A DNA stretch of 64,000 bases from a virus (taxonomy: Duplodnaviria > Caudoviricetes). Positions within the stretch are counted from its first letter, which is position 1. Each line of letters opens with the position of its first letter. Under the pieces are notes generated by a model. It was not told the DNA's origin. It was given only the letters and a program-made list of their open reading frames with translations, and searched no databases. Both the position numbers and the translations under genes were made by a program. The stretch is taken from positions 1-64,000 of the IMG/VR virus record IMGVR_UViG_3300027772_001865; one strand, given 5' to 3'. Shown here in pieces: positions 1 to 64,000 of this stretch.

Positions 1-1
1 T

Positions 2-1996
2 ACCACTACTGGCACAACTACCCCTGTTGATACTTCAGCTACAGCACAAGATGCTGCCAAGCTTCTGGTTCAAACCCCTGCCTTGACAGATGATGAAGAT
101 CAAAATCTACAAAACATTGTGGGCGCACAAGGTGAAATTGTTCGAGCAGAAGACAATATTCAAAGCAACAATCGTCAAATTTCAGACAATGAACAAGCAC
201 AGGCTGCGGCACAAGAACAACAACGTCAAGCACAAGCAATTATTGATCAGAACAATCTTGAACTAGCCGATGACAACTTGCCAGACAGTCGTCGTGCTGA
301 ACTTGAGGCCAACAATGCCGCTCAACGTGCCAGCATTGCTGAGAACGCCGCAGTAATTGACGAAGCACAGACCAACATTGACAATGCTACTGCAAACAAT
401 GAACAGCAGACAGACTCTATACTAACTAACCAAGGTGTAATTGGGGAAAATTCAGAAGCGTTTACGGCCAATGGTAGTGAGCTAGGGGCTCCGGTGGTTG
501 CTGACAATGATCCACAAACTGCTGTGGATCAAAATTTTCTTGACGCCAATGCAGAAATTCAAGCAGAAACTACTCTAACTATATTGAGCGAAGAAGAAAC
601 CAACGCATTGTTTGACGGTGCTGAGCCTGGACTAGTTGACTCGTTTGTTGAAGTTGACGCCACAGCCACAGAATTAACTGAAGAACAAACTGAGGCATTG
701 TTTGAAGCTGGTGATCCTACAGTGGTAGATGAATTTGAAAATAGCAATATTGAACAAGATCTGCCAGTATTATCACCAGAAGAAGTTGACGAAGCAATTG
801 CCAATGCTGGTATTGATGTAGATGCCGAAATAGAAAGAGCCGCAGCCGAAGGTGTTGAAAACTTTGAGCCCGACGCTGTAGACGAATTTACCAACATAGA
901 TGAACAAGTTGCACTGGAAGCCGCCCTACAAGAACCATCAGTGTTGTCGCCAGCAGAAGTTGACGAAGCAATTGCCAATGCTGGTATTGATGTAGATGAT
1001 GAGATAGAAAGAGCTCGTGATGAAAGTGCTAATCAGTTTGAACCTACAGATGTTAACTCTGAAACTGATCCAGCACTGGCAGCAGATGACGGAACCACAC
1101 AAGGCATACAGGATCAGATAAACGATCAAGACGCCGCTGACACAGCAGCCGCCAGAGACAATGCCAAAAATCAAGCCACACTACAGGCACGATACAAACA
1201 GCCTGCCAGTTCAGACTGGCGTGTGCGACTACAACTTGCACCAGGTGCAAACTACCTGTACAAAGCCGGCAAAGATGGCGGTGAAGCAGGTATCTTAAAA
1301 CCATTGTACGATACTGACGGAGTTATATTCCCTTACACTCCGTCAATTGAAACATCGTACAATGCCAATTATGAAATGTATGATCTCACACACTCAAACT
1401 TCCGTGGATACTTCTACAAAAACAGTCGGGTGAATGACATCAACATTCGTGCCACATTCACAGCACAGGACACACAAGAGGCTGCATACTTGTTGGCAGT
1501 GATTCACTTCTTCCGTAGTGTAACCAAAATGTTCTACGGAGCCAAAGATGCCTATCGAGGTGCACCTCCTCCACTGACTTACTTGAGCGGTCTAGGTGCT
1601 TATCAATTTAACAATCATCCATGTGTGGTATCGCAGTTTAACTACAGCCTACCACCTGATGTTGACTATATAAGAGCAGATGCCCCCAACAACTATGGTA
1701 CCAATTTGTTGACACAACGTTCTCGTACAGGTGCAATTGCTCCTACCTTGGGATCTGCCAGCTTGACTCGACTGTTGGGTACACTGACCAAACCGCCAGT
1801 GGGTGCTACTGCTACACCACCAACACCAGGTATGATAAATCAAAATGTCAATAACACTTCGCAGGCAACTTATGTGCCAACCAAGATTGAACTCAGTATT
1901 ACCCTGTTGCCAATCAACACACGCAGTCAAGTGAGCACACAGTTCAATATGAAAGAGTTTGCATCAGGTGCGTTGATCAAAGGAGGATTCTGGTAA
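2..1996 (+). CDS. Baseplate/tail-tube initiator-like protein (T4 gp48/gp54 or CIS-tube type) with a long acidic, repetitive N-terminal region; 5'-partial
   Basis: The frame is open from position 2 (TTTGTTTPVDTSA...), so the track's TTG start at 83 is probably not the true start. The C-terminal ~260 aa (DWRVRL...GVIFPYTPSI...THSN...INIRATFTAQ...IHFFRSVTKMFYG...GAPPP...PCVVSQFNYSLP.DVDYI) resemble tube-fold baseplate proteins. It is the first gene of a baseplate cluster and is TAATG-coupled to the next gene. Confidence 0.6.
   Translation, partial: TTTGTTTPVDTSATAQDAAKLLVQTPALTDDEDQNLQNIVGAQGEIVRAEDNIQSNNRQISDNEQAQAAAQEQQRQAQAIIDQNNLELADDNLPDSRRAELEANNAAQRASIAENAAVIDEAQTNIDNATANNEQQTDSILTNQGVIGENSEAFTANGSELGAPVVADNDPQTAVDQNFLDANAEIQAETTLTILSEEETNALFDGAEPGLVDSFVEVDATATELTEEQTEALFEAGDPTVVDEFENSNIEQDLPVLSPEEVDEAIANAGIDVDAEIERAAAEGVENFEPDAVDEFTNIDEQVALEAALQEPSVLSPAEVDEAIANAGIDVDDEIERARDESANQFEPTDVNSETDPALAADDGTTQGIQDQINDQDAADTAAARDNAKNQATLQARYKQPASSDWRVRLQLAPGANYLYKAGKDGGEAGILKPLYDTDGVIFPYTPSIETSYNANYEMYDLTHSNFRGYFYKNSRVNDINIRATFTAQDTQEAAYLLAVIHFFRSVTKMFYGAKDAYRGAPPPLTYLSGLGAYQFNNHPCVVSQFNYSLPPDVDYIRADAPNNYGTNLLTQRSRTGAIAPTLGSASLTRLLGTLTKPPVGATATPPTPGMINQNVNNTSQATYVPTKIELSITLLPINTRSQVSTQFNMKEFASGALIKGGFW
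781..998 (+). repeat. Perfect 44-nt direct repeat (781-824 and 955-998), 174 nt apart, encoding EVDEAIANAGIDVD(A/D)EIERA
   Basis: AGAAGTTGACGAAGCAATTGCCAATGCTGGTATTGATGTAGATG is read directly at both positions. Confidence 0.95.
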
Positions 1997-2295
1997 TGTC
2001 TAACTATGTATCAACAAGCCCATACTATCAAACTGGATACAGTCAGTTCTTCCTGGATGTCATGGTCAATCGACCCATCCCCAAGGAAACTGATGACTTG
2101 GAATTTATTATCAATCAAACATATCAGTATCGTCCTGACCTGTTGGCATTTGACCTGTATCAAGATGCTGCCTTGTGGTGGGTGTTTTATCAACGCAATC
2201 CCAACACACTCACAGCACCTCCCTTGGACTTTAAGTCAGGTGTGAAAATATTCTTACCAAAACTTAATACTCTTAAAACATCACTGGGGTTCTAA
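1996..2295 (+). CDS. Small baseplate wedge protein, gp53/LysM (tail X)-like
   Basis: 99 aa. The segment YQYRPDLLAFDLYQDAALWWVF...NP...P.DF..GVKIFLP is the typical LysM-like RPD/LWW signature. It sits between tube-like and hub genes. Confidence 0.7.
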   Translation: MSNYVSTSPYYQTGYSQFFLDVMVNRPIPKETDDLEFIINQTYQYRPDLLAFDLYQDAALWWVFYQRNPNTLTAPPLDFKSGVKIFLPKLNTLKTSLGF

Positions 2296-2298
2296 TCA

Positions 2299-5200
2299 AT
2301 GGCTACTGGAAAACAGTCAATACCTCCTGAAATACAGGCACTGGTCAATCGAGCAAGACAACTTTCTCGTAGTATTGAACAAACAGGTCCCGCCAACGCT
2401 GACTCAATCCCACAAGCATTGGCCATTATACAAGATGCAAGATCGCAACTGGCTGCTCTCAGCTCGTCGTCATTTGTGTCTCAAAGTTCTATTGATCAAG
2501 CGTTTGCATCGTTAGTTGAGTCAGAAGCAAGATTAGTTGCAACAGAGCAAGTGATTGCCAAGGCAGAACCAGCGTTACCAGAATCTGCTGGGCAAACAGT
2601 CAATGATGATGCTGTAAACACTCCCAACAAGCCGCCGCCATTGCAAGCAGGCCCTGATGGACGAGTAAGTGTACCACCAGCAACAACTACCCCAACCAAT
2701 GCCACACAACCAGATGTGGGAGCATCGAGTACAGGAACTGATCAACCCACCAAAACATTTGACAAAACACAGGCTACATACGACGGAGTATCGGGACAGA
2801 CAATGCCGTCACCACCAACAGATGCTGCGTCTGATCCCAATACCAATGTTGGCAATCAAGCACCTACCACTGCCGGGGTTGGTCAAGTTGATGATAATAT
2901 TCGGCCTACTCCCGAATCACAATCGGTCAAAGTCAACAACGGATTTAACGATCCACAACCTATTGTTCCGCAACCAAACATTCTAAGTAAGTTTGCCAGT
3001 TCAACATACAATGCTTCTGTGTATTTGATGACACCAACACAATATGAAACATTGATAAAAAGCAAACAGAAAAAAGTCAACGGTTATAATTTGCTGTTCC
3101 AAACAGGCGGAGCACCAACCAACGTTGGCGGGGCAAAAGGCGCACTAGGAACAGCAAACACAGCCACACAATCAGATTTAGAAGCTGAAGGCATTGGCCT
3201 GGCAGCAAATGTAGCCACTCCGGGTGCAAAAGATCCTGACGCTGGCCGCAATCCATTTTTTCCCGATGATTTTTACATTGACAGTATCACACTTGAAAAC
3301 ATGTTCCCGGGCAAACAAACCAGTGCCGCGCACATGGCAACCAATATAAAATTCACTGTGGTTGAACCTGGCGGCATCACCCTACTTGATCGATTATATC
3401 AGGCAGTACAAGACCAAGCACCCAAGAACAAAGCTGGGGCTGTGAACTACACAGCGGCACAATATCTCATGGTCATACGGTGGTATGGCTATGACGAAGC
3501 AGGAAATTTAATACGACCTGGTGCCAAAGGCAAAGATGGACTAAGTGATCCCAATGCCATTTGTGAAAAGTTTATTCCGTTTCTTATTAAAAAAATAAAT
3601 TGGGGAGTAAGCAACAAACTGGTAAGTTATGAGTTTGAAGGAGCACCAGTAGGTCAAAACGTTGCTGGAACAACTGCTCGTGGTACAGTACCGTTTGATA
3701 TTGAGCTGAGTGATTCAACTGTGGGAGGCCTACTAGGTGGTGCTGCCAAGTACGGCACTGGCGCTACAACTACTGCCTCCCCAGGTGCTAGTACAACAGC
3801 TACCACAGGCAGTGATGGGCGTACAACCAATGATCCCAGACGAACGGACAGCGCCACTGGGGGTTTGAATTCAGTTGATGGTACCGCATTGACTAGTCCA
3901 GCAAATGCCGCTGCCGCGCCCACACCAAAGAAAACCATCACTGCTGGACTCATGGGTGCCATGAATGAGTTGCAAGCCGAGCGTGTGGCCAGTGGTGTTT
4001 ATCAATATCCTGACAGATACGAACTGGTGTTTGCCAACGGTGCAGAAGCCATTAGAGATGCACTAATCACACTGCCGGGCAAAATAAAAAATCAAAGAGC
4101 CACTCCAATGGCACCAGCAGCGGCTGTTGATCCCACAAGCAAAGACACTGCCAGACAACGAACCGACAACACTGTGAGAAATTTTAATATCACTGCTGGT
4201 CAACAATTGTTGCAGGCCATTGATCTAACAATTCGCAACAGCAGTTATATCTATAAACAAGCGGCTGTACAGAATTCAGAAACTCCAGACCCGGAAAAGA
4301 TGGACAAAGAAGGGGTTGACGAAACATCATCTGAAAATAAAGTTCCAGCTAGGGCAACCCTAAATTGGTACGAAATTACCATGGAAGCAATTCCGGGACC
4401 ATACGATTATAACCGCAACGACTATTCTTATACCATTAGATATATTATTAGTCCTTACAGAGTACAAAACTTCAACAGTAAATTTTATCCTATACCTAAA
4501 TTTGCCGGAATACACAAACAGTACAGCTATTGGTTCACTGGCGAAAACACTGATGTATTGGATTATCAAGCCACATTCAATTACATGTACAACATGACCA
4601 TGACTGGCAGTGAGCCAGGAAACAATGCCCTGGCCGCTTTGAGAAAAAAATATACCAGTAGCATGAGAGAGTTAACAAAATACACATGGCAGGCAGCCAG
4701 CGATCAAACACGATCAGGAGCAGAGTCAGATGCCAACGAGATTGGTGCAAATGCGGCAGAGTCATTGTACAATCCCAGTGACCTGGCCAAAGGCAAAGTT
4801 AAGATTGTGGGTGATCCTGGCTGGATCCAACAAGGCAGTATAGCTGGCGGAGTTGGAATTGGCAACTTTAATTACAGCGGCTTCTTGCCTGATGGCACTA
4901 TAAATTTTGATTCACAACAGGTGATGTTTTCAATTGAATGGCAACGACCACAAGACTACGACATAACCACTGGCTTGGCCAATCCTTACGGTCGTGAAGG
5001 CGGCGCTAGAAAACCACTCAACAGTTATGTGTACCAAGCAATTAAATGTGTATCTGAATTTCGACAAGGAAGATTTGAACAAACCATTGACGGAACGTTG
5101 TATGTGTATCCTGTTGAAAACTTAAAGAACGCAGTAACACAACCAAGTAATTCAGTTGCAAACGATGGATCCAATAGCAGATTAGAAGACACCGCATCAA

Positions 5201-5463
5201 CACCCAAAACTGGAGGTGCAAAACAAGCACCAGCACAAGTTGATAACACCGAAACAGCCAGTGCATCAATTACCAGCACCACACCCAATGATGACTCGTC
5301 TCCGGGTCCTCAACAAAACTCTTCAACCAGCAGTAACGGAGAAAATATTGGACTAAATCAGTTTCGAGCACCACCACCAATAGGAGTGAATCAGAATTTT
5401 ATTGATGCCAACGCAGAACTACAAACAGATTCAGACCCGCAAACTATAGTGAAAGACTACTAA
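2299..5463 (+). CDS. Baseplate hub protein (gp27/gpD-like) with low-complexity extensions
   Basis: 1054 aa. Conserved-looking blocks (FYIDSITLE...IKFTVVEPGG.TLLDRL; YSYWFTGENTDVLD; KVKIVGDP.WI; GVY-type ...YQAIKCVSEFRQGRFEQTI) and position directly upstream of the gp5-like gene. Confidence 0.55.
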   Translation: MATGKQSIPPEIQALVNRARQLSRSIEQTGPANADSIPQALAIIQDARSQLAALSSSSFVSQSSIDQAFASLVESEARLVATEQVIAKAEPALPESAGQTVNDDAVNTPNKPPPLQAGPDGRVSVPPATTTPTNATQPDVGASSTGTDQPTKTFDKTQATYDGVSGQTMPSPPTDAASDPNTNVGNQAPTTAGVGQVDDNIRPTPESQSVKVNNGFNDPQPIVPQPNILSKFASSTYNASVYLMTPTQYETLIKSKQKKVNGYNLLFQTGGAPTNVGGAKGALGTANTATQSDLEAEGIGLAANVATPGAKDPDAGRNPFFPDDFYIDSITLENMFPGKQTSAAHMATNIKFTVVEPGGITLLDRLYQAVQDQAPKNKAGAVNYTAAQYLMVIRWYGYDEAGNLIRPGAKGKDGLSDPNAICEKFIPFLIKKINWGVSNKLVSYEFEGAPVGQNVAGTTARGTVPFDIELSDSTVGGLLGGAAKYGTGATTTASPGASTTATTGSDGRTTNDPRRTDSATGGLNSVDGTALTSPANAAAAPTPKKTITAGLMGAMNELQAERVASGVYQYPDRYELVFANGAEAIRDALITLPGKIKNQRATPMAPAAAVDPTSKDTARQRTDNTVRNFNITAGQQLLQAIDLTIRNSSYIYKQAAVQNSETPDPEKMDKEGVDETSSENKVPARATLNWYEITMEAIPGPYDYNRNDYSYTIRYIISPYRVQNFNSKFYPIPKFAGIHKQYSYWFTGENTDVLDYQATFNYMYNMTMTGSEPGNNALAALRKKYTSSMRELTKYTWQAASDQTRSGAESDANEIGANAAESLYNPSDLAKGKVKIVGDPGWIQQGSIAGGVGIGNFNYSGFLPDGTINFDSQQVMFSIEWQRPQDYDITTGLANPYGREGGARKPLNSYVYQAIKCVSEFRQGRFEQTIDGTLYVYPVENLKNAVTQPSNSVANDGSNSRLEDTASTPKTGGAKQAPAQVDNTETASASITSTTPNDDSSPGPQQNSSTSSNGENIGLNQFRAPPPIGVNQNFIDANAELQTDSDPQTIVKDY

Positions 5464-5472
5464 GGACCTACA

Positions 5473-6978
5473 ATGGCAGAAAATACGCAACGCAGTCGTG
5501 GACGTCCCGGGAATTACAAACTAGACCGTGGCGGATACCCATCAGAGAACGGACCGTTCCTGGGCATAGTAATGAACAACATTGACCCCACACGAGCAGG
5601 GCGATTACAAGTGTTCATTACCAACTTCAACGACGGCAACATGAATGATGATACCAAGTGGACCACGGTAGATTATCTGCCCAGCTTCTATGGTGCCACG
5701 CCCAAGTCGGGAACCAGTTCAGGAGCAGGCACATATCCTGGCAATAGAAACAGTTATGGCATGTGGTTCACGCCCCCTGATCTTGGAGTCACTGTGGTTT
5801 GTATATTCATCAACGGCGACAGAGATCAAGGTTTTTATATTGGAGTTGTGCCTGAACAAGGAATTAATCACATGATTCCAGCCATTGGATCTGCTCCAGC
5901 ACCAAACTTTGTTCCACAAAATGAAAATCAAACGGTGTACTTGGCAGATGCCACCCAAGCACCTGTTACAGAAATTAATGACACCAACATTGCAATAATT
6001 AACAATCCACGATTCTTTGAACAACAAAAACCAGTTCACAGTGTTGTGGCAGCCGCACTATTTCAACAAGGACTAATAAATGATCCTGAACGCGGACCTA
6101 TCGCCAGCAGTTGTCAACGTGAATCACCTAGTGCAGTGTTTGGAGTTAGTACTCCGGGTGTGGCAGTTTATCAAGGTGGCATCAAGCCTGGAGAAATTAG
6201 AGATCGTATTGACTCGGGCAAATTGAAACCACAAGATGTCAAGGTCATTGGCCGCATGGGCGGACATACTCTAGTGATGGACGATGGCAACATAGACGGC
6301 GACAACGCCTTGTTCCGTTTGCGAACAGCCAAAGGCCACCAGATCACCATGAGCGACTCAGGTGATTTCTTCTACATCACACATGCCAACGGACTCACAT
6401 GGCTGGAGTTTGGTAGTGAAGGCACAGTAGATGTGTTTGCCACAAACTCTGTAAATGTTCGCACTCGTGGCGACATTAATCTACACGCTGATCGCGATAT
6501 CAACATGTACGCAGGGCGCAATATCACGGCCAAGTCCAAAGAAAATATCACACTAGAAGCAGAAATATCATTTACTGCCACTGCCCAAGAAAATTTCACC
6601 TTGTACAGCAAAAGTTATATTGGAGTCAAGTCAGATGGATCACTAGCTTTGGACAGTTCAAACGGTTCTTGGAAAGGCGGCAGTACATTGACATTCTCCG
6701 CTGGCGGCATTGATTTGAACGGACCAAGCGCAGCCTCAGTGACTTCGCCAAAGCCTGTGGTTAAAACCGTGATGGATGACACAGAGTTTGATACCAGCAA
6801 AGGTTGGCAAACTCTAGAGGATGGACTAGAAAGTATTGTGAGCCGTGCTCCTACTCACGAGCCTTACAGTTATCACAATGAAGGTGTTGATGTTAAACTA
6901 AGTCTTGAACAAGGCAAACCACCACCACCTCCGGGAGCAGAACCTGTTCCTGAAGGCATAGAAATACAGGCAGAGTAA
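5473..6978 (+). CDS. Baseplate central spike, gp5/VgrG-like (N-terminal OB-fold plus beta-helix, no embedded lysozyme seen)
   Basis: GPFLGIVMNNIDPTRAGRLQVFI...YGMWFTPPDLGVTVVCIF.NGD matches the gp5 OB domain. GHTLVMDDG...RLRTAKGHQITMSD...YITHANG.TWLEF...G.VDVFA followed by short beta repeats matches the spike. SD-like AAGGA lies upstream. Confidence 0.8.
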   Translation: MAENTQRSRGRPGNYKLDRGGYPSENGPFLGIVMNNIDPTRAGRLQVFITNFNDGNMNDDTKWTTVDYLPSFYGATPKSGTSSGAGTYPGNRNSYGMWFTPPDLGVTVVCIFINGDRDQGFYIGVVPEQGINHMIPAIGSAPAPNFVPQNENQTVYLADATQAPVTEINDTNIAIINNPRFFEQQKPVHSVVAAALFQQGLINDPERGPIASSCQRESPSAVFGVSTPGVAVYQGGIKPGEIRDRIDSGKLKPQDVKVIGRMGGHTLVMDDGNIDGDNALFRLRTAKGHQITMSDSGDFFYITHANGLTWLEFGSEGTVDVFATNSVNVRTRGDINLHADRDINMYAGRNITAKSKENITLEAEISFTATAQENFTLYSKSYIGVKSDGSLALDSSNGSWKGGSTLTFSAGGIDLNGPSAASVTSPKPVVKTVMDDTEFDTSKGWQTLEDGLESIVSRAPTHEPYSYHNEGVDVKLSLEQGKPPPPPGAEPVPEGIEIQAE

Positions 6979-6979
6979 C

Positions 6980-8320
6980 ATGGGAACATTTACATTTAAC
7001 ATTGATCAAGTACCGGGTGCGCCAGTAGACGCTGACAGTGCAAAAACATTTAAAATCACAGGTCCCAATACACTGACACAGGCACAGGCACAGGCCATAT
7101 TTGAAAAACAAGTCAAGACAGGCGGTCTAACAGGATTCAAAGCTGGTGATGTACTGAATGCGGCCACGCAAGTAGCTGATGGATTAAAATCAGCACAATC
7201 TCAGTTGACCTCAGGCATAAGCAGTATAGGAGCGTCAGTTGCCAAAGCAACCAATGGCATTACTTCTGCAATTGCCAAGACTGGAGTTTCTAACGGAATT
7301 AATCCAGGAAACTTTGTCAAAGCGTTGCCGGCACTTGGAAGCATTGGAAACTTAGATACTTCACAGGTTACTGGAACACTGGCACAGGCAAGCAAGCTGG
7401 TGGCACAACCATCGTCGATTGTGAGCAATTTTGGTGGTGCTGGCAATTTTGGACTTGATGTTGGTCAGTTGGAAAAGGCCGGATATGTCAAACCAGGCAT
7501 AGCAGCCAAATACATTTCCGCAGGACAAAATTCCATAACCAGTGTGTTGAACAGCCCGTCAGTATGGACTGGCAAAGACGGAGTCAATCAGGTGCAAAAT
7601 ATGTTGACCAATCCGGCAGCACAAACCAAAGTACAACAGACTCTTATGACCACCGGGTTAGCTCAAGTAAAATCGCTAGGTCTGCCTGTAGATCAATTGG
7701 CAGCAACAGTGATTGGCGGAGTTGCATTAAATGCTGCCAAGGATGTTACTGCAACACTGGCCTGGGCCAAAGGGCAAACAGCAGACTTGAGCCCAGACCT
7801 TGTTGCAAAGTTCAATCAAACAGCCAAGGACGCATCGTTTGCTGTAAACTTGGTTGATGAAAAAATAGCCAACGAGTCATTGAATATCAAGCAAGTTACA
7901 GGATCAATTGGAACAATTAACAAAACAACTCTCAATGCCGCTGTTGGTAGAGTGATTGGCAATGATAAGATCCCCAGCTTGAACTTCAGCAAAGGAACTC
8001 CAAACCCTGCGGCCGAGCAAGAATTAAAAGAAATTGGCAAGCAACTCAGCACTATTGGAAACAAGGACCTGGCAATTATTTCTGAACCACTGACATCCAG
8101 CAACGTTGATGCCAGGGAAGCAAGAATAACAGCACTCAAAGCTGAAGTAACACCACTCATTGGCAAGCTAGATGCGTTGGCAACATCTGTGGCAGCCAGC
8201 AACAAAACGTTGGCTACAAAAGCACGATTGGCACTTGGAAACGCTGAGGCCTTGATTGAATTATTAGATAACGATCTCGAAAACATTCGCCGATTCAGAG
8301 CCGCACTACAAAGCATATAA
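6980..8320 (+). CDS. Baseplate-associated protein with a possible (degenerate) lysozyme-like domain
   Basis: 446 aa between gp5 and gp25. GAGNFGLDVGQLEKAGYVKPG...SPSVWTGKDGV resembles the G-x-Y-Q-F...L...GY...NP..WTGKDG segment of lysozyme-like phage proteins. The C-terminus looks coiled-coil. Confidence 0.4.
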   Translation: MGTFTFNIDQVPGAPVDADSAKTFKITGPNTLTQAQAQAIFEKQVKTGGLTGFKAGDVLNAATQVADGLKSAQSQLTSGISSIGASVAKATNGITSAIAKTGVSNGINPGNFVKALPALGSIGNLDTSQVTGTLAQASKLVAQPSSIVSNFGGAGNFGLDVGQLEKAGYVKPGIAAKYISAGQNSITSVLNSPSVWTGKDGVNQVQNMLTNPAAQTKVQQTLMTTGLAQVKSLGLPVDQLAATVIGGVALNAAKDVTATLAWAKGQTADLSPDLVAKFNQTAKDASFAVNLVDEKIANESLNIKQVTGSIGTINKTTLNAAVGRVIGNDKIPSLNFSKGTPNPAAEQELKEIGKQLSTIGNKDLAIISEPLTSSNVDAREARITALKAEVTPLIGKLDALATSVAASNKTLATKARLALGNAEALIELLDNDLENIRRFRAALQSI

Positions 8321-8323
8321 ATA
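8316..8323 (+). promoter_or_regulatory. T4-type late promoter TATAAATA
   Basis: Exact consensus overlapping the upstream stop codon, 5 nt before the gp25 ATG. Confidence 0.7.
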
Positions 8324-8328
8324 TTATC

Positions 8329-8703
8329 ATGACTACATTCATTGGGTTCAACACCATTAATCAATACAAAAAGTTTACATTGACAGACTTTGATTTGATC
8401 AAACGAGACCTGCTGAATGCGTTCAATATCCGCCAAGGGCAATTGCCCGGCCGCCCGGCATATGGCACAATAATTTGGGATTTTTTGTTTGAACCACAGA
8501 CGTCCCAAACTCAAAACGGAATAGAAGCAGAAATACAGCGTGTGGCAGGCGGCGATCCACGCATTTTTATCAGTGACGTTCAAACATACCCACAAGAAAA
8601 TGGCATCTTGATTGAGATACAACTCACTGTGGTACCAACACAAAATGCAGAAATACTCAGCATTTTCTTTGACCAGCAACAACGAGTAGCCTCCTACGTA
8701 TAA
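8329..8703 (+). CDS. Baseplate wedge subunit gp25-like
   Basis: 124 aa. LTDFDLIKRDLLNAFNIRQG..PGRPAYGTIIWDFLFEP...DPRI matches the GPW/gp25 pattern. Confidence 0.85.
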   Translation: MTTFIGFNTINQYKKFTLTDFDLIKRDLLNAFNIRQGQLPGRPAYGTIIWDFLFEPQTSQTQNGIEAEIQRVAGGDPRIFISDVQTYPQENGILIEIQLTVVPTQNAEILSIFFDQQQRVASYV

Positions 8704-8722
8704 CTACGCCGTTTTTAGTAAC

Positions 8723-8730
8723 CATAAATA
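8723..8730 (+). promoter_or_regulatory. Late promoter variant CATAAATA
   Basis: 7/8 match in the short intergenic gap before the gp6-like gene. Confidence 0.5.
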
Positions 8731-8758
8731 CTTTCAGTGACACAAAGGTTACAGAACA

Positions 8759-11700
8759 ATGGCAACAACCACTAGACAAACCGCAATATTTGGCGTAGAA
8801 GATTGGAAGCAGATCTATCAAACATATAGGGAAGCAGATTTCCAAAGCTACGATTTTGAAACTCTTCGCAAGAGTTTTGTAGACTATCTGCGATTGTATT
8901 ATCCAGAAACATTCAATGACTACATTGAATCAAGTGAATTTATTGCACTCCTGGACATTATTGCGTTCATGGGGCAATCACTTGCTTTCCGTACTGATCT
9001 TAACACTCGTGAAAATTATTTAGACACAGCAGAACGTCGTGATTCGGTTGTGCGACTGGCCAATCTAGTAAGCTACAGTCCCAAACGCAACACAGCCGCA
9101 CAAGGCTTGTTGAAAGTATTCAATGTTACCACAACAGAAAACGTTGTGGACTACAATGGAGTTAATTTAAGCAATGTCACAGTTGACTGGGCTGACCCCA
9201 CTAACCCAGACTGGCAAGAACAGTTTACAGCAATTATCAATGCTGCCTTGGTTGATACTCAGCGTGTTGGCCGCCCAGGCAATCGTCAAACATTACTAGG
9301 TGTAGACACTGCTGAGTATGCAGTGAATCTGGTACCTGGCTTCTTGCCTGTTATTCCTTATACTGCCACAATTGACGGGGTGAACATGCCATTTGAAGCA
9401 ACCACATCTACCAGTGCTGGCCGTGATTACTTGTACGAACCTGCACCAGTACCAAACACAAGTTTTAACGTGTTATTCCGTAATGATCAATTGGGATTCA
9501 GTTCTGCCAACACTGGTTACTTCTTTATGTTCAAACAAGGCACACTACAGAACACAGATTTTAACATAGCGGAACGCACAAGCAATCGCACTGTGAATAT
9601 CAACGTGGAAGGTGTCAACAACGAAGATCGTTGGTTATTTGAACTTACCAACGTGGGCAACATCAATCGTGAATGGCAATATGTAGAAAGTGTGTACACC
9701 GCTGCCGCTGAACAAACGGTATTACTGCGTCCTATCTATTCTACCACCAGCCGTAGCAATGATCAAATCACTTTGGTATTTGGCGATGGCGTATTCTCAG
9801 AAATTCCCGTGGGCATTTTCCGTTGTTATACTCGTGCGTCAAATGGCTTGCAGTACATTATCAATCCAGAAGAAATGCAAAATGTCACATTACCAATCAG
9901 CTACACTGATCGCAATGGTAATGTACAAACAATTACATTCACTTGCGGAATCACACAACCAGTGAGCAATGCACAAGCACGTGAAACAATTGATGCAATT
10001 AAACAACGTGCCCCTGCCAGATACTACACACAAAATCGCATGGTCAACGGCGAAGACTACAATCTGTTTCCGTACACTGCTTACAATAGTATTATCAAAA
10101 GCAAAGCCTTGAACCGTAGTTCAATTGGTACAAGCCGATATTTGGATCTAGTTGATAACACCGGCAAATATTCATCGACCAACACTTTCTCTAGCGATGG
10201 TGCTGTGTGGGAACAAAATATTCTTCCTACCATATTATTCAGTTGGATCAACCGAAACGAAATTGCCGACTTTGTGACAAACTCTGCCCAACCGCAAATT
10301 GGTCAGGCCACAATGAAACAGTTTTACTATGCCAATTTTCCACGACCTGAAGTTAACATAACAGACTCAGCCACAGCATTGAGCACCTGGCAACAAAGCA
10401 CAACATTGGCCAACGAGACTACAGGTTATTTTAAAAACGCCGCTGGCAATGCTATTCCTGTTGGTGGCAGCACCACAACTGTTTTTAACTATGTTCAGGT
10501 TGGTAGCATTATTAAATTTACCGCACCCACAATCAATGGTATCACTTACTATTTTGATCGTAACAACCGATTACAGCCTGGAGTACCAACCAAGCCCGAC
10601 GAAAGTTTAGAAATTTGGGCAAGCCCTCAAGCCATCATTGGCGACGGATACAATGGCGGCATTGGAAATCTACCATCTGGTGCTGGACCGGTGACTCTCA
10701 ACAATTTTGTGCCAACAAATGCAGTGGTTGACAGTATTATTCCTGTTTTCATTACAGATTTGCCACTGTCATTAGAACAACAGATGGGCGATCAAATTGA
10801 ATTGTTTCGTAATTTTGGTATTGGATATGCCAGTACAGAAATTACCACTCCGCAAGGCAACAAGATTAATCCAGGTACTTGGTATCTAATTAGCAGTACA
10901 AATCTTGATGCCAATGCCACCTGGAGCCAAACCAATGCTGGATCAACATCAGGCACAAATCAAGATTCCAGCTGGTTGGCACAATTTGTAGTTGAAAATC
11001 AAAATTACACTGTGACCTTCCGTGGACTTGCATATAACTTTGGTAGTGTGTTGCAAACACGTTTCTTCTTCTATGATGACCAGTTGGTTTACGACAGCCG
11101 CACTGGCACAATTATCAAGGACTTTATCAATGTGTTGGCAATGAACACTCAACCAAACAACAGCAATCCTTTGCAAAGTGATGTGTATATGAATATCATT
11201 GGACAACCTGTTGAGAGTGATGGATATGTTGATGACTTCCAAGTGTTAGTCAGTTTCCGCGACAGCGACAATGATGGCGTGCCTGACAACCCAGACTTCT
11301 TTGAAGAAATTGTAGGGCCTGTTCCTGCTATTCCCAGCACAGGTCCTTGGGTATTCCTGCAACAAACTGTGGACTTTGACAATTTACAACGTTATTTGTT
11401 GGTCGAAGAAGGTGTGGTTAATTCAGACTATGCCACACTTGATGATATTGAGTTGGTAAAAACTGAATGGAGTCCCGGGCAAGTATTTTATGCCTACGGC
11501 ACCTACAACAGCAGTGGTGAAATAATTGTTGCGCCGGCGTTTTATCTACTGAGTATTAACGTTGCTGGAGCCAGAACATTGGTTGAACAGTCAGGATGGA
11601 TTGCAAGATCAGGCAGACAAAACTTGTACTTCCAATACCGCCACAACTCACCACTGACCAATCGTATTGACCCAGGTACCACCAACATCATTGACTTGTA

Positions 11701-12256
11701 TGTGGTTACACAGGCATATTACACTTCTTACCAGAACTGGATCAAAGACACCACTGGCACAGTCGCACAACCTGATGTTCCCACAATTGATGAGTTGTCA
11801 ACTGCGTACCAAGGCTTACAAGATTACAAAATGATTTCTGATAACATTGTGTTGAACTCTGTAAACTTCAAACCATTGTTTGGTGCCAAAGCTGCACAAC
11901 AATTACGAGCCACAATCAAAGTGATCAAGGCACAAGGATCTACAGCAAGCACCAGCGAGATCAAGAGCAGTGTGGTAGCGGCCATGAACACCTACTTCTC
12001 AATTGACAAGTGGAACTTTGGTGATACCTTCTACTTCTCTGAACTGGCAGGATACCTACACAGAACACTTGGAAGTATCATTAGTTCAGTAGTTCTAGTA
12101 CCATTGAACAGTCAGAAGAGCTTTGGCGACTTGTATGAGATCAGATCAGAGCCCAACGAAATCTTCGTGAATGCGGCAGACATAACTAATATAGAGGTGA
12201 TCGAAGCATTGACCAGCACCAATCTTAGAACAGCACCAGGCAGTGGAGTCATTTAA
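8759..12256 (+). CDS. Baseplate wedge subunit gp6-like (enlarged, 1165 aa)
   Basis: YDFETLRKSFVDYLR..YPE.FNDYIESSE..ALLDIIAF....LAFR.DLN.RENYLDTAERR.SV.RLA.LVSY.PKR, LVFGDG, and ETIDAIKQRAP..YYTQNRMVNGEDY are all gp6/baseplate-J hallmarks. Confidence 0.85.
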   Translation: MATTTRQTAIFGVEDWKQIYQTYREADFQSYDFETLRKSFVDYLRLYYPETFNDYIESSEFIALLDIIAFMGQSLAFRTDLNTRENYLDTAERRDSVVRLANLVSYSPKRNTAAQGLLKVFNVTTTENVVDYNGVNLSNVTVDWADPTNPDWQEQFTAIINAALVDTQRVGRPGNRQTLLGVDTAEYAVNLVPGFLPVIPYTATIDGVNMPFEATTSTSAGRDYLYEPAPVPNTSFNVLFRNDQLGFSSANTGYFFMFKQGTLQNTDFNIAERTSNRTVNINVEGVNNEDRWLFELTNVGNINREWQYVESVYTAAAEQTVLLRPIYSTTSRSNDQITLVFGDGVFSEIPVGIFRCYTRASNGLQYIINPEEMQNVTLPISYTDRNGNVQTITFTCGITQPVSNAQARETIDAIKQRAPARYYTQNRMVNGEDYNLFPYTAYNSIIKSKALNRSSIGTSRYLDLVDNTGKYSSTNTFSSDGAVWEQNILPTILFSWINRNEIADFVTNSAQPQIGQATMKQFYYANFPRPEVNITDSATALSTWQQSTTLANETTGYFKNAAGNAIPVGGSTTTVFNYVQVGSIIKFTAPTINGITYYFDRNNRLQPGVPTKPDESLEIWASPQAIIGDGYNGGIGNLPSGAGPVTLNNFVPTNAVVDSIIPVFITDLPLSLEQQMGDQIELFRNFGIGYASTEITTPQGNKINPGTWYLISSTNLDANATWSQTNAGSTSGTNQDSSWLAQFVVENQNYTVTFRGLAYNFGSVLQTRFFFYDDQLVYDSRTGTIIKDFINVLAMNTQPNNSNPLQSDVYMNIIGQPVESDGYVDDFQVLVSFRDSDNDGVPDNPDFFEEIVGPVPAIPSTGPWVFLQQTVDFDNLQRYLLVEEGVVNSDYATLDDIELVKTEWSPGQVFYAYGTYNSSGEIIVAPAFYLLSINVAGARTLVEQSGWIARSGRQNLYFQYRHNSPLTNRIDPGTTNIIDLYVVTQAYYTSYQNWIKDTTGTVAQPDVPTIDELSTAYQGLQDYKMISDNIVLNSVNFKPLFGAKAAQQLRATIKVIKAQGSTASTSEIKSSVVAAMNTYFSIDKWNFGDTFYFSELAGYLHRTLGSIISSVVLVPLNSQKSFGDLYEIRSEPNEIFVNAADITNIEVIEALTSTNLRTAPGSGVI

Positions 12257-15200
12257 TGGCAAAAGTACGTAGCGTAGATTTTTTACCTGAAATTTTTCAG
12301 ACTGATGTAAACAAACAGTTCCTGGCAGCCACGCTGGATCAGTTGATACAAGAGCCTAAATTTAAAAAGACCCAAGGATTTATTGGCCGTACTGTGGGCC
12401 CAGGTGTGAACCCCAACGAAAAGTATGTTGTAGAATCAACCAAGGTTCGTGCTGATTATCAACTCGAGCCAGGAATTATTAGTCTCAAACCAGACACCAA
12501 CACCATTGAAGATGTTATCACATATCCAGGACTGCTTGATTCACTTGACTATCAAGGTGGCAACTCAGCACGTCCAGACAGACTGTTTGAAAGTGAATAC
12601 TATACCTGGGATCCGTTTGTTGATTGGGATACATTTATTAACTTCAGTCAGTACTTTTGGTTGCCAGGTGGTCCAGGTGCAGTGGATGTGGCCGCTACAG
12701 GTGTGCCGGCAAGTGATAATTTTGTAGTAACCAGAGCCAATGGCGTTTATACCTTTTCTGGTCTGAATGGAGACAACCCAACAGTTGATCTAGTGCGAGG
12801 TGGTAGCTATACTTTTCAAGTTGCACAAAACGACAAGGAAACAGTAAATTATCGTGTGACCAATTCTGGAACCAGTGCGTATGTTATTGATTATGCTAAC
12901 AATCCTACGCTGACACTAGCACGTGGCAATACGTATGTGTTTAATTTGAATTTAAATGGAGTATATCCATTCTACATTAAAACAGCCGCTACAACTGGCT
13001 TGAACAATGTTTATAGTTCAGGTGTGACCAATAATGGTGCAGTGACAGGACTCGTGACATTTGTAGTTCCACAAGATGCTCCGGATACGCTGTACTATTC
13101 TAGCGCCACGCAATCAAACATGCGTGGACAAATTAACATCATCGACGGCACTGCAGGTACAGGAGCAGGTTTTTGGATTCAAGCCGCACCGGGTATCAAT
13201 GGTAAAATGCCTGCCACGCCAAACATCAGTTCTAGAGATGTGTACGGTGTAACCAACAATGGCGAAGACCTTGGCACCATTACATTCAACGTTCCAACAA
13301 AAACTGCACAACAGTTCTATTATGACCTGCCTAGCCTTGGATCCATTGATCTCTTGACTGATTTACGCTTTGATCAAATCAACAACATTCCTGTGGTTGA
13401 CTTTATTGCTGCCTATGGCGGCATTGATGGCATCACAGCACTTGATGGCAGAACATTGGTATTTGAAGGCACATCAATAGACACCGATCAAGGCGGCTGG
13501 ACCAAAACAACGTTTTTTGATCCTTTGACACAGAGCGATAGTTTTACAGGGCAACCAGGCAGTTATGACAGTTTGTTATACGCACAACAACTTGAAGTAC
13601 CGTTATCTCAACGTCGCGGAATCTGGCAAATTAACTATGTCAGTAATGCTGGATTTGTTTACATCAGCCTAACCAATGTGGGCAATATCAACGACTTGGA
13701 AAAGTTTACTATCTTATATGGCAACACTTATGCAAGCACAGGATGGTTCAAGAACGATGCAGGCGTGTTTAAACAAATACCTTTGTTGACAGCATCACAG
13801 GACACATTGTATTACCAAGATGGCACAGACCCTGGTATATTTGGTCGAATTAGATTGATTGATCAAACACAAAGTTCTACGTTGTATATTGACGAAATTA
13901 TTGGTAAAAAAAATTACACCAGTCCCAACGGTGTGGCATTTACCAATGGATTGAAAGTTGTGTTTCGTGGAGATGTTGTTCCGTCTAGTTACATCAACAC
14001 AGAATATTATATCAGCGGAGTTGGCATTGCTATAAAACTGTTGCCGGTATCAAATTTTGTCTGTCCAGAAACTTATGTAGTAGATGCTGATACTAGTACT
14101 ATTGACACAGAACCATCCACATTAGATTACCTGACAGTTAATCGTGCAAGCCTAGATCTCAATGCGTGGTCTAGAAGCAATCGATGGTTCCATATTGACG
14201 TTATCAACGCCACAGCAAAATACAACAACACTGAAGTTACCATTGACAATCAATATCGCGCCAAACGCCCGATCATTCAGTTCCGTCCCGGAATACGGTT
14301 GTTCAACATGGGCACCGAAGGTAAACAGCCTGTTAACGTTATTGACTTTGCAGAATCTGATGCGTTTAGCAATGTAGAAGGCAGCACTGGCTACACAGTA
14401 GATGGATACAATTTTGTACAAGGCAGCAGGGTTATCTTTGCCAAGGATGCTGATGCCAATGTGCGCAACAAAATTTGGGTAGTTAATTTTGTGTCGCCAG
14501 ATTCAGTATCACCGGTGATTGCTCAACCTATTATTAACCTAACACTAGCCACCGATGGCGATGTGCTGGTTGATCAAAGTACTGTGTGCTTGGATGGAGA
14601 TACACTTACCGGTGTTACCTTTTGGTACAACGGAGTTGAGTGGACTGAAGCACAACTAAAAACCAAAGTTCAACAAGCACCGTTGTTTAACGTGTACGAT
14701 GCTGATGGGGTAAGTTTTGGAAACAAAGCAGTATATCCGTCAACCACATTTGTTGGATCAAAATTATTCAGTTACGCCCAAGGCACAACTGGCATCTTGG
14801 ATCCTATTTTGCAATTCCCGTTGCAATATTTAAATTTAAATAACGTTGGTGACATTGTATTTGAAAACAACTTGTACAAAGATACATTTTTGTATGTGCG
14901 TGATAACGTTAGTACAACATCATTGATCAGTTCTGGATTTCCCAGAGAATATGCTACACGATTGTTGTATAATCGATTGTTAGGATGGAACACAGCAATT
15001 ACACCATCTCAAGTCAGACAACAGTTTAAGTTCACCTACGATGGCCGCCCACTGCTGTTGGATATCCAAGCACAGAGCGATGGCATTGTTCCTGCGGTAA
15101 AAATTTATGTTGGTAGCAAATTTAAAGATCCAGGAACGTATACACTTGCAACCACCTCTAATTCATCTACTATCACACTAGATGATACTTTTGTGATTGG

Positions 15201-18200
15201 TGACATTGTTGAAATATTGGTATTGAGTGATCAAACAAGCCAGGTGGCATTTTATCAAGTTCCAATCAACCTAGAGAACAATCCATTAAACGGCAATAGT
15301 GATGCATTCACCCTGGGTACTATTCGCACACACTACGAATCAATCTGCGAAAATTTAATCACATTAACTGGCACAATTAACGGTGCAAACAACACACGCG
15401 ACCTAGGTGCAATTGGCCCTTACGGGTTAATTATTCTGCAACAAAGCAGTCCTCTGACCTTGGCAGGATATTTTAACCGTAGCAAAGAATACAATATTTT
15501 TGCTTCACTGCAATATAATTCACGTGAATATCAAAAGTTCAAAGACTTGTTGATGAACGAAGTTACCAACTTGACTTTATACACAGAAACTCCTGCAGAA
15601 ATATTGGTAGAGGCCATGGCCAACATCACACTGGGACGACTAGAATCTAATCCATTCTACTGGTCAGACATGGTGCCATCTGGATCGGTATATATCGAAA
15701 ACAAATACACAGTGAGTTTGATCACAACCAATGTGTTTGATACTGTACAAGTTTACAATTACACATCAGCCAACTATTTAGGACTGTTGGTTTACAAAAA
15801 CAATGAGTTGATGACTCGTGGATTTGACTACACCGTGGCTACAGATGGTCCGCGAATAACAGTGTTAACGCCCTTGGCTGTTGGTGATGTTATTGCCATT
15901 CAAGAGTATTCAGCCACCTATGGCAACTTTGTTCCCAACACTCCTACCAAGATGGGATTGTACCCTTCGTTCCGCCCAGTGATCACCACAATTGATGCCA
16001 CATCTGGATCCCGACTGGTTATCATTGGTCATGACGGCAGTCAAACTCCGGTGTTTGGTGATGTTCGAGATCAAGTGTTACTTGAATTTGAAACACGTAT
16101 TTTTAATAATTTAAAACTAGATGGCAATCCCGTACCAATCAATGTCAGTGACGTAATACCAGGACAGTTCCGTAGCACTGGATATTCATTTGCAGAAATC
16201 AATGATATATTAAATGTTGATTTCTTGAGCTATGTTGGATGGAACAAGTTAGATTACAACACACAAAATTACATTGCAAGCAATGAGTTTTCGTGGAACT
16301 ACAGCGGCTCTCAGAACAAGTTGACCACAAGTCAAAATCTAATTGGTTCATGGCGTGGTATCTACAAATATTTTTATGACACACAAGACCCTGCAAGAAC
16401 TCCGTGGGAGATGTTGGGATTCAGTATTAGACCATCATGGTGGAATGATGTTTACGGTCCAGGGCCATACACGTCAGAAAACATGGTGCTATGGGATGAC
16501 CTAGAAGCAGGAATTGTGGCTGATCCGTTGGGATCATACGTACTGCCAGCATATATTCGTCCTAATCTCACACAAGTGATACCAGTTGACAATGAAGGTA
16601 ATCTAGTAAGTCCATTTGAATGCGTGGTTGGCAACTACAACGAAACAACATTTCAAAAGAGCTGGTCAACTGGGGACGGCAGCCCAGTTGAAGCGTCATG
16701 GTGGAATTCAAGTGCATATCCATTTGCTATCATGCGATTGTATGCATTAACAATTCCTGCTAAGTTTTACTCATTGTACGCAGACAGAGACTTATACCGA
16801 TACCGAGCTGAGTTTGGACAGTTTCTTTACAATGATCGATATCGACTAGATGCCAATGGCATACAAGTATATGGCAATGGCACAAGCAAAGCCAGTTTTA
16901 TCAACTGGATCGTGGACTACAATCGCGTCACTGGTATAAACAGTACTACGGCTCTTGAAGCAGATCTTGCGAGTATTGACGTTCGCCTGTGCTATAGACT
17001 AGCTAGTTTTTCTGACAAACAGTATATTAAATTATACACCGAAAAATCTAGCCCTAACAGCTTGAATGCAACATTGTTGATACCCGACGAAAGTTATGAT
17101 CTACTGTTGTACAAAAATCAACCTTTTGACCGGCTGATTTACAGTTCAGTTGTGATACAAATTGTTGAAGGCGGCTATGCTGTTTATGGCTATTCAACTA
17201 CTCAACCTTACTTTGATATTTTAGTAAGTCAGTCAGCTGGCAGATTAAAACCATACACAGTTGGTGATGTTACTGTGCGGGTGCCCATAACGCACACCAA
17301 CACTGTGGCACAGGTTCCGTATGGATATGTGTTTACAAATCAAACCAGTGTGTGTGATTTCTTGTTGAGTTACGGCAAATTATTAAATGAACAAGGTCTT
17401 GTGTTTGATGATAGAGTAAATGGTTACCAATTGGACTGGGATCAAATGGTTGTTGAGTTCTTGTACTGGAGTCAGCAGGGATGGGAAAACAGTTGTTTAA
17501 TCAATCTCAATCCATTGGCCAGTGCATTAACAATTACCAAACCAGGTGCGGTGGTGGACAGCATTGTTACACAAACCAGCGAAAATGTTTTGCTGGATCA
17601 AAACAAGCGTGAGCTGCCTGCTCGCAATATCAATATTGTGCGACTAGACAACACATTGACACTGCAACCATTGACTGATCAAAGTCTAAGTTTTGCTGAC
17701 TTACGTTTCACAAACTTTGAACACATGATTGTGCTAAACAATCAAAGTGTGTTTGGAGATTTAATTTATGAACCTATTACCGGTGCTCGTCAAAGCAGAT
17801 TGAACTTTGTTGGCATAACCAGCACTGAATGGAATGGAACTGTTGACGCTCAAGGCTTTATCTTGAACCAAGACAATGTGGAAGAATGGTCTGGCCTTAA
17901 GAAATACAGCAAAGGTCAAATTGTCAAGTATAAGGATCAGTATTGGAGTGCCTTGGTCATTGTTGATCCTAGCATAGAGTTTGATTTTAACAAGTGGACC
18001 AAGAGTGACTACAGTCAGATTGAACTAGGACTATTGCCAAACATTGCCAACAAGGCAAATCAACTACAGAATTCATACAGTGTTAACACTGCCAATCTAG
18101 AAGGCGATAATGACTTGTTAAGCTACGGCTTGATTGGTTTCCGTCCTCGTCAGTACATGGCAGCATTGAATCTTGATGATGTTAGCCAGGTAAATGTTTA

Positions 18201-21200
18201 CTCACAGTTCTTGGGTTCAAAAGGCACAATACTTTCAGCAGAATTGTTGAGCAATGCCAACCTTGGTAAAGAATCCGCAGACTATCAAATTTACGAAAAC
18301 TGGGCAGTACAACGTGCAGTTTACGGCGCCAACGCTAACCGTAGTTTTGTTGAACTAAAATTAAATCGTGCATTGCTAAGTGCCAACCCAAGTCTGGTGC
18401 AGGTTATTCAACCTCAAGAACAAAGTCAAGCTGACCAAACTATCTTCTTGAGCAACGTATGGCGACAGAGTTACAAACTGACTTCTCCAGACTTTTTACC
18501 TACCACAATAACTGAAATCACAGACACCGCCTTGCCAAGTGCGGGTTATGTCAATCTTGAAGACGCTGATATTACTACGTTTGATCTTGGAACAAGATCA
18601 ACTATTGCTGCCAATTTAGGACTGGTAAGTGTTGGTGCCACTGTTTGGGTGGCCAAAGTCAACAACTACGACTGGGACATTTATCGCTGTATTAACATTC
18701 CTGGATTTATTGATCACGTGTGTGATAACCTGGATGGAACATCAATTGTAAACTTTACAAAACCACACGGTCTGTCTGTTGGTGATCGACTGATCATCAA
18801 GCAGTTTGATGTGAGGATAGATGGTGTGTATCGTGTGCTAACAGTGCAAGGAATTAATCGTGTTACTGTTGCGTATACATTCACTCCTGGAGGCCAAACA
18901 GTTATCAACGGCGTTGGTATTGGATTCACCTTGCAAACTCAACGTGTTGCACAGGCCAGCGATATTATAAACTTACCTTACACAAATGATATTCAAACAG
19001 GTGCCAAGGTATGGGTTGACGATGACGGTACAGGTCATTGGCAAGTTTTACAAAAAGAAAACCAGTTTTCGGATGTGATTGAACTGTCACCTGCACTGCT
19101 AGACGCAACCGAAGCATATGGCCAAAGTGTTGCTCAAGCTCGTAATCGTTTTGCCGCATTGGTAGGTAGCCCACGCTATGGATTCAATACCGGTGCAGAA
19201 CAAGGTGCTGTGTACGTGTATGTCAAAAACTACAGTGAGCAATATGCACCAGTAAGCCCTGTGGCCAATGGCGATGCTATTTTAACTCTTGATATAGATG
19301 GTGTGCGCGGATACGGCAACGCCGTAGACTTTGGAAATCAAACATGGGCTGTGGCAGGTGCCAGCAAAAGTCTAGGTATAGCCGGAGAAGCTGATGTTGG
19401 GTATGCCGCAGTAATCTATCGTGATCCAAGTCTTGGTGAACCTGGTGTAATTCCTTATGTACAATGGCAGTTGTTGATATCGCCTAATAACACCGAACCA
19501 GGATTGTTTGGACACAGTGTTGCAATCAGCACAGACGAACGTTGGTTGTATGTTGGTGCGCCTGCTGCTAACAAAGTATATGCATACGGCCAAGTTGATT
19601 GGCAAGATCAGTTTGTTAAAGCAAGAGGTGACGGTGTTACCAAGATCTTTAACTTATCTCAAACCATACAAATTAATGCTGCCACTCAGTTGCTTGTGAC
19701 AGTGGATGGCACAGAGCAAGCTCTTGGTACAGACTACACAGTTGACAGCAGCCTGGCCGTGGTGACTTTTGCAACTGCGCCACCAGTTGGCGTGTTAATT
19801 GATATTCATCGCTACAACAGTAAAAATATTGACGGAGGAAATTACTACGACGTTACTCAAACAACAACATCTGGTCCAGGCACAGGTGCAGAGTTTACTA
19901 TTAGACGAGTACGTAACGAAGTTGGACAACCCGGCAGTGTTTCTGGTGGAGTGGGGGTCACATTTGGTGGCACAGGGTACACAATAGGTGATACAATATC
20001 ATTTGCCCCAGGCAAGTTTGGTGGCGGTGGATCAAGCCCTGCAAACAATATTGTATTAACTATAGCATCAGTTGGCGCAGGCGGCAAAGTTGAAACATTT
20101 ACTATTGCATATACTCCTCCAAGTTTAATTGACACGTTCTCTTTAAATGAATTCTTCTTTACCGTTAATAACATTTACTCATTCTCTGTATATGTCAATG
20201 AGGTATTGTATCGACCAGGTATTGATTACACATTTAATACCGGAACCAAAGACATAACATTTGACGCAGGGTCTATTCCTCCGGCAGGCACTTTAATTAC
20301 AGTGCAAGCCCAGAGTTATTACGAATATGTTGACACACTAACTGTTGCTGGACTAGCAGCTGATGCACAATTTGGTTATAGCGTAACTACCACAGTTGAT
20401 GGCCGGCAAGTCATGATTGGCTGTAAAGACGAAGACATTGATGGCAAAGTTGATGCTGGCAGTGTGTATGTGTTTGATCGTAATGTCCAGCGTTTTATAT
20501 ACGGAACTGATCCCAGTTCAACTATGTTCACGGTTCTCGGCACAGTGACCGCACCAGTAAGTGTTATAGTGAACAATGTTTTCTTGATAAATCAAACAGA
20601 TAGCATTATTGGAGCGCCAGATAGTTTCACAGTTGACGGTAATAACATTACAATCAACGCAGATTTACAAATTGGCGATGTGATTGACATTGAAACAAAT
20701 CAATTTTCACTGATGCAACAAGTTATACAACAGACTGTTAATTTGTCCAATGCAGTGGTTGGTAACCCAATGGAGTTTACCAATTTTGGTCACGCTGTAG
20801 ACATCTGTTCATACAGTTGTAGCTTGTATATTGGTGCACCTCAAGACAGTACCAACGGTTGGAAAGCCGGTAGTGTTCAACGCAATGTTAATCAAAGCAG
20901 AACATATGGCAGCACGGTAGCATTGACCAAGGATCCTGTATTAACTCCTGGTGATACATTGCGAGTCAACAATCAAGACATTGAAATTTTATTCCCCACT
21001 GCTGAACAAACCAGTCTTCAACGCCTAGCACAGTCTATTACAGAAACTGTGCCAAACGTTGTGGCCAGTGTGACCAATGGATATTTGACCATTGCTGTAG
21101 CCAATTCTGCTGCCGCGGCTCCTACAAATAAACTTCAGGTCGCACCAGGGTCAGTGGGATCTGCGTTTGATGACATTGGATTTACTACATTTGTTTACAC

Positions 21201-24200
21201 ACAAAGTATCTACAGTCCTTATCCAGTGGATTTTGCAGGGTTTGGATCAAGTCTCAGCATAGATGATTCGGCTGCAAATCTAGTGGTGGGAGCACCTCGT
21301 GGTACACTATATTTGATCACAATCTTTGATGATGGAACAACTGACTTTGATGAGAACAGCACAATCTTCTTCTCAGAAGTGGTGCAAAGTGGAGCGGTGT
21401 ACACATATGACTATCTGCGCAGTGCAAACGAAAGCGCAACCAACCCAGGCAAGTTTGTGTTTGGTTTACAAATAACTGACAGCAACATTTACTCATATGA
21501 TGTGTTTGGCGCATCAGTAAGCTATGTTGACGGAGTGTTAATGGTTGGTGCATCAGGAAACGATGCCACCGCGGCTGACAGTTCAGGTTCTAATTATGGT
21601 CGTGTGTTTGTGTTTGAAAATGCCACTCGCACACCGGCCTGGACTCCATTACGAATACAACAACCAGTGGTAGATATTCGTTTGCTAAATTCAGTATTCA
21701 CATACGACGTACTAACCAGTGCAAGAACACAACAATTTGATTTCTTCAATCCATTACAAGGAAAAATCCTTGGAGCAGCCAAACAAAATATCAATTACAT
21801 AAGTGCAATTGATCCAGCAGGGTACAATGTTGGGCCGGTTAACAACTCAGGCAATACCTGGTTGGGCGAACATGTGGGTCAAGTTTGGTGGGATATTAGC
21901 ACAGTGAGATTTATTGATCCCAACCAAGATGATATTGTATATGCAAGCCGTCGTTGGGGGCAAGTGTTCCCGGGCAGTACCATAGACATGTATCAATGGG
22001 TTCAATCTAGTGTACCACCAGCAACATATACCAGCGAAGGTACACCGTTGAATGTTTACTCATACACAGTGAGCACAAGATTAGGGATTGACGGTACATT
22101 TAATACCTATTACTATTTCTGGGTCAAAGGTCTTACAACAGTTGCCGCTCAACAAGGCAAGACGTTGTCTCCGCAGACTGTGGCCAACTATATTGAAAAC
22201 CCCAAAGCCAGTGGAATTGCATACATTGCTCCAGTGAATGCAAGTACCATAGCAATTTACAATGCCACTACAATCATCGAAGCAGAAGACACAGTGATCA
22301 GTGTTGAATTTGATCGTGAATATACTGACAGCAACGTTCACGTTGAATATGAGTTGATTGCGCAAGGTAAGTCTGATGCGTTCCTAAGTACCAACTTGTA
22401 CCGCAAACTGCAAGATAGTTTCTGTGGCGTTGACACCGCTGGCAATTTAGTTCCAGACCCTACATTAAACGCCGCTGAACGCTATGGAGTACAGTTCCGC
22501 CCACGCCAGTCAATGTTTGTGAATCGCTTCGAAGCTCTAAAAAATTACATTGTGCGCACAAACAATGTGTTATCATTGTACCCAATTGTTGAGAACCGCA
22601 GTTTTGTGCTGTTAAATTCTAGCGAGCCAGAGCCGCCATCAACTGCTGGCGGAGTCACAAATTGGAACCTGCGTGTGGCCAACTTGGAAATTTTAAGTTT
22701 CCAAGATATTAGTATAGTACCAGTTGGTTACAAATATTTGGTTGCCAGCGACAGCCGAAACAACGGACTGTGGACCATTTACACAGTGCAGTATGGCCAA
22801 GGTGTGTTGATCAGTGTAAAAGAGTTGGTGTTAACTCGTGTGCAAAACTATGACACTCGCAGATACTGGAGTTATGTCAATTGGTATCGTCCAGGATATA
22901 ACTCAAGCACCAAGGTCATTGCTGAGGTTCCTAACTACAGTGCATTGGCCACAATCAGTGTGCCCATTGGATCCAGTGTTAAAGTTATTTCTAATGCTCA
23001 AGGCAAGTTTGAAATTTACTTGTTTACTGATCTTGGCTGGGAACGTGTGGGATTACAAGACGGCACAATTGCAATATCAGCAGAAATATACAATTATGCA
23101 CTGGGACGATTTGGATTTGACGTTGAAGTATTTGATGCACAGTACTACGACCAAGAGCCTGTGATTGAAACACGCAAGATTATACAATCAATCAATGAAG
23201 AATTGTTCATTGACGAACTTGCAATTGAACGTAACAAAGCATTGACTTTAATGTTTAACTTTGTGTTGAGTGAATTCTCTGCACCTGAATGGTTGGTCAA
23301 GACATCATTGATTGATGTAGACCATAACATTCGTAACTTGGAGCCGTTCCAGAACTATCGCCAGGATAATCAAGAGTTTGTGCTCGACTATATTCAAGAA
23401 GTCAAACCGTATCATGTGCAAATTCGTGAGTTCAACTTGTTGTACAACGGCCAAGATGCATACGGCGGTGACGTGACCGACTTTGATGTACCAGCATACT
23501 ATAACACCAGTTTGGTTGTGCCACAATACACCAGTCCAATCTTGAATATTGACAATACTACTGATCCTCGTTATCAACAGCCCTACCTGCACAGCACACA
23601 TCAACAGGACAATACACTTAGTGATACTCCACCGTCAAGCCTAGTATGGCAGGCATGGCCGTATAGCCAGTGGATCAACAATTACTTGTTGACTTTGCAA
23701 AGTATCAAAATGGTCACTGGAGGTAGCGGCTACACAGAAGCACCAACTGTCACACTTGATGGTGATGCAACAACACCTGCAATACTGCAAGCATTCCTAG
23801 GCCCAGTCTCTGAGTCAGGCACAGCATCAGTGCTGTACATTGCAATCATTGATGCAGGTTCAGGATACTATGCAACACCCACAGTGGTATTCAGCGGCGG
23901 CAACGGATCTGGAGCACAAGCATACGCGGTGATGGGCAATGATCTTGTTCGTAGTTTCCGCACAGTTATCAAATACGACCGATATCAATACCAAACAAAT
24001 ATTCTGACCTGGAACACAAACGGCACCTATGAAGATGGTACGCTGGTCAGATATGCTGACCAAGTTTGGAGAGCTGCCAGTACCGACTCAACAGCAGTGG
24101 TTGGTCCAACATTTAATTTAGATCAATGGCAATTGGTTCCTGCTAATGAACTCAGTGGTGTTGATCGTACCATGGGTTATTATGTTCCGGGTGTGAATGA

Positions 24201-27120
24201 GCCTGGAATTGATTTACCGTTGTTAATCGATGGTGTTGGTTATCCAGGAGTTCAAGTATGGAGTGATTATTTCTTGGGTAGCGATCCCAATAGCACACAA
24301 CTTGAATGCACTGCAACCTCAGCAACCAACAACCAAATTACTTGCGCTAACACTCTTGGACTACAAGCAACTGCACCAATCAAGTTTTTGGGTACTACAT
24401 TTGGTGGAATACAACAATATGTGAATTATTTTGTAAAAGACATTGTTGATCAAACACATTTTACTATTTGTACAGATGTAGGTGGATTTGCACTTGATTT
24501 AACCACAGCCACTGGATCTATGCAAGCCATCAGTTTGCAAATTCTAGATGCAACATACTCCAGCAGTTTTGGTGACATTTATTTGGGCACTAGATATTCA
24601 GATATCAATGTTGATGGCGGCGAATTCATTGGATTATACGAGGGACATGCGCCTGAAGAACTGGTCAATGGTGCTGAATTTGATACCTTGGACATGCGTG
24701 TGTACACTCGCCCAGGATCAGACTGGTCATTATACGATAACATTGCCGGCGCAGACGGACACGGTTTCCAAATTTCCAGTCGACGATATGTATACGAAAT
24801 AGGTCAATTATTAAACTGGGACGGACTAGTAGAAAACCCAGTGCATCTTGTAGTTAGCAATGTCAATACAGGGCTGGATCTAGTGCCTGATGTAGACTTT
24901 GTTGTTGATTGGGTTAACCGCACCGTTGACATGATTGCTAGAGTTTCAGTTGGTGAAATTGTAAACATCTCAGCATACGAACTAGGTGGTGGAAGCCAGT
25001 TGTATCGACAAAATTACGTTGGTAGTGATGTTGTGGATACCCTGATAGTTCCGGTTGAGGCTACTGAAATTTATCAAGCGGTGTTATTTGTCAATGGCGT
25101 TCTTACTCCGGTAGATACCTGGGAACCATACTATCCAGGAACAGAGTGGGACCAGTTAATTGCTTACAACAAACTTGATGTAGTGTATACCACAGGGCCT
25201 ACAACTTATTATCGAGCATTACAAAATGTCATTGCTGGCATTGATATTGCCAACACCGCGTACTGGCAAGAGTTTGTGCCAGCAACACTGAGTAAAATTA
25301 CTCTGGATCAAGAGTACTCCAGTACTGACGCTCTCAATATCACAATACTTGGATTCACAACACCAGTACAATATTCCTGGAGTACTCTGCAAACTGAATA
25401 TTTTGCAGTTACACCTGCAATCAATTCTAATAAAACTGTAAATTTAACCAATTCAGTTGCCGGTACAAACATACCTAACATGATTGTGGAAATTGATAGC
25501 ATCAGATTGCGTCCATATGAAGGTATTGAGTGGATTGGTGATAACAGTTCTACCAGTTTTGGATTACCACAACGAGGTGGTTATCCACAATCGATTATTG
25601 ATCCCATCATTGATGTTACAGTGTTTGTAGACAACGTATTGCAAACACAAAGTTTTGGTGCATTCACTGGGGACTACAGTGTGAGCAACTGGGATGGCTC
25701 TAACACGCCAGGCCGCCAGGTACAATTTATAACACCTCCCAATTACGGTGCTAGAATTTTGATATCAGTAAGTACCGCGGCAGCGTACTTTGTGTCAGGT
25801 TCTCAGTTGCAGTTGATCAGTCCTCCGCCAGTTGGCGCCACAATTTCTGTGGGCACATTCAATGATACATCTCAACAAAATATCTTGACTCAAGTTTATC
25901 AAGGACCTGTTGAGGGCGGTGTGGTCATTGATGAGCCATATGATACAACTGCCTTTGACACCGGAGTAATTAACAATGATCCAGGATCATACGACTACTC
26001 TGAAGGCATTCCTTTGTTATCAAATCAATTTGACCTTGGCAGATCGGATGTAGACACAAGCCGACTTTGGGTAACACTCAATGGTTATAGACTATTTGAT
26101 GGCCAGGACTACACAGTGCAAGGACAATATGTAATTTTTGCTGGCGGCGCAATTGCTCCTAGTGATATTGCAGTAATACAACAGTTTACCAATAGTATTG
26201 TTCCGGAAGCCATGGCTTTCCGTGTGTTCCAAGACATGCGCGGAGTACAGGCAACTTATAGAATTACAGACAACACAACCACAGAGTTAGTACAAAGCAT
26301 GTCTTCAACCGCTGACATTGCATATGTGCGTGATGCAACCCGCCTGACAGAACCTGATTTAATAAACGGGATATTTGGTGTATGCACCATTGGCGGCGAG
26401 CGTATTATGTATCGTAATCGTAATACTGCTATGAATACCATTTCAGGACTCATGAGAGGTACTGCTGGTACTGGAGCCGCTACCCACATTGTTGGTGTTC
26501 CAGTATATGACATGGGCCGTGGCAATTTGTTAGGAGAAGAATATCAAGATCGCATCATCAAAGATGACACGTTAGCAGACGGATCAACAACTATATTCTA
26601 TGCTCCTAGCATTTATCTACCTATTGTGGATCCTAATGATTCTAGCACTGTATACATTGATCACAGCATTGAAGTTTATGTGGGCGGCATCCGTCAGTAT
26701 CCCATAACAGAAGTTGGTACACCTAGCCAATATCGTTACACTATCTTCACTGTAGATCCATTGGTACCTGGTAACCCTTATACAATTGGAGTAGAGTTTA
26801 TCACTGACAATGATCCGTATAATCCGCTATTGGCTCCGGCTGCAGGGTCTGCTGTTACTATTGCACAACGTCGTGGATATTTCTGGTACAATAATGGTGC
26901 TGTAAGTGCAGTAACCACAGCAATTGCTGGCAATAGCTACTTTATTAATGCGTTAGGAAATACAGATTTCACTATAATTGGTGCGCCAGAAAACTCCCTG
27001 GGAATATTGTTTATTGCTACTGGACCAGGCACTGGAACCGGCACAATAAGTACTGTTTCTGACGGTGTTGCGCTTCAAGAAACTGCCACACAAGCCGCAA
27101 GGTTCTTGCGTGGTTTATAA
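12256..27120 (+). CDS. Giant 4954-aa virion structural protein (gp7-like wedge start; cupredoxin-like, CBM5/12-like, FG-GAP propeller and Ig-like repeats)
   Basis: Uninterrupted 14.9 kb ORF, TAATG-coupled to gp6. Seven FG.SV.I...L.VGAP blades, three W-x5-Y-x2-G-x2-V-x-Y motifs, NPTLTL.RG.TY.F / APDTLYY motifs, and many DG-x4-F / G.DY.V repeats. Confidence 0.7.
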   Translation: MAKVRSVDFLPEIFQTDVNKQFLAATLDQLIQEPKFKKTQGFIGRTVGPGVNPNEKYVVESTKVRADYQLEPGIISLKPDTNTIEDVITYPGLLDSLDYQGGNSARPDRLFESEYYTWDPFVDWDTFINFSQYFWLPGGPGAVDVAATGVPASDNFVVTRANGVYTFSGLNGDNPTVDLVRGGSYTFQVAQNDKETVNYRVTNSGTSAYVIDYANNPTLTLARGNTYVFNLNLNGVYPFYIKTAATTGLNNVYSSGVTNNGAVTGLVTFVVPQDAPDTLYYSSATQSNMRGQINIIDGTAGTGAGFWIQAAPGINGKMPATPNISSRDVYGVTNNGEDLGTITFNVPTKTAQQFYYDLPSLGSIDLLTDLRFDQINNIPVVDFIAAYGGIDGITALDGRTLVFEGTSIDTDQGGWTKTTFFDPLTQSDSFTGQPGSYDSLLYAQQLEVPLSQRRGIWQINYVSNAGFVYISLTNVGNINDLEKFTILYGNTYASTGWFKNDAGVFKQIPLLTASQDTLYYQDGTDPGIFGRIRLIDQTQSSTLYIDEIIGKKNYTSPNGVAFTNGLKVVFRGDVVPSSYINTEYYISGVGIAIKLLPVSNFVCPETYVVDADTSTIDTEPSTLDYLTVNRASLDLNAWSRSNRWFHIDVINATAKYNNTEVTIDNQYRAKRPIIQFRPGIRLFNMGTEGKQPVNVIDFAESDAFSNVEGSTGYTVDGYNFVQGSRVIFAKDADANVRNKIWVVNFVSPDSVSPVIAQPIINLTLATDGDVLVDQSTVCLDGDTLTGVTFWYNGVEWTEAQLKTKVQQAPLFNVYDADGVSFGNKAVYPSTTFVGSKLFSYAQGTTGILDPILQFPLQYLNLNNVGDIVFENNLYKDTFLYVRDNVSTTSLISSGFPREYATRLLYNRLLGWNTAITPSQVRQQFKFTYDGRPLLLDIQAQSDGIVPAVKIYVGSKFKDPGTYTLATTSNSSTITLDDTFVIGDIVEILVLSDQTSQVAFYQVPINLENNPLNGNSDAFTLGTIRTHYESICENLITLTGTINGANNTRDLGAIGPYGLIILQQSSPLTLAGYFNRSKEYNIFASLQYNSREYQKFKDLLMNEVTNLTLYTETPAEILVEAMANITLGRLESNPFYWSDMVPSGSVYIENKYTVSLITTNVFDTVQVYNYTSANYLGLLVYKNNELMTRGFDYTVATDGPRITVLTPLAVGDVIAIQEYSATYGNFVPNTPTKMGLYPSFRPVITTIDATSGSRLVIIGHDGSQTPVFGDVRDQVLLEFETRIFNNLKLDGNPVPINVSDVIPGQFRSTGYSFAEINDILNVDFLSYVGWNKLDYNTQNYIASNEFSWNYSGSQNKLTTSQNLIGSWRGIYKYFYDTQDPARTPWEMLGFSIRPSWWNDVYGPGPYTSENMVLWDDLEAGIVADPLGSYVLPAYIRPNLTQVIPVDNEGNLVSPFECVVGNYNETTFQKSWSTGDGSPVEASWWNSSAYPFAIMRLYALTIPAKFYSLYADRDLYRYRAEFGQFLYNDRYRLDANGIQVYGNGTSKASFINWIVDYNRVTGINSTTALEADLASIDVRLCYRLASFSDKQYIKLYTEKSSPNSLNATLLIPDESYDLLLYKNQPFDRLIYSSVVIQIVEGGYAVYGYSTTQPYFDILVSQSAGRLKPYTVGDVTVRVPITHTNTVAQVPYGYVFTNQTSVCDFLLSYGKLLNEQGLVFDDRVNGYQLDWDQMVVEFLYWSQQGWENSCLINLNPLASALTITKPGAVVDSIVTQTSENVLLDQNKRELPARNINIVRLDNTLTLQPLTDQSLSFADLRFTNFEHMIVLNNQSVFGDLIYEPITGARQSRLNFVGITSTEWNGTVDAQGFILNQDNVEEWSGLKKYSKGQIVKYKDQYWSALVIVDPSIEFDFNKWTKSDYSQIELGLLPNIANKANQLQNSYSVNTANLEGDNDLLSYGLIGFRPRQYMAALNLDDVSQVNVYSQFLGSKGTILSAELLSNANLGKESADYQIYENWAVQRAVYGANANRSFVELKLNRALLSANPSLVQVIQPQEQSQADQTIFLSNVWRQSYKLTSPDFLPTTITEITDTALPSAGYVNLEDADITTFDLGTRSTIAANLGLVSVGATVWVAKVNNYDWDIYRCINIPGFIDHVCDNLDGTSIVNFTKPHGLSVGDRLIIKQFDVRIDGVYRVLTVQGINRVTVAYTFTPGGQTVINGVGIGFTLQTQRVAQASDIINLPYTNDIQTGAKVWVDDDGTGHWQVLQKENQFSDVIELSPALLDATEAYGQSVAQARNRFAALVGSPRYGFNTGAEQGAVYVYVKNYSEQYAPVSPVANGDAILTLDIDGVRGYGNAVDFGNQTWAVAGASKSLGIAGEADVGYAAVIYRDPSLGEPGVIPYVQWQLLISPNNTEPGLFGHSVAISTDERWLYVGAPAANKVYAYGQVDWQDQFVKARGDGVTKIFNLSQTIQINAATQLLVTVDGTEQALGTDYTVDSSLAVVTFATAPPVGVLIDIHRYNSKNIDGGNYYDVTQTTTSGPGTGAEFTIRRVRNEVGQPGSVSGGVGVTFGGTGYTIGDTISFAPGKFGGGGSSPANNIVLTIASVGAGGKVETFTIAYTPPSLIDTFSLNEFFFTVNNIYSFSVYVNEVLYRPGIDYTFNTGTKDITFDAGSIPPAGTLITVQAQSYYEYVDTLTVAGLAADAQFGYSVTTTVDGRQVMIGCKDEDIDGKVDAGSVYVFDRNVQRFIYGTDPSSTMFTVLGTVTAPVSVIVNNVFLINQTDSIIGAPDSFTVDGNNITINADLQIGDVIDIETNQFSLMQQVIQQTVNLSNAVVGNPMEFTNFGHAVDICSYSCSLYIGAPQDSTNGWKAGSVQRNVNQSRTYGSTVALTKDPVLTPGDTLRVNNQDIEILFPTAEQTSLQRLAQSITETVPNVVASVTNGYLTIAVANSAAAAPTNKLQVAPGSVGSAFDDIGFTTFVYTQSIYSPYPVDFAGFGSSLSIDDSAANLVVGAPRGTLYLITIFDDGTTDFDENSTIFFSEVVQSGAVYTYDYLRSANESATNPGKFVFGLQITDSNIYSYDVFGASVSYVDGVLMVGASGNDATAADSSGSNYGRVFVFENATRTPAWTPLRIQQPVVDIRLLNSVFTYDVLTSARTQQFDFFNPLQGKILGAAKQNINYISAIDPAGYNVGPVNNSGNTWLGEHVGQVWWDISTVRFIDPNQDDIVYASRRWGQVFPGSTIDMYQWVQSSVPPATYTSEGTPLNVYSYTVSTRLGIDGTFNTYYYFWVKGLTTVAAQQGKTLSPQTVANYIENPKASGIAYIAPVNASTIAIYNATTIIEAEDTVISVEFDREYTDSNVHVEYELIAQGKSDAFLSTNLYRKLQDSFCGVDTAGNLVPDPTLNAAERYGVQFRPRQSMFVNRFEALKNYIVRTNNVLSLYPIVENRSFVLLNSSEPEPPSTAGGVTNWNLRVANLEILSFQDISIVPVGYKYLVASDSRNNGLWTIYTVQYGQGVLISVKELVLTRVQNYDTRRYWSYVNWYRPGYNSSTKVIAEVPNYSALATISVPIGSSVKVISNAQGKFEIYLFTDLGWERVGLQDGTIAISAEIYNYALGRFGFDVEVFDAQYYDQEPVIETRKIIQSINEELFIDELAIERNKALTLMFNFVLSEFSAPEWLVKTSLIDVDHNIRNLEPFQNYRQDNQEFVLDYIQEVKPYHVQIREFNLLYNGQDAYGGDVTDFDVPAYYNTSLVVPQYTSPILNIDNTTDPRYQQPYLHSTHQQDNTLSDTPPSSLVWQAWPYSQWINNYLLTLQSIKMVTGGSGYTEAPTVTLDGDATTPAILQAFLGPVSESGTASVLYIAIIDAGSGYYATPTVVFSGGNGSGAQAYAVMGNDLVRSFRTVIKYDRYQYQTNILTWNTNGTYEDGTLVRYADQVWRAASTDSTAVVGPTFNLDQWQLVPANELSGVDRTMGYYVPGVNEPGIDLPLLIDGVGYPGVQVWSDYFLGSDPNSTQLECTATSATNNQITCANTLGLQATAPIKFLGTTFGGIQQYVNYFVKDIVDQTHFTICTDVGGFALDLTTATGSMQAISLQILDATYSSSFGDIYLGTRYSDINVDGGEFIGLYEGHAPEELVNGAEFDTLDMRVYTRPGSDWSLYDNIAGADGHGFQISSRRYVYEIGQLLNWDGLVENPVHLVVSNVNTGLDLVPDVDFVVDWVNRTVDMIARVSVGEIVNISAYELGGGSQLYRQNYVGSDVVDTLIVPVEATEIYQAVLFVNGVLTPVDTWEPYYPGTEWDQLIAYNKLDVVYTTGPTTYYRALQNVIAGIDIANTAYWQEFVPATLSKITLDQEYSSTDALNITILGFTTPVQYSWSTLQTEYFAVTPAINSNKTVNLTNSVAGTNIPNMIVEIDSIRLRPYEGIEWIGDNSSTSFGLPQRGGYPQSIIDPIIDVTVFVDNVLQTQSFGAFTGDYSVSNWDGSNTPGRQVQFITPPNYGARILISVSTAAAYFVSGSQLQLISPPPVGATISVGTFNDTSQQNILTQVYQGPVEGGVVIDEPYDTTAFDTGVINNDPGSYDYSEGIPLLSNQFDLGRSDVDTSRLWVTLNGYRLFDGQDYTVQGQYVIFAGGAIAPSDIAVIQQFTNSIVPEAMAFRVFQDMRGVQATYRITDNTTTELVQSMSSTADIAYVRDATRLTEPDLINGIFGVCTIGGERIMYRNRNTAMNTISGLMRGTAGTGAATHIVGVPVYDMGRGNLLGEEYQDRIIKDDTLADGSTTIFYAPSIYLPIVDPNDSSTVYIDHSIEVYVGGIRQYPITEVGTPSQYRYTIFTVDPLVPGNPYTIGVEFITDNDPYNPLLAPAAGSAVTIAQRRGYFWYNNGAVSAVTTAIAGNSYFINALGNTDFTIIGAPENSLGILFIATGPGTGTGTISTVSDGVALQETATQAARFLRGL

Positions 27121-27124
27121 CACG

Positions 27125-27132
27125 CATAAATA
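27125..27132 (+). promoter_or_regulatory. Late promoter variant CATAAATA
   Basis: 7/8 match just after the giant gene's stop, 7 nt before the ATG at 27140. Confidence 0.55.
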
Positions 27133-27139
27133 AAAGACC

Positions 27140-27292
27140 ATGTCAAACACAACGCCAAACAAGCCCGTAGTTACTGTCCCACAGCAGGAACGCCCACGCC
27201 GTCCAAACGAGATGGGCACAATCAGTGTACAGGCACATTTCAGAATTAGTGATCCAGTAACACAAAAAACCATTGTGGAGGGACGAGGATGA
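27140..27292 (+). CDS. 50-aa small protein not in the ORF track (MSNTTPNKPVVTVPQQERPRRPNEMGTISVQAHFRISDPVTQKTIVEGRG)
   Basis: Own translation. It has a promoter motif upstream, an ATGA overlap with the next start, and its C-terminal half resembles the N-terminus of the next protein. Confidence 0.7.
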   Translation: MSNTTPNKPVVTVPQQERPRRPNEMGTISVQAHFRISDPVTQKTIVEGRG

Positions 27293-27894
27293 TAATAACT
27301 GGACTTGCTAAGATCACAGGGCACGTGAAAATACATGACCCAAAAAACGGTGAAATTTTTTACGATGATCATAATGCTATTCATTATGAAAATATTTCAA
27401 TTGCCATGGCACAAACTCTGGCAGATCGTAATACAGGATATATCTATCAAATGGCGTTTGGTAATGGCGGTTCTAGTGTAGACCCCACTGGCGTTATCAC
27501 ATACTTGCCCCCAAACACCACAGGTCAAAATGCTGACTTGTACAATCAAACCTATGCCAAAGTGGTCAACGATAACTCAGCAGCAGACACAGACCCAGAA
27601 AATAACAAAATGACAGTGCTACATACGTCAGGCAATGTTTATACAGACATTTTGGTAAGTTGTTTGCTGGATTACGGCGAGCCGCCCGAACAACAGGCAT
27701 TTGATAATAGCACAAATTACAATGGTGAATATGTGTTTGATGAATTAGGGTTAAAAGCCTGGAACGGAAGTGCAGATAACCTGCGTTTAATTACACATGT
27801 GATCTTCCATCCAGTGCAAAAGAGTTTGAATCGACAGATTCAAATTGACTATACATTGCGCATACAGACATTAAGCAATATCAATGCTGTATAA
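27289..27894 (+). CDS. Putative virion/baseplate structural protein (201 aa)
   Basis: GHVKIHDP..GEI..D.HNAI...MAFGNGG...LYNQTY.KVV...FDELGL...LITHVIFHPVQKSLNR.IQIDYTLRI. It lies in the structural operon, and its all-beta pattern is typical of phage tail-associated proteins. Confidence 0.55.
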   Translation: MIITGLAKITGHVKIHDPKNGEIFYDDHNAIHYENISIAMAQTLADRNTGYIYQMAFGNGGSSVDPTGVITYLPPNTTGQNADLYNQTYAKVVNDNSAADTDPENNKMTVLHTSGNVYTDILVSCLLDYGEPPEQQAFDNSTNYNGEYVFDELGLKAWNGSADNLRLITHVIFHPVQKSLNRQIQIDYTLRIQTLSNINAV

Positions 27895-27897
27895 ATA
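27890..27897 (+). promoter_or_regulatory. T4-type late promoter TATAAATA
   Basis: Exact consensus overlapping the stop codon of the upstream gene, 25 nt before the tail-fibre ATG. Confidence 0.7.
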
Positions 27898-27922
27898 TTG
27901 ATAACAGGAACAGGTAACTGAC

Positions 27923-29665
27923 ATGGCATATACAATTAATCTTACTGATGGTGCAGTTTTTGCAACAATAGCAGACGGCACGATCAATTCATCTAGTAGC
28001 ATGACGCTGGTAGGTAAGAACTATGCTGGCTATGGTGAGTTTTTAGACGAGAACTTTATCCACTTGCTAGAAAATGGATCAAACACCACAGCACCTAGTG
28101 CTCCATTAACAGGACAACTTTGGTGGGATAAAACCAATAATTTACTCAAAGTTTATAACGGTACTATCTTTAAAACTATTAGTGCTGCCACCGCCAGCAG
28201 TACAGCACCCACATCAAACGTCACTGGCGACTTGTGGTACGACACCACAAACCAACAGTTAAAAGTATACACTGGTTCAAGTTTTATTGTGGTTGGTCCT
28301 GCTTATACCAGTAGCGAAGGTACCGCTGGTGCCATTCCAGGCACAGTAAATGATGCTGGAGGTTCTCCGCACTTTATTACCAGCCTGTTTGTAAACAATC
28401 AACAAATTGCTATTGTAAGTGTTGACAGTGCATTCACTCCTGCTGCTCCTACAAACACAAATTTTCCAACAATCTATCCAGGTATCACAGTTACCAAGAG
28501 TGCTTCTAGCACATTAGCTGGCAATGTGACCAACACTGGCAATTTAACACTAAGTGCTGGTGGTGCAACTTCTGTCACTGTAACATCAACTGGTGCTAAC
28601 ATTGCCGGCTACTTGACTGGAACAGGCAATATCACTGGCGGTAACCTGCTGTCCGGCGGTACTGCGGTGGTCACTGGCACAATCGTTGGTGGAAACTTAG
28701 GCACAGGTGGTACTATCACTGCTACAGGAAATATCACCGGTGGTAACATTATCACTGCAGGCTCGTTTCAATCAGCCAGCATCAGTTCCTCAGGCAACGT
28801 TGACGGCGGCAATCTACGCACAGTAGGTTTGGTCACAGCTACAGGTAACGTTACCGGTGGCAACGTTATTTCGGGTGCATTGGTACAAGGTACTAACATG
28901 AGCGCAACGGCCAACGTTCAGGGTGGCAATCTACGCACAACTGGGCTGATCAGTTCTACAGGTAATATCACAAGTTCTGGTAACGTTGATGCTGTGTACT
29001 TTATTGGTAACGGTTCTGCACTGACAGGTATTAGTTCTGCCGTTTCTGTAACAAAGATTCAGAACGGTACCTCAGAAGCCAACGTTGGCGCATCAGGTGG
29101 TAACATCAACTTCAACATTGGCGGAACATCAAATGTGATGGTGGTGTCTGGATCAGGTGTTGTGCTTACAGGATTAACAACCCCTAGTGTTGCCAAATCT
29201 GGATCAAATGCTGTGGGCAATATTGGATCTGAAAGTAATTATTTTAATCAGGTGTTTGCCACAGCTACCACAGCATTATACGCTGACGTTGCAGAACGAT
29301 TTGAAGCAGATGAAGTTATGGATCCAGGAACTGTGGTTGAACTGGGTGGAGCCAAAGAAATCACTAGATCTCGCACAGATTTAAGCGAAAATGTGTTTGG
29401 AGTGATAAGTACAAGACCAGCATTTACCATGAATGGTGGTGCCGGCCAAAACGATACACACCCGCCAGTTGCAATGACTGGGCGTGTACCGGTCAAGGTT
29501 GTAGGACAAGTTACCAAAGGCGATCGATTGGTCAGTGCAGGCAATGGTATTGCCCGTGCCGCACTAGCCGGTGAACCAACCCCATTTAACGTGATCGGAA
29601 GATCATTAGTGGACAAAACAACAGATGATCTAGGCACGGTTGAAGCCATTGTAAGCATAAATTAA
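27923..29665 (+). CDS. Tail fibre/appendage with Gly-Asn repeats and a C-terminal autocleaving intramolecular chaperone (peptidase G2-like)
   Basis: N-terminal LTLVGKNYAGYGE...ENF.HLLEN...P..P..GQLW.D fibre motif. TGNITGGN repeats. C-terminal YADVAERF...GTVV..GG...FGVIST.P...VAMTGRVPVKV.G.V.KGD.LVS. Confidence 0.7.
   Translation: MAYTINLTDGAVFATIADGTINSSSSMTLVGKNYAGYGEFLDENFIHLLENGSNTTAPSAPLTGQLWWDKTNNLLKVYNGTIFKTISAATASSTAPTSNVTGDLWYDTTNQQLKVYTGSSFIVVGPAYTSSEGTAGAIPGTVNDAGGSPHFITSLFVNNQQIAIVSVDSAFTPAAPTNTNFPTIYPGITVTKSASSTLAGNVTNTGNLTLSAGGATSVTVTSTGANIAGYLTGTGNITGGNLLSGGTAVVTGTIVGGNLGTGGTITATGNITGGNIITAGSFQSASISSSGNVDGGNLRTVGLVTATGNVTGGNVISGALVQGTNMSATANVQGGNLRTTGLISSTGNITSSGNVDAVYFIGNGSALTGISSAVSVTKIQNGTSEANVGASGGNINFNIGGTSNVMVVSGSGVVLTGLTTPSVAKSGSNAVGNIGSESNYFNQVFATATTALYADVAERFEADEVMDPGTVVELGGAKEITRSRTDLSENVFGVISTRPAFTMNGGAGQNDTHPPVAMTGRVPVKVVGQVTKGDRLVSAGNGIARAALAGEPTPFNVIGRSLVDKTTDDLGTVEAIVSIN
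28618..28990 (+). repeat. About seven degenerate (T/S)GN(I/V)xGGN protein repeats in the tail fibre
   Basis: TGNITGGNL, TGTIVGGNL, TGNITGGNI, SGNVDGGNL, TGNVTGGNV, TANVQGGNL, TGNITSSGNV. Confidence 0.8.
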
Positions 29666-29678
29666 TTAGGATAAGAAA

Positions 29679-30647
29679 ATGACATATTCAGCAGGTGGAC
29701 TAATACAAGCGGTAGACTATAATGGTTTTGCCAATGACACAGGCGGTGCCAACGCCAACGGCGTCTGGGCAACTGGTAGCACAGACAGAGGATACGGGCA
29801 GTCAGCACTGGGTACTGTGGCTGCTACAAATACTGTTACTGCCACTCAGTGGGCTAGTTTGGTCAACACTATTAGTTCAATTGCCAGTCATCAAGGCACA
29901 ACAATCACTGCCAGAGCCGCACCAACTGCTGGTAATCTTATCAGCATTTTTGCGGCACTAAGTACTGACCTAACAAACTGTACTACCAACCGCGGAAACG
30001 CAGTGGCCAATGGCACACAGTTTACTGGATGGACCGGTACCAATTCCAAAACAGCTACTACATCTGGTGCAAGCTGGACAATTACATTTACTAACACAGT
30101 GACATTTGCATCAGCAGATGCCGCACGTTATTTCTTCAACGCAGGCGGCCGTGTTAAAATTGACGTGAGCAAAACATCAACTGGTAACACCGGCGATCCA
30201 GAATGGAATGATCTAGCCAACACATTGTGTGGTGACATTTATATTACGGGCGGTACAGCAACCCAAACAATCGCCGGATCAAGCTATACAGGAACAACCA
30301 AAGTTGGCGGCACAGGTACTCCAACTACACTGGCAACCACAACTGGTTGGTACGACTTAACAGCTGGTGCAGGTGCAACTATCGTTTACAAACAGTTTGC
30401 TGACACTGCTCCATACACTGCTAATTTTATACAACATTCAATTGCCAAGGGTGCAGGTTCTGATACACTGGTAATCACAACACTTTGGCAGAACACTGAC
30501 AGCGATCCAATTACTGGTGGCACAGCCTCAAGTGGTGCAACACCAGGCACAGCCCCAACAACTATTGTGACCTATTTTCCACCAAGCTCAACATACCTAA
30601 CAACCGCTGCCTGGGGAACACCTTCGGTGGCAGCCACAACAACTTAA
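29679..30647 (+). CDS. Thr/Gly/Ala-rich virion structural protein (short fibre/collar-like)
   Basis: 322 aa, MTYSAGGLIQAVDYN...ARYFFNAGG. Last gene before the terminator. SD-like AGGA lies upstream. Confidence 0.5.
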   Translation: MTYSAGGLIQAVDYNGFANDTGGANANGVWATGSTDRGYGQSALGTVAATNTVTATQWASLVNTISSIASHQGTTITARAAPTAGNLISIFAALSTDLTNCTTNRGNAVANGTQFTGWTGTNSKTATTSGASWTITFTNTVTFASADAARYFFNAGGRVKIDVSKTSTGNTGDPEWNDLANTLCGDIYITGGTATQTIAGSSYTGTTKVGGTGTPTTLATTTGWYDLTAGAGATIVYKQFADTAPYTANFIQHSIAKGAGSDTLVITTLWQNTDSDPITGGTASSGATPGTAPTTIVTYFPPSSTYLTTAAWGTPSVAATTT

Positions 30648-30665
30648 TAGCTCTGTACTTCACCA

Positions 30666-30691
30666 AAAGGGCCCAAGGGCCCTTTACTTTT
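30666..30691 (+). terminator. Rho-independent terminator, possibly bidirectional
   Basis: AAAGGGCCC-AA-GGGCCCTTT perfect inverted repeat followed by ACTTTT, immediately after the last structural gene. Confidence 0.8.
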
Positions 30692-30711
30692 ACCTAAAAC
30701 CAGCGTATACT
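30683..30711 (+). promoter_or_regulatory. sigma70-like promoter TTTACT-N17-TATACT driving the glycan island
   Basis: 4/6 and 5/6 matches to TTGACA/TATAAT with ideal 17-nt spacing. The -10 box ends 6 nt before the ATG at 30718, and there is no SD. Confidence 0.55.
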
Positions 30712-30717
30712 ATCACT

Positions 30718-31023
30718 ATGGATACTGATGACTTGATTGCTCATGCACGAGCACGGTTTGATCACGTTGCCGCAAAACGTGTACTCAAAGAAAAATACGA
30801 AGCTCGTATGTTGTTTGCCTTGGCCGGAGGCATGTGGCAAGCAGGACCTAAACTGTTGACCGTATTAGCAACATGCCCAGATGAATCAGCAGTGCTATTG
30901 GATTTGTATGAAACTCCAGTACGAGTTGATGTCAGAGAGCTCGAATTGGCAGCACAACAACGTTGGCAAGAGCAAATGAATGGCTGGCTTGCCGAGCACG
31001 AAGAACTTAGAAAACAACGATGA
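30718..31023 (+). CDS. Hypothetical protein (101 aa), first gene of the island
   Basis: Promoter directly upstream, ATGA overlap with the next gene, plausible helical protein. Confidence 0.7.
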   Translation: MDTDDLIAHARARFDHVAAKRVLKEKYEARMLFALAGGMWQAGPKLLTVLATCPDESAVLLDLYETPVRVDVRELELAAQQRWQEQMNGWLAEHEELRKQR

Positions 31024-31850
31024 CCCAGGGTGTTCTGATATTTGCCTTCAACAATGAAGAAACAGACTACCTTGCTATGGCTGAATGGAGTGCTGGCAAT
31101 ATTCGTCGTCATTTGAACTTGCCTACAAGTGTGGTTACCAATACAGAATATACAGGCACAGCATTTGATCATGTGATACGGGCTGACGCTGAGTCAGGTG
31201 GCACACGATACTTTGAAGACTACAACAGCACTGTGACCTGGCACAATGCCGGGCGTGTTGACGCATACCGCTTGACACCCTACGATCAAACCATTGTGCT
31301 GGATGCAGACTATGTTGTAGCCAGTAACAATCTAAAACGTTTGTTAAATGCCAATCAAGACTTCCTGTGTCATAGGCTAGCATTTGACCTAGCAGGACAA
31401 ACTGACATGCGTGGCCTAAACACATTTGGTAACTATGACATGCCCATGTGGTGGGCCACAGTGATGATGTTTCGTAAGAGTAACACAGCACAATACATTT
31501 TTGATTCAATGCAAATGGTGCGCGACAACTGGCAGCACTACAGAGATCTTTACAATATTGATCGTGCCACATACCGCAACGATTTTGCACTGAGCATTGC
31601 CCTGGGCATTGTAAGCGGACACACAATGAAAGTGGATGAAATACCCTGGGCACTGGCCAGCGTCATGCCCAACACACAATTAATGAGATGGATTGACACA
31701 GATTCGTATATAATAACATATACAGACAGTGATCAAAAACTCAAGCACATGAGCTTTGAAGGCTTGGACTTTCACGCCATGGGCAAAAAACATCTAGGAG
31801 ACATCGTTGAAACCGATCGCCGAACAAGGCTACTTGATAGTAGCAATTAA
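31020..31850 (+). CDS. GT-A fold glycosyltransferase-like protein (GT8/mannosyltransferase-like)
   Basis: GVLIFAFN...DY...A...I.RH...P..VVT, LTPYDQTIVLDADY (DxD motif), WATVMMFRK, and RNDFALSIA. Confidence 0.65.
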   Translation: MTQGVLIFAFNNEETDYLAMAEWSAGNIRRHLNLPTSVVTNTEYTGTAFDHVIRADAESGGTRYFEDYNSTVTWHNAGRVDAYRLTPYDQTIVLDADYVVASNNLKRLLNANQDFLCHRLAFDLAGQTDMRGLNTFGNYDMPMWWATVMMFRKSNTAQYIFDSMQMVRDNWQHYRDLYNIDRATYRNDFALSIALGIVSGHTMKVDEIPWALASVMPNTQLMRWIDTDSYIITYTDSDQKLKHMSFEGLDFHAMGKKHLGDIVETDRRTRLLDSSN

Positions 31851-32595
31851 CACCGCCAGTACCAACTATGTAGGCTGTGCTGAAACACTGGCTAAAACAA
31901 TAAAGTATTGGCACCCTGATGCGCAAATTTGCTTACTAACCAATGCTACAGATGCCAGCAATCTGTCGCTGTTTGACTATGTGCGTGAGTTTCCGTTTCC
32001 TATCAACTTAGACAATCCCTGGGCCAATGACTGGCAAGTGTTTCGAGCAACACCGTTTCGTGAAACAATCAAGCTGGAAGCAGACATGATGATCACCAGT
32101 CCTATTGATCATTGGTGGACCATGTTGCGCAACCGTGATGTTGTTGTGTCAACTGGCTGCAGGGATTGGCGAGACCAACGTGCAGTGAGCAGACACTATA
32201 GAAAAGTATTTGATGCCAACTCATTACCGGATGTATACAATGCCATCACCTACTGGAGACTAAGCCAAACAGCCAAGGAGTTCTTTGATACTGTACGCAC
32301 TATCTTTGAAAACTGGGCAGACTATCGCAAACTCATAAAGTTTCCCGAAGATGTGCCCTCAACTGATCTGGTGTATGCCATGGCAGCCAACATCATTGGC
32401 TCAGAACTTTGTACTATGCCATTTGCTAGTTATCCGCAGATCATACATATGAAACGGCACCATGCAGGCAGCCAAACTGAAGCATGGTTAAACGAGTTTG
32501 TGCTTGAGTACAAAAACTACATGACTAGAATAAACACCATTGCGCAGTGGGGAGCCTTACATTACAGGGTCAAGGAGTGGACACATGACAGATGA
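31807..32595 (+). CDS. GT-A fold glycosyltransferase-like protein, paralog of the preceding gene
   Basis: QGYLIVAIN...Y...A..LA..I, ATPFRETIKLEADM (ExD variant), and VYNAITYWR. TTG start with AGGAG 6 nt upstream. Confidence 0.6.
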   Translation: MKPIAEQGYLIVAINTASTNYVGCAETLAKTIKYWHPDAQICLLTNATDASNLSLFDYVREFPFPINLDNPWANDWQVFRATPFRETIKLEADMMITSPIDHWWTMLRNRDVVVSTGCRDWRDQRAVSRHYRKVFDANSLPDVYNAITYWRLSQTAKEFFDTVRTIFENWADYRKLIKFPEDVPSTDLVYAMAANIIGSELCTMPFASYPQIIHMKRHHAGSQTEAWLNEFVLEYKNYMTRINTIAQWGALHYRVKEWTHDR

Positions 32596-32926
32596 AGAAT
32601 TTTGGCAAGCTCTAAGAGACATGCCCGAGCCCAAACCTGTGTTCTATCGACTATATTACAACGAACAAGGCGAGCCCTTATTCTATAGCATGGAAGATGT
32701 TCCAGGTACATACTTGACTATTGACGCAGATGCATTTACTCGTAGTGCAACCAATGTTGTGGTGCAGGATGGCAAACTGTTTGAAATCGTCAACACCACC
32801 ACTGTTAAATTATACCCTGGCGATACGGGTATACCTTGCCACCCCGATGATGTGTGCATAGTGGTACCCGAAACACAAGAACACCAAAGATGGAGCAAAC
32901 AAAGACATGGCCTTAAACCAAATTGA
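32585..32926 (+). CDS. Hypothetical protein (~113 aa)
   Basis: The track start is 32540, but the ATG at 32585 has AAGGAG 7 nt upstream. Sequence FYRLYYNEQGEPLFYSMEDVPG... Confidence 0.65.
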   Translation: MTDEEFWQALRDMPEPKPVFYRLYYNEQGEPLFYSMEDVPGTYLTIDADAFTRSATNVVVQDGKLFEIVNTTTVKLYPGDTGIPCHPDDVCIVVPETQEHQRWSKQRHGLKPN

Positions 32927-33839
32927 TGTAGCAGACCTAGACTGCATTTACTTGACTTATGATGAACCGCAGAAAGAAGAATTCTGGGTAAAGATACGCA
33001 ACATGGTACCCTGGGCCAAGCGTGTGGATGGAGTCAAAGGATCAGACGCCGCACACAAGGCTGCCGCTGCCGCTAGCGACACAGAGCGGTTCATATTGAT
33101 CGACGGCGACAACATGCCCGATCCAGAGTTCTTCAATCAAACCATAACATTTGCCACAGCAGATTATGAACAAGCTGTGTTCCGTTGGAGAGCACGTAAT
33201 CACATCAATGGACTCATGTACGGCAACGGCGGCCTGAGTTCCTGGACTAGAACGTTTGTGAACAACATGCGCACACACGAAGCCACAGACGGTCGCACAG
33301 AAACTGAAGTAGAGTTTTGTTTTGATCCGTTATACTGGCCCATGTATGACTGCTACTCTACAACATATCCCAATGGAGATGCGTTCCACGCCTGGCGGGC
33401 GGGCTTTCGTGAAGGTGTAAAGATGTGCCTGAACAAAGGCGCCAAACCCACAGTAGAAGCATTCAAAGAACAAGCACACCGGAAGAACCTAGAGAACTTG
33501 ACCATCTGGCACAACGTGGGCACAGATGTTGAGTACGGCGAATGGGCTGTAGCAGGTGCACGACAAGGCACCTACATGACCATGCTCACAAACTGGGATC
33601 ATCGTCAAGTACAATGGTTTGATGCTCTAGAAGAATTATGGGCCACAGTCAAAGACAGTCAGCCAAGACTGATCAGTAATCAACTTGGCGTTGATCTAGG
33701 TACGCAGTTGGATCTACCTATGGCCATACTAGAGCAAGAACAAAGCGCATTTTTTAAACGTCACTATCGTAGCAATTGGCACAACCAAGGTGCCATGGTC
33801 AGGGAAATTGATGTGATACGCCGTCAAGAAGGTTGGTAA
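32907..33839 (+). CDS. GT-A fold glycosyltransferase-like protein
   Basis: DCIYLTYDEP...VDGVKGSDAAHKAAA...RFILIDGDN (DxD), NHINGLMYGNGG, and AWRAGFREGVKM. Confidence 0.6.
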   Translation: MALNQIDVADLDCIYLTYDEPQKEEFWVKIRNMVPWAKRVDGVKGSDAAHKAAAAASDTERFILIDGDNMPDPEFFNQTITFATADYEQAVFRWRARNHINGLMYGNGGLSSWTRTFVNNMRTHEATDGRTETEVEFCFDPLYWPMYDCYSTTYPNGDAFHAWRAGFREGVKMCLNKGAKPTVEAFKEQAHRKNLENLTIWHNVGTDVEYGEWAVAGARQGTYMTMLTNWDHRQVQWFDALEELWATVKDSQPRLISNQLGVDLGTQLDLPMAILEQEQSAFFKRHYRSNWHNQGAMVREIDVIRRQEGW

Positions 33840-35224
33840 TGAGCAAAGGTGATCAAAGCCGATTTATGACATCAGCGGAGCAAATGAAGCAGGATCTTGG
33901 TCCTGCACTGTGCTTGGCAAAATGGAAACAGGTTAGTTTTCACTTGCCTACAGGACTGAACAATAGCTGTTATCACCCGCCCTTGCATCAGATCACCGCA
34001 GATGATCTATCTCGTCCTGGTGGCCTACACAATACTGCACATAAAAAACAACAACGTTTGATGATGTTGCAAGGCAAAAAGCCCACAGAGTGTCAGTATT
34101 GCTGGAACATGGAAAACCTGGACAAGCTGAGTGATCGGCATTATAGATCAGGAGAACCCTGGGCAGCCGTGGACCTTGAACGCATAAAGAACTCCTCGGG
34201 ACAGGAAGATGATGTTGTGCCTAGTTATGTGGAGGTGAATTTTAATCATGCTTGTAATCTAAAGTGTAGTTATTGTAGTCCACAATTTAGCTCAAGTTGG
34301 GGTGATGAAATAGAACGCCTAGGTGCTTATCCCACATCAAAACCACACAATGCACCCGAACACTTTGTAGGAAACCGCAAACCTATTCCTGCTAGAGAAA
34401 CTAATCCATATGTTGACGCATTCTGGGAATGGTGGCCTACTTTGTACCCACAGTTGGTACACTTTCGAATGACAGGCGGTGAGCCATTGATGGATCGAAA
34501 CACCTATAGAGTTTTTGATTATGTTCTAGAACACGACAACCCTCAACTGCATTTAAATGTAACTTCAAACTTTTCAGTAGAGGACGCATTGTTTGAAAAA
34601 TACATGGACTACGCAAAGAAATTATGCACACCACGCATTGAACACTTCATGCAGTATGTTAGTCTAGATTCTGGAGTTCCATTGCAAGCTGAGTATCTAA
34701 GGCATGGATTAGACTATGCACGAATGGCTCGCAATGTTGAAAGATTTTTGCATGAAATACCACATCGTAATAGCTTGACATTTATCATCACCATGAACAA
34801 TCTCACCGTGACTGGATTACCAGCTTTACTGGAATGGATACTAGAATTACGTAAAAAGCATTCAACTACATATCAACGTGTGTGGTTTGATACTCCTGTG
34901 CTACGCGAACCGGCTTGGCAGAGTTTACAACTTTTGCCCGAAAGCTATGCTGTACAACTAGAACGAGCAAGAGACTTCATGCTGGCCAACATGGTCACAG
35001 AGTCTGATCCTTTACACGGATTCAAAGACTATGAAGTACAACGACTAGAGCGAGACATTGCTTGGATGCGTGAAGGACAGCTAAAAGATAACACAGTGGC
35101 CAAGGCAGATTTTTACAGATTTTTTAACGAACACGATCAACGTCGTGGCACAGACTTTTTAATTGCTTTCCCGGTCATGAGATCCTGGTGGGCAGAATGT
35201 GAGTATCATGCTAGGAACACATAA
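33839..35224 (+). CDS. Radical SAM protein 1, N-terminal twitch type
   Basis: N-terminal CLAKW...SCYHP...CQYCW, CNLKCSYC (CxxxCxxC), and TGGEP. The ATG at 33839 is TAATG-coupled (the track uses TTG 33833). Confidence 0.9.
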   Translation: MSKGDQSRFMTSAEQMKQDLGPALCLAKWKQVSFHLPTGLNNSCYHPPLHQITADDLSRPGGLHNTAHKKQQRLMMLQGKKPTECQYCWNMENLDKLSDRHYRSGEPWAAVDLERIKNSSGQEDDVVPSYVEVNFNHACNLKCSYCSPQFSSSWGDEIERLGAYPTSKPHNAPEHFVGNRKPIPARETNPYVDAFWEWWPTLYPQLVHFRMTGGEPLMDRNTYRVFDYVLEHDNPQLHLNVTSNFSVEDALFEKYMDYAKKLCTPRIEHFMQYVSLDSGVPLQAEYLRHGLDYARMARNVERFLHEIPHRNSLTFIITMNNLTVTGLPALLEWILELRKKHSTTYQRVWFDTPVLREPAWQSLQLLPESYAVQLERARDFMLANMVTESDPLHGFKDYEVQRLERDIAWMREGQLKDNTVAKADFYRFFNEHDQRRGTDFLIAFPVMRSWWAECEYHARNT

Positions 35225-36332
35225 GATTGTTGTTGACGAATGGTCAGAAGTGTGGGACTTGCTCAAGCCCTATGCAGATGAATCGTTTTGGCAACTGCCT
35301 GATTTAAATCCTGAAAACATCTACATTGTTGGCCGGCTACTTTTAAAAGACAACTGGACAGCAATAACCACCTGGGCCACAGAACATCCTGGACGCATTG
35401 TGTTTTGCAATCCAGCAGAAGGCAGCGAAACAGTGTTGCTACAACTACGGCGGTTGCGCATTGCAGACTATGTGCGTGATGGTCGCATACTGTTAATGAC
35501 ATCCGGAGACCTGGAACCAGGGTGGAATCATTTCAGTACGGATTGTTACTTTTCAAACATTGTGGAATACCAGGAAAACAGAGCGGCGCAGATACAAGCG
35601 TTATGGGAGTACTCAGATCAACGACCCTATAATTTTTTGTTTTTAAATGGGCGTTTACGCCCGCATCGTAAATGTTTAATTGATGGTCTTCGTCAGCACA
35701 AACTGTTGAATCATGCACTGTGGTCTAATCTAGGTAGCACAGTAGAAATGGAATTTACATCCAAGCTCGAGCCAGACAAACAGGAGCCCATAAGATTACT
35801 GCCGCCCGAGTATGAAATAGAACGTGCTGTGACACAATTAACTACTATGAGTACCACGGGCTTTGTCAAGCATGAACTATTTGGCAACACCTGGGGAGAT
35901 GCTGTGGTTAATCCACGGTGTTATACCGACACCTGGTTTAGTCTAGTAACAGAAACCATATTTGATTATCCGCACTCATTTAGAACAGAAAAGATCTACA
36001 AACCTATTTTAATGGCACATCCATTTGTGGTTGCTGCCAATTATGGTTATCTTCGAGACTTACGCAATGCTGGCTTTCAAACATTTGACAGTATCATAGA
36101 TGAATCGTACGACCAAATTGATTGCCCGCATGCCAGGATCAAGCGTATAATAGAAACAGTACGTTATCTTGTGAAGGGTGACTCTGAATATTTCTGGGAG
36201 GTCAGCCGCGACATCTGTAAATACAATCAGCAACATCTTGTGGAGTACAACCAGCAACAACGTGCTCTGCTCCCACAACAGTTAGAGCAATTTTTAAATG
36301 AACGATCTAGAATTCCGTCAACAACATCTTGA
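35199..36332 (+). CDS. GT10-like (TEK motif) glycosyltransferase candidate A
   Basis: FLFLNGRLRPHR...FSLVTETI...RTEKIYKPILMAHPFVV...LRDLRNAGFQTFDSIIDESYD resembles the GT10 (F)EN...(Y)xTEK donor-binding motif. Confidence 0.5.
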   Translation: MSIMLGTHKIVVDEWSEVWDLLKPYADESFWQLPDLNPENIYIVGRLLLKDNWTAITTWATEHPGRIVFCNPAEGSETVLLQLRRLRIADYVRDGRILLMTSGDLEPGWNHFSTDCYFSNIVEYQENRAAQIQALWEYSDQRPYNFLFLNGRLRPHRKCLIDGLRQHKLLNHALWSNLGSTVEMEFTSKLEPDKQEPIRLLPPEYEIERAVTQLTTMSTTGFVKHELFGNTWGDAVVNPRCYTDTWFSLVTETIFDYPHSFRTEKIYKPILMAHPFVVAANYGYLRDLRNAGFQTFDSIIDESYDQIDCPHARIKRIIETVRYLVKGDSEYFWEVSRDICKYNQQHLVEYNQQQRALLPQQLEQFLNERSRIPSTTS

Positions 36333-37635
36333 TACCAAGTCAGCTAGCTTTTGTGCCGCCAAGTGGTACAATGCTACCATATGGCTGGGATCGGGACAAA
36401 CCACAAGTTGTCACCATCCTCCAGCACATCATGTGACTGAAAAAGAAGTAATCATTAATCCTGCTGCCTTGCACAATACTCGACAAAAACGTGATGATCG
36501 TGCAAAAATGCTAGCAGGCGAACGTCCAGCAGGCTGTGAGTACTGCTGGAAGATTGAAGACATGGGCCGCAACGCCATTAGCGACCGTGTGTACAAATCA
36601 CGAATATATCCTATAGAAGCATTAAATGAAGCATTTACCACACCTGTACATGAAGATGTCAACCTACGCACCTTGGAAATTGCTTTTGATCGCACTTGCC
36701 AGCTTGCTTGCAGTTATTGTAATCCTGCATTTTCAAGCACCTGGGTCAATGATATCAAGCGACATGGACCTTATATCAAGCTGGAGTCAGATGGTCGCAA
36801 CCACTTTACTCATGAGCATAATAGTGCTCAACTTTATAAATTCGGTGAGGATAATCCTTACGTCAACGCCTTCTTTGAATGGTGGGAAAAAGACCTCCAT
36901 AGAACCTTACAAGAACTAAGAATCACAGGCGGAGAGCCGCTAATGAGTGGTTACACCTGGAAGTTGATTGACTGGTTTAAACTGAATCAAGGCAAGTCAA
37001 GCACAAAACTAGCCATTAACTCAAATCTTAGTTTTGAAACTGAAAAACTGCAAGAGTTCATTGAAGCTATTCGGCCACTGCCGCATGTGGAACTGTACAC
37101 CAGTATGGAAGCCACGGGTGTATCAGCAGAGTATATACGTGATGGTCTGAACTATGCACAATGGCTCTCAAATGTCGACTTGTTGTTGCAGAGTAACACA
37201 GTAAAAGCAGTGCATGTGATGTGTACAATCAATGCATTATGCTTGCCAACACTGCCTGCACTGTTAGATCAATTGCTGGAAATAAAACGCACACACGGTC
37301 GTGACCGTGTGAACTTTACGTTAAATATCTTACGCTTTCCCAGTTTTCAATCTGCACTTGTGATGCCAGTTAAACTGCGGGACCAATTCCGTGTGACACT
37401 AGAAACTTGGCTTGCTGTCAATCAAACCAATCCCTTGTTGCACGAACACGAAATAAATCATACACAACGCTTGATTGATTATTTAGACATAGTTAAAACT
37501 CCGCATTCAGACACATTTGAAATGCCTAAGCTACACAATGATTTCAAACAGTTTTATTCGCAATACGACCAACGCAGAAACAAAAGGTTTGTCGATGTAT
37601 TTCCCAACTTAAAAGAATGGTTTAACTTATTATGA
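36298..37635 (+). CDS. Radical SAM protein 2, N-terminal twitch type
   Basis: FCAAKW...SCHHP...CEYCW, CQLACSYC, and TGGEP. Confidence 0.9.
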   Translation: MNDLEFRQQHLDTKSASFCAAKWYNATIWLGSGQTTSCHHPPAHHVTEKEVIINPAALHNTRQKRDDRAKMLAGERPAGCEYCWKIEDMGRNAISDRVYKSRIYPIEALNEAFTTPVHEDVNLRTLEIAFDRTCQLACSYCNPAFSSTWVNDIKRHGPYIKLESDGRNHFTHEHNSAQLYKFGEDNPYVNAFFEWWEKDLHRTLQELRITGGEPLMSGYTWKLIDWFKLNQGKSSTKLAINSNLSFETEKLQEFIEAIRPLPHVELYTSMEATGVSAEYIRDGLNYAQWLSNVDLLLQSNTVKAVHVMCTINALCLPTLPALLDQLLEIKRTHGRDRVNFTLNILRFPSFQSALVMPVKLRDQFRVTLETWLAVNQTNPLLHEHEINHTQRLIDYLDIVKTPHSDTFEMPKLHNDFKQFYSQYDQRRNKRFVDVFPNLKEWFNLL

Positions 37636-39338
37636 TGAACGTTGACGCCAAGCTCGCAGAACTGCGTGGCATGCACACTGTACTGGAAGTGGTAGATTTG
37701 TCTACTTGGTCCAGTGATTATGAATCAAGTTTAGCCGAGCTAACGCAACGTTGCCGCGAGTTATATCAAGACACTTATCAGGATGACCAACGTATTGTGT
37801 TTGTACACACCAAAGATTACTATGTAAAGAACAATGATCAGGCAGGATTAATTACAAAAAATCTTCAATTGATTTTGAACAATATTGATATCAGCAACTA
37901 TTTTGTGGTAGTACTCAGTACCACTGCTACAGAAGACGCTGCCGCTGTAGCCCAACAACTGAGTTCAGATCCTGTGCCAATCACATGGTATTCAATTGCT
38001 GGAGAATTTGAGAGAATTGATTTAGAAAAGCATCCGCACAGTATCAAAGAAACATATCAATACGGCAGCGCAAATCCACTCAAGATCAGTTTAGATGAAT
38101 TGTCAGACAGAGAAAAATATTTGTTGACACAATCTAAAACGTTCTGCATGTATCCCTGGATTCATTTACATGCCTGGCCAACTGGACAAGCATTTCCCTG
38201 TTGTCATGCCAAAGCAGGAGCAGGACAAGTAGGCAATTGCCGCACTCACACCATGAAACAGATATGGAACAGTGATCAACTGCGCAAATTACGCACAGAC
38301 ATGCTGAGTGAAACACCCAATGCGGCCTGCGGGCGATGTTACGAACAAGAAAACTCTGGATTTTTCTCAGGCCGCCAGTCAGCAAACAAACATCACGGAC
38401 ATCATATAGATCGGGTCAACAAAACTCATGAAGATGGACATTTTGATCAGTTTGAATTAACTTATTGGGATGTTCGCTTTAGTAACCTGTGCAATTTAAA
38501 ATGCCGTAGTTGCGGACATGTCTTTAGCTCACAGTGGTATCAAGATCAAGCCAAGCTAACACTTGATCAATCCTGGAAAGAAAAGAACTCGGTATTAAAC
38601 TATGCTGGCCGTACAGAAACAGACATGTGGGAACAACTAGAACCACACCTGGACTATGTAGAGCAGATCTATTTTGCTGGGGGTGAACCTTTGTTAATGG
38701 AAGAACACTATCGTATTCTAGACGAATTAGTAAAGCGCAAGAAATTTGATGTAAGATTGACATATAACACAAACTTTACACACACTGACTTAAAGGGCAA
38801 AAGTGTATTTGAATATTGGAAACAGTTTAACTCAGTAGCAGTTGGAGCAAGTCTAGACGATTCAGGCACACGTGGCGAATACATGCGCAAAGGCACCGAC
38901 TGGGCAGTGGTGGAACAAAATCGTAGAGACATGTTGCGCATCTGTCCTGAGGTGGACTTTTACATTAGCCCTACACTTAGCATTATGAATGCCATGCACT
39001 TGACTGACTTCCATAGAGACTGGGTGGAAAAAGGCCTGTTAAAACCGCAGGATCTAAATGTAAACATCTTGCAGGATCCTGTTGAATATAGAATAGACAT
39101 TGCTACTCCTGAATACAAGCAACAGATCAAACAAAAGTTTGAACAACATCTTGAATGGTTGCGTCCGCAAGATCCCTTGCAAAGAGCCACAGTGGGATTT
39201 GAGTCAGCAATCAACTACCTGATGAGCAAAGATAATTCATCACTGATTCCTGCATTCTGGAGTAAGACTGAGGCATTAGATGACGTACGACAAGAAAACA
39301 TCCTAGACATTATTCCAGAATTAAAGGCATTAAAATGA
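37632..39338 (+). CDS. Radical SAM protein 3, N-terminal twitch type with an extra ~160-aa N-terminal domain
   Basis: FCMYPW...PCCH...GNC...IWNS...CGRCY, CNLKCRSC, and AGGEP. Confidence 0.9.
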   Translation: MMNVDAKLAELRGMHTVLEVVDLSTWSSDYESSLAELTQRCRELYQDTYQDDQRIVFVHTKDYYVKNNDQAGLITKNLQLILNNIDISNYFVVVLSTTATEDAAAVAQQLSSDPVPITWYSIAGEFERIDLEKHPHSIKETYQYGSANPLKISLDELSDREKYLLTQSKTFCMYPWIHLHAWPTGQAFPCCHAKAGAGQVGNCRTHTMKQIWNSDQLRKLRTDMLSETPNAACGRCYEQENSGFFSGRQSANKHHGHHIDRVNKTHEDGHFDQFELTYWDVRFSNLCNLKCRSCGHVFSSQWYQDQAKLTLDQSWKEKNSVLNYAGRTETDMWEQLEPHLDYVEQIYFAGGEPLLMEEHYRILDELVKRKKFDVRLTYNTNFTHTDLKGKSVFEYWKQFNSVAVGASLDDSGTRGEYMRKGTDWAVVEQNRRDMLRICPEVDFYISPTLSIMNAMHLTDFHRDWVEKGLLKPQDLNVNILQDPVEYRIDIATPEYKQQIKQKFEQHLEWLRPQDPLQRATVGFESAINYLMSKDNSSLIPAFWSKTEALDDVRQENILDIIPELKALK

Positions 39339-40552
39339 ATATCCCTCACGATAAATTCTGCGTACTACCTTGGATCAGCTTAGAAGCCAGCCCCATTGGT
39401 ACAGTACGTCCCTGTTGTTTGGCTGATGATGAAATTGTCGACGATGCAGGCAACAAGTTTGAGCTACTCACAGCCAACTTCTCTGAAATTCAAAATTCAT
39501 CTCATATGCGTAGTTTGCGACAGCAGTTCCTTGATGGTGAAAAGCCGCAGACATGTCGTAAATGTTTCAACGAAGAACGTTCAGGTAGAACCAGCAAACG
39601 CATGCACACACTCAACAGGCTCAAACACATGTTGCCTGATCAAGAATGGACAACAGATGCCAAACCCTTGATGTTCTTAGATCTCAAGCTGGGCAACATT
39701 TGTAATTTGAAATGCCGCATATGCGGATCATGGAGCAGTTCACAGTTTGCCACAGAAGAACTAAATCAAATGCACTCCAATGAGGAGAAAAAAGCCAGCT
39801 TGCCTTATCAGATGTTACGTGCAGGAGCCTGGCCTCGGGAAAATCAGAAGTTCTGGCAACAAATTGAATCAGTGTTGACTGATATTCGTTACATTGAATT
39901 CACAGGCGGTGAACCCTTTATGATTCAAGAGCACTTTGATATGTTGCAAGGACTTGTAGACCGTGGCATTGCGCACAATGTAGAAATACACTACAACACA
40001 AATGGCACACACTGGCCCGAGAACGCACCTGAAATTTGGCGTCATTTTAAACTGGTTGAGATTGCATTGTCAATAGATGATGTAGGCGAACGTTTTGAAT
40101 ACCAACGCAGTAATGCTGTATGGACCGAGGTTGAACAAAACGTGAGCCGTTTTGCAGAACTAAAGGCACAAAGCACCAATATTGAATTACAATGCTGTAC
40201 CACAGTAAATGTATTCAATGTGCGTTACTTAGAACAGGTTGCTGCCTGGATTGATCAGCAGGCATTTGATTTTGTGTACTGGAATATGATGCACGACGCC
40301 TGGTACTTCTCTATTGCAACCTTGCCCGATGAAGCCAAAGCAGGAATTACTGCACACTTACAATCTGCACAGTTTCCCGAACGTTTTCGCGGTGAAATTA
40401 ACAACATCATTGAGTTTATGAATCGTGGCGCTTCGACAGACGGCAACATCTTGAAGATGCGTGTGCGTGATCTAGATCGAAAACGTTCACAAGACATGGC
40501 GCAGATACAACCAGAATTTGCCGAGTTAATTAACTATAAGTATGCCACTTAA
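39335..40552 (+). CDS. Radical SAM protein 4, N-terminal twitch type
   Basis: FCVLPW...GTVRPCCLA...CRKCF, CNLKCRIC, and TGGEP. Confidence 0.9.
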   Translation: MNIPHDKFCVLPWISLEASPIGTVRPCCLADDEIVDDAGNKFELLTANFSEIQNSSHMRSLRQQFLDGEKPQTCRKCFNEERSGRTSKRMHTLNRLKHMLPDQEWTTDAKPLMFLDLKLGNICNLKCRICGSWSSSQFATEELNQMHSNEEKKASLPYQMLRAGAWPRENQKFWQQIESVLTDIRYIEFTGGEPFMIQEHFDMLQGLVDRGIAHNVEIHYNTNGTHWPENAPEIWRHFKLVEIALSIDDVGERFEYQRSNAVWTEVEQNVSRFAELKAQSTNIELQCCTTVNVFNVRYLEQVAAWIDQQAFDFVYWNMMHDAWYFSIATLPDEAKAGITAHLQSAQFPERFRGEINNIIEFMNRGASTDGNILKMRVRDLDRKRSQDMAQIQPEFAELINYKYAT

Positions 40553-41480
40553 ATTGCTGTTGCACAACAATGATCGTAATTCGTTTTCTCACAGTCATGT
40601 GCAGACACAGTTACGGAAACATTTTGATATTGTCGCTTGGCAGCCAAATACCATGTACAGCAGAGATCATGTGTTGGTCGTAGACTCATTCAAGTTACAT
40701 CGTGTTGATCCTAATTATTGGTACGTATCTTATCTCAGAGACGGATATAAAGTACTAGTGGACAACATGTGGGAAATACCAAATTTTATAGACACTCATT
40801 TTCCCAGTGATGACCTGGGTTACCATGTGATGCAAAACACCAATTGGTTCTGGTACAACGAATCCATGATGTACTCTGAATCAGGATTGGATCAATACTG
40901 CCCAAATAAAACATATGACCGTCTGGCTCTCATGCCCATGCGCATTGGCCGTGGACATCGTCGTGATCTTGTGATTGAACTAAGCAGTGTCCTGGACAAT
41001 CTTATCTGGAGTTTTAATGCACACGGTCGTCAATTGCCCGACGATTTACCACAAGACCATCCAGACTATCAGAGACATTTTAATCCTGCCTGGTATGATC
41101 GCACACATTTCAGCATAGTGGCCGAGAGTCAGACTGACAACCCTGAAATGTTTATCACGGAAAAGACATTTAAACCCATGGCGTTTTATCACCCGTATGT
41201 TGTGATGGCACAAGCAGGTGTATTAAATTACCTGCGTACACAAGGATTTGAAACGTTTAACAACCTGTTTGACGAAACATATGATACCATAACAGACTAT
41301 TACCCTAGATTATTAGCAGTAACAGATGCAGTTAAACGCTATGCGTGTGTGCCCTATGATGCCATAACACACCAAAAGCTCGCACACAATCACAATCGTT
41401 TCTTTGATCAAAAACTAGTACAAGATCGTTTTGTTAAAGAAATAATTAATCCTATTATGGAGTATGCTGAATCATTATGA
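40542..41480 (+). CDS. GT10-like (TEK motif) glycosyltransferase candidate B
   Basis: FSIVAESQ...FITEKTFKPMAFYHPYVV...LNYLRTQGFETF..LFDETYD. Confidence 0.5.
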   Translation: MPLKLLLHNNDRNSFSHSHVQTQLRKHFDIVAWQPNTMYSRDHVLVVDSFKLHRVDPNYWYVSYLRDGYKVLVDNMWEIPNFIDTHFPSDDLGYHVMQNTNWFWYNESMMYSESGLDQYCPNKTYDRLALMPMRIGRGHRRDLVIELSSVLDNLIWSFNAHGRQLPDDLPQDHPDYQRHFNPAWYDRTHFSIVAESQTDNPEMFITEKTFKPMAFYHPYVVMAQAGVLNYLRTQGFETFNNLFDETYDTITDYYPRLLAVTDAVKRYACVPYDAITHQKLAHNHNRFFDQKLVQDRFVKEIINPIMEYAESL

Positions 41481-42724
41481 CACCACCAACTGAAAATTTT
41501 TGCATCATTCCCTGGTTTGGCATTGAAACCACTCCTATAGGTACTGTTAGACCTTGTTGTCTTGCACGTGAGGAAATCATTGATGACAATGGTATTTCTT
41601 TTGATCTCCACTCAAGCACATTTGATCAAATTCAAAATAGTCAGTACATGAAGGATCTGCGACAACAATTCCTGGACAACAAACGCCCCCCAACATGTGG
41701 CAGTTGTTGGAATGTTGAAGTTGCTGGACACAAGAGCAAACGATTACAAACCTTGGAATCTATTCTTGCTAGACAAGTTAGCGAACAGACCTGGACCACA
41801 AACCCTATTCCGTTAAAATATGTTGATCTGAAATTGGGCAATATATGTAATTTAAAATGTCGTATATGCGGATCTTTTAGCAGTAGTCAAATTGCCTCCG
41901 AAAGTCTAGCAAGTTTGCCGTCACATAATGTCAAAGGCTTTCCAATTATTCATGACAAAAAGAACATGAATGAATACAAAATGCTTCGTCAGGGTGCATG
42001 GCCCAGGGAAAGTGCTGTGTTTTGGGACGAATTAGAAAAAGTACTGGGGCAAATTAAAAAATTTGATATATCAGGCGGTGAGCCTTTCTTGATCGAAGAG
42101 CATTTTGAAATGTTGCGTAATATGGTTGTTAACGGCCACTCACACGATACTGAAATATATTACAACTCAAATGGCACAGTGTATCCCGAGCAAGCTGAGG
42201 ATATTTGGAAAGATTTTCAAACAGTAAAAATTGCTCTGAGCCTTGATGACATTGGGGCTAGATATGAATATCAAAGATCCAACGGAAATTGGGACGTGAT
42301 ATTAAGCAACTTGGAAAAGTTTAGACAACTGCGAGCAAGGCATGGTAATATTGAACTAGAAGCAGGCTGTACTGTAAGCATATATAATGTGTTATATCTA
42401 GTAGAAATACTAGATTGTTTACAAACACAATCTCTTGATTTTGTACACATAAATTTTTTGCATTACAATCCAATGTTGAGCATTGCTAATTTACCTCAGA
42501 CAATCAAAGATCAAATAATAACTCATTTGATCACTGCTAATCAAACTGCCAATCATAATGAAATTTCTGTTGTGATCAATTTTATGCGGCAAGGAAACAG
42601 TAAAAATGACATACTAGACACTCTGGCATACATGAAGCATATTGATCAACTTAGATCAACTCATCTGTGGGATTCTTCTCCTGAACTTGCAAAAATACTA
42701 AATTACCAGTATAATATACAATGA
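41477..42724 (+). CDS. Radical SAM protein 5, close paralog of protein 4
   Basis: FCIIPW...GTVRPCCLA...CGSCW, DLKLGNICNLKCRICGS, MLRQGAWPRE, and SGGEP. Confidence 0.9.
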   Translation: MTPPTENFCIIPWFGIETTPIGTVRPCCLAREEIIDDNGISFDLHSSTFDQIQNSQYMKDLRQQFLDNKRPPTCGSCWNVEVAGHKSKRLQTLESILARQVSEQTWTTNPIPLKYVDLKLGNICNLKCRICGSFSSSQIASESLASLPSHNVKGFPIIHDKKNMNEYKMLRQGAWPRESAVFWDELEKVLGQIKKFDISGGEPFLIEEHFEMLRNMVVNGHSHDTEIYYNSNGTVYPEQAEDIWKDFQTVKIALSLDDIGARYEYQRSNGNWDVILSNLEKFRQLRARHGNIELEAGCTVSIYNVLYLVEILDCLQTQSLDFVHINFLHYNPMLSIANLPQTIKDQIITHLITANQTANHNEISVVINFMRQGNSKNDILDTLAYMKHIDQLRSTHLWDSSPELAKILNYQYNIQ

Positions 42725-45159
42725 GTAATTCTTTAAACAAACCCTTGTGTGTTTTGCCATTTATGCATGGTCTAATGGACACAACGGACCAACTGTTACC
42801 ATGTTGTGCGTACAATCATCGGCACGGTAAACAATATCATGTACATGAGTTTGATACCTGGTGGGAATCAGGATTAACGGAAATTAGACAAGACATGCTT
42901 GCTGGCCGAAAACACGAAGGCTGCAATCGTTGTTGGAAAGAAGAAGAACAAGGAATATTAAGTTACCGCCAACGACAGAATGAATATTGGGCTCAATATC
43001 AAAATATCCAACAGCCGCTGCCCAAACCTGTGTTTTTAATGATGGGCATTGGCAACTATTGCAATATTAAATGTATCATGTGTTCTCCACAAAAAAGCAG
43101 CTTATGGGCAGAGGAGTACGAAAAGAATCAAAAAGCATTCAAAAAAATTAATATACACTTTACTCACTACAATAACGGCTCTTGGAGTGAACCAGAAAAA
43201 ATTGAACGTCTATTAGATCATGTGGCCACTGATGTGGAAATGTTGCACTTCAGCGGCGGCGAGCCACTTATTACCCCAGAATACAAACAAGTGTTACGTT
43301 CAGTTATCAATCCTAGCAACGTTGAACTACACATCAATACCAATCTCACCATGCTCAGTGAAGACTGGATAACATTGCTGAAACAGTTTAAAACAACAAT
43401 CAATGTGAGTCTTGAAGGTGTGGGCGAGAAAAATGACTATGTCAGAGAAGGATCTGACTGGTCTGTATTAGTACGCAACATAAACCGTCTTAAAGCGGCA
43501 GGAATATATGTTGCTGTATGTCATGCATTCAGTAGAACCAGTTTATTGGCCTTGCCAGAACTGTTGGAGTTTTGTACAGATAACAATTTACAAATCAGTT
43601 TCACTCAGTTGACATATCCGCCGTATTTGCAGGTGGCTGGTGCACCAGATTCAGAAAAACAACAATTTTTAACAGCATTAAACTGTATGAAATACCCAAA
43701 CCACACGGCACCAGAAATTTTTGTTTACGAAGACATTGTAAAAACAACCAAGTATGATGTAGAAAAAGATATTGCATTTTGGAAATTTATAGATACCATG
43801 GACCAATTACACAATAAAAACTATCAAGAAATCTTCAAGGTCACTCCACAATCTGTGACTGATAGAAAGGTCGATACATTTTGCATGGCACCTTGGACAC
43901 ACACCTATCTGAGTCCACAAACTGAACGAAGAATATGCTGTGCGTCAAGGGAACCTGCTCAGAGTTTTAAACAATACATTGATACCGCAGCCGGCACAGG
44001 CAAATACATGCCTATCACACTGGATGAACACTGGAATGGAGATCACATGCGCAGTGTACGTCGTCGTATGTTGGCTGGGGAAACCTTGCCCGAGTGTGAA
44101 GTATGCAATAACAAACTGTTGAATACTGATGTGTACAGAAGTTATTTTACGCATCTGTTCAAACACAAAATTGATGAAGTGTACAGTTCAACTGACGAAA
44201 CTGGTTATACCACAATGCAGCCAGTGAGTTGGGACTATCGTTTCAGTAATCTCTGCAACTTTAAATGCAGAACCTGCGGAGACATGTTATCAAGTGCCTG
44301 GGAAACAGAACAAAAGCAACATGACATGACGGATTGGGCCAATCCCAAGAACAACTGGATGCGTCCTGAAATAAGAAACGAAATTTCAGCATTTCAAGAT
44401 CAGCAAATTGAACAAGAGTTTAGTGACGCTGTGGAACAACACCGTGTGGAAGAAATATACTGGGTAGGCGGTGAGCCCTTGATGTTTGAACAGCATTGGC
44501 GGTATATGAAACGCATAGTAGATCTGAGAGACGGCCCACGTGTGTATGCACGATATAACACCAATCTCAGCAGGGTAGATTACAAAGGAGTGAATCTTTA
44601 TCGAGACATTCTTGCTCATATTCGCGACTGGCAGATTTGTGCCAGCCTAGATGGTACAGGCACCACAGGAGAGTACATACGCACAGGATTAAATTATGCA
44701 GAATTCTGCAGAAACTTTGAACAAGGTATTGCTATAAAACGCCACAAGAGACAAATGCGACTAGACTTCACACTCACACTGCCGGGCATGACAGAAATTT
44801 TAGCCATGGAACAGTTGGCTGCATCATACGATGTAGAACTATTGGCCAAACTTATATTCAGCTTCACTCCAGAGATCATTATGAGCCCTTTAGCAATGCC
44901 CAGGACGTTATTAATGAACTGGATCACGGATCTGTTGCCACAATGTCAGACTGAAGTCATGCGTGATATGCTGTTGCAATTGCAGTCTAGACCAACATTT
45001 GAAGAACAGTGGCCAAATATATATCAACAAGAATTAATAAAAGGCAAAACTCGTGTGTTACGATTAGAAAGCATACGTACATCGCCCACTAGCATGGCTA
45101 CAATATTGAGTGAAAGACCCGATGTCAAAGAATGGTGGAACAAAATTGGAACAAATTGA
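42721..45159 (+). CDS. Double radical SAM protein (two complete twitch-rSAM units, domains 6 and 7)
   Basis: Unit 1: LCVLPF...PCCAY...CNRCW, CNIKCIMC, SGGEP. Unit 2 from ~43855: FCMAPW...ICCAS...CEVC, CNFKCRTC, VGGEP. Confidence 0.9.
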   Translation: MSNSLNKPLCVLPFMHGLMDTTDQLLPCCAYNHRHGKQYHVHEFDTWWESGLTEIRQDMLAGRKHEGCNRCWKEEEQGILSYRQRQNEYWAQYQNIQQPLPKPVFLMMGIGNYCNIKCIMCSPQKSSLWAEEYEKNQKAFKKINIHFTHYNNGSWSEPEKIERLLDHVATDVEMLHFSGGEPLITPEYKQVLRSVINPSNVELHINTNLTMLSEDWITLLKQFKTTINVSLEGVGEKNDYVREGSDWSVLVRNINRLKAAGIYVAVCHAFSRTSLLALPELLEFCTDNNLQISFTQLTYPPYLQVAGAPDSEKQQFLTALNCMKYPNHTAPEIFVYEDIVKTTKYDVEKDIAFWKFIDTMDQLHNKNYQEIFKVTPQSVTDRKVDTFCMAPWTHTYLSPQTERRICCASREPAQSFKQYIDTAAGTGKYMPITLDEHWNGDHMRSVRRRMLAGETLPECEVCNNKLLNTDVYRSYFTHLFKHKIDEVYSSTDETGYTTMQPVSWDYRFSNLCNFKCRTCGDMLSSAWETEQKQHDMTDWANPKNNWMRPEIRNEISAFQDQQIEQEFSDAVEQHRVEEIYWVGGEPLMFEQHWRYMKRIVDLRDGPRVYARYNTNLSRVDYKGVNLYRDILAHIRDWQICASLDGTGTTGEYIRTGLNYAEFCRNFEQGIAIKRHKRQMRLDFTLTLPGMTEILAMEQLAASYDVELLAKLIFSFTPEIIMSPLAMPRTLLMNWITDLLPQCQTEVMRDMLLQLQSRPTFEEQWPNIYQQELIKGKTRVLRLESIRTSPTSMATILSERPDVKEWWNKIGTN

Positions 45160-46216
45160 AATAACTTTAAGAAACACTAACACAGGGGATCTGCTGCCGG
45201 TGTATATAGATGTAGAAGATAACAGCCTAAGTCGTCGTTGGTTAACGGCATTAAATGAATTACTGGAAAAGAATTTCCATTTAGAAAAGAACTACTGTTG
45301 GTTTGGCTGGCATGCAGGACCTAGAACAGCAGAGTACGTATGTGATCAAATCAATCGATCAATTGCGGCCATCAATGCCGCGGACATGGGCTATCAAATT
45401 ACAGATCATTTTGATACCATCAACACCATTACAGCAGGTGCAGTGGGTGACGGCTTGCCAGGCGGCAAACTCATACACAAAAAACTAAATCAATTGCACC
45501 GCTACTTTGAAGACCTACAGGGAGTGTCGGGTGCAATGAGTCCATTTTACACTCGTGCAGATGCCGCCACACGTTGGCATATTCGTCAGTTAAATTTGCT
45601 GTGTCACGAATATGAAAGTCTAGTGCTGAGCATGCGCAAGGCACACTATGCTCCAGAATGGGTGCGTCCCAGTCAGCTCATGTGCTGGTTAAATGCGCCA
45701 CGATTTGAACTAGAACCTGAAGACTATGAACTGTTTGGCATAGAAACAATCAATCGCAAGTTAGGCGGAGTGTATGTGGGTGTGAACAAAGCAGTGGGCA
45801 AACACCACTGGGAAGTGTTTCACGATGAAGGTAGAGACAGTCGCATAGACGAATTAACCACAACGACACTAAGAGCACAAACAGAAGCCGCAGGAGATTT
45901 TGACATAGAGTGGGCACGAGATCCGGGCGCTTACCCTTGGCAGATCAAACAGTTGGCACAGTTTCGGGAGTGGCTGATGATCAATGGATTCGATCCTGAA
46001 AACAAAGCACTCACTATAGGACACCCTCAAGTGGCACAAGTGAACTTGATCAAGACATTTGGTACAGACGATGCTGCCACAATCTGGACCATGTTAAATG
46101 ACTATTTAGATGTGTATAAAATAACAACTAGCCAGGCCGGTGCTATATACAACTATCACTGGAGCGATGCTGACTTTGGTGAACGTCAGATACGGTGTAT
46201 CACAAAAGGACCTTAA
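45110..46216 (+). CDS. Hypothetical protein (~360 aa) inside the island
   Basis: Long ORF overlapping the upstream gene, with no motif I recognise. The start is uncertain (GTG 45110 or a later TTG). Confidence 0.75.
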   Translation: MKDPMSKNGGTKLEQIEITLRNTNTGDLLPVYIDVEDNSLSRRWLTALNELLEKNFHLEKNYCWFGWHAGPRTAEYVCDQINRSIAAINAADMGYQITDHFDTINTITAGAVGDGLPGGKLIHKKLNQLHRYFEDLQGVSGAMSPFYTRADAATRWHIRQLNLLCHEYESLVLSMRKAHYAPEWVRPSQLMCWLNAPRFELEPEDYELFGIETINRKLGGVYVGVNKAVGKHHWEVFHDEGRDSRIDELTTTTLRAQTEAAGDFDIEWARDPGAYPWQIKQLAQFREWLMINGFDPENKALTIGHPQVAQVNLIKTFGTDDAATIWTMLNDYLDVYKITTSQAGAIYNYHWSDADFGERQIRCITKGP

Positions 46217-46217
46217 T

Positions 46218-46319
46218 ATGAACTGGCTCAAAAACTTATACAATAGAATTCGTTTAGAAATTCGATACCGCAAGAAGCTAAAAGAACTGCGCAAACGAGA
46301 TCCATTTATCTACAAATGA
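46218..46319 (+). CDS. 33-aa basic micro-protein MNWLKNLYNRIRLEIRYRKKLKELRKRDPFIYK
   Basis: Own translation. It fills the gap exactly, starts 1 nt after the upstream stop and overlaps the carbamoyltransferase start by ATGA. The C-terminal PFIY recalls small proteins found beside carbamoyltransferases. Confidence 0.7.
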   Translation: MNWLKNLYNRIRLEIRYRKKLKELRKRDPFIYK

Positions 46320-47791
46320 AAATACTAGGAATTTCAGCAGGGTTTCACGATGCTGCCGCTACTGTGATTAACAATGGTTATATTCTTTTTGCCGGACATA
46401 GTGAACGATATTCAAAACAAAAGAACGATGCCAATATACACCCAGATCTACTTAAGGATGCACTTGTGTATGGTGTAGATCATGTTGCGTATTACGAGCG
46501 TCCCTGGCTTAAACAACTGCGACAGTGGTATGCAGGACAGGGCCTGGAGTGGGATAAAGTCACGCTGAATCAAGTGTTACAGCAACAGGTCCCAGCGGCT
46601 ATGTTGTCACATCCTACCACAAGTACACATAATCATCACTTGTGCCATGCGGCAGCAGGATTTCAAACCTCATCCTACGATCGTGCCACAGTGGTGGTAA
46701 TAGATGCAGTAGGCGAGTTTGACACAATAACAATATGGGCAGCAGAATATGATTCAAAAGGCATGGCAAAGTATCGAAAACTTTGGTCACAGCATTATCC
46801 ACATTCAATTGGACTATTCTACTCTGCGGCTACTAGCAGTGTTGGCCTACGCCCACTAGACGAAGAATATATCCTAATGGGCATGGCAGCGTATGGTGAT
46901 GCCACAGCGGCTGTGGGCATGCAAAAATTAGTCAAAGACTCTGACCAAATACGATTCTGTGACAATCTACACACCGGCATTGACAGTAAATATCTGCAGG
47001 ATCTAGAAGAATTTGATATTGCTGCTGGCACACAAGCCATTGCAGAACAACTAATCATGAGTGTGATGCGCAGAGCACGTGACTTCAAATGGTCCAGCAA
47101 TTTGGTGTACATGGGTGGGGTTGCTCTTAACTGTAGCGCCAACAGAAATTTAGGAAAGTTCTTTGATAACATATGGATTATGCCTTGTCCTAGCGACGCT
47201 GGCAGTAGCCTGGGCGCGGCAGCATTGGCTTATGGGAAACAGATACATTGGACCAATGCCTATCTGGGCCATGATATCCCTGGTGATTATCCTGTGGATG
47301 ATATTATCACTGTCCTGCTACGTGATAAAATTGTGGGCGTGGCCAGCGGTCGTGCCGAATTTGGGCCCAGGGCTCTGGGCAATAGATCACTATTGGCAGA
47401 CCCCCGTGGCGCAGACATAAAGGCACGTGTAAATGATATCAAACGACGACAGCAATTCAGACCATTTGCGCCTGTTATTTTAGAAGAACATGCTCATAAC
47501 TATTTTGACATGCCTTGCAGATTCCCCAACAGTAGATATATGCAAGTTGTTGCTCGCTGTATACATCCTCACATATTTCCTGCTATCATTCATTATGACC
47601 ACACTAGTAGGGTACAAACAGTACCACCGGATGGTTCTGGAATAAGACAACTGCTAGAAGCATGGTACCGGGCAACAGGTTGTCCCATGTTGCTCAATAC
47701 TAGTCTAAACATACGAGGCGAACCCATGGTAAATGATCGTGCAGATGCTGAACGCTTTGAAGAGTTATACAATGTAAAGGTATGTTCATAA
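46316..47791 (+). CDS. Carbamoyltransferase (NodU/CmcH/TobZ family)
   Basis: ILGIS..FHDAAA, ERYSK.K, HHLCHA, SIGLFYS, MGMAAYG, GGVALN, DAGSSLGAA, EFGPRALGNRS, RQQFRPFAP, SRVQTV, and LLNTSLN. Confidence 0.93.
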   Translation: MKILGISAGFHDAAATVINNGYILFAGHSERYSKQKNDANIHPDLLKDALVYGVDHVAYYERPWLKQLRQWYAGQGLEWDKVTLNQVLQQQVPAAMLSHPTTSTHNHHLCHAAAGFQTSSYDRATVVVIDAVGEFDTITIWAAEYDSKGMAKYRKLWSQHYPHSIGLFYSAATSSVGLRPLDEEYILMGMAAYGDATAAVGMQKLVKDSDQIRFCDNLHTGIDSKYLQDLEEFDIAAGTQAIAEQLIMSVMRRARDFKWSSNLVYMGGVALNCSANRNLGKFFDNIWIMPCPSDAGSSLGAAALAYGKQIHWTNAYLGHDIPGDYPVDDIITVLLRDKIVGVASGRAEFGPRALGNRSLLADPRGADIKARVNDIKRRQQFRPFAPVILEEHAHNYFDMPCRFPNSRYMQVVARCIHPHIFPAIIHYDHTSRVQTVPPDGSGIRQLLEAWYRATGCPMLLNTSLNIRGEPMVNDRADAERFEELYNVKVCS

Positions 47792-47792
47792 T

Positions 47793-49073
47793 ATGGACAA
47801 TAAAAGAGTTTTCCCAATTAACACCAACACAGGGTGTTTGTTAAAATGGGCATGGTCCACAGTGTTTCTTCGCCAGGGCACAAGTTCCAGTTGTCATAGA
47901 ACAGATCAAGCACCAATACCCCCAGGAGATTTTTCCAGTTTTCATAACTTGCCTAACAAAGTTGCCGCACGTGAATTGATGTTGCAAGGCGGTTGGCCAC
48001 AGGGCGGATGTCAGTATTGTGAAAAGATTGAAGCCGCAGGAGGCATGAGCGATCGGCAGTATCAACTGCATGCCGGACATGACCATGACCGTACTCCAAG
48101 AGAGCTACTTCAAGATCCCACACAAACAGAAGTTGTACCCACCATACTAGAAGTGTATTTTAACAATACCTGCAACATGAGTTGCTTGTACTGTGGTAGT
48201 CATTTTAGTTCAAAGTGGGAAGAAGAAAACAAAAGGTTTGGCATGTACGAGAACCAGCCCAAGACCGTGGCATTTGGCTGGGACACCAAACAACCAGACC
48301 TAGACTATGATAAGATGCTAGCTGATTTCTGGAAATATCTCCACGATAAAGATAGATATCTACACATTAGACAATATCAAATTGCTGGTGGCGAGCCATT
48401 TCATCAAGTGGAACTGGAAGCCAGTATAGACTTTTGGGATAATCATCCCAATCCAGAACTGACATTTAACTTCATTACCAATTTAAAAGTCACTCCCAAG
48501 AAGTTTCAATCCACAATTGACCGACTGGGTCGCATGGTTGATCAAGGCAAGCTCAAACGTGTGCAAATTAGTTCAAGCCTGGATGCCTGGGGACCGCAAC
48601 AGGAGTACGTGCGTTGGGGATTAGATTTGGCAGAGTGGCAGGAAAACTTTGAATATTGCCTGGACAAGCCATTTATTCAACAGTGTATCAATTCAGCCAT
48701 CAATCCATTGACTGTAAAAACCATGCCCGAGTTGATTCAGAAAATGAATGACTGGAATGATCGATGTTCAGACAACAAGCAAATTGCCTACAGCTTTATG
48801 ACTGTGATGGCACCAAATTGGATGGATCCTGCTATCTTTGGCGCAGGCGTGTTTGAACAAGACTTTGAACAAATACTTGCCGCCATGCGAGAAAACACTG
48901 ACATGGAACGCAGTGCCAAACATCACATGGAAGGCATTGGCCGACAAATTGCTGCCGCGCCACGCAACATCGAGTTGATTAACGGATTAAAAGATTATGT
49001 TACTGAACTTGATCGCCGCAGAGGAACCCAATGGCAGGAACTATTTCCCTGGCTTGATCAGGACTGGAAATAA
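47793..49073 (+). CDS. Radical SAM protein (domain 8), N-terminal twitch type
   Basis: GCLLKW...SSCHR...CQYCE, CNMSCLYC, and AGGEP. Confidence 0.9.
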   Translation: MDNKRVFPINTNTGCLLKWAWSTVFLRQGTSSSCHRTDQAPIPPGDFSSFHNLPNKVAARELMLQGGWPQGGCQYCEKIEAAGGMSDRQYQLHAGHDHDRTPRELLQDPTQTEVVPTILEVYFNNTCNMSCLYCGSHFSSKWEEENKRFGMYENQPKTVAFGWDTKQPDLDYDKMLADFWKYLHDKDRYLHIRQYQIAGGEPFHQVELEASIDFWDNHPNPELTFNFITNLKVTPKKFQSTIDRLGRMVDQGKLKRVQISSSLDAWGPQQEYVRWGLDLAEWQENFEYCLDKPFIQQCINSAINPLTVKTMPELIQKMNDWNDRCSDNKQIAYSFMTVMAPNWMDPAIFGAGVFEQDFEQILAAMRENTDMERSAKHHMEGIGRQIAAAPRNIELINGLKDYVTELDRRRGTQWQELFPWLDQDWK

Positions 49074-50341
49074 GGCGCCCACTCGGGCACAACATCTGTC
49101 AGCTTCTTTTTGCTCACAGTGTCTTCAAGTCGAATATGCTCAATGAACTGTGGCAGATAAGCAGGTTCATATGGTGTTGATTCTATCACACTGATCACAC
49201 GATCCACCAACTGGGTATAGTAAGTTTCATATATGGCCGTTGTGTTTGCAAAACGTTCTCGGCCTGCACGTAACCTACTCAGTGCAATTTCACGTAGCTC
49301 AGGAGGAACAGCACCTTGACCCAGGTGATCAACTCTAAACACAGGACTGATGTTGATAAAGCTACCAGCTACATCTTCAGGATTGTGCGGACCAAACCCT
49401 GACTCGTAACACCAGTTGATAAAGTCCATGGCACTGAACACATTTATACCAGTTAACACATAGTTAACAACTGTGCTGATGTATTCATGATCCATCAGTT
49501 CCAGGGCATTAACACTTAGGCTGGCCCATTTGGCACCTCTACGTTGGTACTCAATTACATCACCAATGCCATCAATGCTGACATTGTAGATGACCTGTTT
49601 GAACTTACGAAACTTTTCATCCAGTGCAGATGCACTGCTACTAGCATTTGTCAAAAGTGTAATGAGAATATTTTTGGCTAGATCTTTTTCTATTAGATAG
49701 TCCATTATTTCATGTACTTGGCTTTGCAGTGCAGTTTCACCGCCAGTGAAGTTGATCAATTGTACTTTGTCCAGCACTGAATAAAAGTCTGGATCAGCCA
49801 CATTGAGTACAATTTTTTCTTGTTTCTTCATCACTTGCACTTCAAATGTTTGACGCTTGCTAGATGCACCACCAGCACACATCACACAAGAATAGTTGCA
49901 GTAATTGCTGGGATAATAGTCCAGGGTAATAATGTCATGCACATTGTAGTCATCATTGATGATTTGGTAAACTTCTGACACAATGTCTGACTGCAAAAAC
50001 TGTGCAAGAAATTTATTATTCTGTTGCCTAGGGCTTGACACGCCAGACTTTTCGTTATAACTACAAGATCTGCAGTCATAGATGTCGTGAAACTTGTCTT
50101 GAATAAAATCTTGTCGCATTTGTTTCCATACTGGTGCATTGCGTGTGTCATGTATACTGTCGTTTGTGATGTTCCATTTGTTCATGTCATCGGCCATGAC
50201 AATACTGCAAGGACGCACACTGTTGGGCATGCCTTCTTGAGCAATGGGAATGACATTGTTGGTTTGATAAAAAGCCCCAAAGAATGGATACAAACAAATG
50301 TGCTCTCCTAATTCTTGATATATGTTGTCTAAGTCGTTCAT
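49058..50341 (-). CDS. Radical SAM protein (domain 9), N-terminal twitch type, divergent
   Basis: ICLYPF...VRPCS...CRSCSY, CNYSCVMC, and TGGET. Confidence 0.85.
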   Translation of the reverse strand: MNDLDNIYQELGEHICLYPFFGAFYQTNNVIPIAQEGMPNSVRPCSIVMADDMNKWNITNDSIHDTRNAPVWKQMRQDFIQDKFHDIYDCRSCSYNEKSGVSSPRQQNNKFLAQFLQSDIVSEVYQIINDDYNVHDIITLDYYPSNYCNYSCVMCAGGASSKRQTFEVQVMKKQEKIVLNVADPDFYSVLDKVQLINFTGGETALQSQVHEIMDYLIEKDLAKNILITLLTNASSSASALDEKFRKFKQVIYNVSIDGIGDVIEYQRRGAKWASLSVNALELMDHEYISTVVNYVLTGINVFSAMDFINWCYESGFGPHNPEDVAGSFINISPVFRVDHLGQGAVPPELREIALSRLRAGRERFANTTAIYETYYTQLVDRVISVIESTPYEPAYLPQFIEHIRLEDTVSKKKLTDVVPEWAPYFQS

Positions 50342-51396
50342 TGAATTCTTTCTTTACAAAGAGCAATCAAGCTGGGATTGAAATTGATTGTGCTATCGGG
50401 CACGTCTACATGTTGTTTATAAATTGCCAGTAGATTGTTTACAGTAACAGCATGAAGCTCATGATCAACATTGCCAATTACATCGTGTTCAGTATAATTA
50501 CTCCAGGTGCCCCAATCTTCTAACCTATTGATAACTCCTCGGAATTGATAGCGATAACACAGGTCTACAAAATTTTGCATGTCGTTGTAGTTGTCTTTTT
50601 GCAGGACAAATTTTAATAGTACTTCTGACTTGGTCTGATCACACAATGTTCTCAAGTAATCAAAGTTCTTGATTAGTTGTGTAAATGTTCCGCCAAGCCT
50701 CACTTGCTCGTACACCTCAGCTGACCCAGCATCTATACTGATAAAATACTGTGTGATGTTGTTAATAATAGGAGAATCAGTCAATTGCTTTTCTAACAAC
50801 AGCCCGTTTGTAAACAGTCTTATGGTTTGATTTTTCTTGGGTACAAATCTATGTATCAACGGGCGCATGATGTGGCTGGCCAATGGGTCACCATTTCCGG
50901 ACATTACTATGTGTATCGGGTGCTCAAACTTTTCCAGCATGTCCACCAGGTGGTTGACCTGTGCTAGTTTACGATCAAAATCGCTGCCACTGCTGAGCAT
51001 CACAGCAGATGGTCTGCAACTGGGGCATCGTAGATTACAGCTTTCATCTATGTTGATTGAAAGATAATAGTCCTGTTGATGCACAGATTTATCCAGTACA
51101 CCACACCGGTCTACAGCACAGTGAGTGAACTCTCCAGAATCTATGTCTTGTTGCAATAGTTTAGCAGACGGACTAACCCATACTTGATTTAGGTCAGTAA
51201 AATCAGATATGTTGCCCACTGATATTGGCAACCAAGCTTCGCATGAACACACAAAGCATTCTCCAGTCCAGTCTACCACAAGTTGAGTTGATGGAGCATT
51301 GCAATGATTGTTGATTTTTAATTTTAAATCTTTGTTTCTCAGTATTGATTTATAACTGTGTTGGTTTTGTATGGGAATAGTAAATTGATAACTCAT
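50338..51396 (-). CDS. Radical SAM protein (domain 10), N-terminal twitch type
   Basis: HCNAP...DWTGECFVCSC...GNI...CAVDRC, CNLRCPSC, and SGNGDP. The ATG at 51396 overlaps the upstream stop (the track start is 51411). Confidence 0.85.
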   Translation of the reverse strand: MSYQFTIPIQNQHSYKSILRNKDLKLKINNHCNAPSTQLVVDWTGECFVCSCEAWLPISVGNISDFTDLNQVWVSPSAKLLQQDIDSGEFTHCAVDRCGVLDKSVHQQDYYLSINIDESCNLRCPSCRPSAVMLSSGSDFDRKLAQVNHLVDMLEKFEHPIHIVMSGNGDPLASHIMRPLIHRFVPKKNQTIRLFTNGLLLEKQLTDSPIINNITQYFISIDAGSAEVYEQVRLGGTFTQLIKNFDYLRTLCDQTKSEVLLKFVLQKDNYNDMQNFVDLCYRYQFRGVINRLEDWGTWSNYTEHDVIGNVDHELHAVTVNNLLAIYKQHVDVPDSTINFNPSLIALCKERIQ

Positions 51397-52409
51397 TTGC
51401 ATCCCCCGCACATGTTGTTACATGCTACCAATCTGCCTTCAGCATACGTGGGTTTGTCCCAGGTCTTTTCAACTTGATCAAACCATTCTAAACATTCAGC
51501 CATGGTGTACTTCAATGCGTTGTTGCGTGATATCAGCGGACGCAGTTGTGTGTTGACCACATTGAGATAGTTGGCACTACCGTGCCCGTAAGTTTTAGGG
51601 TTGAATCCAAGATAGCAACACGGATACACTTCTCCAATGCTGTTGATATAAACTGTTTTGGTTTCAATGGCCTCACAAGAAATAGGAGTTTTAATTGGCT
51701 CAGGACATCCTGCAACATCTGCTATTGCATCAGGCCTAGCATACCGTTCATAAATGGTGTCAAAGTTTGTGAGATCTGTTGTGCCCATCACAAACACCAG
51801 TTTCTTATCAGAATCAAATACAGGTCCTACATTGCGTTTGTGATCAATCAATTCAAACCGTTCAAACCCCATGTCTATGCTGAGTTGCTCGGCTTGAGTT
51901 TGCTGATGTCTATTGTGATCAAAGTCAATCATTTTCCAAATGGCATGTCCGCCGGCAGCAATGAAAGTCTGTGCATTTCGAATCACAGTTGAATACATGG
52001 TATTGCGTCTGTATATGCTGTGAGTATCCTCTAATCCGTCTAGACAAAAATATACCACGGCTAGTTTGGCCAGCTGTGTCCAGAACACACGATCCCTGGC
52101 ACCGCCGTTGGTGTTTATAGTTATAAGAGCCTGATTGCCGAGATGTTGTTTGAAATATTCAAGTATTGGTATGGCGTCAAAGTTCATAACAATATCGCCG
52201 AAGTTACCATTTATTGTTATTTTATCAAGATGATTTAAAAACACAGGAGTGAATATCTTCTGTGCTTCTGCCAAGGTCATTGAGTGTTCTTCATAGCCAT
52301 CATTGTGCGGATATCCGCACAAGTTACGAGGACACTTGGGACATGCAGCATTGCACTCGCTGGATATTTCCAGATGTACTTTCCTAATGTCCTCTACTGC
52401 GTACAACAT
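51393..52409 (-). CDS. Radical SAM protein (domain 11), canonical order with C-terminal SPASM/twitch
   Basis: N-terminal HLEISSECNAACPKC. C-terminal ISC...YINSIGEVYPCCY...CNNMCGGC. Confidence 0.9.
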   Translation of the reverse strand: MLYAVEDIRKVHLEISSECNAACPKCPRNLCGYPHNDGYEEHSMTLAEAQKIFTPVFLNHLDKITINGNFGDIVMNFDAIPILEYFKQHLGNQALITINTNGGARDRVFWTQLAKLAVVYFCLDGLEDTHSIYRRNTMYSTVIRNAQTFIAAGGHAIWKMIDFDHNRHQQTQAEQLSIDMGFERFELIDHKRNVGPVFDSDKKLVFVMGTTDLTNFDTIYERYARPDAIADVAGCPEPIKTPISCEAIETKTVYINSIGEVYPCCYLGFNPKTYGHGSANYLNVVNTQLRPLISRNNALKYTMAECLEWFDQVEKTWDKPTYAEGRLVACNNMCGGCK

Positions 52410-52412
52410 GCT

Positions 52413-53438
52413 TTACAGGTATGTTTCTAGGCCGCCACGACGACGTAGATCTTGTGTACAGCAAGAGATGCCACCATCCCAGAAGTAGCTGTGGCGCAGT
52501 TCGCTGATGATGGGGTTAATTCTATGCTTTTTGCAATAGTCAAACACTTCTTTGTTGTATGAACTAAAGATAACGTTCTCTTCGTCTAGTGCCAAGCAGT
52601 TGACATCAAACACAGTTTCGGCAACAAAGCCGGTCCATTTGTTTAGATACTTGTCCACAAAGTCTGTAAACTCAGCAGTAGGAGTTTGCCCCTGTACGTA
52701 CCAAGCCCCTGGGCTTTGCTCGTACTTGAACTTGCCCACTTCCATGGCAGCCCAGATTGAGCTATCCCAGATCTTGCATACGTCCCAGCCCGGGAAGTCT
52801 TTGGCCAGATCCAAGTTAACATCGTGCTTGCTGGATAACAACACACCGGGCTTGAGAATAGCAAACACAGCATCGCCGTGACCGTCTGTGATAGCTTCGT
52901 GAATACGATAACCTTCGCCTAGTACATTGTCCACAATCCACTTGGTTTGATCAGGACGCAAAAAGTCTGAGTTGTCAAAAAACACATCACGACCCACACG
53001 CACAATACAACTGGCACTTGCACCGTTTAATATACAATCTTCGTCCCAGCGACTATTGTGTGGATTAACAACTTGATCACCAAAGTCGGCACAGATATCA
53101 TCCAGCTCTTCCATGTTGAGCACACGCAGTAGTTTGTCGCCTAATGTGATTTGCCAATCGCGTGGTGTCAGTGGCGGCAGCGGAGCACCTCCTCCTTCGG
53201 TCTGATGCCAGATAAACGAGTCTTTACCAGGCAAGTTAGGGCGACGTACTCGAGCACCGTACTTCTCAATTGTCTTGCTCAAGTTGTCAAGATCTTCTTC
53301 AGTTTCGGCAAGAATTTGTTGTAGTTGATTACGCACTTGAGCATTGTCAATGAAATCAAAGTAATCTGGTGAGTAGGCGCGACCCACAATGACCTCTTCA
53401 AGAGGTTGCCAGCTGGTGTAAGAGTTAATTTTGTTCAT
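52413..53438 (-). CDS. Amidinotransferase family protein (glycine/inosamine-phosphate amidinotransferase-like)
   Basis: NSYTSWQPLEEVIVGR, TPRD, RVGRDVF, GHGDAVF..LKPG, FDVN, and DGGISCCTQDLRR, which contains the catalytic Cys. Confidence 0.85.
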   Translation of the reverse strand: MNKINSYTSWQPLEEVIVGRAYSPDYFDFIDNAQVRNQLQQILAETEEDLDNLSKTIEKYGARVRRPNLPGKDSFIWHQTEGGGAPLPPLTPRDWQITLGDKLLRVLNMEELDDICADFGDQVVNPHNSRWDEDCILNGASASCIVRVGRDVFFDNSDFLRPDQTKWIVDNVLGEGYRIHEAITDGHGDAVFAILKPGVLLSSKHDVNLDLAKDFPGWDVCKIWDSSIWAAMEVGKFKYEQSPGAWYVQGQTPTAEFTDFVDKYLNKWTGFVAETVFDVNCLALDEENVIFSSYNKEVFDYCKKHRINPIISELRHSYFWDGGISCCTQDLRRRGGLETYL

Positions 53439-54579
53439 GTAAGTTCTTTAATAAAGTATTTAATCTGTCCAGTTTCGTGGATTGAAATAACTGCTGGTTG
53501 TGCAGTATATCATCACAACAGCGTAGGAACATGCCGTGTGGATCTTGTTGGATGAGTTCAAGAGTATGTTTTACTTTTAACCACCGTTTAGTGTTGTCAG
53601 TTTCTAAATCGTATGTGTTGTCCAATACACTATCAAATGTTCTGTAACCTAGATCACGTAGGCATTGCAAACTACCTGTGGGTGCAACTAACACAAATGG
53701 TTGTGCATTCTTTATGGGTTTGAATGTTTTTTCTGTCAGAAATGTGCCACCTGAACCATCAGCATCAAAGTGTGTTTCGATTACAACATTGAAGTATGCA
53801 TCTGTATAATGTTCAGGCACAGTGAGTGCATGGTTGTTGTGTTCATCCACTGTTAACGTATCGCATCGGTAGGGTCCGTTCTCTATGAATACATCTACAG
53901 CAACATTAGGCAGGCGTTCTATTGGATTGTCTGCAGGATTATCGCCTAAAGGTAGTTCAGTGTTGTAACTCCATAAACTCTGTGCCAACATATTACTTTG
54001 TAGCAGGTCTGCCATTACAACTGCTCGCCACCATTTGTGTGTTCTGCTTAGTGCAACAAATGTGTATGGTCTTGATCTAGTATGAAACTCAACAGGTGCT
54101 ACATACTGATTCCTGCGCCAAAACAACAATTCATGATCAGGAAAATACGCAAAGCCTGGAATTGATTTGGCCGCGGTGTTGCCTGAAACAAACCTATAGC
54201 AGTTGATAGACAAGTTATGTTGCGCACACAAGTAATCCAATCGTAGTTTGATGTTGTGCGGATTATCGCCTTCGTGATAGTAAAATATCACTGTGACCAG
54301 GCCTTGCTGAATTCTTTGCAGTAATGAGTCAGCAACAAGAGCAAAGTAATCAATAGCAAAATCAAAAAAACCCAAGCCAATTACATAATAGCCATTACCT
54401 TGGGTGATTAGATTGTATTGGTACCCATGATCGTCCATGTGCCCGAATAATTCTGCAGGAGTGGTGTGCGGCCAATGTTGTCCAAACTCTCTCCAGGCCT
54501 GTGTGTACGGTCTAGCTTGGTGTTGTGCTAGCGCAGGATACGGACGACCTTTAACAATTGAATCAGCTACGAAGTTCAT
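53425..54579 (-). CDS. GT10-like (TEK motif) glycosyltransferase candidate C
   Basis: FVALSRTHKWWR...FNVVIETHF...FLTEKTFKPIKNAQPFVL...LRDLGYRTFDSVLDNTYD. Confidence 0.5.
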   Translation of the reverse strand: MNFVADSIVKGRPYPALAQHQARPYTQAWREFGQHWPHTTPAELFGHMDDHGYQYNLITQGNGYYVIGLGFFDFAIDYFALVADSLLQRIQQGLVTVIFYYHEGDNPHNIKLRLDYLCAQHNLSINCYRFVSGNTAAKSIPGFAYFPDHELLFWRRNQYVAPVEFHTRSRPYTFVALSRTHKWWRAVVMADLLQSNMLAQSLWSYNTELPLGDNPADNPIERLPNVAVDVFIENGPYRCDTLTVDEHNNHALTVPEHYTDAYFNVVIETHFDADGSGGTFLTEKTFKPIKNAQPFVLVAPTGSLQCLRDLGYRTFDSVLDNTYDLETDNTKRWLKVKHTLELIQQDPHGMFLRCCDDILHNQQLFQSTKLDRLNTLLKNLHEQN

Positions 54580-55684
54580 TCAGCATGTTAATCAGTTCTG
54601 GCCACAGGATGTTTTCAAGACCATTGCCATAAAAGTGTTCAAAGTTGTGTTCTACAATTGGCAAGCAAGCGCGATGTATTTGTTGACGTTCTGCTACACT
54701 AAGATTATCTAGATCTTTAAGTAGTTTAGTAACCTTTTCAACACGCTTGATGTCATCCGTTTCTTCATCATAGCTTTCGTCAAATACATCACCAAAGGTT
54801 CGGAATCCATAATTACGCATGTACTCCAAACTGTGTGCAGGAGCTACCAACACAAACGGCATTTCTAATGCAATTGCTTTGAATGTTTTTTCGGTAATGT
54901 GCAGTCGTTTGCCAAAGTACACAGTCTCTGTAGGCACATACACCAAACTGTCTTGTGCTTCTGTGTAGTTGCCTAACCAGCACGATGTCATAATTTGTGT
55001 CTCTTCTCCAGCAAACAATCTTGGCAACTCTGCTGTCAAGAACACTTGCTCTATGTCAGGATATATGTTATTATACTTGAGTGCTATTTGCGAAATGTCC
55101 ACATGCTCATAAGGACATATTCTAGGAGCCGAAATATAATTGTTGTCTAATTCATGTTTGAATACATTATACAAAAACAAAACTCTATGATCGCGTTTGC
55201 CCGCAACAATACGATTTGGGCTCATGAACGTATGAGTAGGCGATCTATCAGCGGCCCTGGGAATCAGAAAAGTTTTGTCGTAGCCGCGAAACCAATCTTT
55301 GCATGCCCATCCGTGATAAAAGTAGTAATGAGGCTTCCAACCATATATATTATTAAGTTCGTCAACGTATTCTCCCCTTTCACTAACAATCACATGTCCA
55401 TTGACACCTCTGCTCTCTGCGTTAGGCGGTTTGCTCCAATATTGAAGATCTTCAGTCCTAAGTTTAACATCGTCAAACAGCGATTTATGAAGATCCAGGT
55501 GTATGGGTTCTTGATCATGCAAAAATACAAAATCAATTTCTTGAATATCATCTCTACCGTAGTTGAACAATGCATCCGGGTCACTGCGTCCTGGCGGATC
55601 ACAAAAAAATGTTCTGGTGCCAGGGATGTGTTGATTAATCCAGGGCCAAAAGGTATTATTATAAATTTCGTCTATTCTAATCAT
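54563..55684 (-). CDS. GT10-like (TEK motif) glycosyltransferase candidate D
   Basis: FMSPNRIVAGKRDHR...YVPTETVY...HITEKTFKAIALEMPFVL...MRNYGFRTFGDVFDESYD. Confidence 0.5.
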   Translation of the reverse strand: MIRIDEIYNNTFWPWINQHIPGTRTFFCDPPGRSDPDALFNYGRDDIQEIDFVFLHDQEPIHLDLHKSLFDDVKLRTEDLQYWSKPPNAESRGVNGHVIVSERGEYVDELNNIYGWKPHYYFYHGWACKDWFRGYDKTFLIPRAADRSPTHTFMSPNRIVAGKRDHRVLFLYNVFKHELDNNYISAPRICPYEHVDISQIALKYNNIYPDIEQVFLTAELPRLFAGEETQIMTSCWLGNYTEAQDSLVYVPTETVYFGKRLHITEKTFKAIALEMPFVLVAPAHSLEYMRNYGFRTFGDVFDESYDEETDDIKRVEKVTKLLKDLDNLSVAERQQIHRACLPIVEHNFEHFYGNGLENILWPELINMLNELRS

Positions 55685-58600
55685 GTTTGATATTTTTTAT
55701 TCAGGTAAGAAGCCGGGATTGTTTGCTCATGAGTGCGAGGCTGATAGTATTGAGCATGCACAACAATTGAGTCGTACAAGGTTCTTTTGGTTTGTAAATT
55801 ACTTATCTGACTACACAGGCTTTGATTTTCTTTGGGAGCCTGTACCGTGGCAAGCACAACAACGACACGCATGGTTAGACCAGTATCAATTTGATTCGGG
55901 TGTGTATCTTGTTCCTAAAAAAGGATATGCAGAAACAAATTATCATGCAGAGCCTCGAGTACATAGATTGCCTGATATTGATTATTGGCACATACCCAAA
56001 TGGATTGATCCTGCCAGTATAGATTTTAGATGGGCGCCCGATCCCACTGATCCTCCTTACATATATGAGTTTCCTGTAGAATGGGATTGGGATAGAGTTG
56101 GTGGCCCGGAATATAGAATCCCAGGAGCAACTGATCGCAAGTATATAGACACATTTGTTACTCGCACACAGTCAGACAGAGACATGTGGAAAGTGTACGA
56201 CAATGTATCCAGCACTGATACTGTATTCAATTGGCATCCAAATCCGTTTGATCCGCCAATGATATATGTGTTTGGCAATCAGCATTGGCCAGCAGAAATA
56301 CGAGCCAGTGTAGAATATCATGTACCAGGTGCCACTGTAAAAAAATACATGGACGATATACGCACAACACGATTGTCAGACAAGAACAAGTTTACGTGTT
56401 TGTATCCTTGTGAGTTTGACTGGTCCTGGGAACCAAATCCAGGAGATCCGCCCTACATCTATGTTTTTGGAAATCAGTGGTGGCCTGCAGAAAAGATGGC
56501 CACAGTTGAATATCATGTGCCGGATGCAATAGAGCGTAAGTTCATGGATCAGCCTGCGACCTTACTAAGCAACAAAAACAATTGGTCGGTGCCCGATAAT
56601 GTTGATCCATTAAGTATTGATTATTCATGGGTACCTGATCCTGGAGATCCACCTTATACCTATGTGTTTGGTAACCAGCACTGGCCTGGAGAAATAATGC
56701 CTACTGTGGAATATCATGTTCCGGGCGCAACTGAATGCAAATACATAGATTATATTCGGATAACACTTACAGAATGCATGGATAACTGGGAAATACTGGA
56801 AGAAATTGCACATGATGAATGGGATTGGAGTTGGATACCAAATCCTTTAGATCCTCCTTACATATATGTGTTTGGCAACCAATGGAACCCACCAGAATTT
56901 AAAGCCAGTGTCAAGTATGTTGTCCCGGGCGCCTCAGAAGTCAAGTACATGGATCGTCGAACACGTAGACTTCCGACTCCAAAATTGTTCAGACATAATC
57001 TAGCTGTTAGCAAGTTTGATTATTCCTGGGAACCAAATCCGTTTGATCCTCCCATGATGTATGTGTTTGGTAATCAGTGGAACTCAGCTGTACTAGAACC
57101 CACAGTGGTGTACAATGCAGGAGGCAACGAAATCAAATATGTAGATGATATCATTGCCACAGTAGCACAAGATGTCAGCGCCTGGGAGTTGTTGGATGAC
57201 ATTGAATCATTTGATTACTCATGGAGACCCAATCCTACAGATCCTCCTTACATATATGTGTTTGGTAATCAATGGCTTACCCCCGAACAGCGTCCTGCAC
57301 TAAGATACTGTATACCAGACGCAACTGATATCAAGTACATGGATCATCCGCGAGCACAACGTCGTGGTGATCACACACGCTTTGTTCAGCACTATCCGGC
57401 ATCGTTTAACTGGTCCTGGGAACCTGAACCTGGCAGCCCACCTTATAACTATGTGTTTGGTAATCAGTATTATTCTGCAGAAGTCATGCCCACGATAGAA
57501 TATCGCATGAGTGGCGCAACAGAACGCAAGTACATGGATATTCCTGCACAATTATTACCGCATCACAGTAATCATTGGCACACACTTGTGGACTGTGAAT
57601 GGGACTATACATGGCGCCCAGAACCAGGATCGCCGCCTTACATCTATGTGTTTGGTAATCAGTGGTGGTCAGCAGAAAAGATGCCTACATTAGAGTACCA
57701 TATGGTCGGTGCCACTGAACGAAAGTACATGGAAGGCCCATTGGCTACACTACCAATAGACATGTCTAATTGGAGTATTCCAAAACATATTGATTTGACT
57801 GACATGGATTTTTCATGGTGTCCTGATCCTGGCGAACCGCCTTACATCTATCAGTTTGCAACACAACACCAAAAGACTGGTGGCCCACAGTATCGCATGC
57901 CAGGCGCTACAGAGTTCAAGTATGTGGACATGATGCGAGCTGAAGTTAAGAAAGAAGCCGCCCCTATATTTGAAATAGATCACTTGGATGGTGCCGCAGG
58001 GCAAATTCCTGATGTAGTTAAGCGAGTGCGTTACTTTGACAACTATCGTGATACGCTAATACGCTTGGCCAAGAGTCTAGTAGGTGAATATGAACATGTA
58101 TGGGTGTGTAGCAGTATATGTGATTACACTGACTTTGACTTTTCATGGCATCCAGAAACATGGCAATCAACAATGTTGCATGTGTTTCCATCAGACAAAG
58201 AAAAGTTTGGAGACACATTCTACATGCATGTGCCTACATTTGCTGAACGTGCAGAAAAGAAAGCCTTGTTGGAATGGTATAGTGTAAACTATGTGCCACG
58301 CCGGAGTGTGCCACGTAGACCCATGCCAGTGATCCTACACACAGCAGATTCGCATGTAGATGCAGTTAAAAACACAACATGGGCAGGACCACTTGCTACA
58401 TTTACCACAACAGATTATGTTCCTGGCAACATGATTACTGTTCCGCTCTGGCGTAAAGAAACCAAAACTATTGTTCCATTAAGTGCAGGTGCATCAAGTG
58501 TTATTGTACCAAGAGTAGCAGTAGGCGACGTTCGTACACAGTTATATGATTATGCTTACATAGACAAAACACGTCGTATGTTAAAAGATCATCCCCTGGA

Positions 58601-59294
58601 CATTGTGTTTATTTCGAATGGCGAACCCTATGCTGAGTTTAACTATGAACACTTGAAGTGGGCTGTGCAAATGGAAGGGTTAGACTGCAATCACATTCAT
58701 CATTCAAAGGGTGTGAATGGTCGTGTGGCAGCATATCAAGCAGCCGCTAGATTAAGCACAACACCTTGGTTCTTTGCTGTGTTTGCCAAGCTAGAAGTTG
58801 ATCATAGATTTGATTGGTACTGGCAACCTGATCGTATGCAACAACCCAAGCATTACATCTTCCACGCACACAATCCTGTGAATGGTCTAGTGTATGGACA
58901 CCAGGCCATGATTGCATATAACAAGAAGATGACATTAGAAAACACAGGAGAAGGTCTGGACTTTACCATGGATCAACCACACGAAGTTGTGCCTATCATA
59001 AGTGGCACAGCCAACTACACTGAATCACCTTGGATGGCCTGGCGTACAGCATTCCGCGAAGTACTTAAACTCAAGCACAGCCTGCCAGATGTAGAAAACG
59101 AATACAGACTCAACATGTGGCTCAGCGATGCCGGTGAAGTTAAAAATGCAGAGTGGAGTCGCTACGGAGCAGAGGATGCTGTAGAGTACTACGACGAAGT
59201 AGGTGGGGATTTTGCGGCTCTCAAGAAGAGCTACGAATGGGATTGGCTTGCGACGTATGCGTTTATGAAACGCAGTCTAACACCTGATCGCTGA
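55683..59294 (+). CDS. 1203-aa repeat protein: GT-like N-terminal fragment, ten ~66-aa W/P/Y-rich repeats, and a C-terminal GT-A-like domain lacking DxD
   Basis: Repeats FDWSWEPNPGDPPYIYVFGNQW...VEYHVPGATERKYMD. The C-terminal DIVFISNGEP...KGVNGRVAAYQAAA...NPVNGLVYG...AWRTAFRE aligns by eye with the 32907 protein. Confidence 0.8.
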   Translation: MFDIFYSGKKPGLFAHECEADSIEHAQQLSRTRFFWFVNYLSDYTGFDFLWEPVPWQAQQRHAWLDQYQFDSGVYLVPKKGYAETNYHAEPRVHRLPDIDYWHIPKWIDPASIDFRWAPDPTDPPYIYEFPVEWDWDRVGGPEYRIPGATDRKYIDTFVTRTQSDRDMWKVYDNVSSTDTVFNWHPNPFDPPMIYVFGNQHWPAEIRASVEYHVPGATVKKYMDDIRTTRLSDKNKFTCLYPCEFDWSWEPNPGDPPYIYVFGNQWWPAEKMATVEYHVPDAIERKFMDQPATLLSNKNNWSVPDNVDPLSIDYSWVPDPGDPPYTYVFGNQHWPGEIMPTVEYHVPGATECKYIDYIRITLTECMDNWEILEEIAHDEWDWSWIPNPLDPPYIYVFGNQWNPPEFKASVKYVVPGASEVKYMDRRTRRLPTPKLFRHNLAVSKFDYSWEPNPFDPPMMYVFGNQWNSAVLEPTVVYNAGGNEIKYVDDIIATVAQDVSAWELLDDIESFDYSWRPNPTDPPYIYVFGNQWLTPEQRPALRYCIPDATDIKYMDHPRAQRRGDHTRFVQHYPASFNWSWEPEPGSPPYNYVFGNQYYSAEVMPTIEYRMSGATERKYMDIPAQLLPHHSNHWHTLVDCEWDYTWRPEPGSPPYIYVFGNQWWSAEKMPTLEYHMVGATERKYMEGPLATLPIDMSNWSIPKHIDLTDMDFSWCPDPGEPPYIYQFATQHQKTGGPQYRMPGATEFKYVDMMRAEVKKEAAPIFEIDHLDGAAGQIPDVVKRVRYFDNYRDTLIRLAKSLVGEYEHVWVCSSICDYTDFDFSWHPETWQSTMLHVFPSDKEKFGDTFYMHVPTFAERAEKKALLEWYSVNYVPRRSVPRRPMPVILHTADSHVDAVKNTTWAGPLATFTTTDYVPGNMITVPLWRKETKTIVPLSAGASSVIVPRVAVGDVRTQLYDYAYIDKTRRMLKDHPLDIVFISNGEPYAEFNYEHLKWAVQMEGLDCNHIHHSKGVNGRVAAYQAAARLSTTPWFFAVFAKLEVDHRFDWYWQPDRMQQPKHYIFHAHNPVNGLVYGHQAMIAYNKKMTLENTGEGLDFTMDQPHEVVPIISGTANYTESPWMAWRTAFREVLKLKHSLPDVENEYRLNMWLSDAGEVKNAEWSRYGAEDAVEYYDEVGGDFAALKKSYEWDWLATYAFMKRSLTPDR
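56020..57930 (+). repeat. Ten tandem degenerate repeats, period about 195-201 nt
   Basis: TATGTGTTTGG(C/T)AA(T/C)CA recurs near 56265, 56460, 56661, 56865, 57060, 57255, 57450 and 57645, with two more diverged end units. Confidence 0.9.
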
Positions 59295-60372
59295 TGTATT
59301 CAACTTCGAGGTCTGTTAATTCAGGATAGATAGGCAAGCTGAGTACACGCCGAGCAAGACTAGAACTTGCTGCCAACATATCTGGACCTGGGTATGCACG
59401 ATACAATGGCATTTCGTGCAAGGGATTTACATAATGCACTCGTGTTTCTATTTTGCGTAAAGCAAGATTTGCTCTCAAGGTATCGCGGCCATCAACATCT
59501 ATAACAAACTTATGCACAGCATGATTGTGTGCATTAGAGTCGTTGATCAAACAACGTATGTCTGCATGTTTGAAACGCTCGCACCAATGATTGGCTATCT
59601 TTTGTCTACGTGCTTGCCACTGATCAATGTGTTTTGCTTTGACCAGCATGTGCGCACAGTCTAGTTCACTCATGCGGCTGTTGGTACCAGGATTACGATG
59701 CGTAGGCTTACCATTGTCTCTCCAAGCTCTTGCATATTCTGCTAGATCCAAATTGTCCGTGACCACAGCACCACCGTTGCCATAACAAGCAAGGTTCTTC
59801 ATGGGATCAAAGCTAATTGCGCCACCACCTCGCCCGGTTCTTTGACCATCTGCTGCCAGCCAATGTTGTGCGGCATCCTCAATTATAACAGTATCGTGTC
59901 GTAGCCATTCATTCCATGCACGAAGATTACCGTGATGAGTCATTGACGCACCATACAAGCCAACTAGCACTACAGCTTGATAACTCAAGTCATGTGGAAT
60001 TTTATTAACATCTATTAGGCCATGTATGTCTGTGTCAATGATGTGTATATCCCAGCCTGCCCGTATAAATGCATTGGCAGTGGCCACATAGGTCATTGAA
60101 GGAATTAATGCAGTAGGAGGATGTGGCACAGGAGATTCCATGGCCCAGTAACTGGCTAGAATCTCAAGTGCGTGGGTACCTGAGTGACAAGTTACTGCAT
60201 AGCGCACACGATTTTTTTTAGCAAGCCAAGATTCAAACTCAACAGTGTTGTTACCGTTCATGAGTTGGCCACTTCGAAGTACTTCGTCAGTAGCGTCTAA
60301 AATCTCTGTGCGGAGATTGTTATACTGCTTTCGGAGACCAGTAAACGGAATTGTTAAGCCAGTTGAAGTAAT
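59263..60372 (-). CDS. DegT/DnrJ/EryC1/StrS PLP-dependent sugar aminotransferase; true start uncertain
   Basis: AVTCHSGTHAL, YVATANAF, IIEDAAQH, SFDPMKNL (PLP Lys), GNGGAV, and GTNSRMSE. The frame is open upstream of the track ATG (60261) and encodes the family's N-terminal IPF..LRKQY segment up to a stop at 60388-60390. Confidence 0.88.
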   Translation of the reverse strand: MTSTGLTIPFTGLRKQYNNLRTEILDATDEVLRSGQLMNGNNTVEFESWLAKKNRVRYAVTCHSGTHALEILASYWAMESPVPHPPTALIPSMTYVATANAFIRAGWDIHIIDTDIHGLIDVNKIPHDLSYQAVVLVGLYGASMTHHGNLRAWNEWLRHDTVIIEDAAQHWLAADGQRTGRGGGAISFDPMKNLACYGNGGAVVTDNLDLAEYARAWRDNGKPTHRNPGTNSRMSELDCAHMLVKAKHIDQWQARRQKIANHWCERFKHADIRCLINDSNAHNHAVHKFVIDVDGRDTLRANLALRKIETRVHYVNPLHEMPLYRAYPGPDMLAASSSLARRVLSLPIYPELTDLEVEYISDQVLDCVS

Positions 60373-61288
60373 TTTGAAATCCCTCTTCTACATCCACTTT
60401 GGGATCATAACCTAGAATTGTTCTGGCACGGTCAATGTTTAATGCACCACGTGACGGAAAGTCTGCGTCTTTGTCTCGGCACTCAATAGTACCCTTGCCA
60501 ACAATTTTAACAATCATTTCTGCGGCTTCTAACAAGCTCACACTATGTGATTTAGTAATGTTATAGGTGCTGTTACGACTCATGATACGAGTAGCAGCCG
60601 CCACAATGCCATCTGCGGCATCATCCACATAGGTAAAGTCTAGCGTCTCCCCTGCCCCATTAACTCGGAGAACGCCTCCTCGCATGGCTCCGAGCATAAA
60701 TTTTGCCACCACTCGGTCTTCCACATCCAAGGGGCCGTATACAGCACTAGGCCTAATAACAGCGTAATCAAAAGCGCCGCGGCGATGGTAGTCTTTGACA
60801 ATGTCTTCTCCAGTTAATTTCATAATGCCATATTGGCCAATGGGTTTACAGTCGTAGTCTTCTTCTACTTGATCTTCAAAGTCACCATATACCATTGAAC
60901 TTGAAATGTACACAACACGTTCCACACCGTGCTTTTTGGCACTCTCGCAAACGTTGATCAAGCCCTCCATCATCACACGACTACCCCAGGCAGGGTTGGC
61001 ATTGACAACTTTCTGTCGGGGAAAACTTGCCATGTGGATGATAACTTCAGGTTTGTGTTTGGCCACTAGCCAATCAAAGTTGTCAGCATCGGTAATATCA
61101 ACGTGATAGATATTTTTGCCTGATATCTTCTTTAGCCGTTCCGCCATCAAGTAGTCAAGTTCTGCTTGTGGAATGATTCCGTAGTTGGTACGTGTGTCTG
61201 TTATGATCACTTCGTGTTCTAGAGCTTCTAATCGTTGTACCACGTTGTGGCCAATGAGCCCTAGGCCGCCTGTTACTAATATTTTCAT
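60320..61288 (-). CDS. NAD-dependent NDP-sugar epimerase/dehydratase (extended SDR)
   Basis: MKILVTGGLGLIG (GxxGxxG), ISSSMVYG, YGIMK (YxxxK), and LDFTYVDD. The ATG at 61288 overlaps the upstream stop (the track start is 61312). Confidence 0.92.
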   Translation of the reverse strand: MKILVTGGLGLIGHNVVQRLEALEHEVIITDTRTNYGIIPQAELDYLMAERLKKISGKNIYHVDITDADNFDWLVAKHKPEVIIHMASFPRQKVVNANPAWGSRVMMEGLINVCESAKKHGVERVVYISSSMVYGDFEDQVEEDYDCKPIGQYGIMKLTGEDIVKDYHRRGAFDYAVIRPSAVYGPLDVEDRVVAKFMLGAMRGGVLRVNGAGETLDFTYVDDAADGIVAAATRIMSRNSTYNITKSHSVSLLEAAEMIVKIVGKGTIECRDKDADFPSRGALNIDRARTILGYDPKVDVEEGFQNYFNWLNNSVYWSPKAV

Positions 61289-61614
61289 TTGTTGCCCCAC
61301 TTCAATGTCCAAAAGGTTTGATCCTGTTCACTTAATCTTGCCATGATACGATACAAGTGCCCATAACTAGAAATATCTGCTTGACGAGTCCAGTAAGGTT
61401 TTTCCACAGCATGTTCCATGATGAACTTACCAGCATCTGATTCCTGCCACTCATATATGGGTTGTGCCACATACAAATCAGGATCTTCTACATCGCCCAT
61501 GCGGATCTCATGTACACACACGTCACAAAACTTTACAGCTCTATCTCCAATGATTTCAACCCGTTCGGGTTGCCATTGCTTGTATTCGTTTGGGTAAGTG
61601 CTTGTTATTGCCAT
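61285..61614 (-). CDS. Hypothetical protein (109 aa)
   Basis: ATGA coupling to the epimerase and a promoter motif just upstream. Contains MGDVEDPDLYVAQPIYEWQ. Confidence 0.7.
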   Translation of the reverse strand: MAITSTYPNEYKQWQPERVEIIGDRAVKFCDVCVHEIRMGDVEDPDLYVAQPIYEWQESDAGKFIMEHAVEKPYWTRQADISSYGHLYRIMARLSEQDQTFWTLKWGNK

Positions 61615-61619
61615 ACACT

Positions 61620-61628
61620 AGTATAGCA
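61620..61628 (-). promoter_or_regulatory. Extended -10 promoter TGcTATACT
   Basis: Minus strand TG-C-TATACT ends 5 nt before the ATG at 61614. TTGCTC lies at the 17-nt -35 position. Confidence 0.5.
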
Positions 61629-61634
61629 CAGGGA

Positions 61635-62306
61635 TTAGTCTCGAGCAACCAAGTCGGCTGCCATTGGGAAGATTGCTGTGATGGCTTGAGCACAAGCTCG
61701 TGCAATAGCCTGATGTTCTTTTTGTGTGCCGTTGGCACTGCGCAATTCAATAAAGTGAATCCAGGAACGCAATGTGCCATTCATGTACAGTCGGCTTTCA
61801 ATCAAGCCTTCGGGTAACACAGCTCGGGCTTGTTCTTTGGCAATGCCGTTGGCAATGGCCCAGTCGTATTCTCGTTTGGCAGCATAAATGACTCGTTGTT
61901 GAGCACGGTACCAATCATTTTGTAGCAGTTGATCATCAACTTCGACGCTGTTTTGTCTATTTTTTGTGTCTTGCAATCTAGCTTCTCTTGTAACAAAATT
62001 GAGATCTTTCGTTGGGTCAGCATATCGCTGACTGAACTCTTGGAAACTGAAACTTCTGTGTCGCAAGATTTGTCTTGCAATGTCTCTTGTTGTGGTGATT
62101 TCCATGCATGCGGAGACCATTTCGAGTGGGCTCCAGTGCTGGTGCTTGACCAAGTATCTGATAAGTTTGTCTGATGTATCTGTGTTGAGCTGATTGGAGG
62201 GATTGCTGACACGGGCGCAATACGCAATAAGTTCCTGCGCATTGCCGAGGCCCATATCTGCAAATTTCTCTGTTGGCTGTGAATAGGATAGTAATTGAAC
62301 ATCCAT
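61635..62306 (-). CDS. thyX: Flavin-dependent thymidylate synthase
   Basis: ARVSNP, HQHWSPLEM, RQILRHRSFSFQEFSQRY (RHRx7S motif), EQARAVLP, and NGTLRSWIHFIELR. Confidence 0.95.
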   Translation of the reverse strand: MDVQLLSYSQPTEKFADMGLGNAQELIAYCARVSNPSNQLNTDTSDKLIRYLVKHQHWSPLEMVSACMEITTTRDIARQILRHRSFSFQEFSQRYADPTKDLNFVTREARLQDTKNRQNSVEVDDQLLQNDWYRAQQRVIYAAKREYDWAIANGIAKEQARAVLPEGLIESRLYMNGTLRSWIHFIELRSANGTQKEHQAIARACAQAITAIFPMAADLVARD

Positions 62307-62308
62307 GT

Positions 62309-62316
62309 TATTTATA
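62309..62316 (-). promoter_or_regulatory. T4-type late promoter motif TATAAATA (minus strand)
   Basis: Exact consensus overlapping the upstream stop, only 2 nt before the thyX ATG. Confidence 0.5.
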
Positions 62317-62614
62317 GTCCGTTGAGGAGTTTGTCGGTTTCGGGTTGTAAAAGTTTGGCTACTTCGCTTACATCAACGACGAAGTCAATGTCTTTGACTT
62401 CGTCGCCAAATTCAGTTAGTGTACGGGTCAAGACAATTTCTAATTCGTCCATGTCAAGACCTTGTTTTTTAAGTGTAGCTAGATTGATAGTCCGTTGTTT
62501 CTTGCCATGCAATCTAATTACAACTTTTTTAATGCACTCAAGTGGGATTTCAGTCTTGTTTACTTCTTCAATGATGTGTTCCCACCTGGCCAGGAACTCA
62601 TCACTGAACTGCAT
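62312..62614 (-). CDS. Hypothetical protein (100 aa)
   Basis: Tiles between its neighbours. Sequence WEHIIEEVNKTEIPLECIKKVVI... Confidence 0.75.
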   Translation of the reverse strand: MQFSDEFLARWEHIIEEVNKTEIPLECIKKVVIRLHGKKQRTINLATLKKQGLDMDELEIVLTRTLTEFGDEVKDIDFVVDVSEVAKLLQPETDKLLNGL

Positions 62615-63332
62615 CTGCTGACACTACCTTGGGTGGACGACCACGACGTGGGGCGGTGGTAGTAGGTTGTGCCTGCTCTTTTACTGCTGGTGTAAAGTTG
62701 TTTAAGTTCACAGCTGGATACATGCGCTGAGCATCTTTCTTCATTCTAGCCGCTTCGGCAATCATGCCCTTGGCTTCTGATTCCATGCGTTTGGCCTGTG
62801 ACAGCATGTTCATAGCAAGTGATTTGTCATCTAGTGCACCATCAGTTGATGCAAGCAACGGTTCAGGTTGTTGTGCATTACGCTCTTGGCCACGTTTGAA
62901 TTCTGCTTCAGCTTTCCGCTTTACAGCAGGATCAACTAGGCCGGTGCTTTTATCAATTTCACGCAGGCGATTGATAGCGGCCTCACCTGTTTCCATCTCT
63001 TTGATGATACGGTTGAGTTCGTCTAGCTTGACATTGCTCTGAGCATTGGGTGTCACAATGACTTGATTGCTAGGAATCTTCTTGATCATGCCCTCACGAT
63101 GCAAGGCTTCCAGTTGTGGACGGCCATCTGGCAATACTCCGCGATGCAGGGCATCTGCCAAGTTGGTGGCCTGTTGACCCACTGGGCTTTCCAATGTTTT
63201 CATGATTGAATCATGAATATGTGTTGGCAAAGTCTCTGGATAAATCACAAGGCACATATGATCCTCGCCAGGTACTTCTCTAAATAAAATTGCAACCTTG
63301 CGGTCTCCGTGTCTTCCGATGTGTTTAAGCAT
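62601..63332 (-). CDS. Hypothetical protein (243 aa) with a C-terminal coiled-coil and basic RRGRP tail
   Basis: AGGAG SD upstream of MLKHIGRH, and overlapping neighbours. Confidence 0.8.
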   Translation of the reverse strand: MLKHIGRHGDRKVAILFREVPGEDHMCLVIYPETLPTHIHDSIMKTLESPVGQQATNLADALHRGVLPDGRPQLEALHREGMIKKIPSNQVIVTPNAQSNVKLDELNRIIKEMETGEAAINRLREIDKSTGLVDPAVKRKAEAEFKRGQERNAQQPEPLLASTDGALDDKSLAMNMLSQAKRMESEAKGMIAEAARMKKDAQRMYPAVNLNNFTPAVKEQAQPTTTAPRRGRPPKVVSADAVQ

Positions 63333-63525
63333 TTGCTTCTCCTTGAGTATTTGCAGATTGTTCTACTGCCTGAGCCTGAACGGACTCAATAAAGAGTCCG
63401 AGTTTTTCATACAACTCACCAACCTGCTTCATTTCGGATGCTTTGAATGCACCGCGAGTACAAGCCGCATCAATGATGTTCTTGATAGAAACCATGTCAG
63501 TGATTGTTAGTTGAGTATTTCCCAT
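63325..63525 (-). CDS. Hypothetical protein (66 aa)
   Basis: GTTAAATA motif 5 nt upstream. Sequence IIDAACTRGAFKASEMKQVGELYEKL. Confidence 0.75.
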   Translation of the reverse strand: MGNTQLTITDMVSIKNIIDAACTRGAFKASEMKQVGELYEKLGLFIESVQAQAVEQSANTQGEANA

Positions 63526-63561
63526 GCAAATATTTAACGAGAAAATACTTGGTGGTGATTT

Positions 63562-63744
63562 TTATTTGATCCCAAAATGTTCTTTGATCTGATTCATAGC
63601 ATCATCGTATCCGTTTAGATACAAGTTATATATGCATTCTCTCACAATCAGACCGGCCAGTTGATCAATTCGGTCAACTGCAATCCACTTACCGCTTACG
63701 TCGGTTCCTATTTGGTTTACTAATTGCTGTATCTTGGGATCCAT
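63562..63744 (-). CDS. Hypothetical protein (60 aa)
   Basis: Sequence ...AGLIVRECI...IKEHFGIK. Tiles with its neighbours. Confidence 0.65.
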   Translation of the reverse strand: MDPKIQQLVNQIGTDVSGKWIAVDRIDQLAGLIVRECIYNLYLNGYDDAMNQIKEHFGIK

Positions 63745-63928
63745 ACTTCTTTTCCATAACTGGTTTGATGTTAATATCGTATATCTGTTCCATCACACGC
63801 CACAAGCCACGGCGTTCAAGTGCGGTCATGCCACGTACCCAAGGCGGGTCTGCGGCTAATTTTGGCACTTCATAATCTTCTCTGTACATCACACACATTG
63901 AGTGAATGATCTCTTCACGAGTTTTCAC
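63689..63928 (-). CDS. Hypothetical protein (79 aa)
   Basis: GTG start overlapping the upstream stop, with AAGGA upstream. Confidence 0.6.
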   Translation of the reverse strand: MKTREEIIHSMCVMYREDYEVPKLAADPPWVRGMTALERRGLWRVMEQIYDINIKPVMEKKYGSQDTAISKPNRNRRKR

Positions 63929-63999
63929 TTATATTCCTTGATATCCTTGTGCGTGACCACAATGATGTAATGCACTTGGCCGTTGTATTTGATGGGCAA
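63925..63999 (-). CDS. 3' end of a gene truncated by the window edge (...LPIKYNGQVHYIIVVTHKDIKEYK)
   Basis: Own translation. GTGA overlap with the next gene. Confidence 0.45.
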   Translation of the reverse strand: MPIKYNGQVHYIIVVTHKDIKEYK

Positions 64000-64000
64000 G

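Follow-up and report, generated by a model that had tools for sequence, protein, structure and literature searches.

A putative phage-encoded glycan build-and-tailor island behind the tail-fibre genes of an uncultured freshwater giant phage

Large gene islands lying next to the tail fibres within the structural region have been described from comparative genomics as the host recognition clusters (HRC) of pelagimyophages and cyanomyophages, T4-like aquatic myophages in which glycosyltransferases and LPS-type sugar genes (rfaE) are abundant (Zaragoza-Solas et al., 2020, PMC7029224). Marine pelagimyophage gene lists also include radical SAM (rSAM) proteins, their location not being stated (PMC7029224). 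Jumbo-cyanophage clusters with paralogous glycosyltransferases, sugar kinases, nucleotidyltransferases and carbamoyltransferases were in turn predicted to decorate a polysaccharide or to yield a metabolite (Iyer et al., 2021, PMC7824862). The island analyzed here, a 31-kb block directly behind the tail-fibre genes of an uncultured freshwater giant phage, resembles both but departs from each. HRC are hypervariable and non-syntenic, whereas this island has a fixed core with about 60–86% identity across many contigs, and neither its rSAM array nor its amidinotransferase plus carbamoyltransferase module is described in that HRC study (PMC7029224); where the cyanophage clusters carry a halogenase, 2OG-Fe dioxygenases and methylases, it carries radical SAM enzymes, an amidinotransferase-fold protein and FucT-like GT-B paralogs (PMC7824862). 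Viral virion glycosylation, as by PBCV-1 A64R or in mycobacteriophages, whose capsid and tail tube are glycosylated (Freeman et al., 2023, as cited in PMC12619734), employs soluble, cytoplasmic, virus-encoded transferases without a lipid carrier. Those systems use few transferases and ordinary sugars, while the acceptor here is putative. To our knowledge, neither PBCV-1 nor mycobacteriophage virion glycosylation involves rSAM, carbamoyl or amidino tailoring, and, in agreement with the original statement, the literature searched describes no characterized phage pathway with this enzyme set.

The window of 64,000 nucleotides holds the island at positions 30718–61614, comprising 26 packed ORFs and one missed 33-aa micro-gene, with neighbouring ORFs mostly overlapping by 4–50 nt. 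The tight packing predicted for some 25 coupled genes at 30718–61288 was borne out, but their extent had to be enlarged to 61614 and to include the micro-gene (46218–46319). HMM matches, folds and synteny back the enzyme inventory, and the island probably encodes a glycan build-and-tailor pathway of the phage. The features are as follows.

27923..29665, +, tail fibre gene (context); N-terminal fibre repeats, C-terminal endosialidase-chaperone-like end; PHROG virion/tail-fibre matches
29679..30647, +, Thr-rich fibre-like gene; ~73% identity among relatives; last before island
30665..30691, +, terminator; GC hairpin and T-run between fibre genes and island
30706..30711, +, -10-like hexamer TATACT, 6 nt 5' of g01 ATG; predicted leaderless transcript
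30718..31023, +, g01, conserved 101-aa protein
31020..31850, +, g02, GT8-like glycosyltransferase candidate, LDAD motif; homolog RsoM2USA ORF353
31807..32595, +, g03, g02 paralog, LEAD motif; candidate glycosyltransferase; start codon uncertain; homolog RsoM2USA ORF352
32540..32926, +, g04, conserved 128-aa protein
32907..33839, +, g05, GT-A-type nucleotide-sugar transferase domain and helical C-terminal domain (predicted structure)
33833..35224, +, g06, N-twitch radical SAM, core gene; NF033640 292.7 bits
35199..36332, +, g07, TEK-family GT-B glycosyltransferase, FucT-like
36298..37635, +, g08, N-twitch radical SAM, core gene; RsoM2USA ORF202 at 50% identity
37632..39338, +, g09, N-twitch radical SAM with ~165-aa extra N-terminal extension; NF033640 407.6 bits, residues 168–566
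39335..40552, +, g10, N-twitch radical SAM, core gene
40542..41480, +, g11, paralog in TEK-family GT-B set
41477..42724, +, g12, N-twitch radical SAM, variable; 46% identity to g10
42721..45159, +, g13, two fused N-twitch radical SAM units; first half variable, second half core
45110..46216, +, g14, conserved 368-aa protein
46218..46319, +, micro-gene, 33 aa, absent from ORF list; overlaps carbamoyltransferase start (ATGA)
46316..47791, +, g15, NodU/CmcH-type carbamoyltransferase; RsoM2USA ORF199 at 45% identity
47793..49073, +, g16, N-twitch radical SAM, variable
49058..50341, -, g17, N-twitch radical SAM, variable
50338..51411, -, g18, other-type radical SAM with N-terminal SPASM-like module; variable
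51393..52409, -, g19, radical SAM with C-terminal Cys-rich module; variable; full-length in only 5 of the fetched loci
52413..53438, -, g20, amidinotransferase-fold enzyme; Cys and His present, catalytic Asp replaced
53425..54579, -, g21, paralog in TEK-family GT-B set
54563..55684, -, g22, paralog in TEK-family GT-B set
55683..59294, +, g23, 1203 aa; ~8 FDxSWxPNP...YVFGNQW units, then g05-like domain (966–1167) without DxD
59263..60390, -, g24, DegT/PseC-like sugar aminotransferase; first ATG at 60261, conserved N-terminus encoded upstream
60320..61312, -, g25, extended SDR, NDP-sugar epimerase/4,6-dehydratase-like
61285..61614, -, g26, conserved 109-aa protein; first gene of leftward operon
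61620..61628, -, extended -10-like element TGCTATACT, 5 nt 5' of g26 ATG; TGnTAnAnT in relatives

Structure prediction assigned glycosyltransferase folds to representatives of both the TEK and the DxD proteins. The model of g07 (pLDDT 88), standing for the four TEK paralogs (g07, g11, g21 and g22), adopted a GT-B fold, its top 50 fold matches being all GT-B glycosyltransferases and the best the H. pylori alpha-1,3-fucosyltransferase of family GT10 (2nzx; Z 12.9, rmsd 4.0 over 276 residues). The four proteins had been called GT10-like; the fold supports this, but searches matched the family, whose C-terminal TEK motif contains a nearly invariant E-K pair, neither to Pfam GT10 nor to any PDB sequence or profile, and its Z score is tied with those of many GT-B families. 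Among the three proteins predicted to be GT-A-like, g05 gave an AF2 model (pLDDT 91.6) with a GT-A-type domain at residues 5–157 and a near-invariant DxD (D66/D68), and counted 1168 cluster representatives; PBCV-1 A64R was its top Foldseek match (E 4.9e-4), and VIA scored Z 9.1. Such middling fold matches (Z about 9) are common to nucleotidyltransferases too, which counts against the pathway proposed below. The other two, g02 and g03, with their D/E-A-D motif and a glycogenin-2 match at E=2, are candidates only. The supposed GT-repeat protein g23 does end in a domain homologous to g05 (hhalign probability 99.1%), but the DxD is lost there.

Exactly 11 rSAM domains were confirmed in the island, as predicted, with CxxxCxxC intact in each. 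Nine of them exceeded the curated cut-off (170 bits) of NF033640 (N_Twi_rSAM), at 202–408 bits, and share with that family a four-Cys module at the N-terminus, with CxxxCxxC and GGE after it; the four auxiliary-cluster Cys residues were invariant across these N-twitch paralogs, and the island domains look competent from their sequences. NF033640 is a catalogued family for which a literature search found no characterizing paper, and the island differs from it in bringing together, within a single phage locus, nine copies that are interleaved with glycosyltransferases and of which two are fused into one ORF. The N-terminal Fe-S module was best matched by the twitch domain of BtrN (E 2.8e-6), as had been proposed, although that module is C-terminal in BtrN, and the N-twitch cores matched BlsE, viperin and an unnamed radical SAM protein (8vpo), and more weakly the peptide maturase SkfB. 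In Bacteroidota, three of four N_Twi_rSAM neighbourhoods contained glycosyltransferases, a polysaccharide deacetylase, SGNH proteins and a carbamoyltransferase; one bacterial neighbourhood was natural-product-like, with five PhyH genes, a WelO5-type halogenase and a methyltransferase.

The four remaining enzyme families of the original prediction were all matched in sequence searches, namely the SDR g25 (PF01370, E 5e-44), the DegT protein g24 (PF01041, E 2.4e-58), the carbamoyltransferase g15 (PF16861, E 1.4e-47; PF02543, E 1.6e-34) and the amidinotransferase-fold protein g20, which matches StrB1 (1bwd, E 1.7e-13) and also AGAT, HsvA and SxtG. Two details weigh against the proposed pathway: the ancestral ATG of g24 has TAG as codon 2 in the examined contig, and the catalytic Asp of g20, whose median identity of 86% is the highest in the island, is replaced in every relative examined. 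The micro-gene, translationally coupled to g15, has a near-invariant C-terminal half ending in DPFIYK, and a similar unannotated ORF occurs in the Ralstonia phage RsoM2USA. It presumably resembles the small SxtK-type ORFs adjoining carbamoyltransferases. The function of SxtJ and SxtK is not established (PMC2885083). For g14, family searches detected no family.

We put at roughly 0.45 the probability that the island constitutes a self-contained cytoplasmic pathway for an unusual, edited oligosaccharide whose likeliest acceptor is one of the phage structural proteins encoded in the neighbouring fibre module; its chemical steps, their order and the acceptor are all inferred. In this pathway g25 and g24 would supply an NDP-4-keto/amino-deoxy sugar, and ADP-heptose kinase, adenylyltransferase and epimerase genes, located 10 kb downstream of the island here and in the closest relatives, might provide a second donor. 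Up to eight soluble transferases (GT-A-like g05; g02 and g03 if GT8-like; GT-B g07, g11, g21 and g22; and g23, perhaps a non-catalytic scaffold) would link the sugars onto a soluble or peripheral acceptor. The nine N-twitch rSAMs and the two other rSAMs may then abstract sugar C-H hydrogens, leading to oxidation, epimerization, deoxygenation or C-C chemistry, while g15 with its 33-aa partner would O-carbamoylate and g20 would act on an amino or guanidino group. Such a product retains the amino and carbamoyl features of the amino/guanidino/carbamoyl glycan first envisaged; amidination is possible, but g20 lacks the catalytic Asp. No convincing transmembrane segment was found in any island protein scanned, and all products look soluble. 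Exact matches to the island were present among contigs from the RNA libraries of three studies.

With a phage structural protein as acceptor, this would be a virion-glycosylation system, and the virion, suggested by gene linkage to the fibre module, is our leading, if tentative, guess at the glycan target. Tail-fibre genes precede the island in all relatives inspected, a linkage conserved out to the cultured phage RsoM2USA, in which part of the island lies behind fibre genes in the order wedge, giant fibre, SDR, fibre, g02, g03, g05, rSAM and g05-like; MS has identified this giant fibre as a virion protein (PMC8504454). The core was syntenic in 12 of 12 relatives inspected and across over 30 IMG/VR contigs (about 320–364 kb), with dozens of loci carrying it; the phages belong to a ~350-kb Rak2/Atu_ph07-type jumbo lineage. 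The fixed core is g01–g10, the second half of g13, g14–g15 and g20–g26, combined with a variable rSAM cassette. Other observations argue against the virion. The Ser/Thr-rich linkers invoked for the baseplate and fibre genes were not found, a composition scan detecting no such run in any baseplate or fibre protein; only the protein of 29679–30647 is Thr-rich (21.7%), which has a weak homolog within RsoM2USA ORF355 and could, speculatively, be the glycan acceptor. Moreover, the structural genes carry a YATAAATA motif, and TATAAATA at 27890 precedes the tail fibre gene, whereas the island starts with sigma-70-like -10 elements: TATACT, kept in relatives with its spacing to the g01 ATG, and the element upstream of g26. 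A TATAAT lies 5 nt 5' of the g13 ATG. The hairpin and T-run are kept in most of 22 listed upstream variants, several with compensatory stem changes. With a conserved terminator before it and leaderless-type promoters of its own, the island is apparently insulated from tail-operon transcription, and its adjacency to the fibres does not imply co-transcription.

The main rival to the virion is the host envelope: enzymes at the inner face of the membrane would alter LPS-core, O-antigen or capsule intermediates and block competing phages. We consider this unlikely, though it has precedent in the tail-fibre-adjacent, glycosyltransferase-rich HRC, which also hold rfaE and radical SAM genes and were read as host O-antigen modifiers (PMC7029224), and in the similarly interpreted jumbo-cyanophage polysaccharide clusters (PMC7824862). 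The downstream ADP-heptose genes, the polysaccharide-type neighbourhoods of bacterial N_Twi_rSAM genes and the compatibility of early expression with sigma-70-like promoters agree with it. Peripheral soluble GT-B enzymes, furthermore, can also use host lipid-linked LPS intermediates, a point against the virion. Yet the island contains no membrane protein and lacks an initiating phosphoglycosyl transferase, a flippase, a polymerase and a ligase, family searches having found no Wzx, Wzy, PGT or exporter; the ADP-heptose genes occur in only two of five complete relatives; and the core is strongly conserved although the hosts of the clade presumably differ, whereas variation would be expected of an O-antigen mimic. 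A late surface change would also be of little use to a lytic jumbo phage unless its latent period were long.

A diffusible metabolite, whether aminoglycoside-, nucleoside- or mycofactocin-like, with the 33-aa peptide perhaps an rSAM-modified and then glycosylated precursor, appears decidedly improbable. The original prediction had invoked aminoglycoside and Nod-factor logic, and by sequence the twitch module resembles BtrN, g20 StrB1, g15 NodU/TobZ and g24 the DegT family; these resemblances stand, but the aminoglycoside logic is an analogy only, the island having no cyclitol/2-DOI scaffold enzyme, resistance gene or exporter by family searches, a replaced Asp in g20 and the context of a lytic phage structural region. 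The natural-product-like bacterial neighbourhood, the conserved micro-gene in an rSAM-rich locus and the secondary metabolite that Iyer et al. proposed for cyanophage carbamoyltransferase clusters (PMC7824862) speak for such a molecule. Against it, searches turned up no 2-DOI/inositol-phosphate synthase, self-resistance gene, RRE or leader peptidase, the number of transferase-like genes, eight, is high for a small molecule, and the coupling of the micro-gene to g15 and its presumed SxtK-type resemblance point elsewhere. Least probable, and very much so, is DNA hypermodification, in which the tailored glycan would sit on a modified genome base for restriction evasion, as in T4. Pyle and co-workers are said to have described comparable phage systems in 2024. 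The GT-B matches of g07 include the T4 beta- and alpha-glucosyltransferases (Z 12.1 and 11.1), which tie with many others, and sigma-70-like promoters could suit early genes. ThyX is the next gene beyond the island, but its family is one of ordinary thymidylate synthases, and its YATAAATA motif is that of the structural genes. DNA glycans made by multiple GTs are on record, as cited in PMC12619734. Against this, five relatives (92–100% complete) had no ThyA-family dCMP/dUMP hydroxymethylase and no TET/JBP match, the latter in a search without positive control, and among the island proteins neither a DNA-binding nor a base-flipping domain was detected.

The window covers the initial 64 kb of an 81,426-bp IMG/VR contig that is estimated to be 23% complete and derives from an uncultured jumbo myovirus. 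Its baseplate wedge protein (8759-12256) displayed ~34% identity to the counterparts in Atu_ph07, Phosso, GAP32 and CBB, and a megablast search of cultured phages gave no match, i.e., no close cultured relative. The genes next to it are as follows.

12256-27120, plus strand: 4954-aa ORF, directly after the baseplate wedge gene
27923-29665: tail fibre, then a Thr-rich fibre-like protein at 29679-30647

Over three short segments, the 4954-aa ORF showed patchy similarity (20-29% identity) to ORF361 of the cultured Ralstonia phage RsoM2USA, a giant fibre of >288 kDa identified by MS as a virion protein (PMC8504454). Behind these genes, 26 tightly packed ORFs (g01-g26) were found to occupy 30718-61614, in line with the original prediction of a contiguous gene island. 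With minor corrections, that prediction was confirmed; the island is abundant and chemically rich, and a function in building and tailoring a glycan was well supported (probability about 0.8).

Two IMG/VR scans retrieved 34 and >150 related loci. The gene order, assessed from a tBLASTn matrix and gene maps, was fixed in all 12 of the relatives inspected: fibre, Thr-rich protein, g01-g10, (g11), the second half of g13, g14, g15 and, further on, g20-g26. The variable portion consisted of g12, the first half of g13, and g16-g19, and the most conserved island gene was g20 (median identity, 86%), encoding an amidinotransferase-fold protein. Five relatives were near-complete (92-100%; 320-364 kb), two of them with terminal repeats. 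In RsoM2USA, the wedge gene is followed by a giant fibre, an SDR, a fibre, g02 and g03 (a paralog pair), g05 (GT-A-like), an rSAM gene and a g05-like gene, in that order; elsewhere in its genome, a g08-like rSAM (50% identity) and a carbamoyltransferase (45% identity) are close together. A single island rSAM had matches in >7,800 protein clusters, and near-identical DNA was present in freshwater metagenomes of >10 studies, with a summed contig word depth of ~200 in one run. The island clade is thus very common in fresh water. To our knowledge, none of the island enzymes has been studied so far.

The 11 radical SAM domains claimed for the island were all recovered, distributed over ten genes and each bearing an intact CxxxCxxC motif. 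Membership of the NCBIfam family NF033640 (N_Twi_rSAM, "twitch domain-containing radical SAM protein") is defined by a whole-protein score above the curated cut-off of 170 bits; nine of the domains scored 202-408 bits, and the remaining two rSAM proteins, g18 and g19, fell below it. The N-terminal Fe-S module of the nine is accordingly a catalogued architecture. In these paralogs, four invariant N-terminal Cys residues precede the CxxxCxxC motif; the best solved match of this Cys module was the twitch domain of BtrN (E 2.8e-6), and the cores matched BlsE, viperin and SkfB. No island rSAM reached the cut-off of any peptide-maturase model, and a homolog search with g10, one of the N-twitch proteins, returned close phage orthologs only, under uninformative names.

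In a Bacteroidota sample, N_Twi_rSAM was rare (4 of 401 above the cut-off). Three of the four neighbourhoods contained carbohydrate enzymes, namely GT2, GT4 and GT11-like transferases, a polysaccharide deacetylase, SGNH proteins and a carbamoyltransferase, and the fourth resembled a natural-product tailoring cluster. These neighbourhoods favour sugars over peptides as the putative substrates of the family, for which the island offers a route to the chemistry, as N_Twi_rSAM is catalogued and uncharacterised. A pair of bacterial N_Twi_rSAM genes in one Bacteroidota genome (G085), together with five PhyH dioxygenase genes, adjoins the gene for an 842-aa protein (L139:13076-15604) that is T9SS-sorted and contains an endosialidase-chaperone (Peptidase_S74) domain. 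Judged by eye, the phage fibre g27, which precedes the island, seems to share a Peptidase_S74-type end, for which no HMM match was obtained.

The only matches in a genome scan with a single island rSAM protein were two contigs of phage-like character within a Haliscomenobacter sp. MAG (NZ_JBBAKG010000001/3; L127 and L128; 183 and 148 kb). They carry 12 N_Twi_rSAM genes and an ortholog of the N-twitch rSAM g09 at 69-74% identity, and most likely represent mis-binned phage contigs of the island clade. As an indication of the host, Haliscomenobacter is at best a weak hint.

All-against-all BLAST comparison resolved the unannotated proteins into three sets: the four-member TEK family (g07, g11, g21 and g22), the pair g02/g03, and g05 together with the C-terminus of the 1203-aa repeat protein g23. 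The AF2 model of g07 (pLDDT 88) adopted a two-Rossmann GT-B fold, and its top 50 structural matches were all GT-B glycosyltransferases. Among the VIA matches, the best Z score (12.9) was to the H. pylori alpha-1,3-fucosyltransferase 2nzx, with several other GT-B families tying. In an alignment of 26 TEK sequences including homologs from related contigs, E264 and K265 were conserved at ≥90%; this acidic/basic pair of the TEK motif, in the C-terminal nucleotide-sugar domain, may be the counterpart of the FucT Glu/Lys. None of the four paralogs matched a Pfam family, Glyco_transf_10 included, at E ≤ 0.01, or a PDB entry by sequence or profile. The earlier label "GT10-like" therefore describes the fold and the best structural match fairly, but membership of GT10 fails at the sequence-profile level.

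The expectation that the TEK and DxD proteins would model as glycosyltransferase folds was borne out for g07 and likewise for g05, whose family comprises 1168 cluster representatives. The g05 model (pLDDT 91.6) revealed a GT-A-type domain with a DxD motif, in which D66 and D68 were conserved at ≥90% in 44 sequences; a fold search gave Z 9.1 over residues 5-155, and the top Foldseek match was A64R, a chlorovirus protein that glycosylates the capsid (probability 1.00). Nucleotidyltransferases have this fold too, so g05 is a putative transferase. The ESM Atlas added automatic "GT2-like" names only. The C-terminal domain of g23 was shown to be homologous to g05 (hhalign probability 99.1%), with F-A-K replacing D-G-D, and is preceded by approximately eight W/P/Y-rich units; Tandem Repeats Finder detected zero DNA-level repeats in g23, these being repeats of the protein only. 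As for g02/g03, they carry a D/E-A-D motif, their match to glycogenin-2 was non-significant (E = 2), their profile homologs were close phage orthologs devoid of Pfam annotation or informative names, and no kinship with g05 was detectable (hhalign probability 9.9%). They are unverified candidates, judged by sequence, for GT8/GT-A-like transferases. Profile searches of PDB sequences with the TEK family, g02/g03, g05 and g14 yielded nothing significant; for g14, no relative of known function was detectable, the ESM Atlas being likewise empty.

HMM searches verified the extended SDR (g25; E 5e-44) and the DegT aminotransferase (g24; PF01041, E 2.4e-58), and g15 exceeded the gathering scores of both carbamoyltransferase domains (Carbam_trans_N, 120.3 bits; Carbam_trans_C, 161.9 bits). 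The PF01041 match of g24 starts at profile position 22, and codons for a conserved N-terminus precede the first ATG (60261-60390, minus strand). The ancestral ATG is followed here by TAG, and in a 95%-identical relative (L045) by TAC; in several relatives sharing the N-terminus KIT[TS][TS]G, an ATG further upstream is likewise absent. The gene might start at ATT or be crippled.

The amidinotransferase call for g20 was upheld as regards the fold, but not as regards a complete Cys-His-Asp triad. In a phmmer search against the PDB, g20 matched StrB1 (E 1.7e-13) and AGAT (E 7.5e-13), followed by HsvA and SxtG. Its Cys and His align with those of AGAT/StrB1 (GGISCC, GHGD), and Asn/Ser occupies the position of the catalytic Asp (52998-53030, minus strand; residues ~135-147). 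The motif CILN[GQ]ASASC is near-invariant across the clade variants listed, only I/V/L and G/Q varying. The gene is under strong selection, and the enzyme may have an altered chemistry.

An additional small gene was identified at the carbamoyltransferase gene.

46218-46319, plus strand: unannotated 33-aa micro-gene, overlapping the carbamoyltransferase start (ATGA)

In 16 aligned relatives, 19 of its 33 positions were invariant; the C-terminal half is near-invariant and ends in RKRDPFIYK. A similar unannotated micro-ORF lies near the RsoM2USA carbamoyltransferase (L123:14219-14341). The micro-peptide may resemble the SxtK/DUF5989-type small ORFs beside the saxitoxin carbamoyltransferase. The function of small SxtK-type ORFs is unassigned (PMC2885083).

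A GC hairpin with a T-run at 30665-30691 follows the Thr-rich protein gene; this terminator is conserved, being kept in most relatives with compensatory stem changes in several. A TAnAnT hexamer lies 5-6 nt before the ATG of g01 at 30718, heading the rightward operon, and that of g26 at 61614, heading the leftward one, and both the hexamer and its spacing are conserved in relatives. The g26 element reads TGnTAnAnT (61620-61628), the g01 element lies at 30706-30711, and a similar -10-like pattern occurs at the start of g13 (42721). This hexamer-to-ATG geometry predicts that the island operons would be transcribed as leaderless mRNAs from sigma-70-type promoters. The T4-late-like octamer YATAAATA occurs five times in the window, at 8316, 8723, 27125 and 27890 on the plus strand and at 62309 on the minus strand; the count equals chance expectation but the placement does not, as all five lie at short spacers just upstream of structural gene or thyX starts. 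It is probably the phage late promoter. Short exact-match contigs covering parts of the island in three RNA libraries are compatible with island transcription, although DNA carry-over is possible.

As the acceptor of the glycan, a virion protein, the target originally thought likeliest, is the reading to which we tentatively incline, at somewhat less than even odds. The adjacency to the fibre genes invoked in its favour proved to be a conserved linkage, but the terminator and the distinct promoter type indicated that the island is transcribed separately from them, so that adjacency carries less weight as an argument and there is room for early expression. The Ser/Thr-rich linkers said to occur in the fibre proteins were not found in scans at two thresholds.

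Modification of the host envelope is the unlikelier reading. It is how the GT-rich "host recognition clusters" beside the tail fibres of pelagi- and cyanomyophages have been interpreted, i.e., as modifiers of the host O-chain (PMC7029224). None of the 26 island proteins contained a convincing 19-residue hydrophobic segment, and an HMM search of the island detected no initiating phosphoglycosyl transferase, flippase, polymerase or transporter/exporter family. The membrane components of a Wzx/Wzy- or ABC-dependent polysaccharide locus are thus absent, and the glycan would not arise from a self-sufficient lipid-carrier pathway. A diffusible metabolite as the product is improbable. Polysaccharide and carbamoyltransferase clusters of jumbo cyanophages have been read by Iyer et al. 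as capsule decoration or secondary metabolite (PMC7824862), and the conserved micro-gene coupled to the carbamoyltransferase might encode a RiPP precursor; neither an RRE nor a leader peptidase was detected in the island. The proposed aminoglycoside-type logic holds as an analogy: Pfam, NCBIfam and PHROG searches over the island ORFs found no cyclitol scaffold enzyme (2-DOI or inositol-phosphate synthase) and no resistance or export family. Least probable of all is DNA as the acceptor: a ThyA-type hydroxymethylase (PF00303) was absent from the five near-complete relatives in searches whose positive controls worked, and TET/JBP (PF12851) had no match in the same five, the control for it giving no signal either, which makes classical DNA O-glycosylation unlikely.

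Returning to the virion as the acceptor, a fuller scheme can be drawn, which we consider doubtful: the phage's own fibre or virion proteins would receive an oligosaccharide, the N-twitch rSAMs would rewrite its sugars during or after assembly, and swapping of the rSAM cassette (g12, the first half of g13, and g16-g19) would diversify the virion surface chemistry among close phages. If this is true, NF033640 would gain its first function, and the glycan would be the first on a protein known to be edited by radical SAM enzymes. A virion protein acceptor would extend phage virion glycosylation beyond mycobacteriophages to Gram-negative jumbo phages, with a richer chemistry, and a host envelope acceptor would imply an unusually elaborate superinfection-exclusion device. 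Since RsoM2USA carries a reduced island, with homologs of g02, g03, g05, g06 and g08, of the micro-gene and of the carbamoyltransferase, the question is directly testable.

A total of 12 rSAM genes has been noted for one T4-like genome of marine origin (PMC5332604). The moraphage paper concerns a different lineage (PMC12619734). Compared with that 12-rSAM genome, the host recognition clusters and the clusters of Iyer et al., the present island is distinguished by a conserved core, a nine-fold N-twitch rSAM array, an expansion of FucT-like GT-B proteins and an amidinotransferase-fold enzyme. We know of no characterisation of the systems in those three reports.

The contig downstream of the window encodes a further sugar pathway, 10 kb beyond the island.

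Contig 72773-74993 (L125:8772-10993): split ADP-heptose pathway, comprising an HldD-like epimerase, an RfaE-domain-I kinase and a cytidylyltransferase-like adenylyltransferase

The epimerase, the sole gene of the three searched, had a close homolog in two of the five complete relatives. Between the window and this pathway, accessory genes (contig 64683-71383; L125:683-7383) encode a MoxR-type AAA ATPase with a DUF2201 VWA/metallopeptidase partner, a TctC/Bug-family binding protein, an Asp/Asn beta-hydroxylase-domain protein and a metallophosphatase; PsiE, AhpC and a class II aldolase are encoded beyond that stretch.

Follow-up and report, generated by a model that had tools for sequence, protein, structure and literature searches.

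The window, a stretch of 64,000 nucleotides of viral DNA, comes from an uncultured freshwater jumbo myophage with a genome of ~330 kb, of which it is 23%. The viral origin originally assigned was borne out. Baseplate and fibre genes lie upstream, and behind them, on the same strand, follows the cassette listed in Table 1. The original prediction of ten intact radical SAM (rSAM) genes with 11 domains at positions 33839–52409 was confirmed, all ORFs being open, and the sugar-handling surroundings proposed for them were found as well: a carbamoyltransferase, an aminotransferase, an amidinotransferase, a dehydratase/epimerase and GT-B genes. No transmembrane helix was predicted in any cassette protein, all of which were examined and look soluble, and there is no exporter or membrane protein among the cassette genes.

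Table 1. Genes of the cassette, with positions in the window
Gene	Position	Strand	Description	Match
X32907	32907-33839	+	first gene of conserved cassette, 310 aa, contains ILIDGDN	
r1	33839-35224	+	core N-twitch rSAM, SC-H type module	NF033640, 292.7 bits
G35199	35199-36332	+	GT-B glycosyltransferase-like paralog, TEKxxKP motif	
r2	36298-37635	+	core N-twitch rSAM	NF033640, 300.7 bits
r3	37632-39338	+	core N-twitch rSAM	NF033640, 407.6 bits (residues 168-566)
r4	39335-40552	+	core N-twitch rSAM, PCC type module	NF033640, 341.4 bits
G40542	40542-41480	+	GT-B-like paralog; cassette position varies	
r5	41477-42724	+	accessory N-twitch rSAM	NF033640, 331.5 bits
r6	42721-45159	+	fusion of two complete N-twitch rSAM units, joined near 43855	NF033640, 271.8 and 272.4 bits, one frame
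r6a	42721-43854	+	accessory half of r6	
r6b	43855-45159	+	core half of r6	
u45110	45110-46216	+	conserved cassette gene, nearly all related loci	
micro-ORF	46218-46319	+	33 codons, basic; stop overlaps carbamoyltransferase start	
CT	46316-47791	+	carbamoyltransferase (NodU/CmcH/TobZ type)	Pfam Carbam_trans_N, 1.6e-34; Carbam_trans_C, 1.4e-47
r7	47793-49073	+	accessory N-twitch rSAM, r1/r2 clade	NF033640, 225.8 bits
r8	49058-50341	-	accessory, divergent N-twitch rSAM	NF033640, 202 bits
r9	50338-51411	-	accessory rSAM, N-terminal SPASM-like module; outside NF033640	
r10	51393-52409	-	accessory rSAM, usual order: core first, Cys-rich C-terminus	
AmT	52413-53438	-	amidinotransferase homolog	StrB1 (PDB 1bwd, phmmer), E 1.9e-13
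G53425	53425-54579	-	GT-B glycosyltransferase-like; paralog chosen for modelling	
G54563	54563-55684	-	GT-B-like paralog	
Rep	55683-59294	+	1203 aa, about a dozen repeats of ~65 aa	
DegT	59263-60261	-	DegT/PseC-type sugar aminotransferase	PHROG aminotransferase; NCBIfam PseC, 4.1e-40
SDR	60320-61312	-	SDR-type NDP-sugar 4,6-dehydratase/epimerase	NCBIfam dTDP-glucose 4,6-dehydratase, 8.1e-33

The four G proteins are mutual paralogs by alignment. An AlphaFold2 model of G53425 (pLDDT 91.5) has a GT-B fold, and its comparison with H. pylori α1,3-fucosyltransferase (2nzw) gave a VIA-align Z of 12.8 with rmsd 4.9 over 261 aligned residues; exostosins and T4 β-glucosyltransferase were tied with 2nzw, within 1 Z. 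All four are thus probably fucosyltransferase-like GT-B proteins, the fold being taken from the G53425 model and extended to the others by paralogy. The amidinotransferase is 68–95% identical among relatives and matches, after the inosamine-phosphate amidinotransferase StrB1, the PDB entries of AGAT, HsvA and SxtG. Matches of the DegT gene to PseC and other sugar aminotransferases, like those of the SDR gene to dTDP-glucose 4,6-dehydratase and GalE (1.1e-28), all lie under the cut-offs. Rep has a Trp/Pro/Tyr-rich repeat with the consensus FDWSWxPNPxDPPYIYVFGNQ and no Pfam or PHROG family; it is a conserved cassette member (40–78% identity in relatives). Its C-terminal part (residues 972–1167) is related, at 23% identity, to X32907, which has no Pfam, NCBIfam, PHROG or PDB match and yet is present in nearly all related loci, with thousands of metagenome proteins at 80–93% identity. 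No significant family match was obtained for u45110. At the micro-ORF position L001 has a short called gene.

Family membership and conservation of the radical SAM genes

Exactly one CxxxCxxC core motif is present in each of the 11 domains. A SAM motif of GGE(P/T) type is present in all of them except r10, where none was found; r9 has the variant GNGDP. An HMM search placed nine domains in eight proteins (r1–r5, r6a, r6b, r7 and r8) in NF033640 (N_Twi_rSAM), with scores of 202–409 bits at a curated cut-off of 170 bits. The E-values of 1e-59 to 1e-124 exclude chance. This is the uncharacterised N-terminal-twitch family that had been suggested, and it fits the nine domains, which match it end to end, including a C-terminal helical part of about 130 aa, and have in common the pattern C-x17-28-C(C)-x38-45-CxxC on the N-terminal side of the core. 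For NF033640, neither a member with a tested function nor a paper on the family was found.

The N-terminal Fe-S module had been attributed to ten domains; this holds for the nine, while the module of r9 differs and is SPASM-like. Pfam finds SPASM in r9 at residues 37–103 (E 3.8e-6) and Radical_SAM at 123–283; the NF033640 score is only 39 bits and the Cys pattern differs from that of the nine N-twitch domains. As the words "nearly all" had allowed, the reversed order is not universal: r10 has its core (C19xxxC23xxC26) in front of C-terminal cysteines at 235, 245, 264, 265, 306, 330, 334 and 337. The best NCBIfam match of r10, W_rSAM_matur, reaches 48.7 bits, under its cut-off. Both r9 and r10 come from other rSAM/SPASM lineages. 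Scatter over characterised families was not seen, models of MoaA, QueE, NrdG and viperin giving only 15–50 bits at cut-offs of 130–650 bits.

Five rSAM units (r1, r2, r3, r4 and r6b) form a core arranged alike in about 80 contigs of related phages, as X32907-r1-G-r2-r3-r4-(G)-r6b-u45110-CT-...-AmT-G-G-Rep-DegT-SDR, with cassette orthologs 65–93% identical. The core rSAM genes are interleaved and translationally coupled with the GT-B-like genes. These five are fixed; r5, r6a and r7–r10 are accessory additions, and the array described here is the largest among those sampled. Orthologs of r1 are 62–92% identical and those of r2 58–90%; for r4, more than 7800 metagenomic homologs (best 75–95% identical) and 80 viral loci were found. 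In most relatives r6b is a standalone gene, and the r6a-r6b fusion recurs in L161 as an 818-aa ORF. Among related loci, an r5 ortholog was seen in L008 and L161 only, and most relatives lack r7. At its N-terminus r3 carries a further domain of 165 aa, for which neither Pfam nor PHROG gave a match.

Pairwise identity and a tree recovered the predicted subfamilies r1/r2/r7, r4/r5 and r3/r6b. The rSAM paralogs are 21–33% identical, except for the sister pair r4 and r5 (46%, SH-aLRT 100), and r8 is on a long branch. Positional orthologs in about 80 other phage contigs are 65–90% identical, so the paralogy predates the phage clade: the repeated duplication proposed earlier was an old process and not a recent burst. 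Complete relatives carry 6–17 copies; in related phages, additional ones adjoin genes for terminase and for RecA-like and Mre11/Rad50-like proteins, remote from any sugar gene. On a Crocinitomicaceae chromosome two family members lie beside a GT4/GT1 fusion, a sulfotransferase and a carbamoyltransferase. Other cellular members adjoin ACP, ketosynthase, ketoreductase and thioesterase genes, and some adjoin other rSAMs and ACP, which means that NF033640 is not sugar-specific by membership. This and the scattered copies in relatives speak against a sugar substrate.

Each N-twitch enzyme has a radical SAM [4Fe-4S] site (motifs CxxxCxxC and GGE), preceded by a BtrN-type twitch module whose four conserved cysteines suffice for complete ligation of a single auxiliary [4Fe-4S] cluster. 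In r1 the site motifs are C139xxxC143xxC146 with GGEP at 213, and the module cysteines are Cys 25, 44, 85 and 88. Searched alone against the PDB, the N-terminal module had the BtrN twitch domain as its sole match (E 3e-6), and its four cluster cysteines align with those of BtrN. An AlphaFold2 model of r3 residues 166–568 (pLDDT 97.5) has a core nearest to BlsE (Z 13.1), then CteB, anSME and SkfB. Peptide-modifying enzymes are thus among the closest core structures, an observation that runs counter to a sugar substrate.

Candidate substrates and products

The best explanation of the array is that a sugar-tailoring cassette, conserved and soluble throughout, is present here in enlarged form; the cassette belongs to a clade of jumbo myophages (about 320–350 kb) that are abundant in freshwater. 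As the best reading of the chemistry, to which we give an even chance, the enzymes act in the manner of BtrN, oxidising C-H groups of sugars carried by a cytoplasmic acceptor or epimerising these sugars. SAM would be reductively cleaved to a 5′-deoxyadenosyl radical that takes a hydrogen from a sugar C-H, either in an NDP-sugar or in a residue that the GT-B enzymes have attached beforehand, and the second electron would pass to the Cys4 auxiliary cluster, as proposed for BtrN. Several fates would be open to the resulting keto-sugar: transamination by DegT, amidination by the StrB1-like enzyme, carbamoylation, or re-reduction to give an epimer. With one aminotransferase per ten rSAMs in the window, oxidation followed by amination is not every product's fate. 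Each old, individually conserved paralog may handle a different position or residue, and r5, r6a and r7–r10 would add strain-specific edits. A cytoplasmic acceptor is probable, because the cassette includes neither a membrane protein nor a lipid-carrier step and is preceded, on its own strand, by baseplate and fibre genes; a glycan of a virion (fibre) protein is our leading guess.

Alternatively, the rSAM enzymes could alter side chains or the backbone of a phage protein (by cross-linking, epimerisation or formylglycine-type oxidation), with the sugar genes acting separately. Candidate targets are a fibre protein, a giant protein of 4954 aa and Rep. We consider this unlikely. The core fold is tied with those of anSME, CteB, SkfB and SuiB, all peptide-acting; the aromatic-rich Rep is conserved within the cassette; the array comes after structural genes; and the scattered copies in relatives are not beside sugar genes. 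However, no RRE/PqqD domain was matched in any of the ten rSAM proteins, the N-terminus being occupied by the twitch module, and, save for the micro-ORF tied to the carbamoyltransferase, nothing resembling a short, conserved precursor gene came to light. The coupling of all five core rSAMs with GT-B-like genes also argues against it, as does the location of cellular relatives in glyco or acyl clusters and not in RiPP clusters.

Synthesis of a soluble product resembling an aminoglycoside or a nucleoside sugar, for example against host or competitors and with no macromolecule decorated, appears quite improbable. The five complete relatives have no cyclitol synthase (DHQ-synthase-type, for 2-deoxy-scyllo-inosose, or inositol-phosphate synthase), the cassette lacks an exporter, and a location behind fibre genes with at least four transferases suits a polymer or glycoconjugate better. 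This is despite the twitch match to BtrN of butirosin biosynthesis, the best match of the amidinotransferase to StrB1 of streptomycin biosynthesis, the TobZ/NodU-type carbamoyltransferase, the presence of DegT and GT-B enzymes, BlsE as the top structural match and the soluble appearance of all proteins.

Editing of host LPS, capsule or glycolipid through host lipid-carrier machinery, for superinfection exclusion, is very doubtful. The sugar genes are consistent with it, and the gene neighbourhoods in Crocinitomicaceae and Paenibacillus suggest a role in envelope glycan or glycolipid, but the cassette has no membrane protein, relatives lack lipid-carrier and initiating transferase genes (five of them, at least 92% complete, had neither Bac_transf nor NTP_transferase), and a lytic jumbo phage would probably be short of time for envelope remodelling. 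Least probable is a decorated DNA base, built by GT-B enzymes and rSAMs for restriction escape: rSAM enzymes belong to known thymidine hypermodification pathways, the G-family model matches T4 β-/α-glucosyltransferases (Z 10.6–11.9, about 1–2 below the top) and some scattered copies lie among DNA-metabolism/packaging genes, but the same five relatives have no ThyA-type hydroxymethylase and no TGT/DpdA, the cassette stands with tail genes, and cellular relatives are in envelope or acyl clusters.

If sugar oxidation or epimerisation is indeed the function, a ten-gene rSAM set edits sugar structure by a chemistry for which NF033640 offers no tested precedent.

Comparison with known systems

Large-phage glycan/LPS islands and virion glycosylation clusters have glycosyltransferase, sugar aminotransferase and dehydratase genes near structural genes, as is the case here. 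The present cassette differs in being without a membrane or lipid-carrier component, and the literature search turned up no account of a comparable island containing 5–10 radical SAM enzymes.

BtrN, the 2-deoxy-scyllo-inosamine dehydrogenase of butirosin biosynthesis (PDB 4m7s/4m7t), shares the C...C...CxxC ligand pattern and spacing of the phage module. Its auxiliary cluster is of the Cys4 type, and the substrate resembles a carbohydrate (PMC10337720). Its twitch domain is placed behind the core, whereas that of the phage N-twitch enzymes is ahead of it; the two cores have no specific relationship, and BtrN (~250–270 residues) is without the C-terminal helical part of the phage enzymes. BlsE (cytosylglucuronate decarboxylase), anSME, CteB and SkfB match the r3 core with Z 12.6–13.1 and rmsd 3.5–4.3 over 221–226 aligned residues, but these matches span only model residues about 90–370 at 12–19% identity, and the front-placed auxiliary module is absent from all four. 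NF033640 itself is a name without an assigned function, to which r9 and r10 do not belong; the phage has nine copies of it within 18 kb, including a tandem fusion.

Family membership and layout of the radical SAM array

The window covers the opening 64 kb of an IMG/VR virus record of 81,426 bp that CheckV judges 23% complete. Upstream of the array it carries genes for virion and baseplate proteins, including a baseplate wedge protein 33-37% identical to its counterparts in jumbo myophages of the Rak2/GAP32/CBB/Atu_ph07 type, and a giant ORF that probably encodes a very large protein of the fibre or of host recognition (see the table). From 32907 onward the genes lie close together, stop and start codons often shared; ATGA overlaps join r2 to r3, r3 to r4, the glycosyltransferase-like gene G40542 to r5, and r5 to r6. 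Positions 33839-52409 hold ten open radical SAM (rSAM) genes, r1 to r10, r6 consisting of two fused units, r6a and r6b. Together they have eleven CxxxCxxC cores, accompanied by GGE-type SAM motifs; the motif reads GNGDP in r9 and was not seen in r10. The paralogous gene pair listed in the table is kept in relatives, and relative L001 has a short called gene (14457-14609) where the window has the Lys/Arg-rich ORF.

Coordinates and loci of features discussed in the text
Feature	Location	Strand	Remarks
Giant ORF, 4954 aa	12256-27120	+	directly after baseplate wedge gene; FG-GAP repeats 1.4e-14; weak DUF2460 match
Two adjacent paralogous genes	31020-32595	+	26% identity over 217 aa; between fibre-like genes and cassette
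r3 N-terminal extension, 165 aa	37632-38126	+	without Pfam or PHROG match
Lys/Arg-rich ORF, 33 codons	46218-46319	+	stop overlaps carbamoyltransferase start codon
Rep (repeat protein), 1203 aa	55683-59294	+	about a dozen ~65-aa repeats, FDWSWxPNPxDPPYIYVFGNQ...VEYHVPGAT..KYMD
Extra-cassette N-twitch rSAM genes	L199 (G001:17000-36000), L202, L203		in complete relatives
Cellular N-twitch rSAM in acyl cluster	L149 (Paenibacillus polysaccharolyticus), L157
Jumbo-phage-like contigs in MAG bins	L084/L085, L093-L119

The original prediction named an NCBIfam family of rSAM proteins with an N-terminal twitch and connected the array with it. Such a family is catalogued as NF033640 (N_Twi_rSAM, 'twitch domain-containing radical SAM protein'; curated cut-off 170 bits), and nine domains in eight proteins belong to it (202-409 bits). 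Whole-protein HMM scores were 292.7 bits for r1, 300.7 for r2, 407.6 for r3, 341.4 for r4, 331.5 for r5, 271.8 for r6a, 272.4 for r6b, 225.8 for r7 and 202 for r8. The assignment does not extend to r9 (39 bits) and r10 (15 bits), both of which were left outside the family. The r9 protein has a Pfam SPASM match ahead of its core, with a cysteine pattern that differs from that of the N-twitch domains; r10 has the ordinary order, core first, followed by eight C-terminal cysteines compatible with SPASM and a Pfam match below the cut-off. Membership in the rSAM superfamily is indicated by the CxxxCxxC motif together with the GGE-type SAM-binding motif, and a structural model of r3 matches solved rSAM cores (Z 11-13). 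Pfam PF04055 scored above its own cut-off for five proteins and below it for four, and no match at E <= 0.01 was obtained for r10. Scatter of the domains over MoaA, QueE and NrdG was looked for and not seen: scores against these characterised families were far below cut-offs, as were those against viperin, NirJ and peptide maturases.

The N-terminal auxiliary module

In all nine NF033640 domains four conserved cysteines precede CxxxCxxC. A profile of ten N-terminal modules was searched against all PDB sequences and matched the C-terminal twitch domain of BtrN (E 3e-6) and essentially nothing else (PqqE was next, at 0.59). In the r3 core, the cysteines C7, C25, C68 and C71 line up with the four that lie within BtrN residues 163-239, and their spacing, C-x~18-C-x~43-CxxC, is that of a BtrN-type twitch. 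The Pfam SPASM model matches the module of r1-r8 as a related family. The seven-cysteine motif of a two-cluster SPASM domain was not found in the N-terminal modules of r1-r8, and since only four cysteines are conserved, the module is a twitch and not a SPASM domain. Judged from its sequence, the N-terminal module is thus a real twitch domain, with a single [4Fe-4S] site predicted. The auxiliary cluster of BtrN is ligated by four cysteines, is catalytically essential and has a proposed role in electron transfer (PMC10337720).

An AlphaFold2 model of the enzyme part of r3 (pLDDT 97.5) has the twitch module at its N-terminus. Its core aligns, over residues ~90-370 only, with BlsE (Z 13.1), CteB, anSME (12.8) and SkfB (12.6), and no solved structure was found with an auxiliary module ahead of the rSAM core. 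An extension similar in length to that of r3 occurs in many family representatives of 524-568 aa.

Conserved core, accessory copies and occurrences elsewhere

Paralogs within the window are 21-33% identical to one another, with r4/r5 at 46%. The three subfamilies proposed from motifs alone were recovered in a tree, where r4 and r5 are sisters, r1, r2 and r7 form a clade, and r3 and r6b group with homologs from cells; r6a and r8 stand alone on long branches, with r9 and r10 as outliers. That the r1/r2/r7 clade looks restricted to phages may be a sampling effect, because the cellular rows of the tree were fetched by an r3/r6b-type motif and are hence biased to the r3 type.

More than 7800 metagenome proteins are homologous to r4, many with 75-95% identity, and 80 related viral contigs share the cassette order, with orthologs 65-93% identical. 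The first half of this order is X32907-r1-G35199-r2-r3-r4-(G40542)-r6b-u45110-carbamoyltransferase and the second, further along, amidinotransferase-G53425-G54563-Rep-DegT-SDR, where X32907 and u45110 are cassette genes and the G genes are glycosyltransferase-like paralogs. Since the order is kept across related contigs, the five rSAM genes r1, r2, r3, r4 and r6b constitute a fixed core, r5, r6a and r7-r10 being accessory. Ten rSAM genes in the window compare with five to eight in 47 cassette-spanning loci (five in 31, six in 9, seven in 5 and eight in 2), a count that disfavours long arrays, as the loci compared were limited to 21 kb. The r6a-r6b fusion is also present in one close relative (an 818-aa ORF), and two-unit proteins recur across NF033640, a family of 1462 clusters at 50% identity (E <= 1e-30).

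In five relatives of 320-353 kb (92-100% complete), NF033640 genes number 6-17 per genome. Those outside the cassette represent additional, distinct subtypes with 20-42% identity to the copies of the window, and adjoin terminase, RecA-like, helicase, SAM synthetase and Mre11/Rad50-like genes. Such genes lie immediately upstream of the large terminase gene in two complete relatives; others are flanked by an Mre11-like and a Rad50-like gene, or stand at a distance of two genes from a SAM synthetase that the phage encodes. A SAM synthetase is encoded in one of the five genomes and no flavodoxin was found in any of them, so these phages do not generally bring a supply line of their own for the rSAM enzymes. 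The array DNA had no match in 50,697 phage records, and a protein search returned distant matches only, to jumbo phages of Vibrio and Ralstonia (~23% identity).

Family members also occur in cells. A Crocinitomicaceae chromosome has two of them beside a GT4/GT1 fusion, a sulfotransferase, GDSL proteins and a carbamoyltransferase, and two Paenibacillus isolates have one amid genes for an ACP, a ketoreductase, two ketosynthases, a GT2, a thioesterase and a PPTase. The latter context suggests that the Paenibacillus branch acts on an acyl or glycolipid substrate. Together with the scattered phage copies, it implies that the family is chemically broad and that membership alone assigns no substrate. 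Many-copy 'MAG' records were left out of both cellular-occurrence and host evidence, as they may be phage contigs inside bacterial bins. A Haliscomenobacter bin contains contigs of 183 and 148 kb with proteins 69-74% identical to r3, and an Elusimicrobia bin more than 15 contigs with a family copy on each. The binned jumbo-phage-like contigs may point to a host among the Bacteroidota.

Freshwater and lake metagenomes from at least 14 studies of 2017-2025 contain near-identical DNA (at least 95% of sampled words); nine of these studies remain as independent once five runs flagged as possible sources of the window DNA are excluded. Short contigs identical to the window and covering parts of r1-r10 were found in RNA libraries of four studies. 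These are assembled contigs in which DNA carry-over is possible, and uncovered parts of the array carry no meaning; they fit expression of the array, short of proof.

Possible products of the cassette

The rSAM genes share the cassette with a carbamoyltransferase, an amidinotransferase homolog, a DegT/PseC-type aminotransferase and an NDP-sugar dehydratase/epimerase of the SDR type, all of which were confirmed. The amidinotransferase homolog has StrB1 as its best PDB match (1bwd, E 1.9e-13, three stretches aligned). The four G paralogs are without annotation; a model (pLDDT 91.5) has the GT-B glycosyltransferase fold, its top match being the H. pylori alpha1,3-fucosyltransferase of GT10 (2nzw, Z 12.8), a tie in effect, as GT47 exostosins and T4 beta-glucosyltransferase score within 1 of it. 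The G genes have no Pfam Glyco_transf_10 match and an Atlas lead that scored only 0.77-0.78. As the G-family profile found no match among PDB sequences, the fold is assigned through the model alone. No family or PDB sequence match was obtained for X32907, u45110, Rep or the r3 N-terminal extension. The last ~250 residues of Rep are related to X32907 (32907-33839), and Rep is kept in the cassettes of relatives at 40-78% identity.

Some of the most demanding C-H reactions in biology are the work of rSAM enzymes with auxiliary clusters. The most economical explanation of the cassette is a cytoplasmic sugar-tailoring line, to which we give an even chance. Host NDP-sugars would be processed and then transferred by the GT-B enzymes. 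The N-twitch rSAMs would activate sugar C-H bonds, for BtrN-like oxidation to keto sugars or for epimerisation, and amino, amidino and carbamoyl groups would be added after the rSAM step. A virion protein glycan seems to us a likelier acceptor than a lipid-linked polymer, because the cassette is soluble (no convincing transmembrane helix was seen in any cassette protein) and is located behind fibre genes; the 4954-aa protein is a candidate.

Maturation of proteins by the rSAMs is a doubtful alternative: none of the ten proteins gave a PqqD/RRE Pfam match (E <= 0.01), in a search that divergent RREs could escape, and no conserved precursor-peptide gene was seen in the synteny of related loci. 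A soluble aminoglycoside-like product seems improbable. The StrB1 match of the amidinotransferase speaks for it; against it, the five complete relatives contain no DHQ-synthase-type cyclase or inositol-phosphate synthase. Editing of the host envelope is very unlikely, the same genomes having no initiating phosphoglycosyl transferase. A sugar nucleotidyltransferase was not found in them either. Hypermodification of DNA, for which they contain no ThyA-type hydroxymethylase or TGT/DpdA, is the least probable reading.

Sugar tailoring also admits a bolder form, which we put forward tentatively and think rather unlikely. The N-twitch rSAMs might be an undescribed enzyme class editing C-H bonds of sugars within a glycan or glycoprotein, abundant freshwater jumbo phages combining the core five with swappable extras (6-17 per genome) into a strain-specific, heavily tailored glycan. 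An amino-, amidino- and carbamoyl-bearing, epimerised glycan would then be carried by fibres or another cytoplasmic target, and this combinatorial code would influence which hosts are infected or how defences are escaped. Were the product a virion glycan or a novel modification of sugars, it would matter for host recognition, evasion of immune-type defence and new biocatalysts. For biochemistry, the cassette provides well-defined sets of enzymes, the five core rSAMs with their sugar-handling partners, all predicted to be soluble, and it raises for phage biology the question of which molecule warrants up to 17 iron-sulfur enzymes per virus.

NF033640 was already catalogued and the chemistry of twitch rSAM enzymes is established. 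Literature searches for NF033640, N-terminal SPASM or N-terminal twitch found no paper, those for 'twitch domain-containing radical SAM' returned general twitch/SPASM papers only, and those combining radical SAM with jumbo phage or with carbamoyltransferase gave nothing relevant. In this literature we did not find the reversed, module-first architecture described as a studied enzyme, nor the expansion of NF033640 to 6-17 copies per phage genome, nor its fixation within a phage sugar cassette. A family of more than 1400 clusters here gains a conserved phage-cassette setting.

Follow-up and report, generated by a model that had tools for sequence, protein, structure and literature searches.

The gene at positions 55683-59294 (+) of the window, the whole 64,000-nucleotide stretch of DNA analysed here, encodes a 1203-aa protein, intact and under selection, that belongs to an uncatalogued and nearly purely phage-borne family. 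The open reading frame begins with ATG and has no internal stops, and dN/dS stays at about 0.02-0.13 throughout (repeats, middle domain and C-terminal domain). Its C-terminal ~424 aa form an invariant core, in which a degenerate GT-A-like half domain is followed by a complete GT-A-fold domain; an AF2 model of this core (m4d61af4aa6e0) predicts its structure with pLDDT 95, including the Rossmann-like alpha/beta/alpha nucleotide-diphospho-sugar-transferase fold of the GT-A superfamily. Our best reading, which we hold tentatively since the function is inferred, is a working or ligand-binding transferase core carried on a spacer of variable length. The features of the gene are as follows.

55660..55666 (+): TATAAAT word, a weak T4-type late-promoter-like sequence 16 nt upstream of the ATG, not enriched across the window
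55683..56012 (+): N-terminal cap domain, aa 1-110, a minimal GT-A/nucleotidyltransferase-like alpha/beta domain
55821-55841 (+): FDFLWEP in the cap, aa 47-53, a degenerate FDxxWxP copy
56013..56213 (+): repeat unit 1, aa 111-177, short-hairpin type
56214..56408 (+): repeat unit 2, aa 178-242
56409..56609 (+): repeat unit 3, aa 243-309
56610..56813 (+): repeat unit 4, aa 310-377
56814..57008 (+): repeat unit 5, aa 378-442, with positional orthologues in relatives L002, L003 and L007
57009..57203 (+): repeat unit 6, aa 443-507
57204..57398 (+): repeat unit 7, aa 508-572
57399..57593 (+): repeat unit 8, aa 573-637
57594..57797 (+): repeat unit 9, aa 638-705
57798..57992 (+): repeat unit 10, aa 706-770, short-hairpin type, the most conserved of all units
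57993..58562 (+): linker and middle domain, aa 771-960, a degenerate GT-A-like half domain that opens the invariant 424-aa core
58134-58154 (+): FDFSWHP in the middle domain, aa 818-824, a degenerate FDxxWxP copy
58563..59291 (+): C-terminal GT-A/nucleotide-diphospho-sugar-transferase-fold domain, aa 961-1203
58782-58790 (+): F1034-A1035-K1036 in the C-terminal domain, at the position of the paralogues' DGD
aa 1043-1049 (+): FDWYWQP in the C-terminal domain, a degenerate FDxxWxP copy

The ten W/P/Y-rich units of about 66 aa that had been read from the sequence were recovered, with W.P[DNE]P anchors at aa 117, 184, 249, 316, 384, 449, 514, 579, 644 and 712 and a period of 62-68 aa. The units share a mean pairwise identity of 42% (range 28-61%), each matches a unit HMM built from these same units (i-E 1e-27 to 1e-34), and the region contains 4.8% W, 11.4% P and 7.1% Y. 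Tandem Repeats Finder reported no DNA repeats in the array, nor in that of a 30-unit relative (L048), which indicates that the unit copies are old. A DNA search also gave candidate joints within the array, whose sides of just 21-30 nt make them unreliable. Unit 10 is 88-98% identical in L002, L003, L007 and L073, with dN/dS of 0.02-0.04. Each unit is predicted to form three to four beta strands (pLDDT above 95), and the AF2 model packs the whole array, with high confidence, into a single continuous structure, suggesting that it is rigid.

The original prediction was also right that the FDxxWxP element recurs outside the array, once in each of the cap, middle and C-terminal domains, and that the repeat looks like an amplified piece of a GT-like domain. 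A profile of the unit matches the middle domain (core aa 35-116; hhalign 95.5%, E 1.4e-8), and the repeat is thus best described as an amplified sub-fragment of the GT-like fold; the match to the C-terminal FDWYWQP region scores 61% (E 8e-5). All units match positions 82-104 of the C-terminal domain HMM in identical register. The N-terminal and middle domains are paralogous (E 5e-6), and in one relative (P0145) the middle domain matches positions 1 to ~110 of the C-terminal domain HMM (iE 3e-5). As judged from these profile comparisons, each unit descends from an element made of FDxxWxP plus a beta-hairpin and placed after the DxD strand of the fold.

The C-terminus aligns, as had been noticed, with the protein encoded at 32907-33839 of the same window (direct BLASTP E 5e-5; clade-level hhalign 99.9%, E 4e-32), and the alignment bears out that ILIDGDN of that protein has become FAVFAKL. 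The canonical DxD after strand beta-4 is therefore absent, F1034-A1035-K1036 standing against the DGD of the paralogues. The Lys at the DxD position is found in 78 of 78 FAK-type C-terminal domains from viral contigs; across the proteins collected, it is present in 304 domain hits. The polar signature common to the DGD paralogues is retained (E981/SxxEP, NGLxYG, D1093 and WRxAFRE1126xxK1129); conserved polar residues would be equally expected in a pure binding module. Family invariants in this domain are E981, F1060, Y1071, G1072, D1093, R1125, E1126, K1129 and W1146; K1036, R1125 and K1129 are invariant basic residues in a domain that has no DxD. As read from sequence and model, the invariant pair R1125-E1126 sits in core helix 337-353; D1093 is a further invariant residue. 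Behind strand beta-2, the usual base-binding position is likewise non-acidic (HSKGVNG). By its place in the sequence order, either E1126 or D1093 would correspond to the catalytic base, and K1036 to the metal site. GT-A enzymes that have lost the DxD are known, with basic residues used instead in GT14 and bacterial GT6, and WrtF is metal-independent (PMC7185993, PMC12595478). Given these enzymes, the invariant Lys, the retained hallmarks and the low dN/dS, the earlier conclusion that the protein is catalytically dead is not supported.

WrtF is a top structural match. The sequence relationship of the phage protein to WrtF, to GT14 C2GnT-L and to GT6 BoGT6a is undetectable and a Pfam/CAZy-type family match is absent; it also differs from them in that its Lys occupies the DxD position itself and in carrying a repeat array, which no glycosyltransferase of those families is known to have. 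Much closer are the DGD paralogues, namely the 32907-33839 protein and gp350 and gp348 of Ralstonia phage RsoM2USA, which belong to the same superfamily as the repeat protein (hhalign 99.9%) and share with it SxxEP, GVxG, NGLxYG and WRxxFRExxK. They are uncharacterised single-domain proteins of 230-320 aa that keep the DGD, lack both middle domain and repeats, and have a radical SAM gene as partner. The two clades are linked by gp348, which carries the DGD and matches both the 32907 protein (E 4e-32) and the repeat protein (E 2e-15).

The family comprises 809 clusters at 50% identity and is almost exclusively viral. Unit number ranges from 0 to ~30 with a constant core, and short members, of ~430 aa, are repeat-free; relatives without repeats retain this core and the cassette. 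Sequence conservation peaks at the C-terminus and is lowest in the N-proximal units; the gene is a mosaic with shuffled N-terminal units. Among cultured phages relatives occur in RsoM2USA only, every one annotated as hypothetical, and no close relatives were found in cellular genomes. Four matching MAG contigs (two Haliscomenobacter, one Pacearchaeota and one Fischerella), too weak for a host call, are probably binned phage DNA. The source is a giant freshwater phage, and the same phage is present in 15 freshwater metagenome studies.

The literature yielded no name, profile or paper for the family, and Pfam, PHROG and NCBIfam gave no matches for the 1203-aa protein, the 32907 paralogue or 52 relatives. 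A hit to PF09271 LAG1-DNAbind (26.6 bits) was rejected as an artefact of summed repeat matches, no single stretch passing. Searching PDB sequences with the profile of the core turned up no relative. With the cap plus repeats as query, Foldseek found no match in the PDB (best E 1.3), the VIA structure searches (wide and second look) returned matches to the cap only, and BFVD returned only two uncharacterised family members. In the ESM Atlas the C-terminal domain matched viral hypothetical clusters only, and the repeats had no usable named match.

Both neighbouring gene blocks (49058-55684 and 59263-63332) lie on the minus strand. The claim that the gene runs opposite to all its neighbours therefore holds here, and also in the close relatives L012 and L017, but not in distant relatives, where gene and neighbours are co-oriented. 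Sigma-70-like promoters were no more numerous than expected by chance. Contigs from three RNA libraries contain exact pieces of the gene, from which transcription, strand and level are unreadable, DNA carry-over being possible. We surveyed 10 kb around each relative in 80 viral loci. A carbamoyltransferase was present in 68, GT10-like proteins in 53-54, an SDR in 48, radical SAM proteins in 46 and DegT in 44. In 66 of the 68 loci the carbamoyltransferase gene precedes the family gene on the same strand, and in 14 it is directly adjacent. A predicted complex of carbamoyltransferase and 424-aa core scored 0.00, which weighs neither for nor against binding.

In the reading we favour, the core would be a working metal-independent transferase, assisted by Lys/Arg, or at least a module that binds nucleotide sugars or glycans. 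It would act in a soluble glycan cassette with the carbamoyltransferase, the GT10-like proteins, the DegT aminotransferase, the SDR epimerase and the radical SAM enzymes. The ~100-aa GT-A-like cap and the ten ~66-aa beta units form an accessory extension placed before the core. On this reading the array would not be a decayed remnant of an enzyme but would serve as a rigid spacer or scaffold, determining reach, spacing or valency. A narrower proposal, which we consider rather improbable, is that the array acts as a molecular ruler or reach-setter made of one chain, in which unit number sets the length, spacing or site of the cassette glycan. Unit number varies between 0 and 30 through insertions and deletions of whole units and blocks. 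The array would then be a beta-repeat counterpart of the O-antigen coiled-coil rulers that arose as a piece of the enzyme's own fold was serially duplicated. In WbdD, WbbB and the Klebsiella O4/O7 homologues, a rigid spacer between glycan-assembly modules fixes product size by its length (PMC11231755). These proteins form oligomers with a coiled-coil spacer, unlike the phage protein, whose spacer is predicted to be a single-chain, all-beta repeat array; they are also membrane-associated and belong to ABC-transporter pathways, whereas no membrane part is seen here. The likeness could be one of design analogy only.

That the protein is instead a dead pseudo-glycosyltransferase, and as a whole a multivalent glycan-binding or scaffold protein with a binding site in each aromatic-rich unit, we regard as unlikely, although two things favour it: the replaced DxD, and a cap and middle domain that have evidently degenerated. 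Each unit has an invariant Trp and conserved Asp, Ser, Lys, Tyr and Gln, a make-up typical for sugar-binding sites. The same FDxxWxP residues, however, sit inside the globular domains as part of the fold, so that their conservation in the units may be structural. Binding-only GT-fold proteins are known, among them vaccinia H3, which appeared among our structural matches, and the chaperone COSMC (C1GALT1C1), a pseudo-glycosyltransferase with a GT-A fold that has lost the DxD and works non-catalytically (PMC7185993). COSMC has lost the xED base as well, whereas the phage family has an invariant R-E, within the invariant FRE motif, in the corresponding helix region, along with all the other shared invariants; only the DxD is lost, and with dN/dS at 0.05-0.12 the relaxed active-site conservation expected of a COSMC-like protein is not seen. 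The polar signature of the DGD paralogues is fully kept, Lys 1036 is invariant, and core and cassette are unchanged in repeat-free relatives.

We give little credence to a virion fibre or decoration protein, in which the beta-repeat rod would serve as a structural shaft whose length varies, with a lectin-like domain for receptor binding or attachment at the GT-fold end. The gene does lie in a variable region behind baseplate and fibre genes, a placement similar to that of host-recognition clusters in T4-like aquatic phages (PMC7029224). Its own orientation, the late-promoter-like TATAAAT word, the shuffling of N-terminal units and the great length variation among relatives fit this too. A PHROG structural match is nevertheless absent, the gene is tightly linked to that of the carbamoyltransferase, with translational coupling in 14 loci, and the ~430-aa forms have no shaft. 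Typical fibres moreover show the reverse of the conservation pattern found here. Least credible to us, and very improbable, is that the repeats are a poly-acceptor substrate, glycosylated or radical-SAM cross-linked at each unit, perhaps by the protein's own C-terminal domain as in glycogenin. Ten radical SAM genes adjoin the gene in the source phage, each unit offers aromatic-x-Trp and Ser/Thr positions, and glycogenin is among the weak fold matches. Zero-repeat relatives, though, also have radical SAM genes, with 2-4 in each locus. None lies within 10 kb of the longest arrays, which is in part due to where the flank ends; the fixed 10-kb flank also accounts for at least some of the negative correlation between radical SAM count and repeat number (rho -0.69). 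The units are, in addition, predicted to be well-packed beta structure with buried aromatics, and their invariant positions are fold-core residues only.

In large aquatic phages the family is common, and it gives a clean natural case in which an internal piece of an enzyme fold has become a new repeat domain. It further provides a GT-A clade in which the DxD metal site is swapped for an invariant lysine, with DGD sister paralogues in the same genome, a ready comparison for the evolution of metal independence. Should the array prove to control glycan length or reach, it would represent a new type of ruler, and would give a handle on what giant phages make with their large radical-SAM and sugar cassettes.

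The open reading frame encoding the repeat protein (55683-59294, +) has 1203 codons, open throughout, and the genes on either side lie on the opposite strand, as the original prediction had it. This placement is retained in the close relatives L012 and L017 but not in distant ones. The features of the gene and its product are:

55682-55685: CATG, the start-codon overlap with the divergent GT10-like gene 54563-55684 (-), back to back with zero intergenic DNA
59263-59294: 32-nt overlap at the 3' end with the convergent DegT gene
aa 47-53, 818-824 and 1043-1049: degenerate FDxxWxP copies in the N-terminal, middle and C-terminal parts

Since the two start codons overlap with no DNA between them, the promoters of the repeat gene and of its divergent GT10-like neighbour must lie inside coding sequence. 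The T4 late-promoter-like TATAAAT occurs 10-30 nt 5' of four start codons, at 55660-55666 (repeat gene), 8316, 27890 and 62310(-), and the motif is not enriched across the window (13 found, 10 expected). Contigs from three freshwater or riverine metatranscriptome libraries (X16-X18) contain exact fragments of the repeat gene and its neighbours (window 53400-61400), which hints at expression, DNA carry-over being possible.

The source record is 81 kb long and 23% complete by CheckV, so that the whole phage genome should be about 350 kb. T4-type baseplate and virion proteins are encoded in the left part of the window; beyond about 27 kb there is a dense cassette in which ten radical SAM genes accompany genes for a carbamoyltransferase, DegT aminotransferase, SDR epimerase/dehydratase, ThyX and several unassigned proteins. 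Because the window shows no evident membrane, flippase or polyprenol-linked step, the cassette looks soluble. Fifteen freshwater metagenome studies (2017-2022) contain the window DNA almost complete.

The repeat protein carries ten W.P[DNE]P anchors spaced 62-68 residues apart, in a region made up of 4.8% W, 11.4% P and 7.1% Y, and the FDxxWxP element recurs outside the array at the three sites listed; both the ten W/P/Y-rich units and these outlying copies had been predicted. Mean identity among the units is 42%, and an HMM built from these very units scores each at i-E 1e-27 to 1e-34. There is no DNA-level repeat in the ten-unit region, which means that the copies are old. In a set of 370 distinct units drawn from relatives (consensus FDFSWxPDPxDPPYIYxFGxQW...YxVPGATxxKY...W...D) the Trp is invariant, and an Asp (96%), a Pro (99%), two Tyr (95-96%) and a Lys (94%) nearly so. 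PF09271 (LAG1 DNA-binding), already in the precomputed annotation of several relatives, reaches its gathering score on P0001 and relatives such as P0002, P0006 and P0019 only through summed weak repeat matches, and looks like a false positive.

The proposal that the repeat is an amplified fragment of the GT-like domain gained support from profile comparisons. The 370-unit profile matches FDFSWHP and its following hairpin (aa 35-116 of the core, the C-terminal 424 aa comprising middle and C-terminal domains) at 95.5% and E 1.4e-8; its match to the C-terminal domain, in the FDWYWQP region, is at 61% and E 8e-5. Conversely, an HMM of the C-terminal domain matches all units, always at positions 82-104. 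The N-terminal and middle domains are paralogues (phmmer domain E 5e-6), and in the relative P0145 the C-terminal-domain HMM matches the middle domain across 100 positions (iE 3e-5). The unit is thus one element of this GT-A-like fold, the 'FDxxWxP plus beta-hairpin' segment lying after the DxD strand, multiplied serially. The core, modelled from an alignment with 51 diverse relatives, gave pLDDT 95.2 and pTM 0.90, and Foldseek matched the model to GT2-type enzymes with probability up to 0.99. A 443-aa N-terminal model (cap plus five units; 53 rows from viral loci) gave pLDDT 92.6 and pTM 0.76, with units above 95, each modelled as three to four strands forming a small block; structure searches with it found no solved counterpart of the array.

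The predicted kinship of the C-terminal domain with the 32907 protein, a DGD-type paralogue, held. The two match directly (BLASTP E 5e-5), the 32907 protein matches relatives' C-terminal domains (best 3e-16), and gp348 of phage RsoM2USA bridges both clades, with E 4e-32 to the 32907 protein and E 2e-15 to the repeat protein. Profile-profile alignment of the FAK and DGD clades (99.9%, E 4e-32, 221 columns) likewise places them in one superfamily. In the clade alignment F1034-A1035-K1036 stands opposite the DGD of the 32907 protein, its orthologues, gp348 and gp350.

Searches with the core returned 809 clusters at 50% identity and over 2683 at 90%, nearly all of metagenomic or viral-contig origin (many 100-360 kb long); the ESM Atlas labels members viral. 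Among 185,579 species genomes the family appears on four MAG contigs only. Two of these contigs, binned with a Haliscomenobacter sp. MAG (L083 and L084, 148 and 183 kb), have cores 68% identical and are probably phage contigs, a weak host lead to Bacteroidota. Ralstonia phage RsoM2USA (L082) is the sole cultured phage with relatives; its genes 348-353 (at 215-222 kb), all annotated hypothetical, form a mini-cassette homologous to window 31020-35224. In this mini-cassette a radical SAM gene lies between two DGD-type GT-A-like proteins, and the 31020 and 31807 proteins have homologues as well.

Proteins range from about 430 aa (core only) to about 2700 aa, with 2-16 units in the closest 120 proteins and 0-30 at 80 viral loci; each unit adds about 71 aa to a base of about 475 aa. 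Units 5-10 have positional orthologues in the viral loci L002, L003 and L007 (identity 72-98%), where units 1-4 are replaced or shuffled. Compared with these and L073, the repeat gene has a mosaic structure produced by recombination, with one history for the N-domain and units 1-4 and another for units 5-10 and the core: identity to L002 is 95-98% in the C-terminal half and 37-60% in the N-terminal part, and for L003 the trend is reversed. The relatives with about 30 units (about 2700 aa; L048:3773-11926, L036:3512-11641) contain higher-order blocks of long- and short-hairpin units, 'Lsss' about five times in L048 and Ls many times, which suggests growth by block duplication; their DNA-level repeat has decayed. 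Together, the orthologous units, mosaicism and blocks show that arrays change through insertion and deletion of whole units or blocks and through recombination, under purifying selection.

Genes within 10 kb of the relative, counted at 80 loci:
Carbamoyltransferase, 68 of 80
Homologue of window 62601-63332, 55 of 80
GT10-like 'TEK' proteins, 53-54 of 80
SDR, 48 of 80
Radical SAM genes, 46 of 80
DegT, 44 of 80

The carbamoyltransferase lies upstream on the same strand at 66 of its 68 loci and is directly adjacent (gap of at most 10 nt) at 14, all with at least eight units. In long-array phages its translation is coupled to that of the repeat protein. The enzyme (window 46316-47791; L022-L062) is highly conserved, at 62-89% identity across loci whose repeat-protein cores are only 40-60% identical.

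The repeat protein is a conserved, selected, multi-domain member of a new GT-A-fold family with a core that has Lys in place of DxD, an accessory array derived from part of the fold and variable in unit number, and stable linkage to a sugar-modifying cassette. The original prediction, a catalytically dead scaffold or lectin that had lost its DxD, is correct in that F-A-K replaces DGD. Decay is what the data speak against. All 78 FAK-type C-terminal domains of viral contigs, aligned with three DGD-type paralogue rows (81 rows), have Lys at the third position. So do 304 domain hits from the 301 proteins collected, and the non-Lys letters in that count belong mainly to cap, middle-domain and repeat-unit hits. 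All other superfamily hallmarks are kept: SxxEP after strand 1 (E981), GVxG, NGLxYG (Y1071, G1072), D1093, WRxAFRExxK (R1125, E1126, K1129) and W1146. Values of dN/dS against four relatives, rough since dS is often saturated, are 0.02-0.13 and alike in repeats, middle and C-terminal domains. Judged by these residues, the replacement is not decay, and we consider the dead scaffold or lectin rather unlikely.

GT14 and prokaryotic GT6, which lost DxD independently, employ basic side chains; WrtF requires no metal and no basic residues; COSMC, a dead relative, has lost the xED base as well as DxD (PMC7185993, PMC12595478). Given GT14, GT6 and WrtF, loss of DxD need not mean loss of activity. The repeat protein would resemble these enzymes in its invariant Lys for DxD and invariant Arg-Glu in the following helix, residues mapped by sequence order. 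That the protein is a virion fibre seems quite improbable, and that its repeats are substrates, very improbable indeed. By analogy with coiled-coil rulers (PMC11231755), the number of units might serve as the glycan product's ruler, an idea we regard as doubtful. Our tentative preference is for a core that would bind an activated sugar or related donor and then probably transfer it without metal, the array serving as spacer or scaffold.
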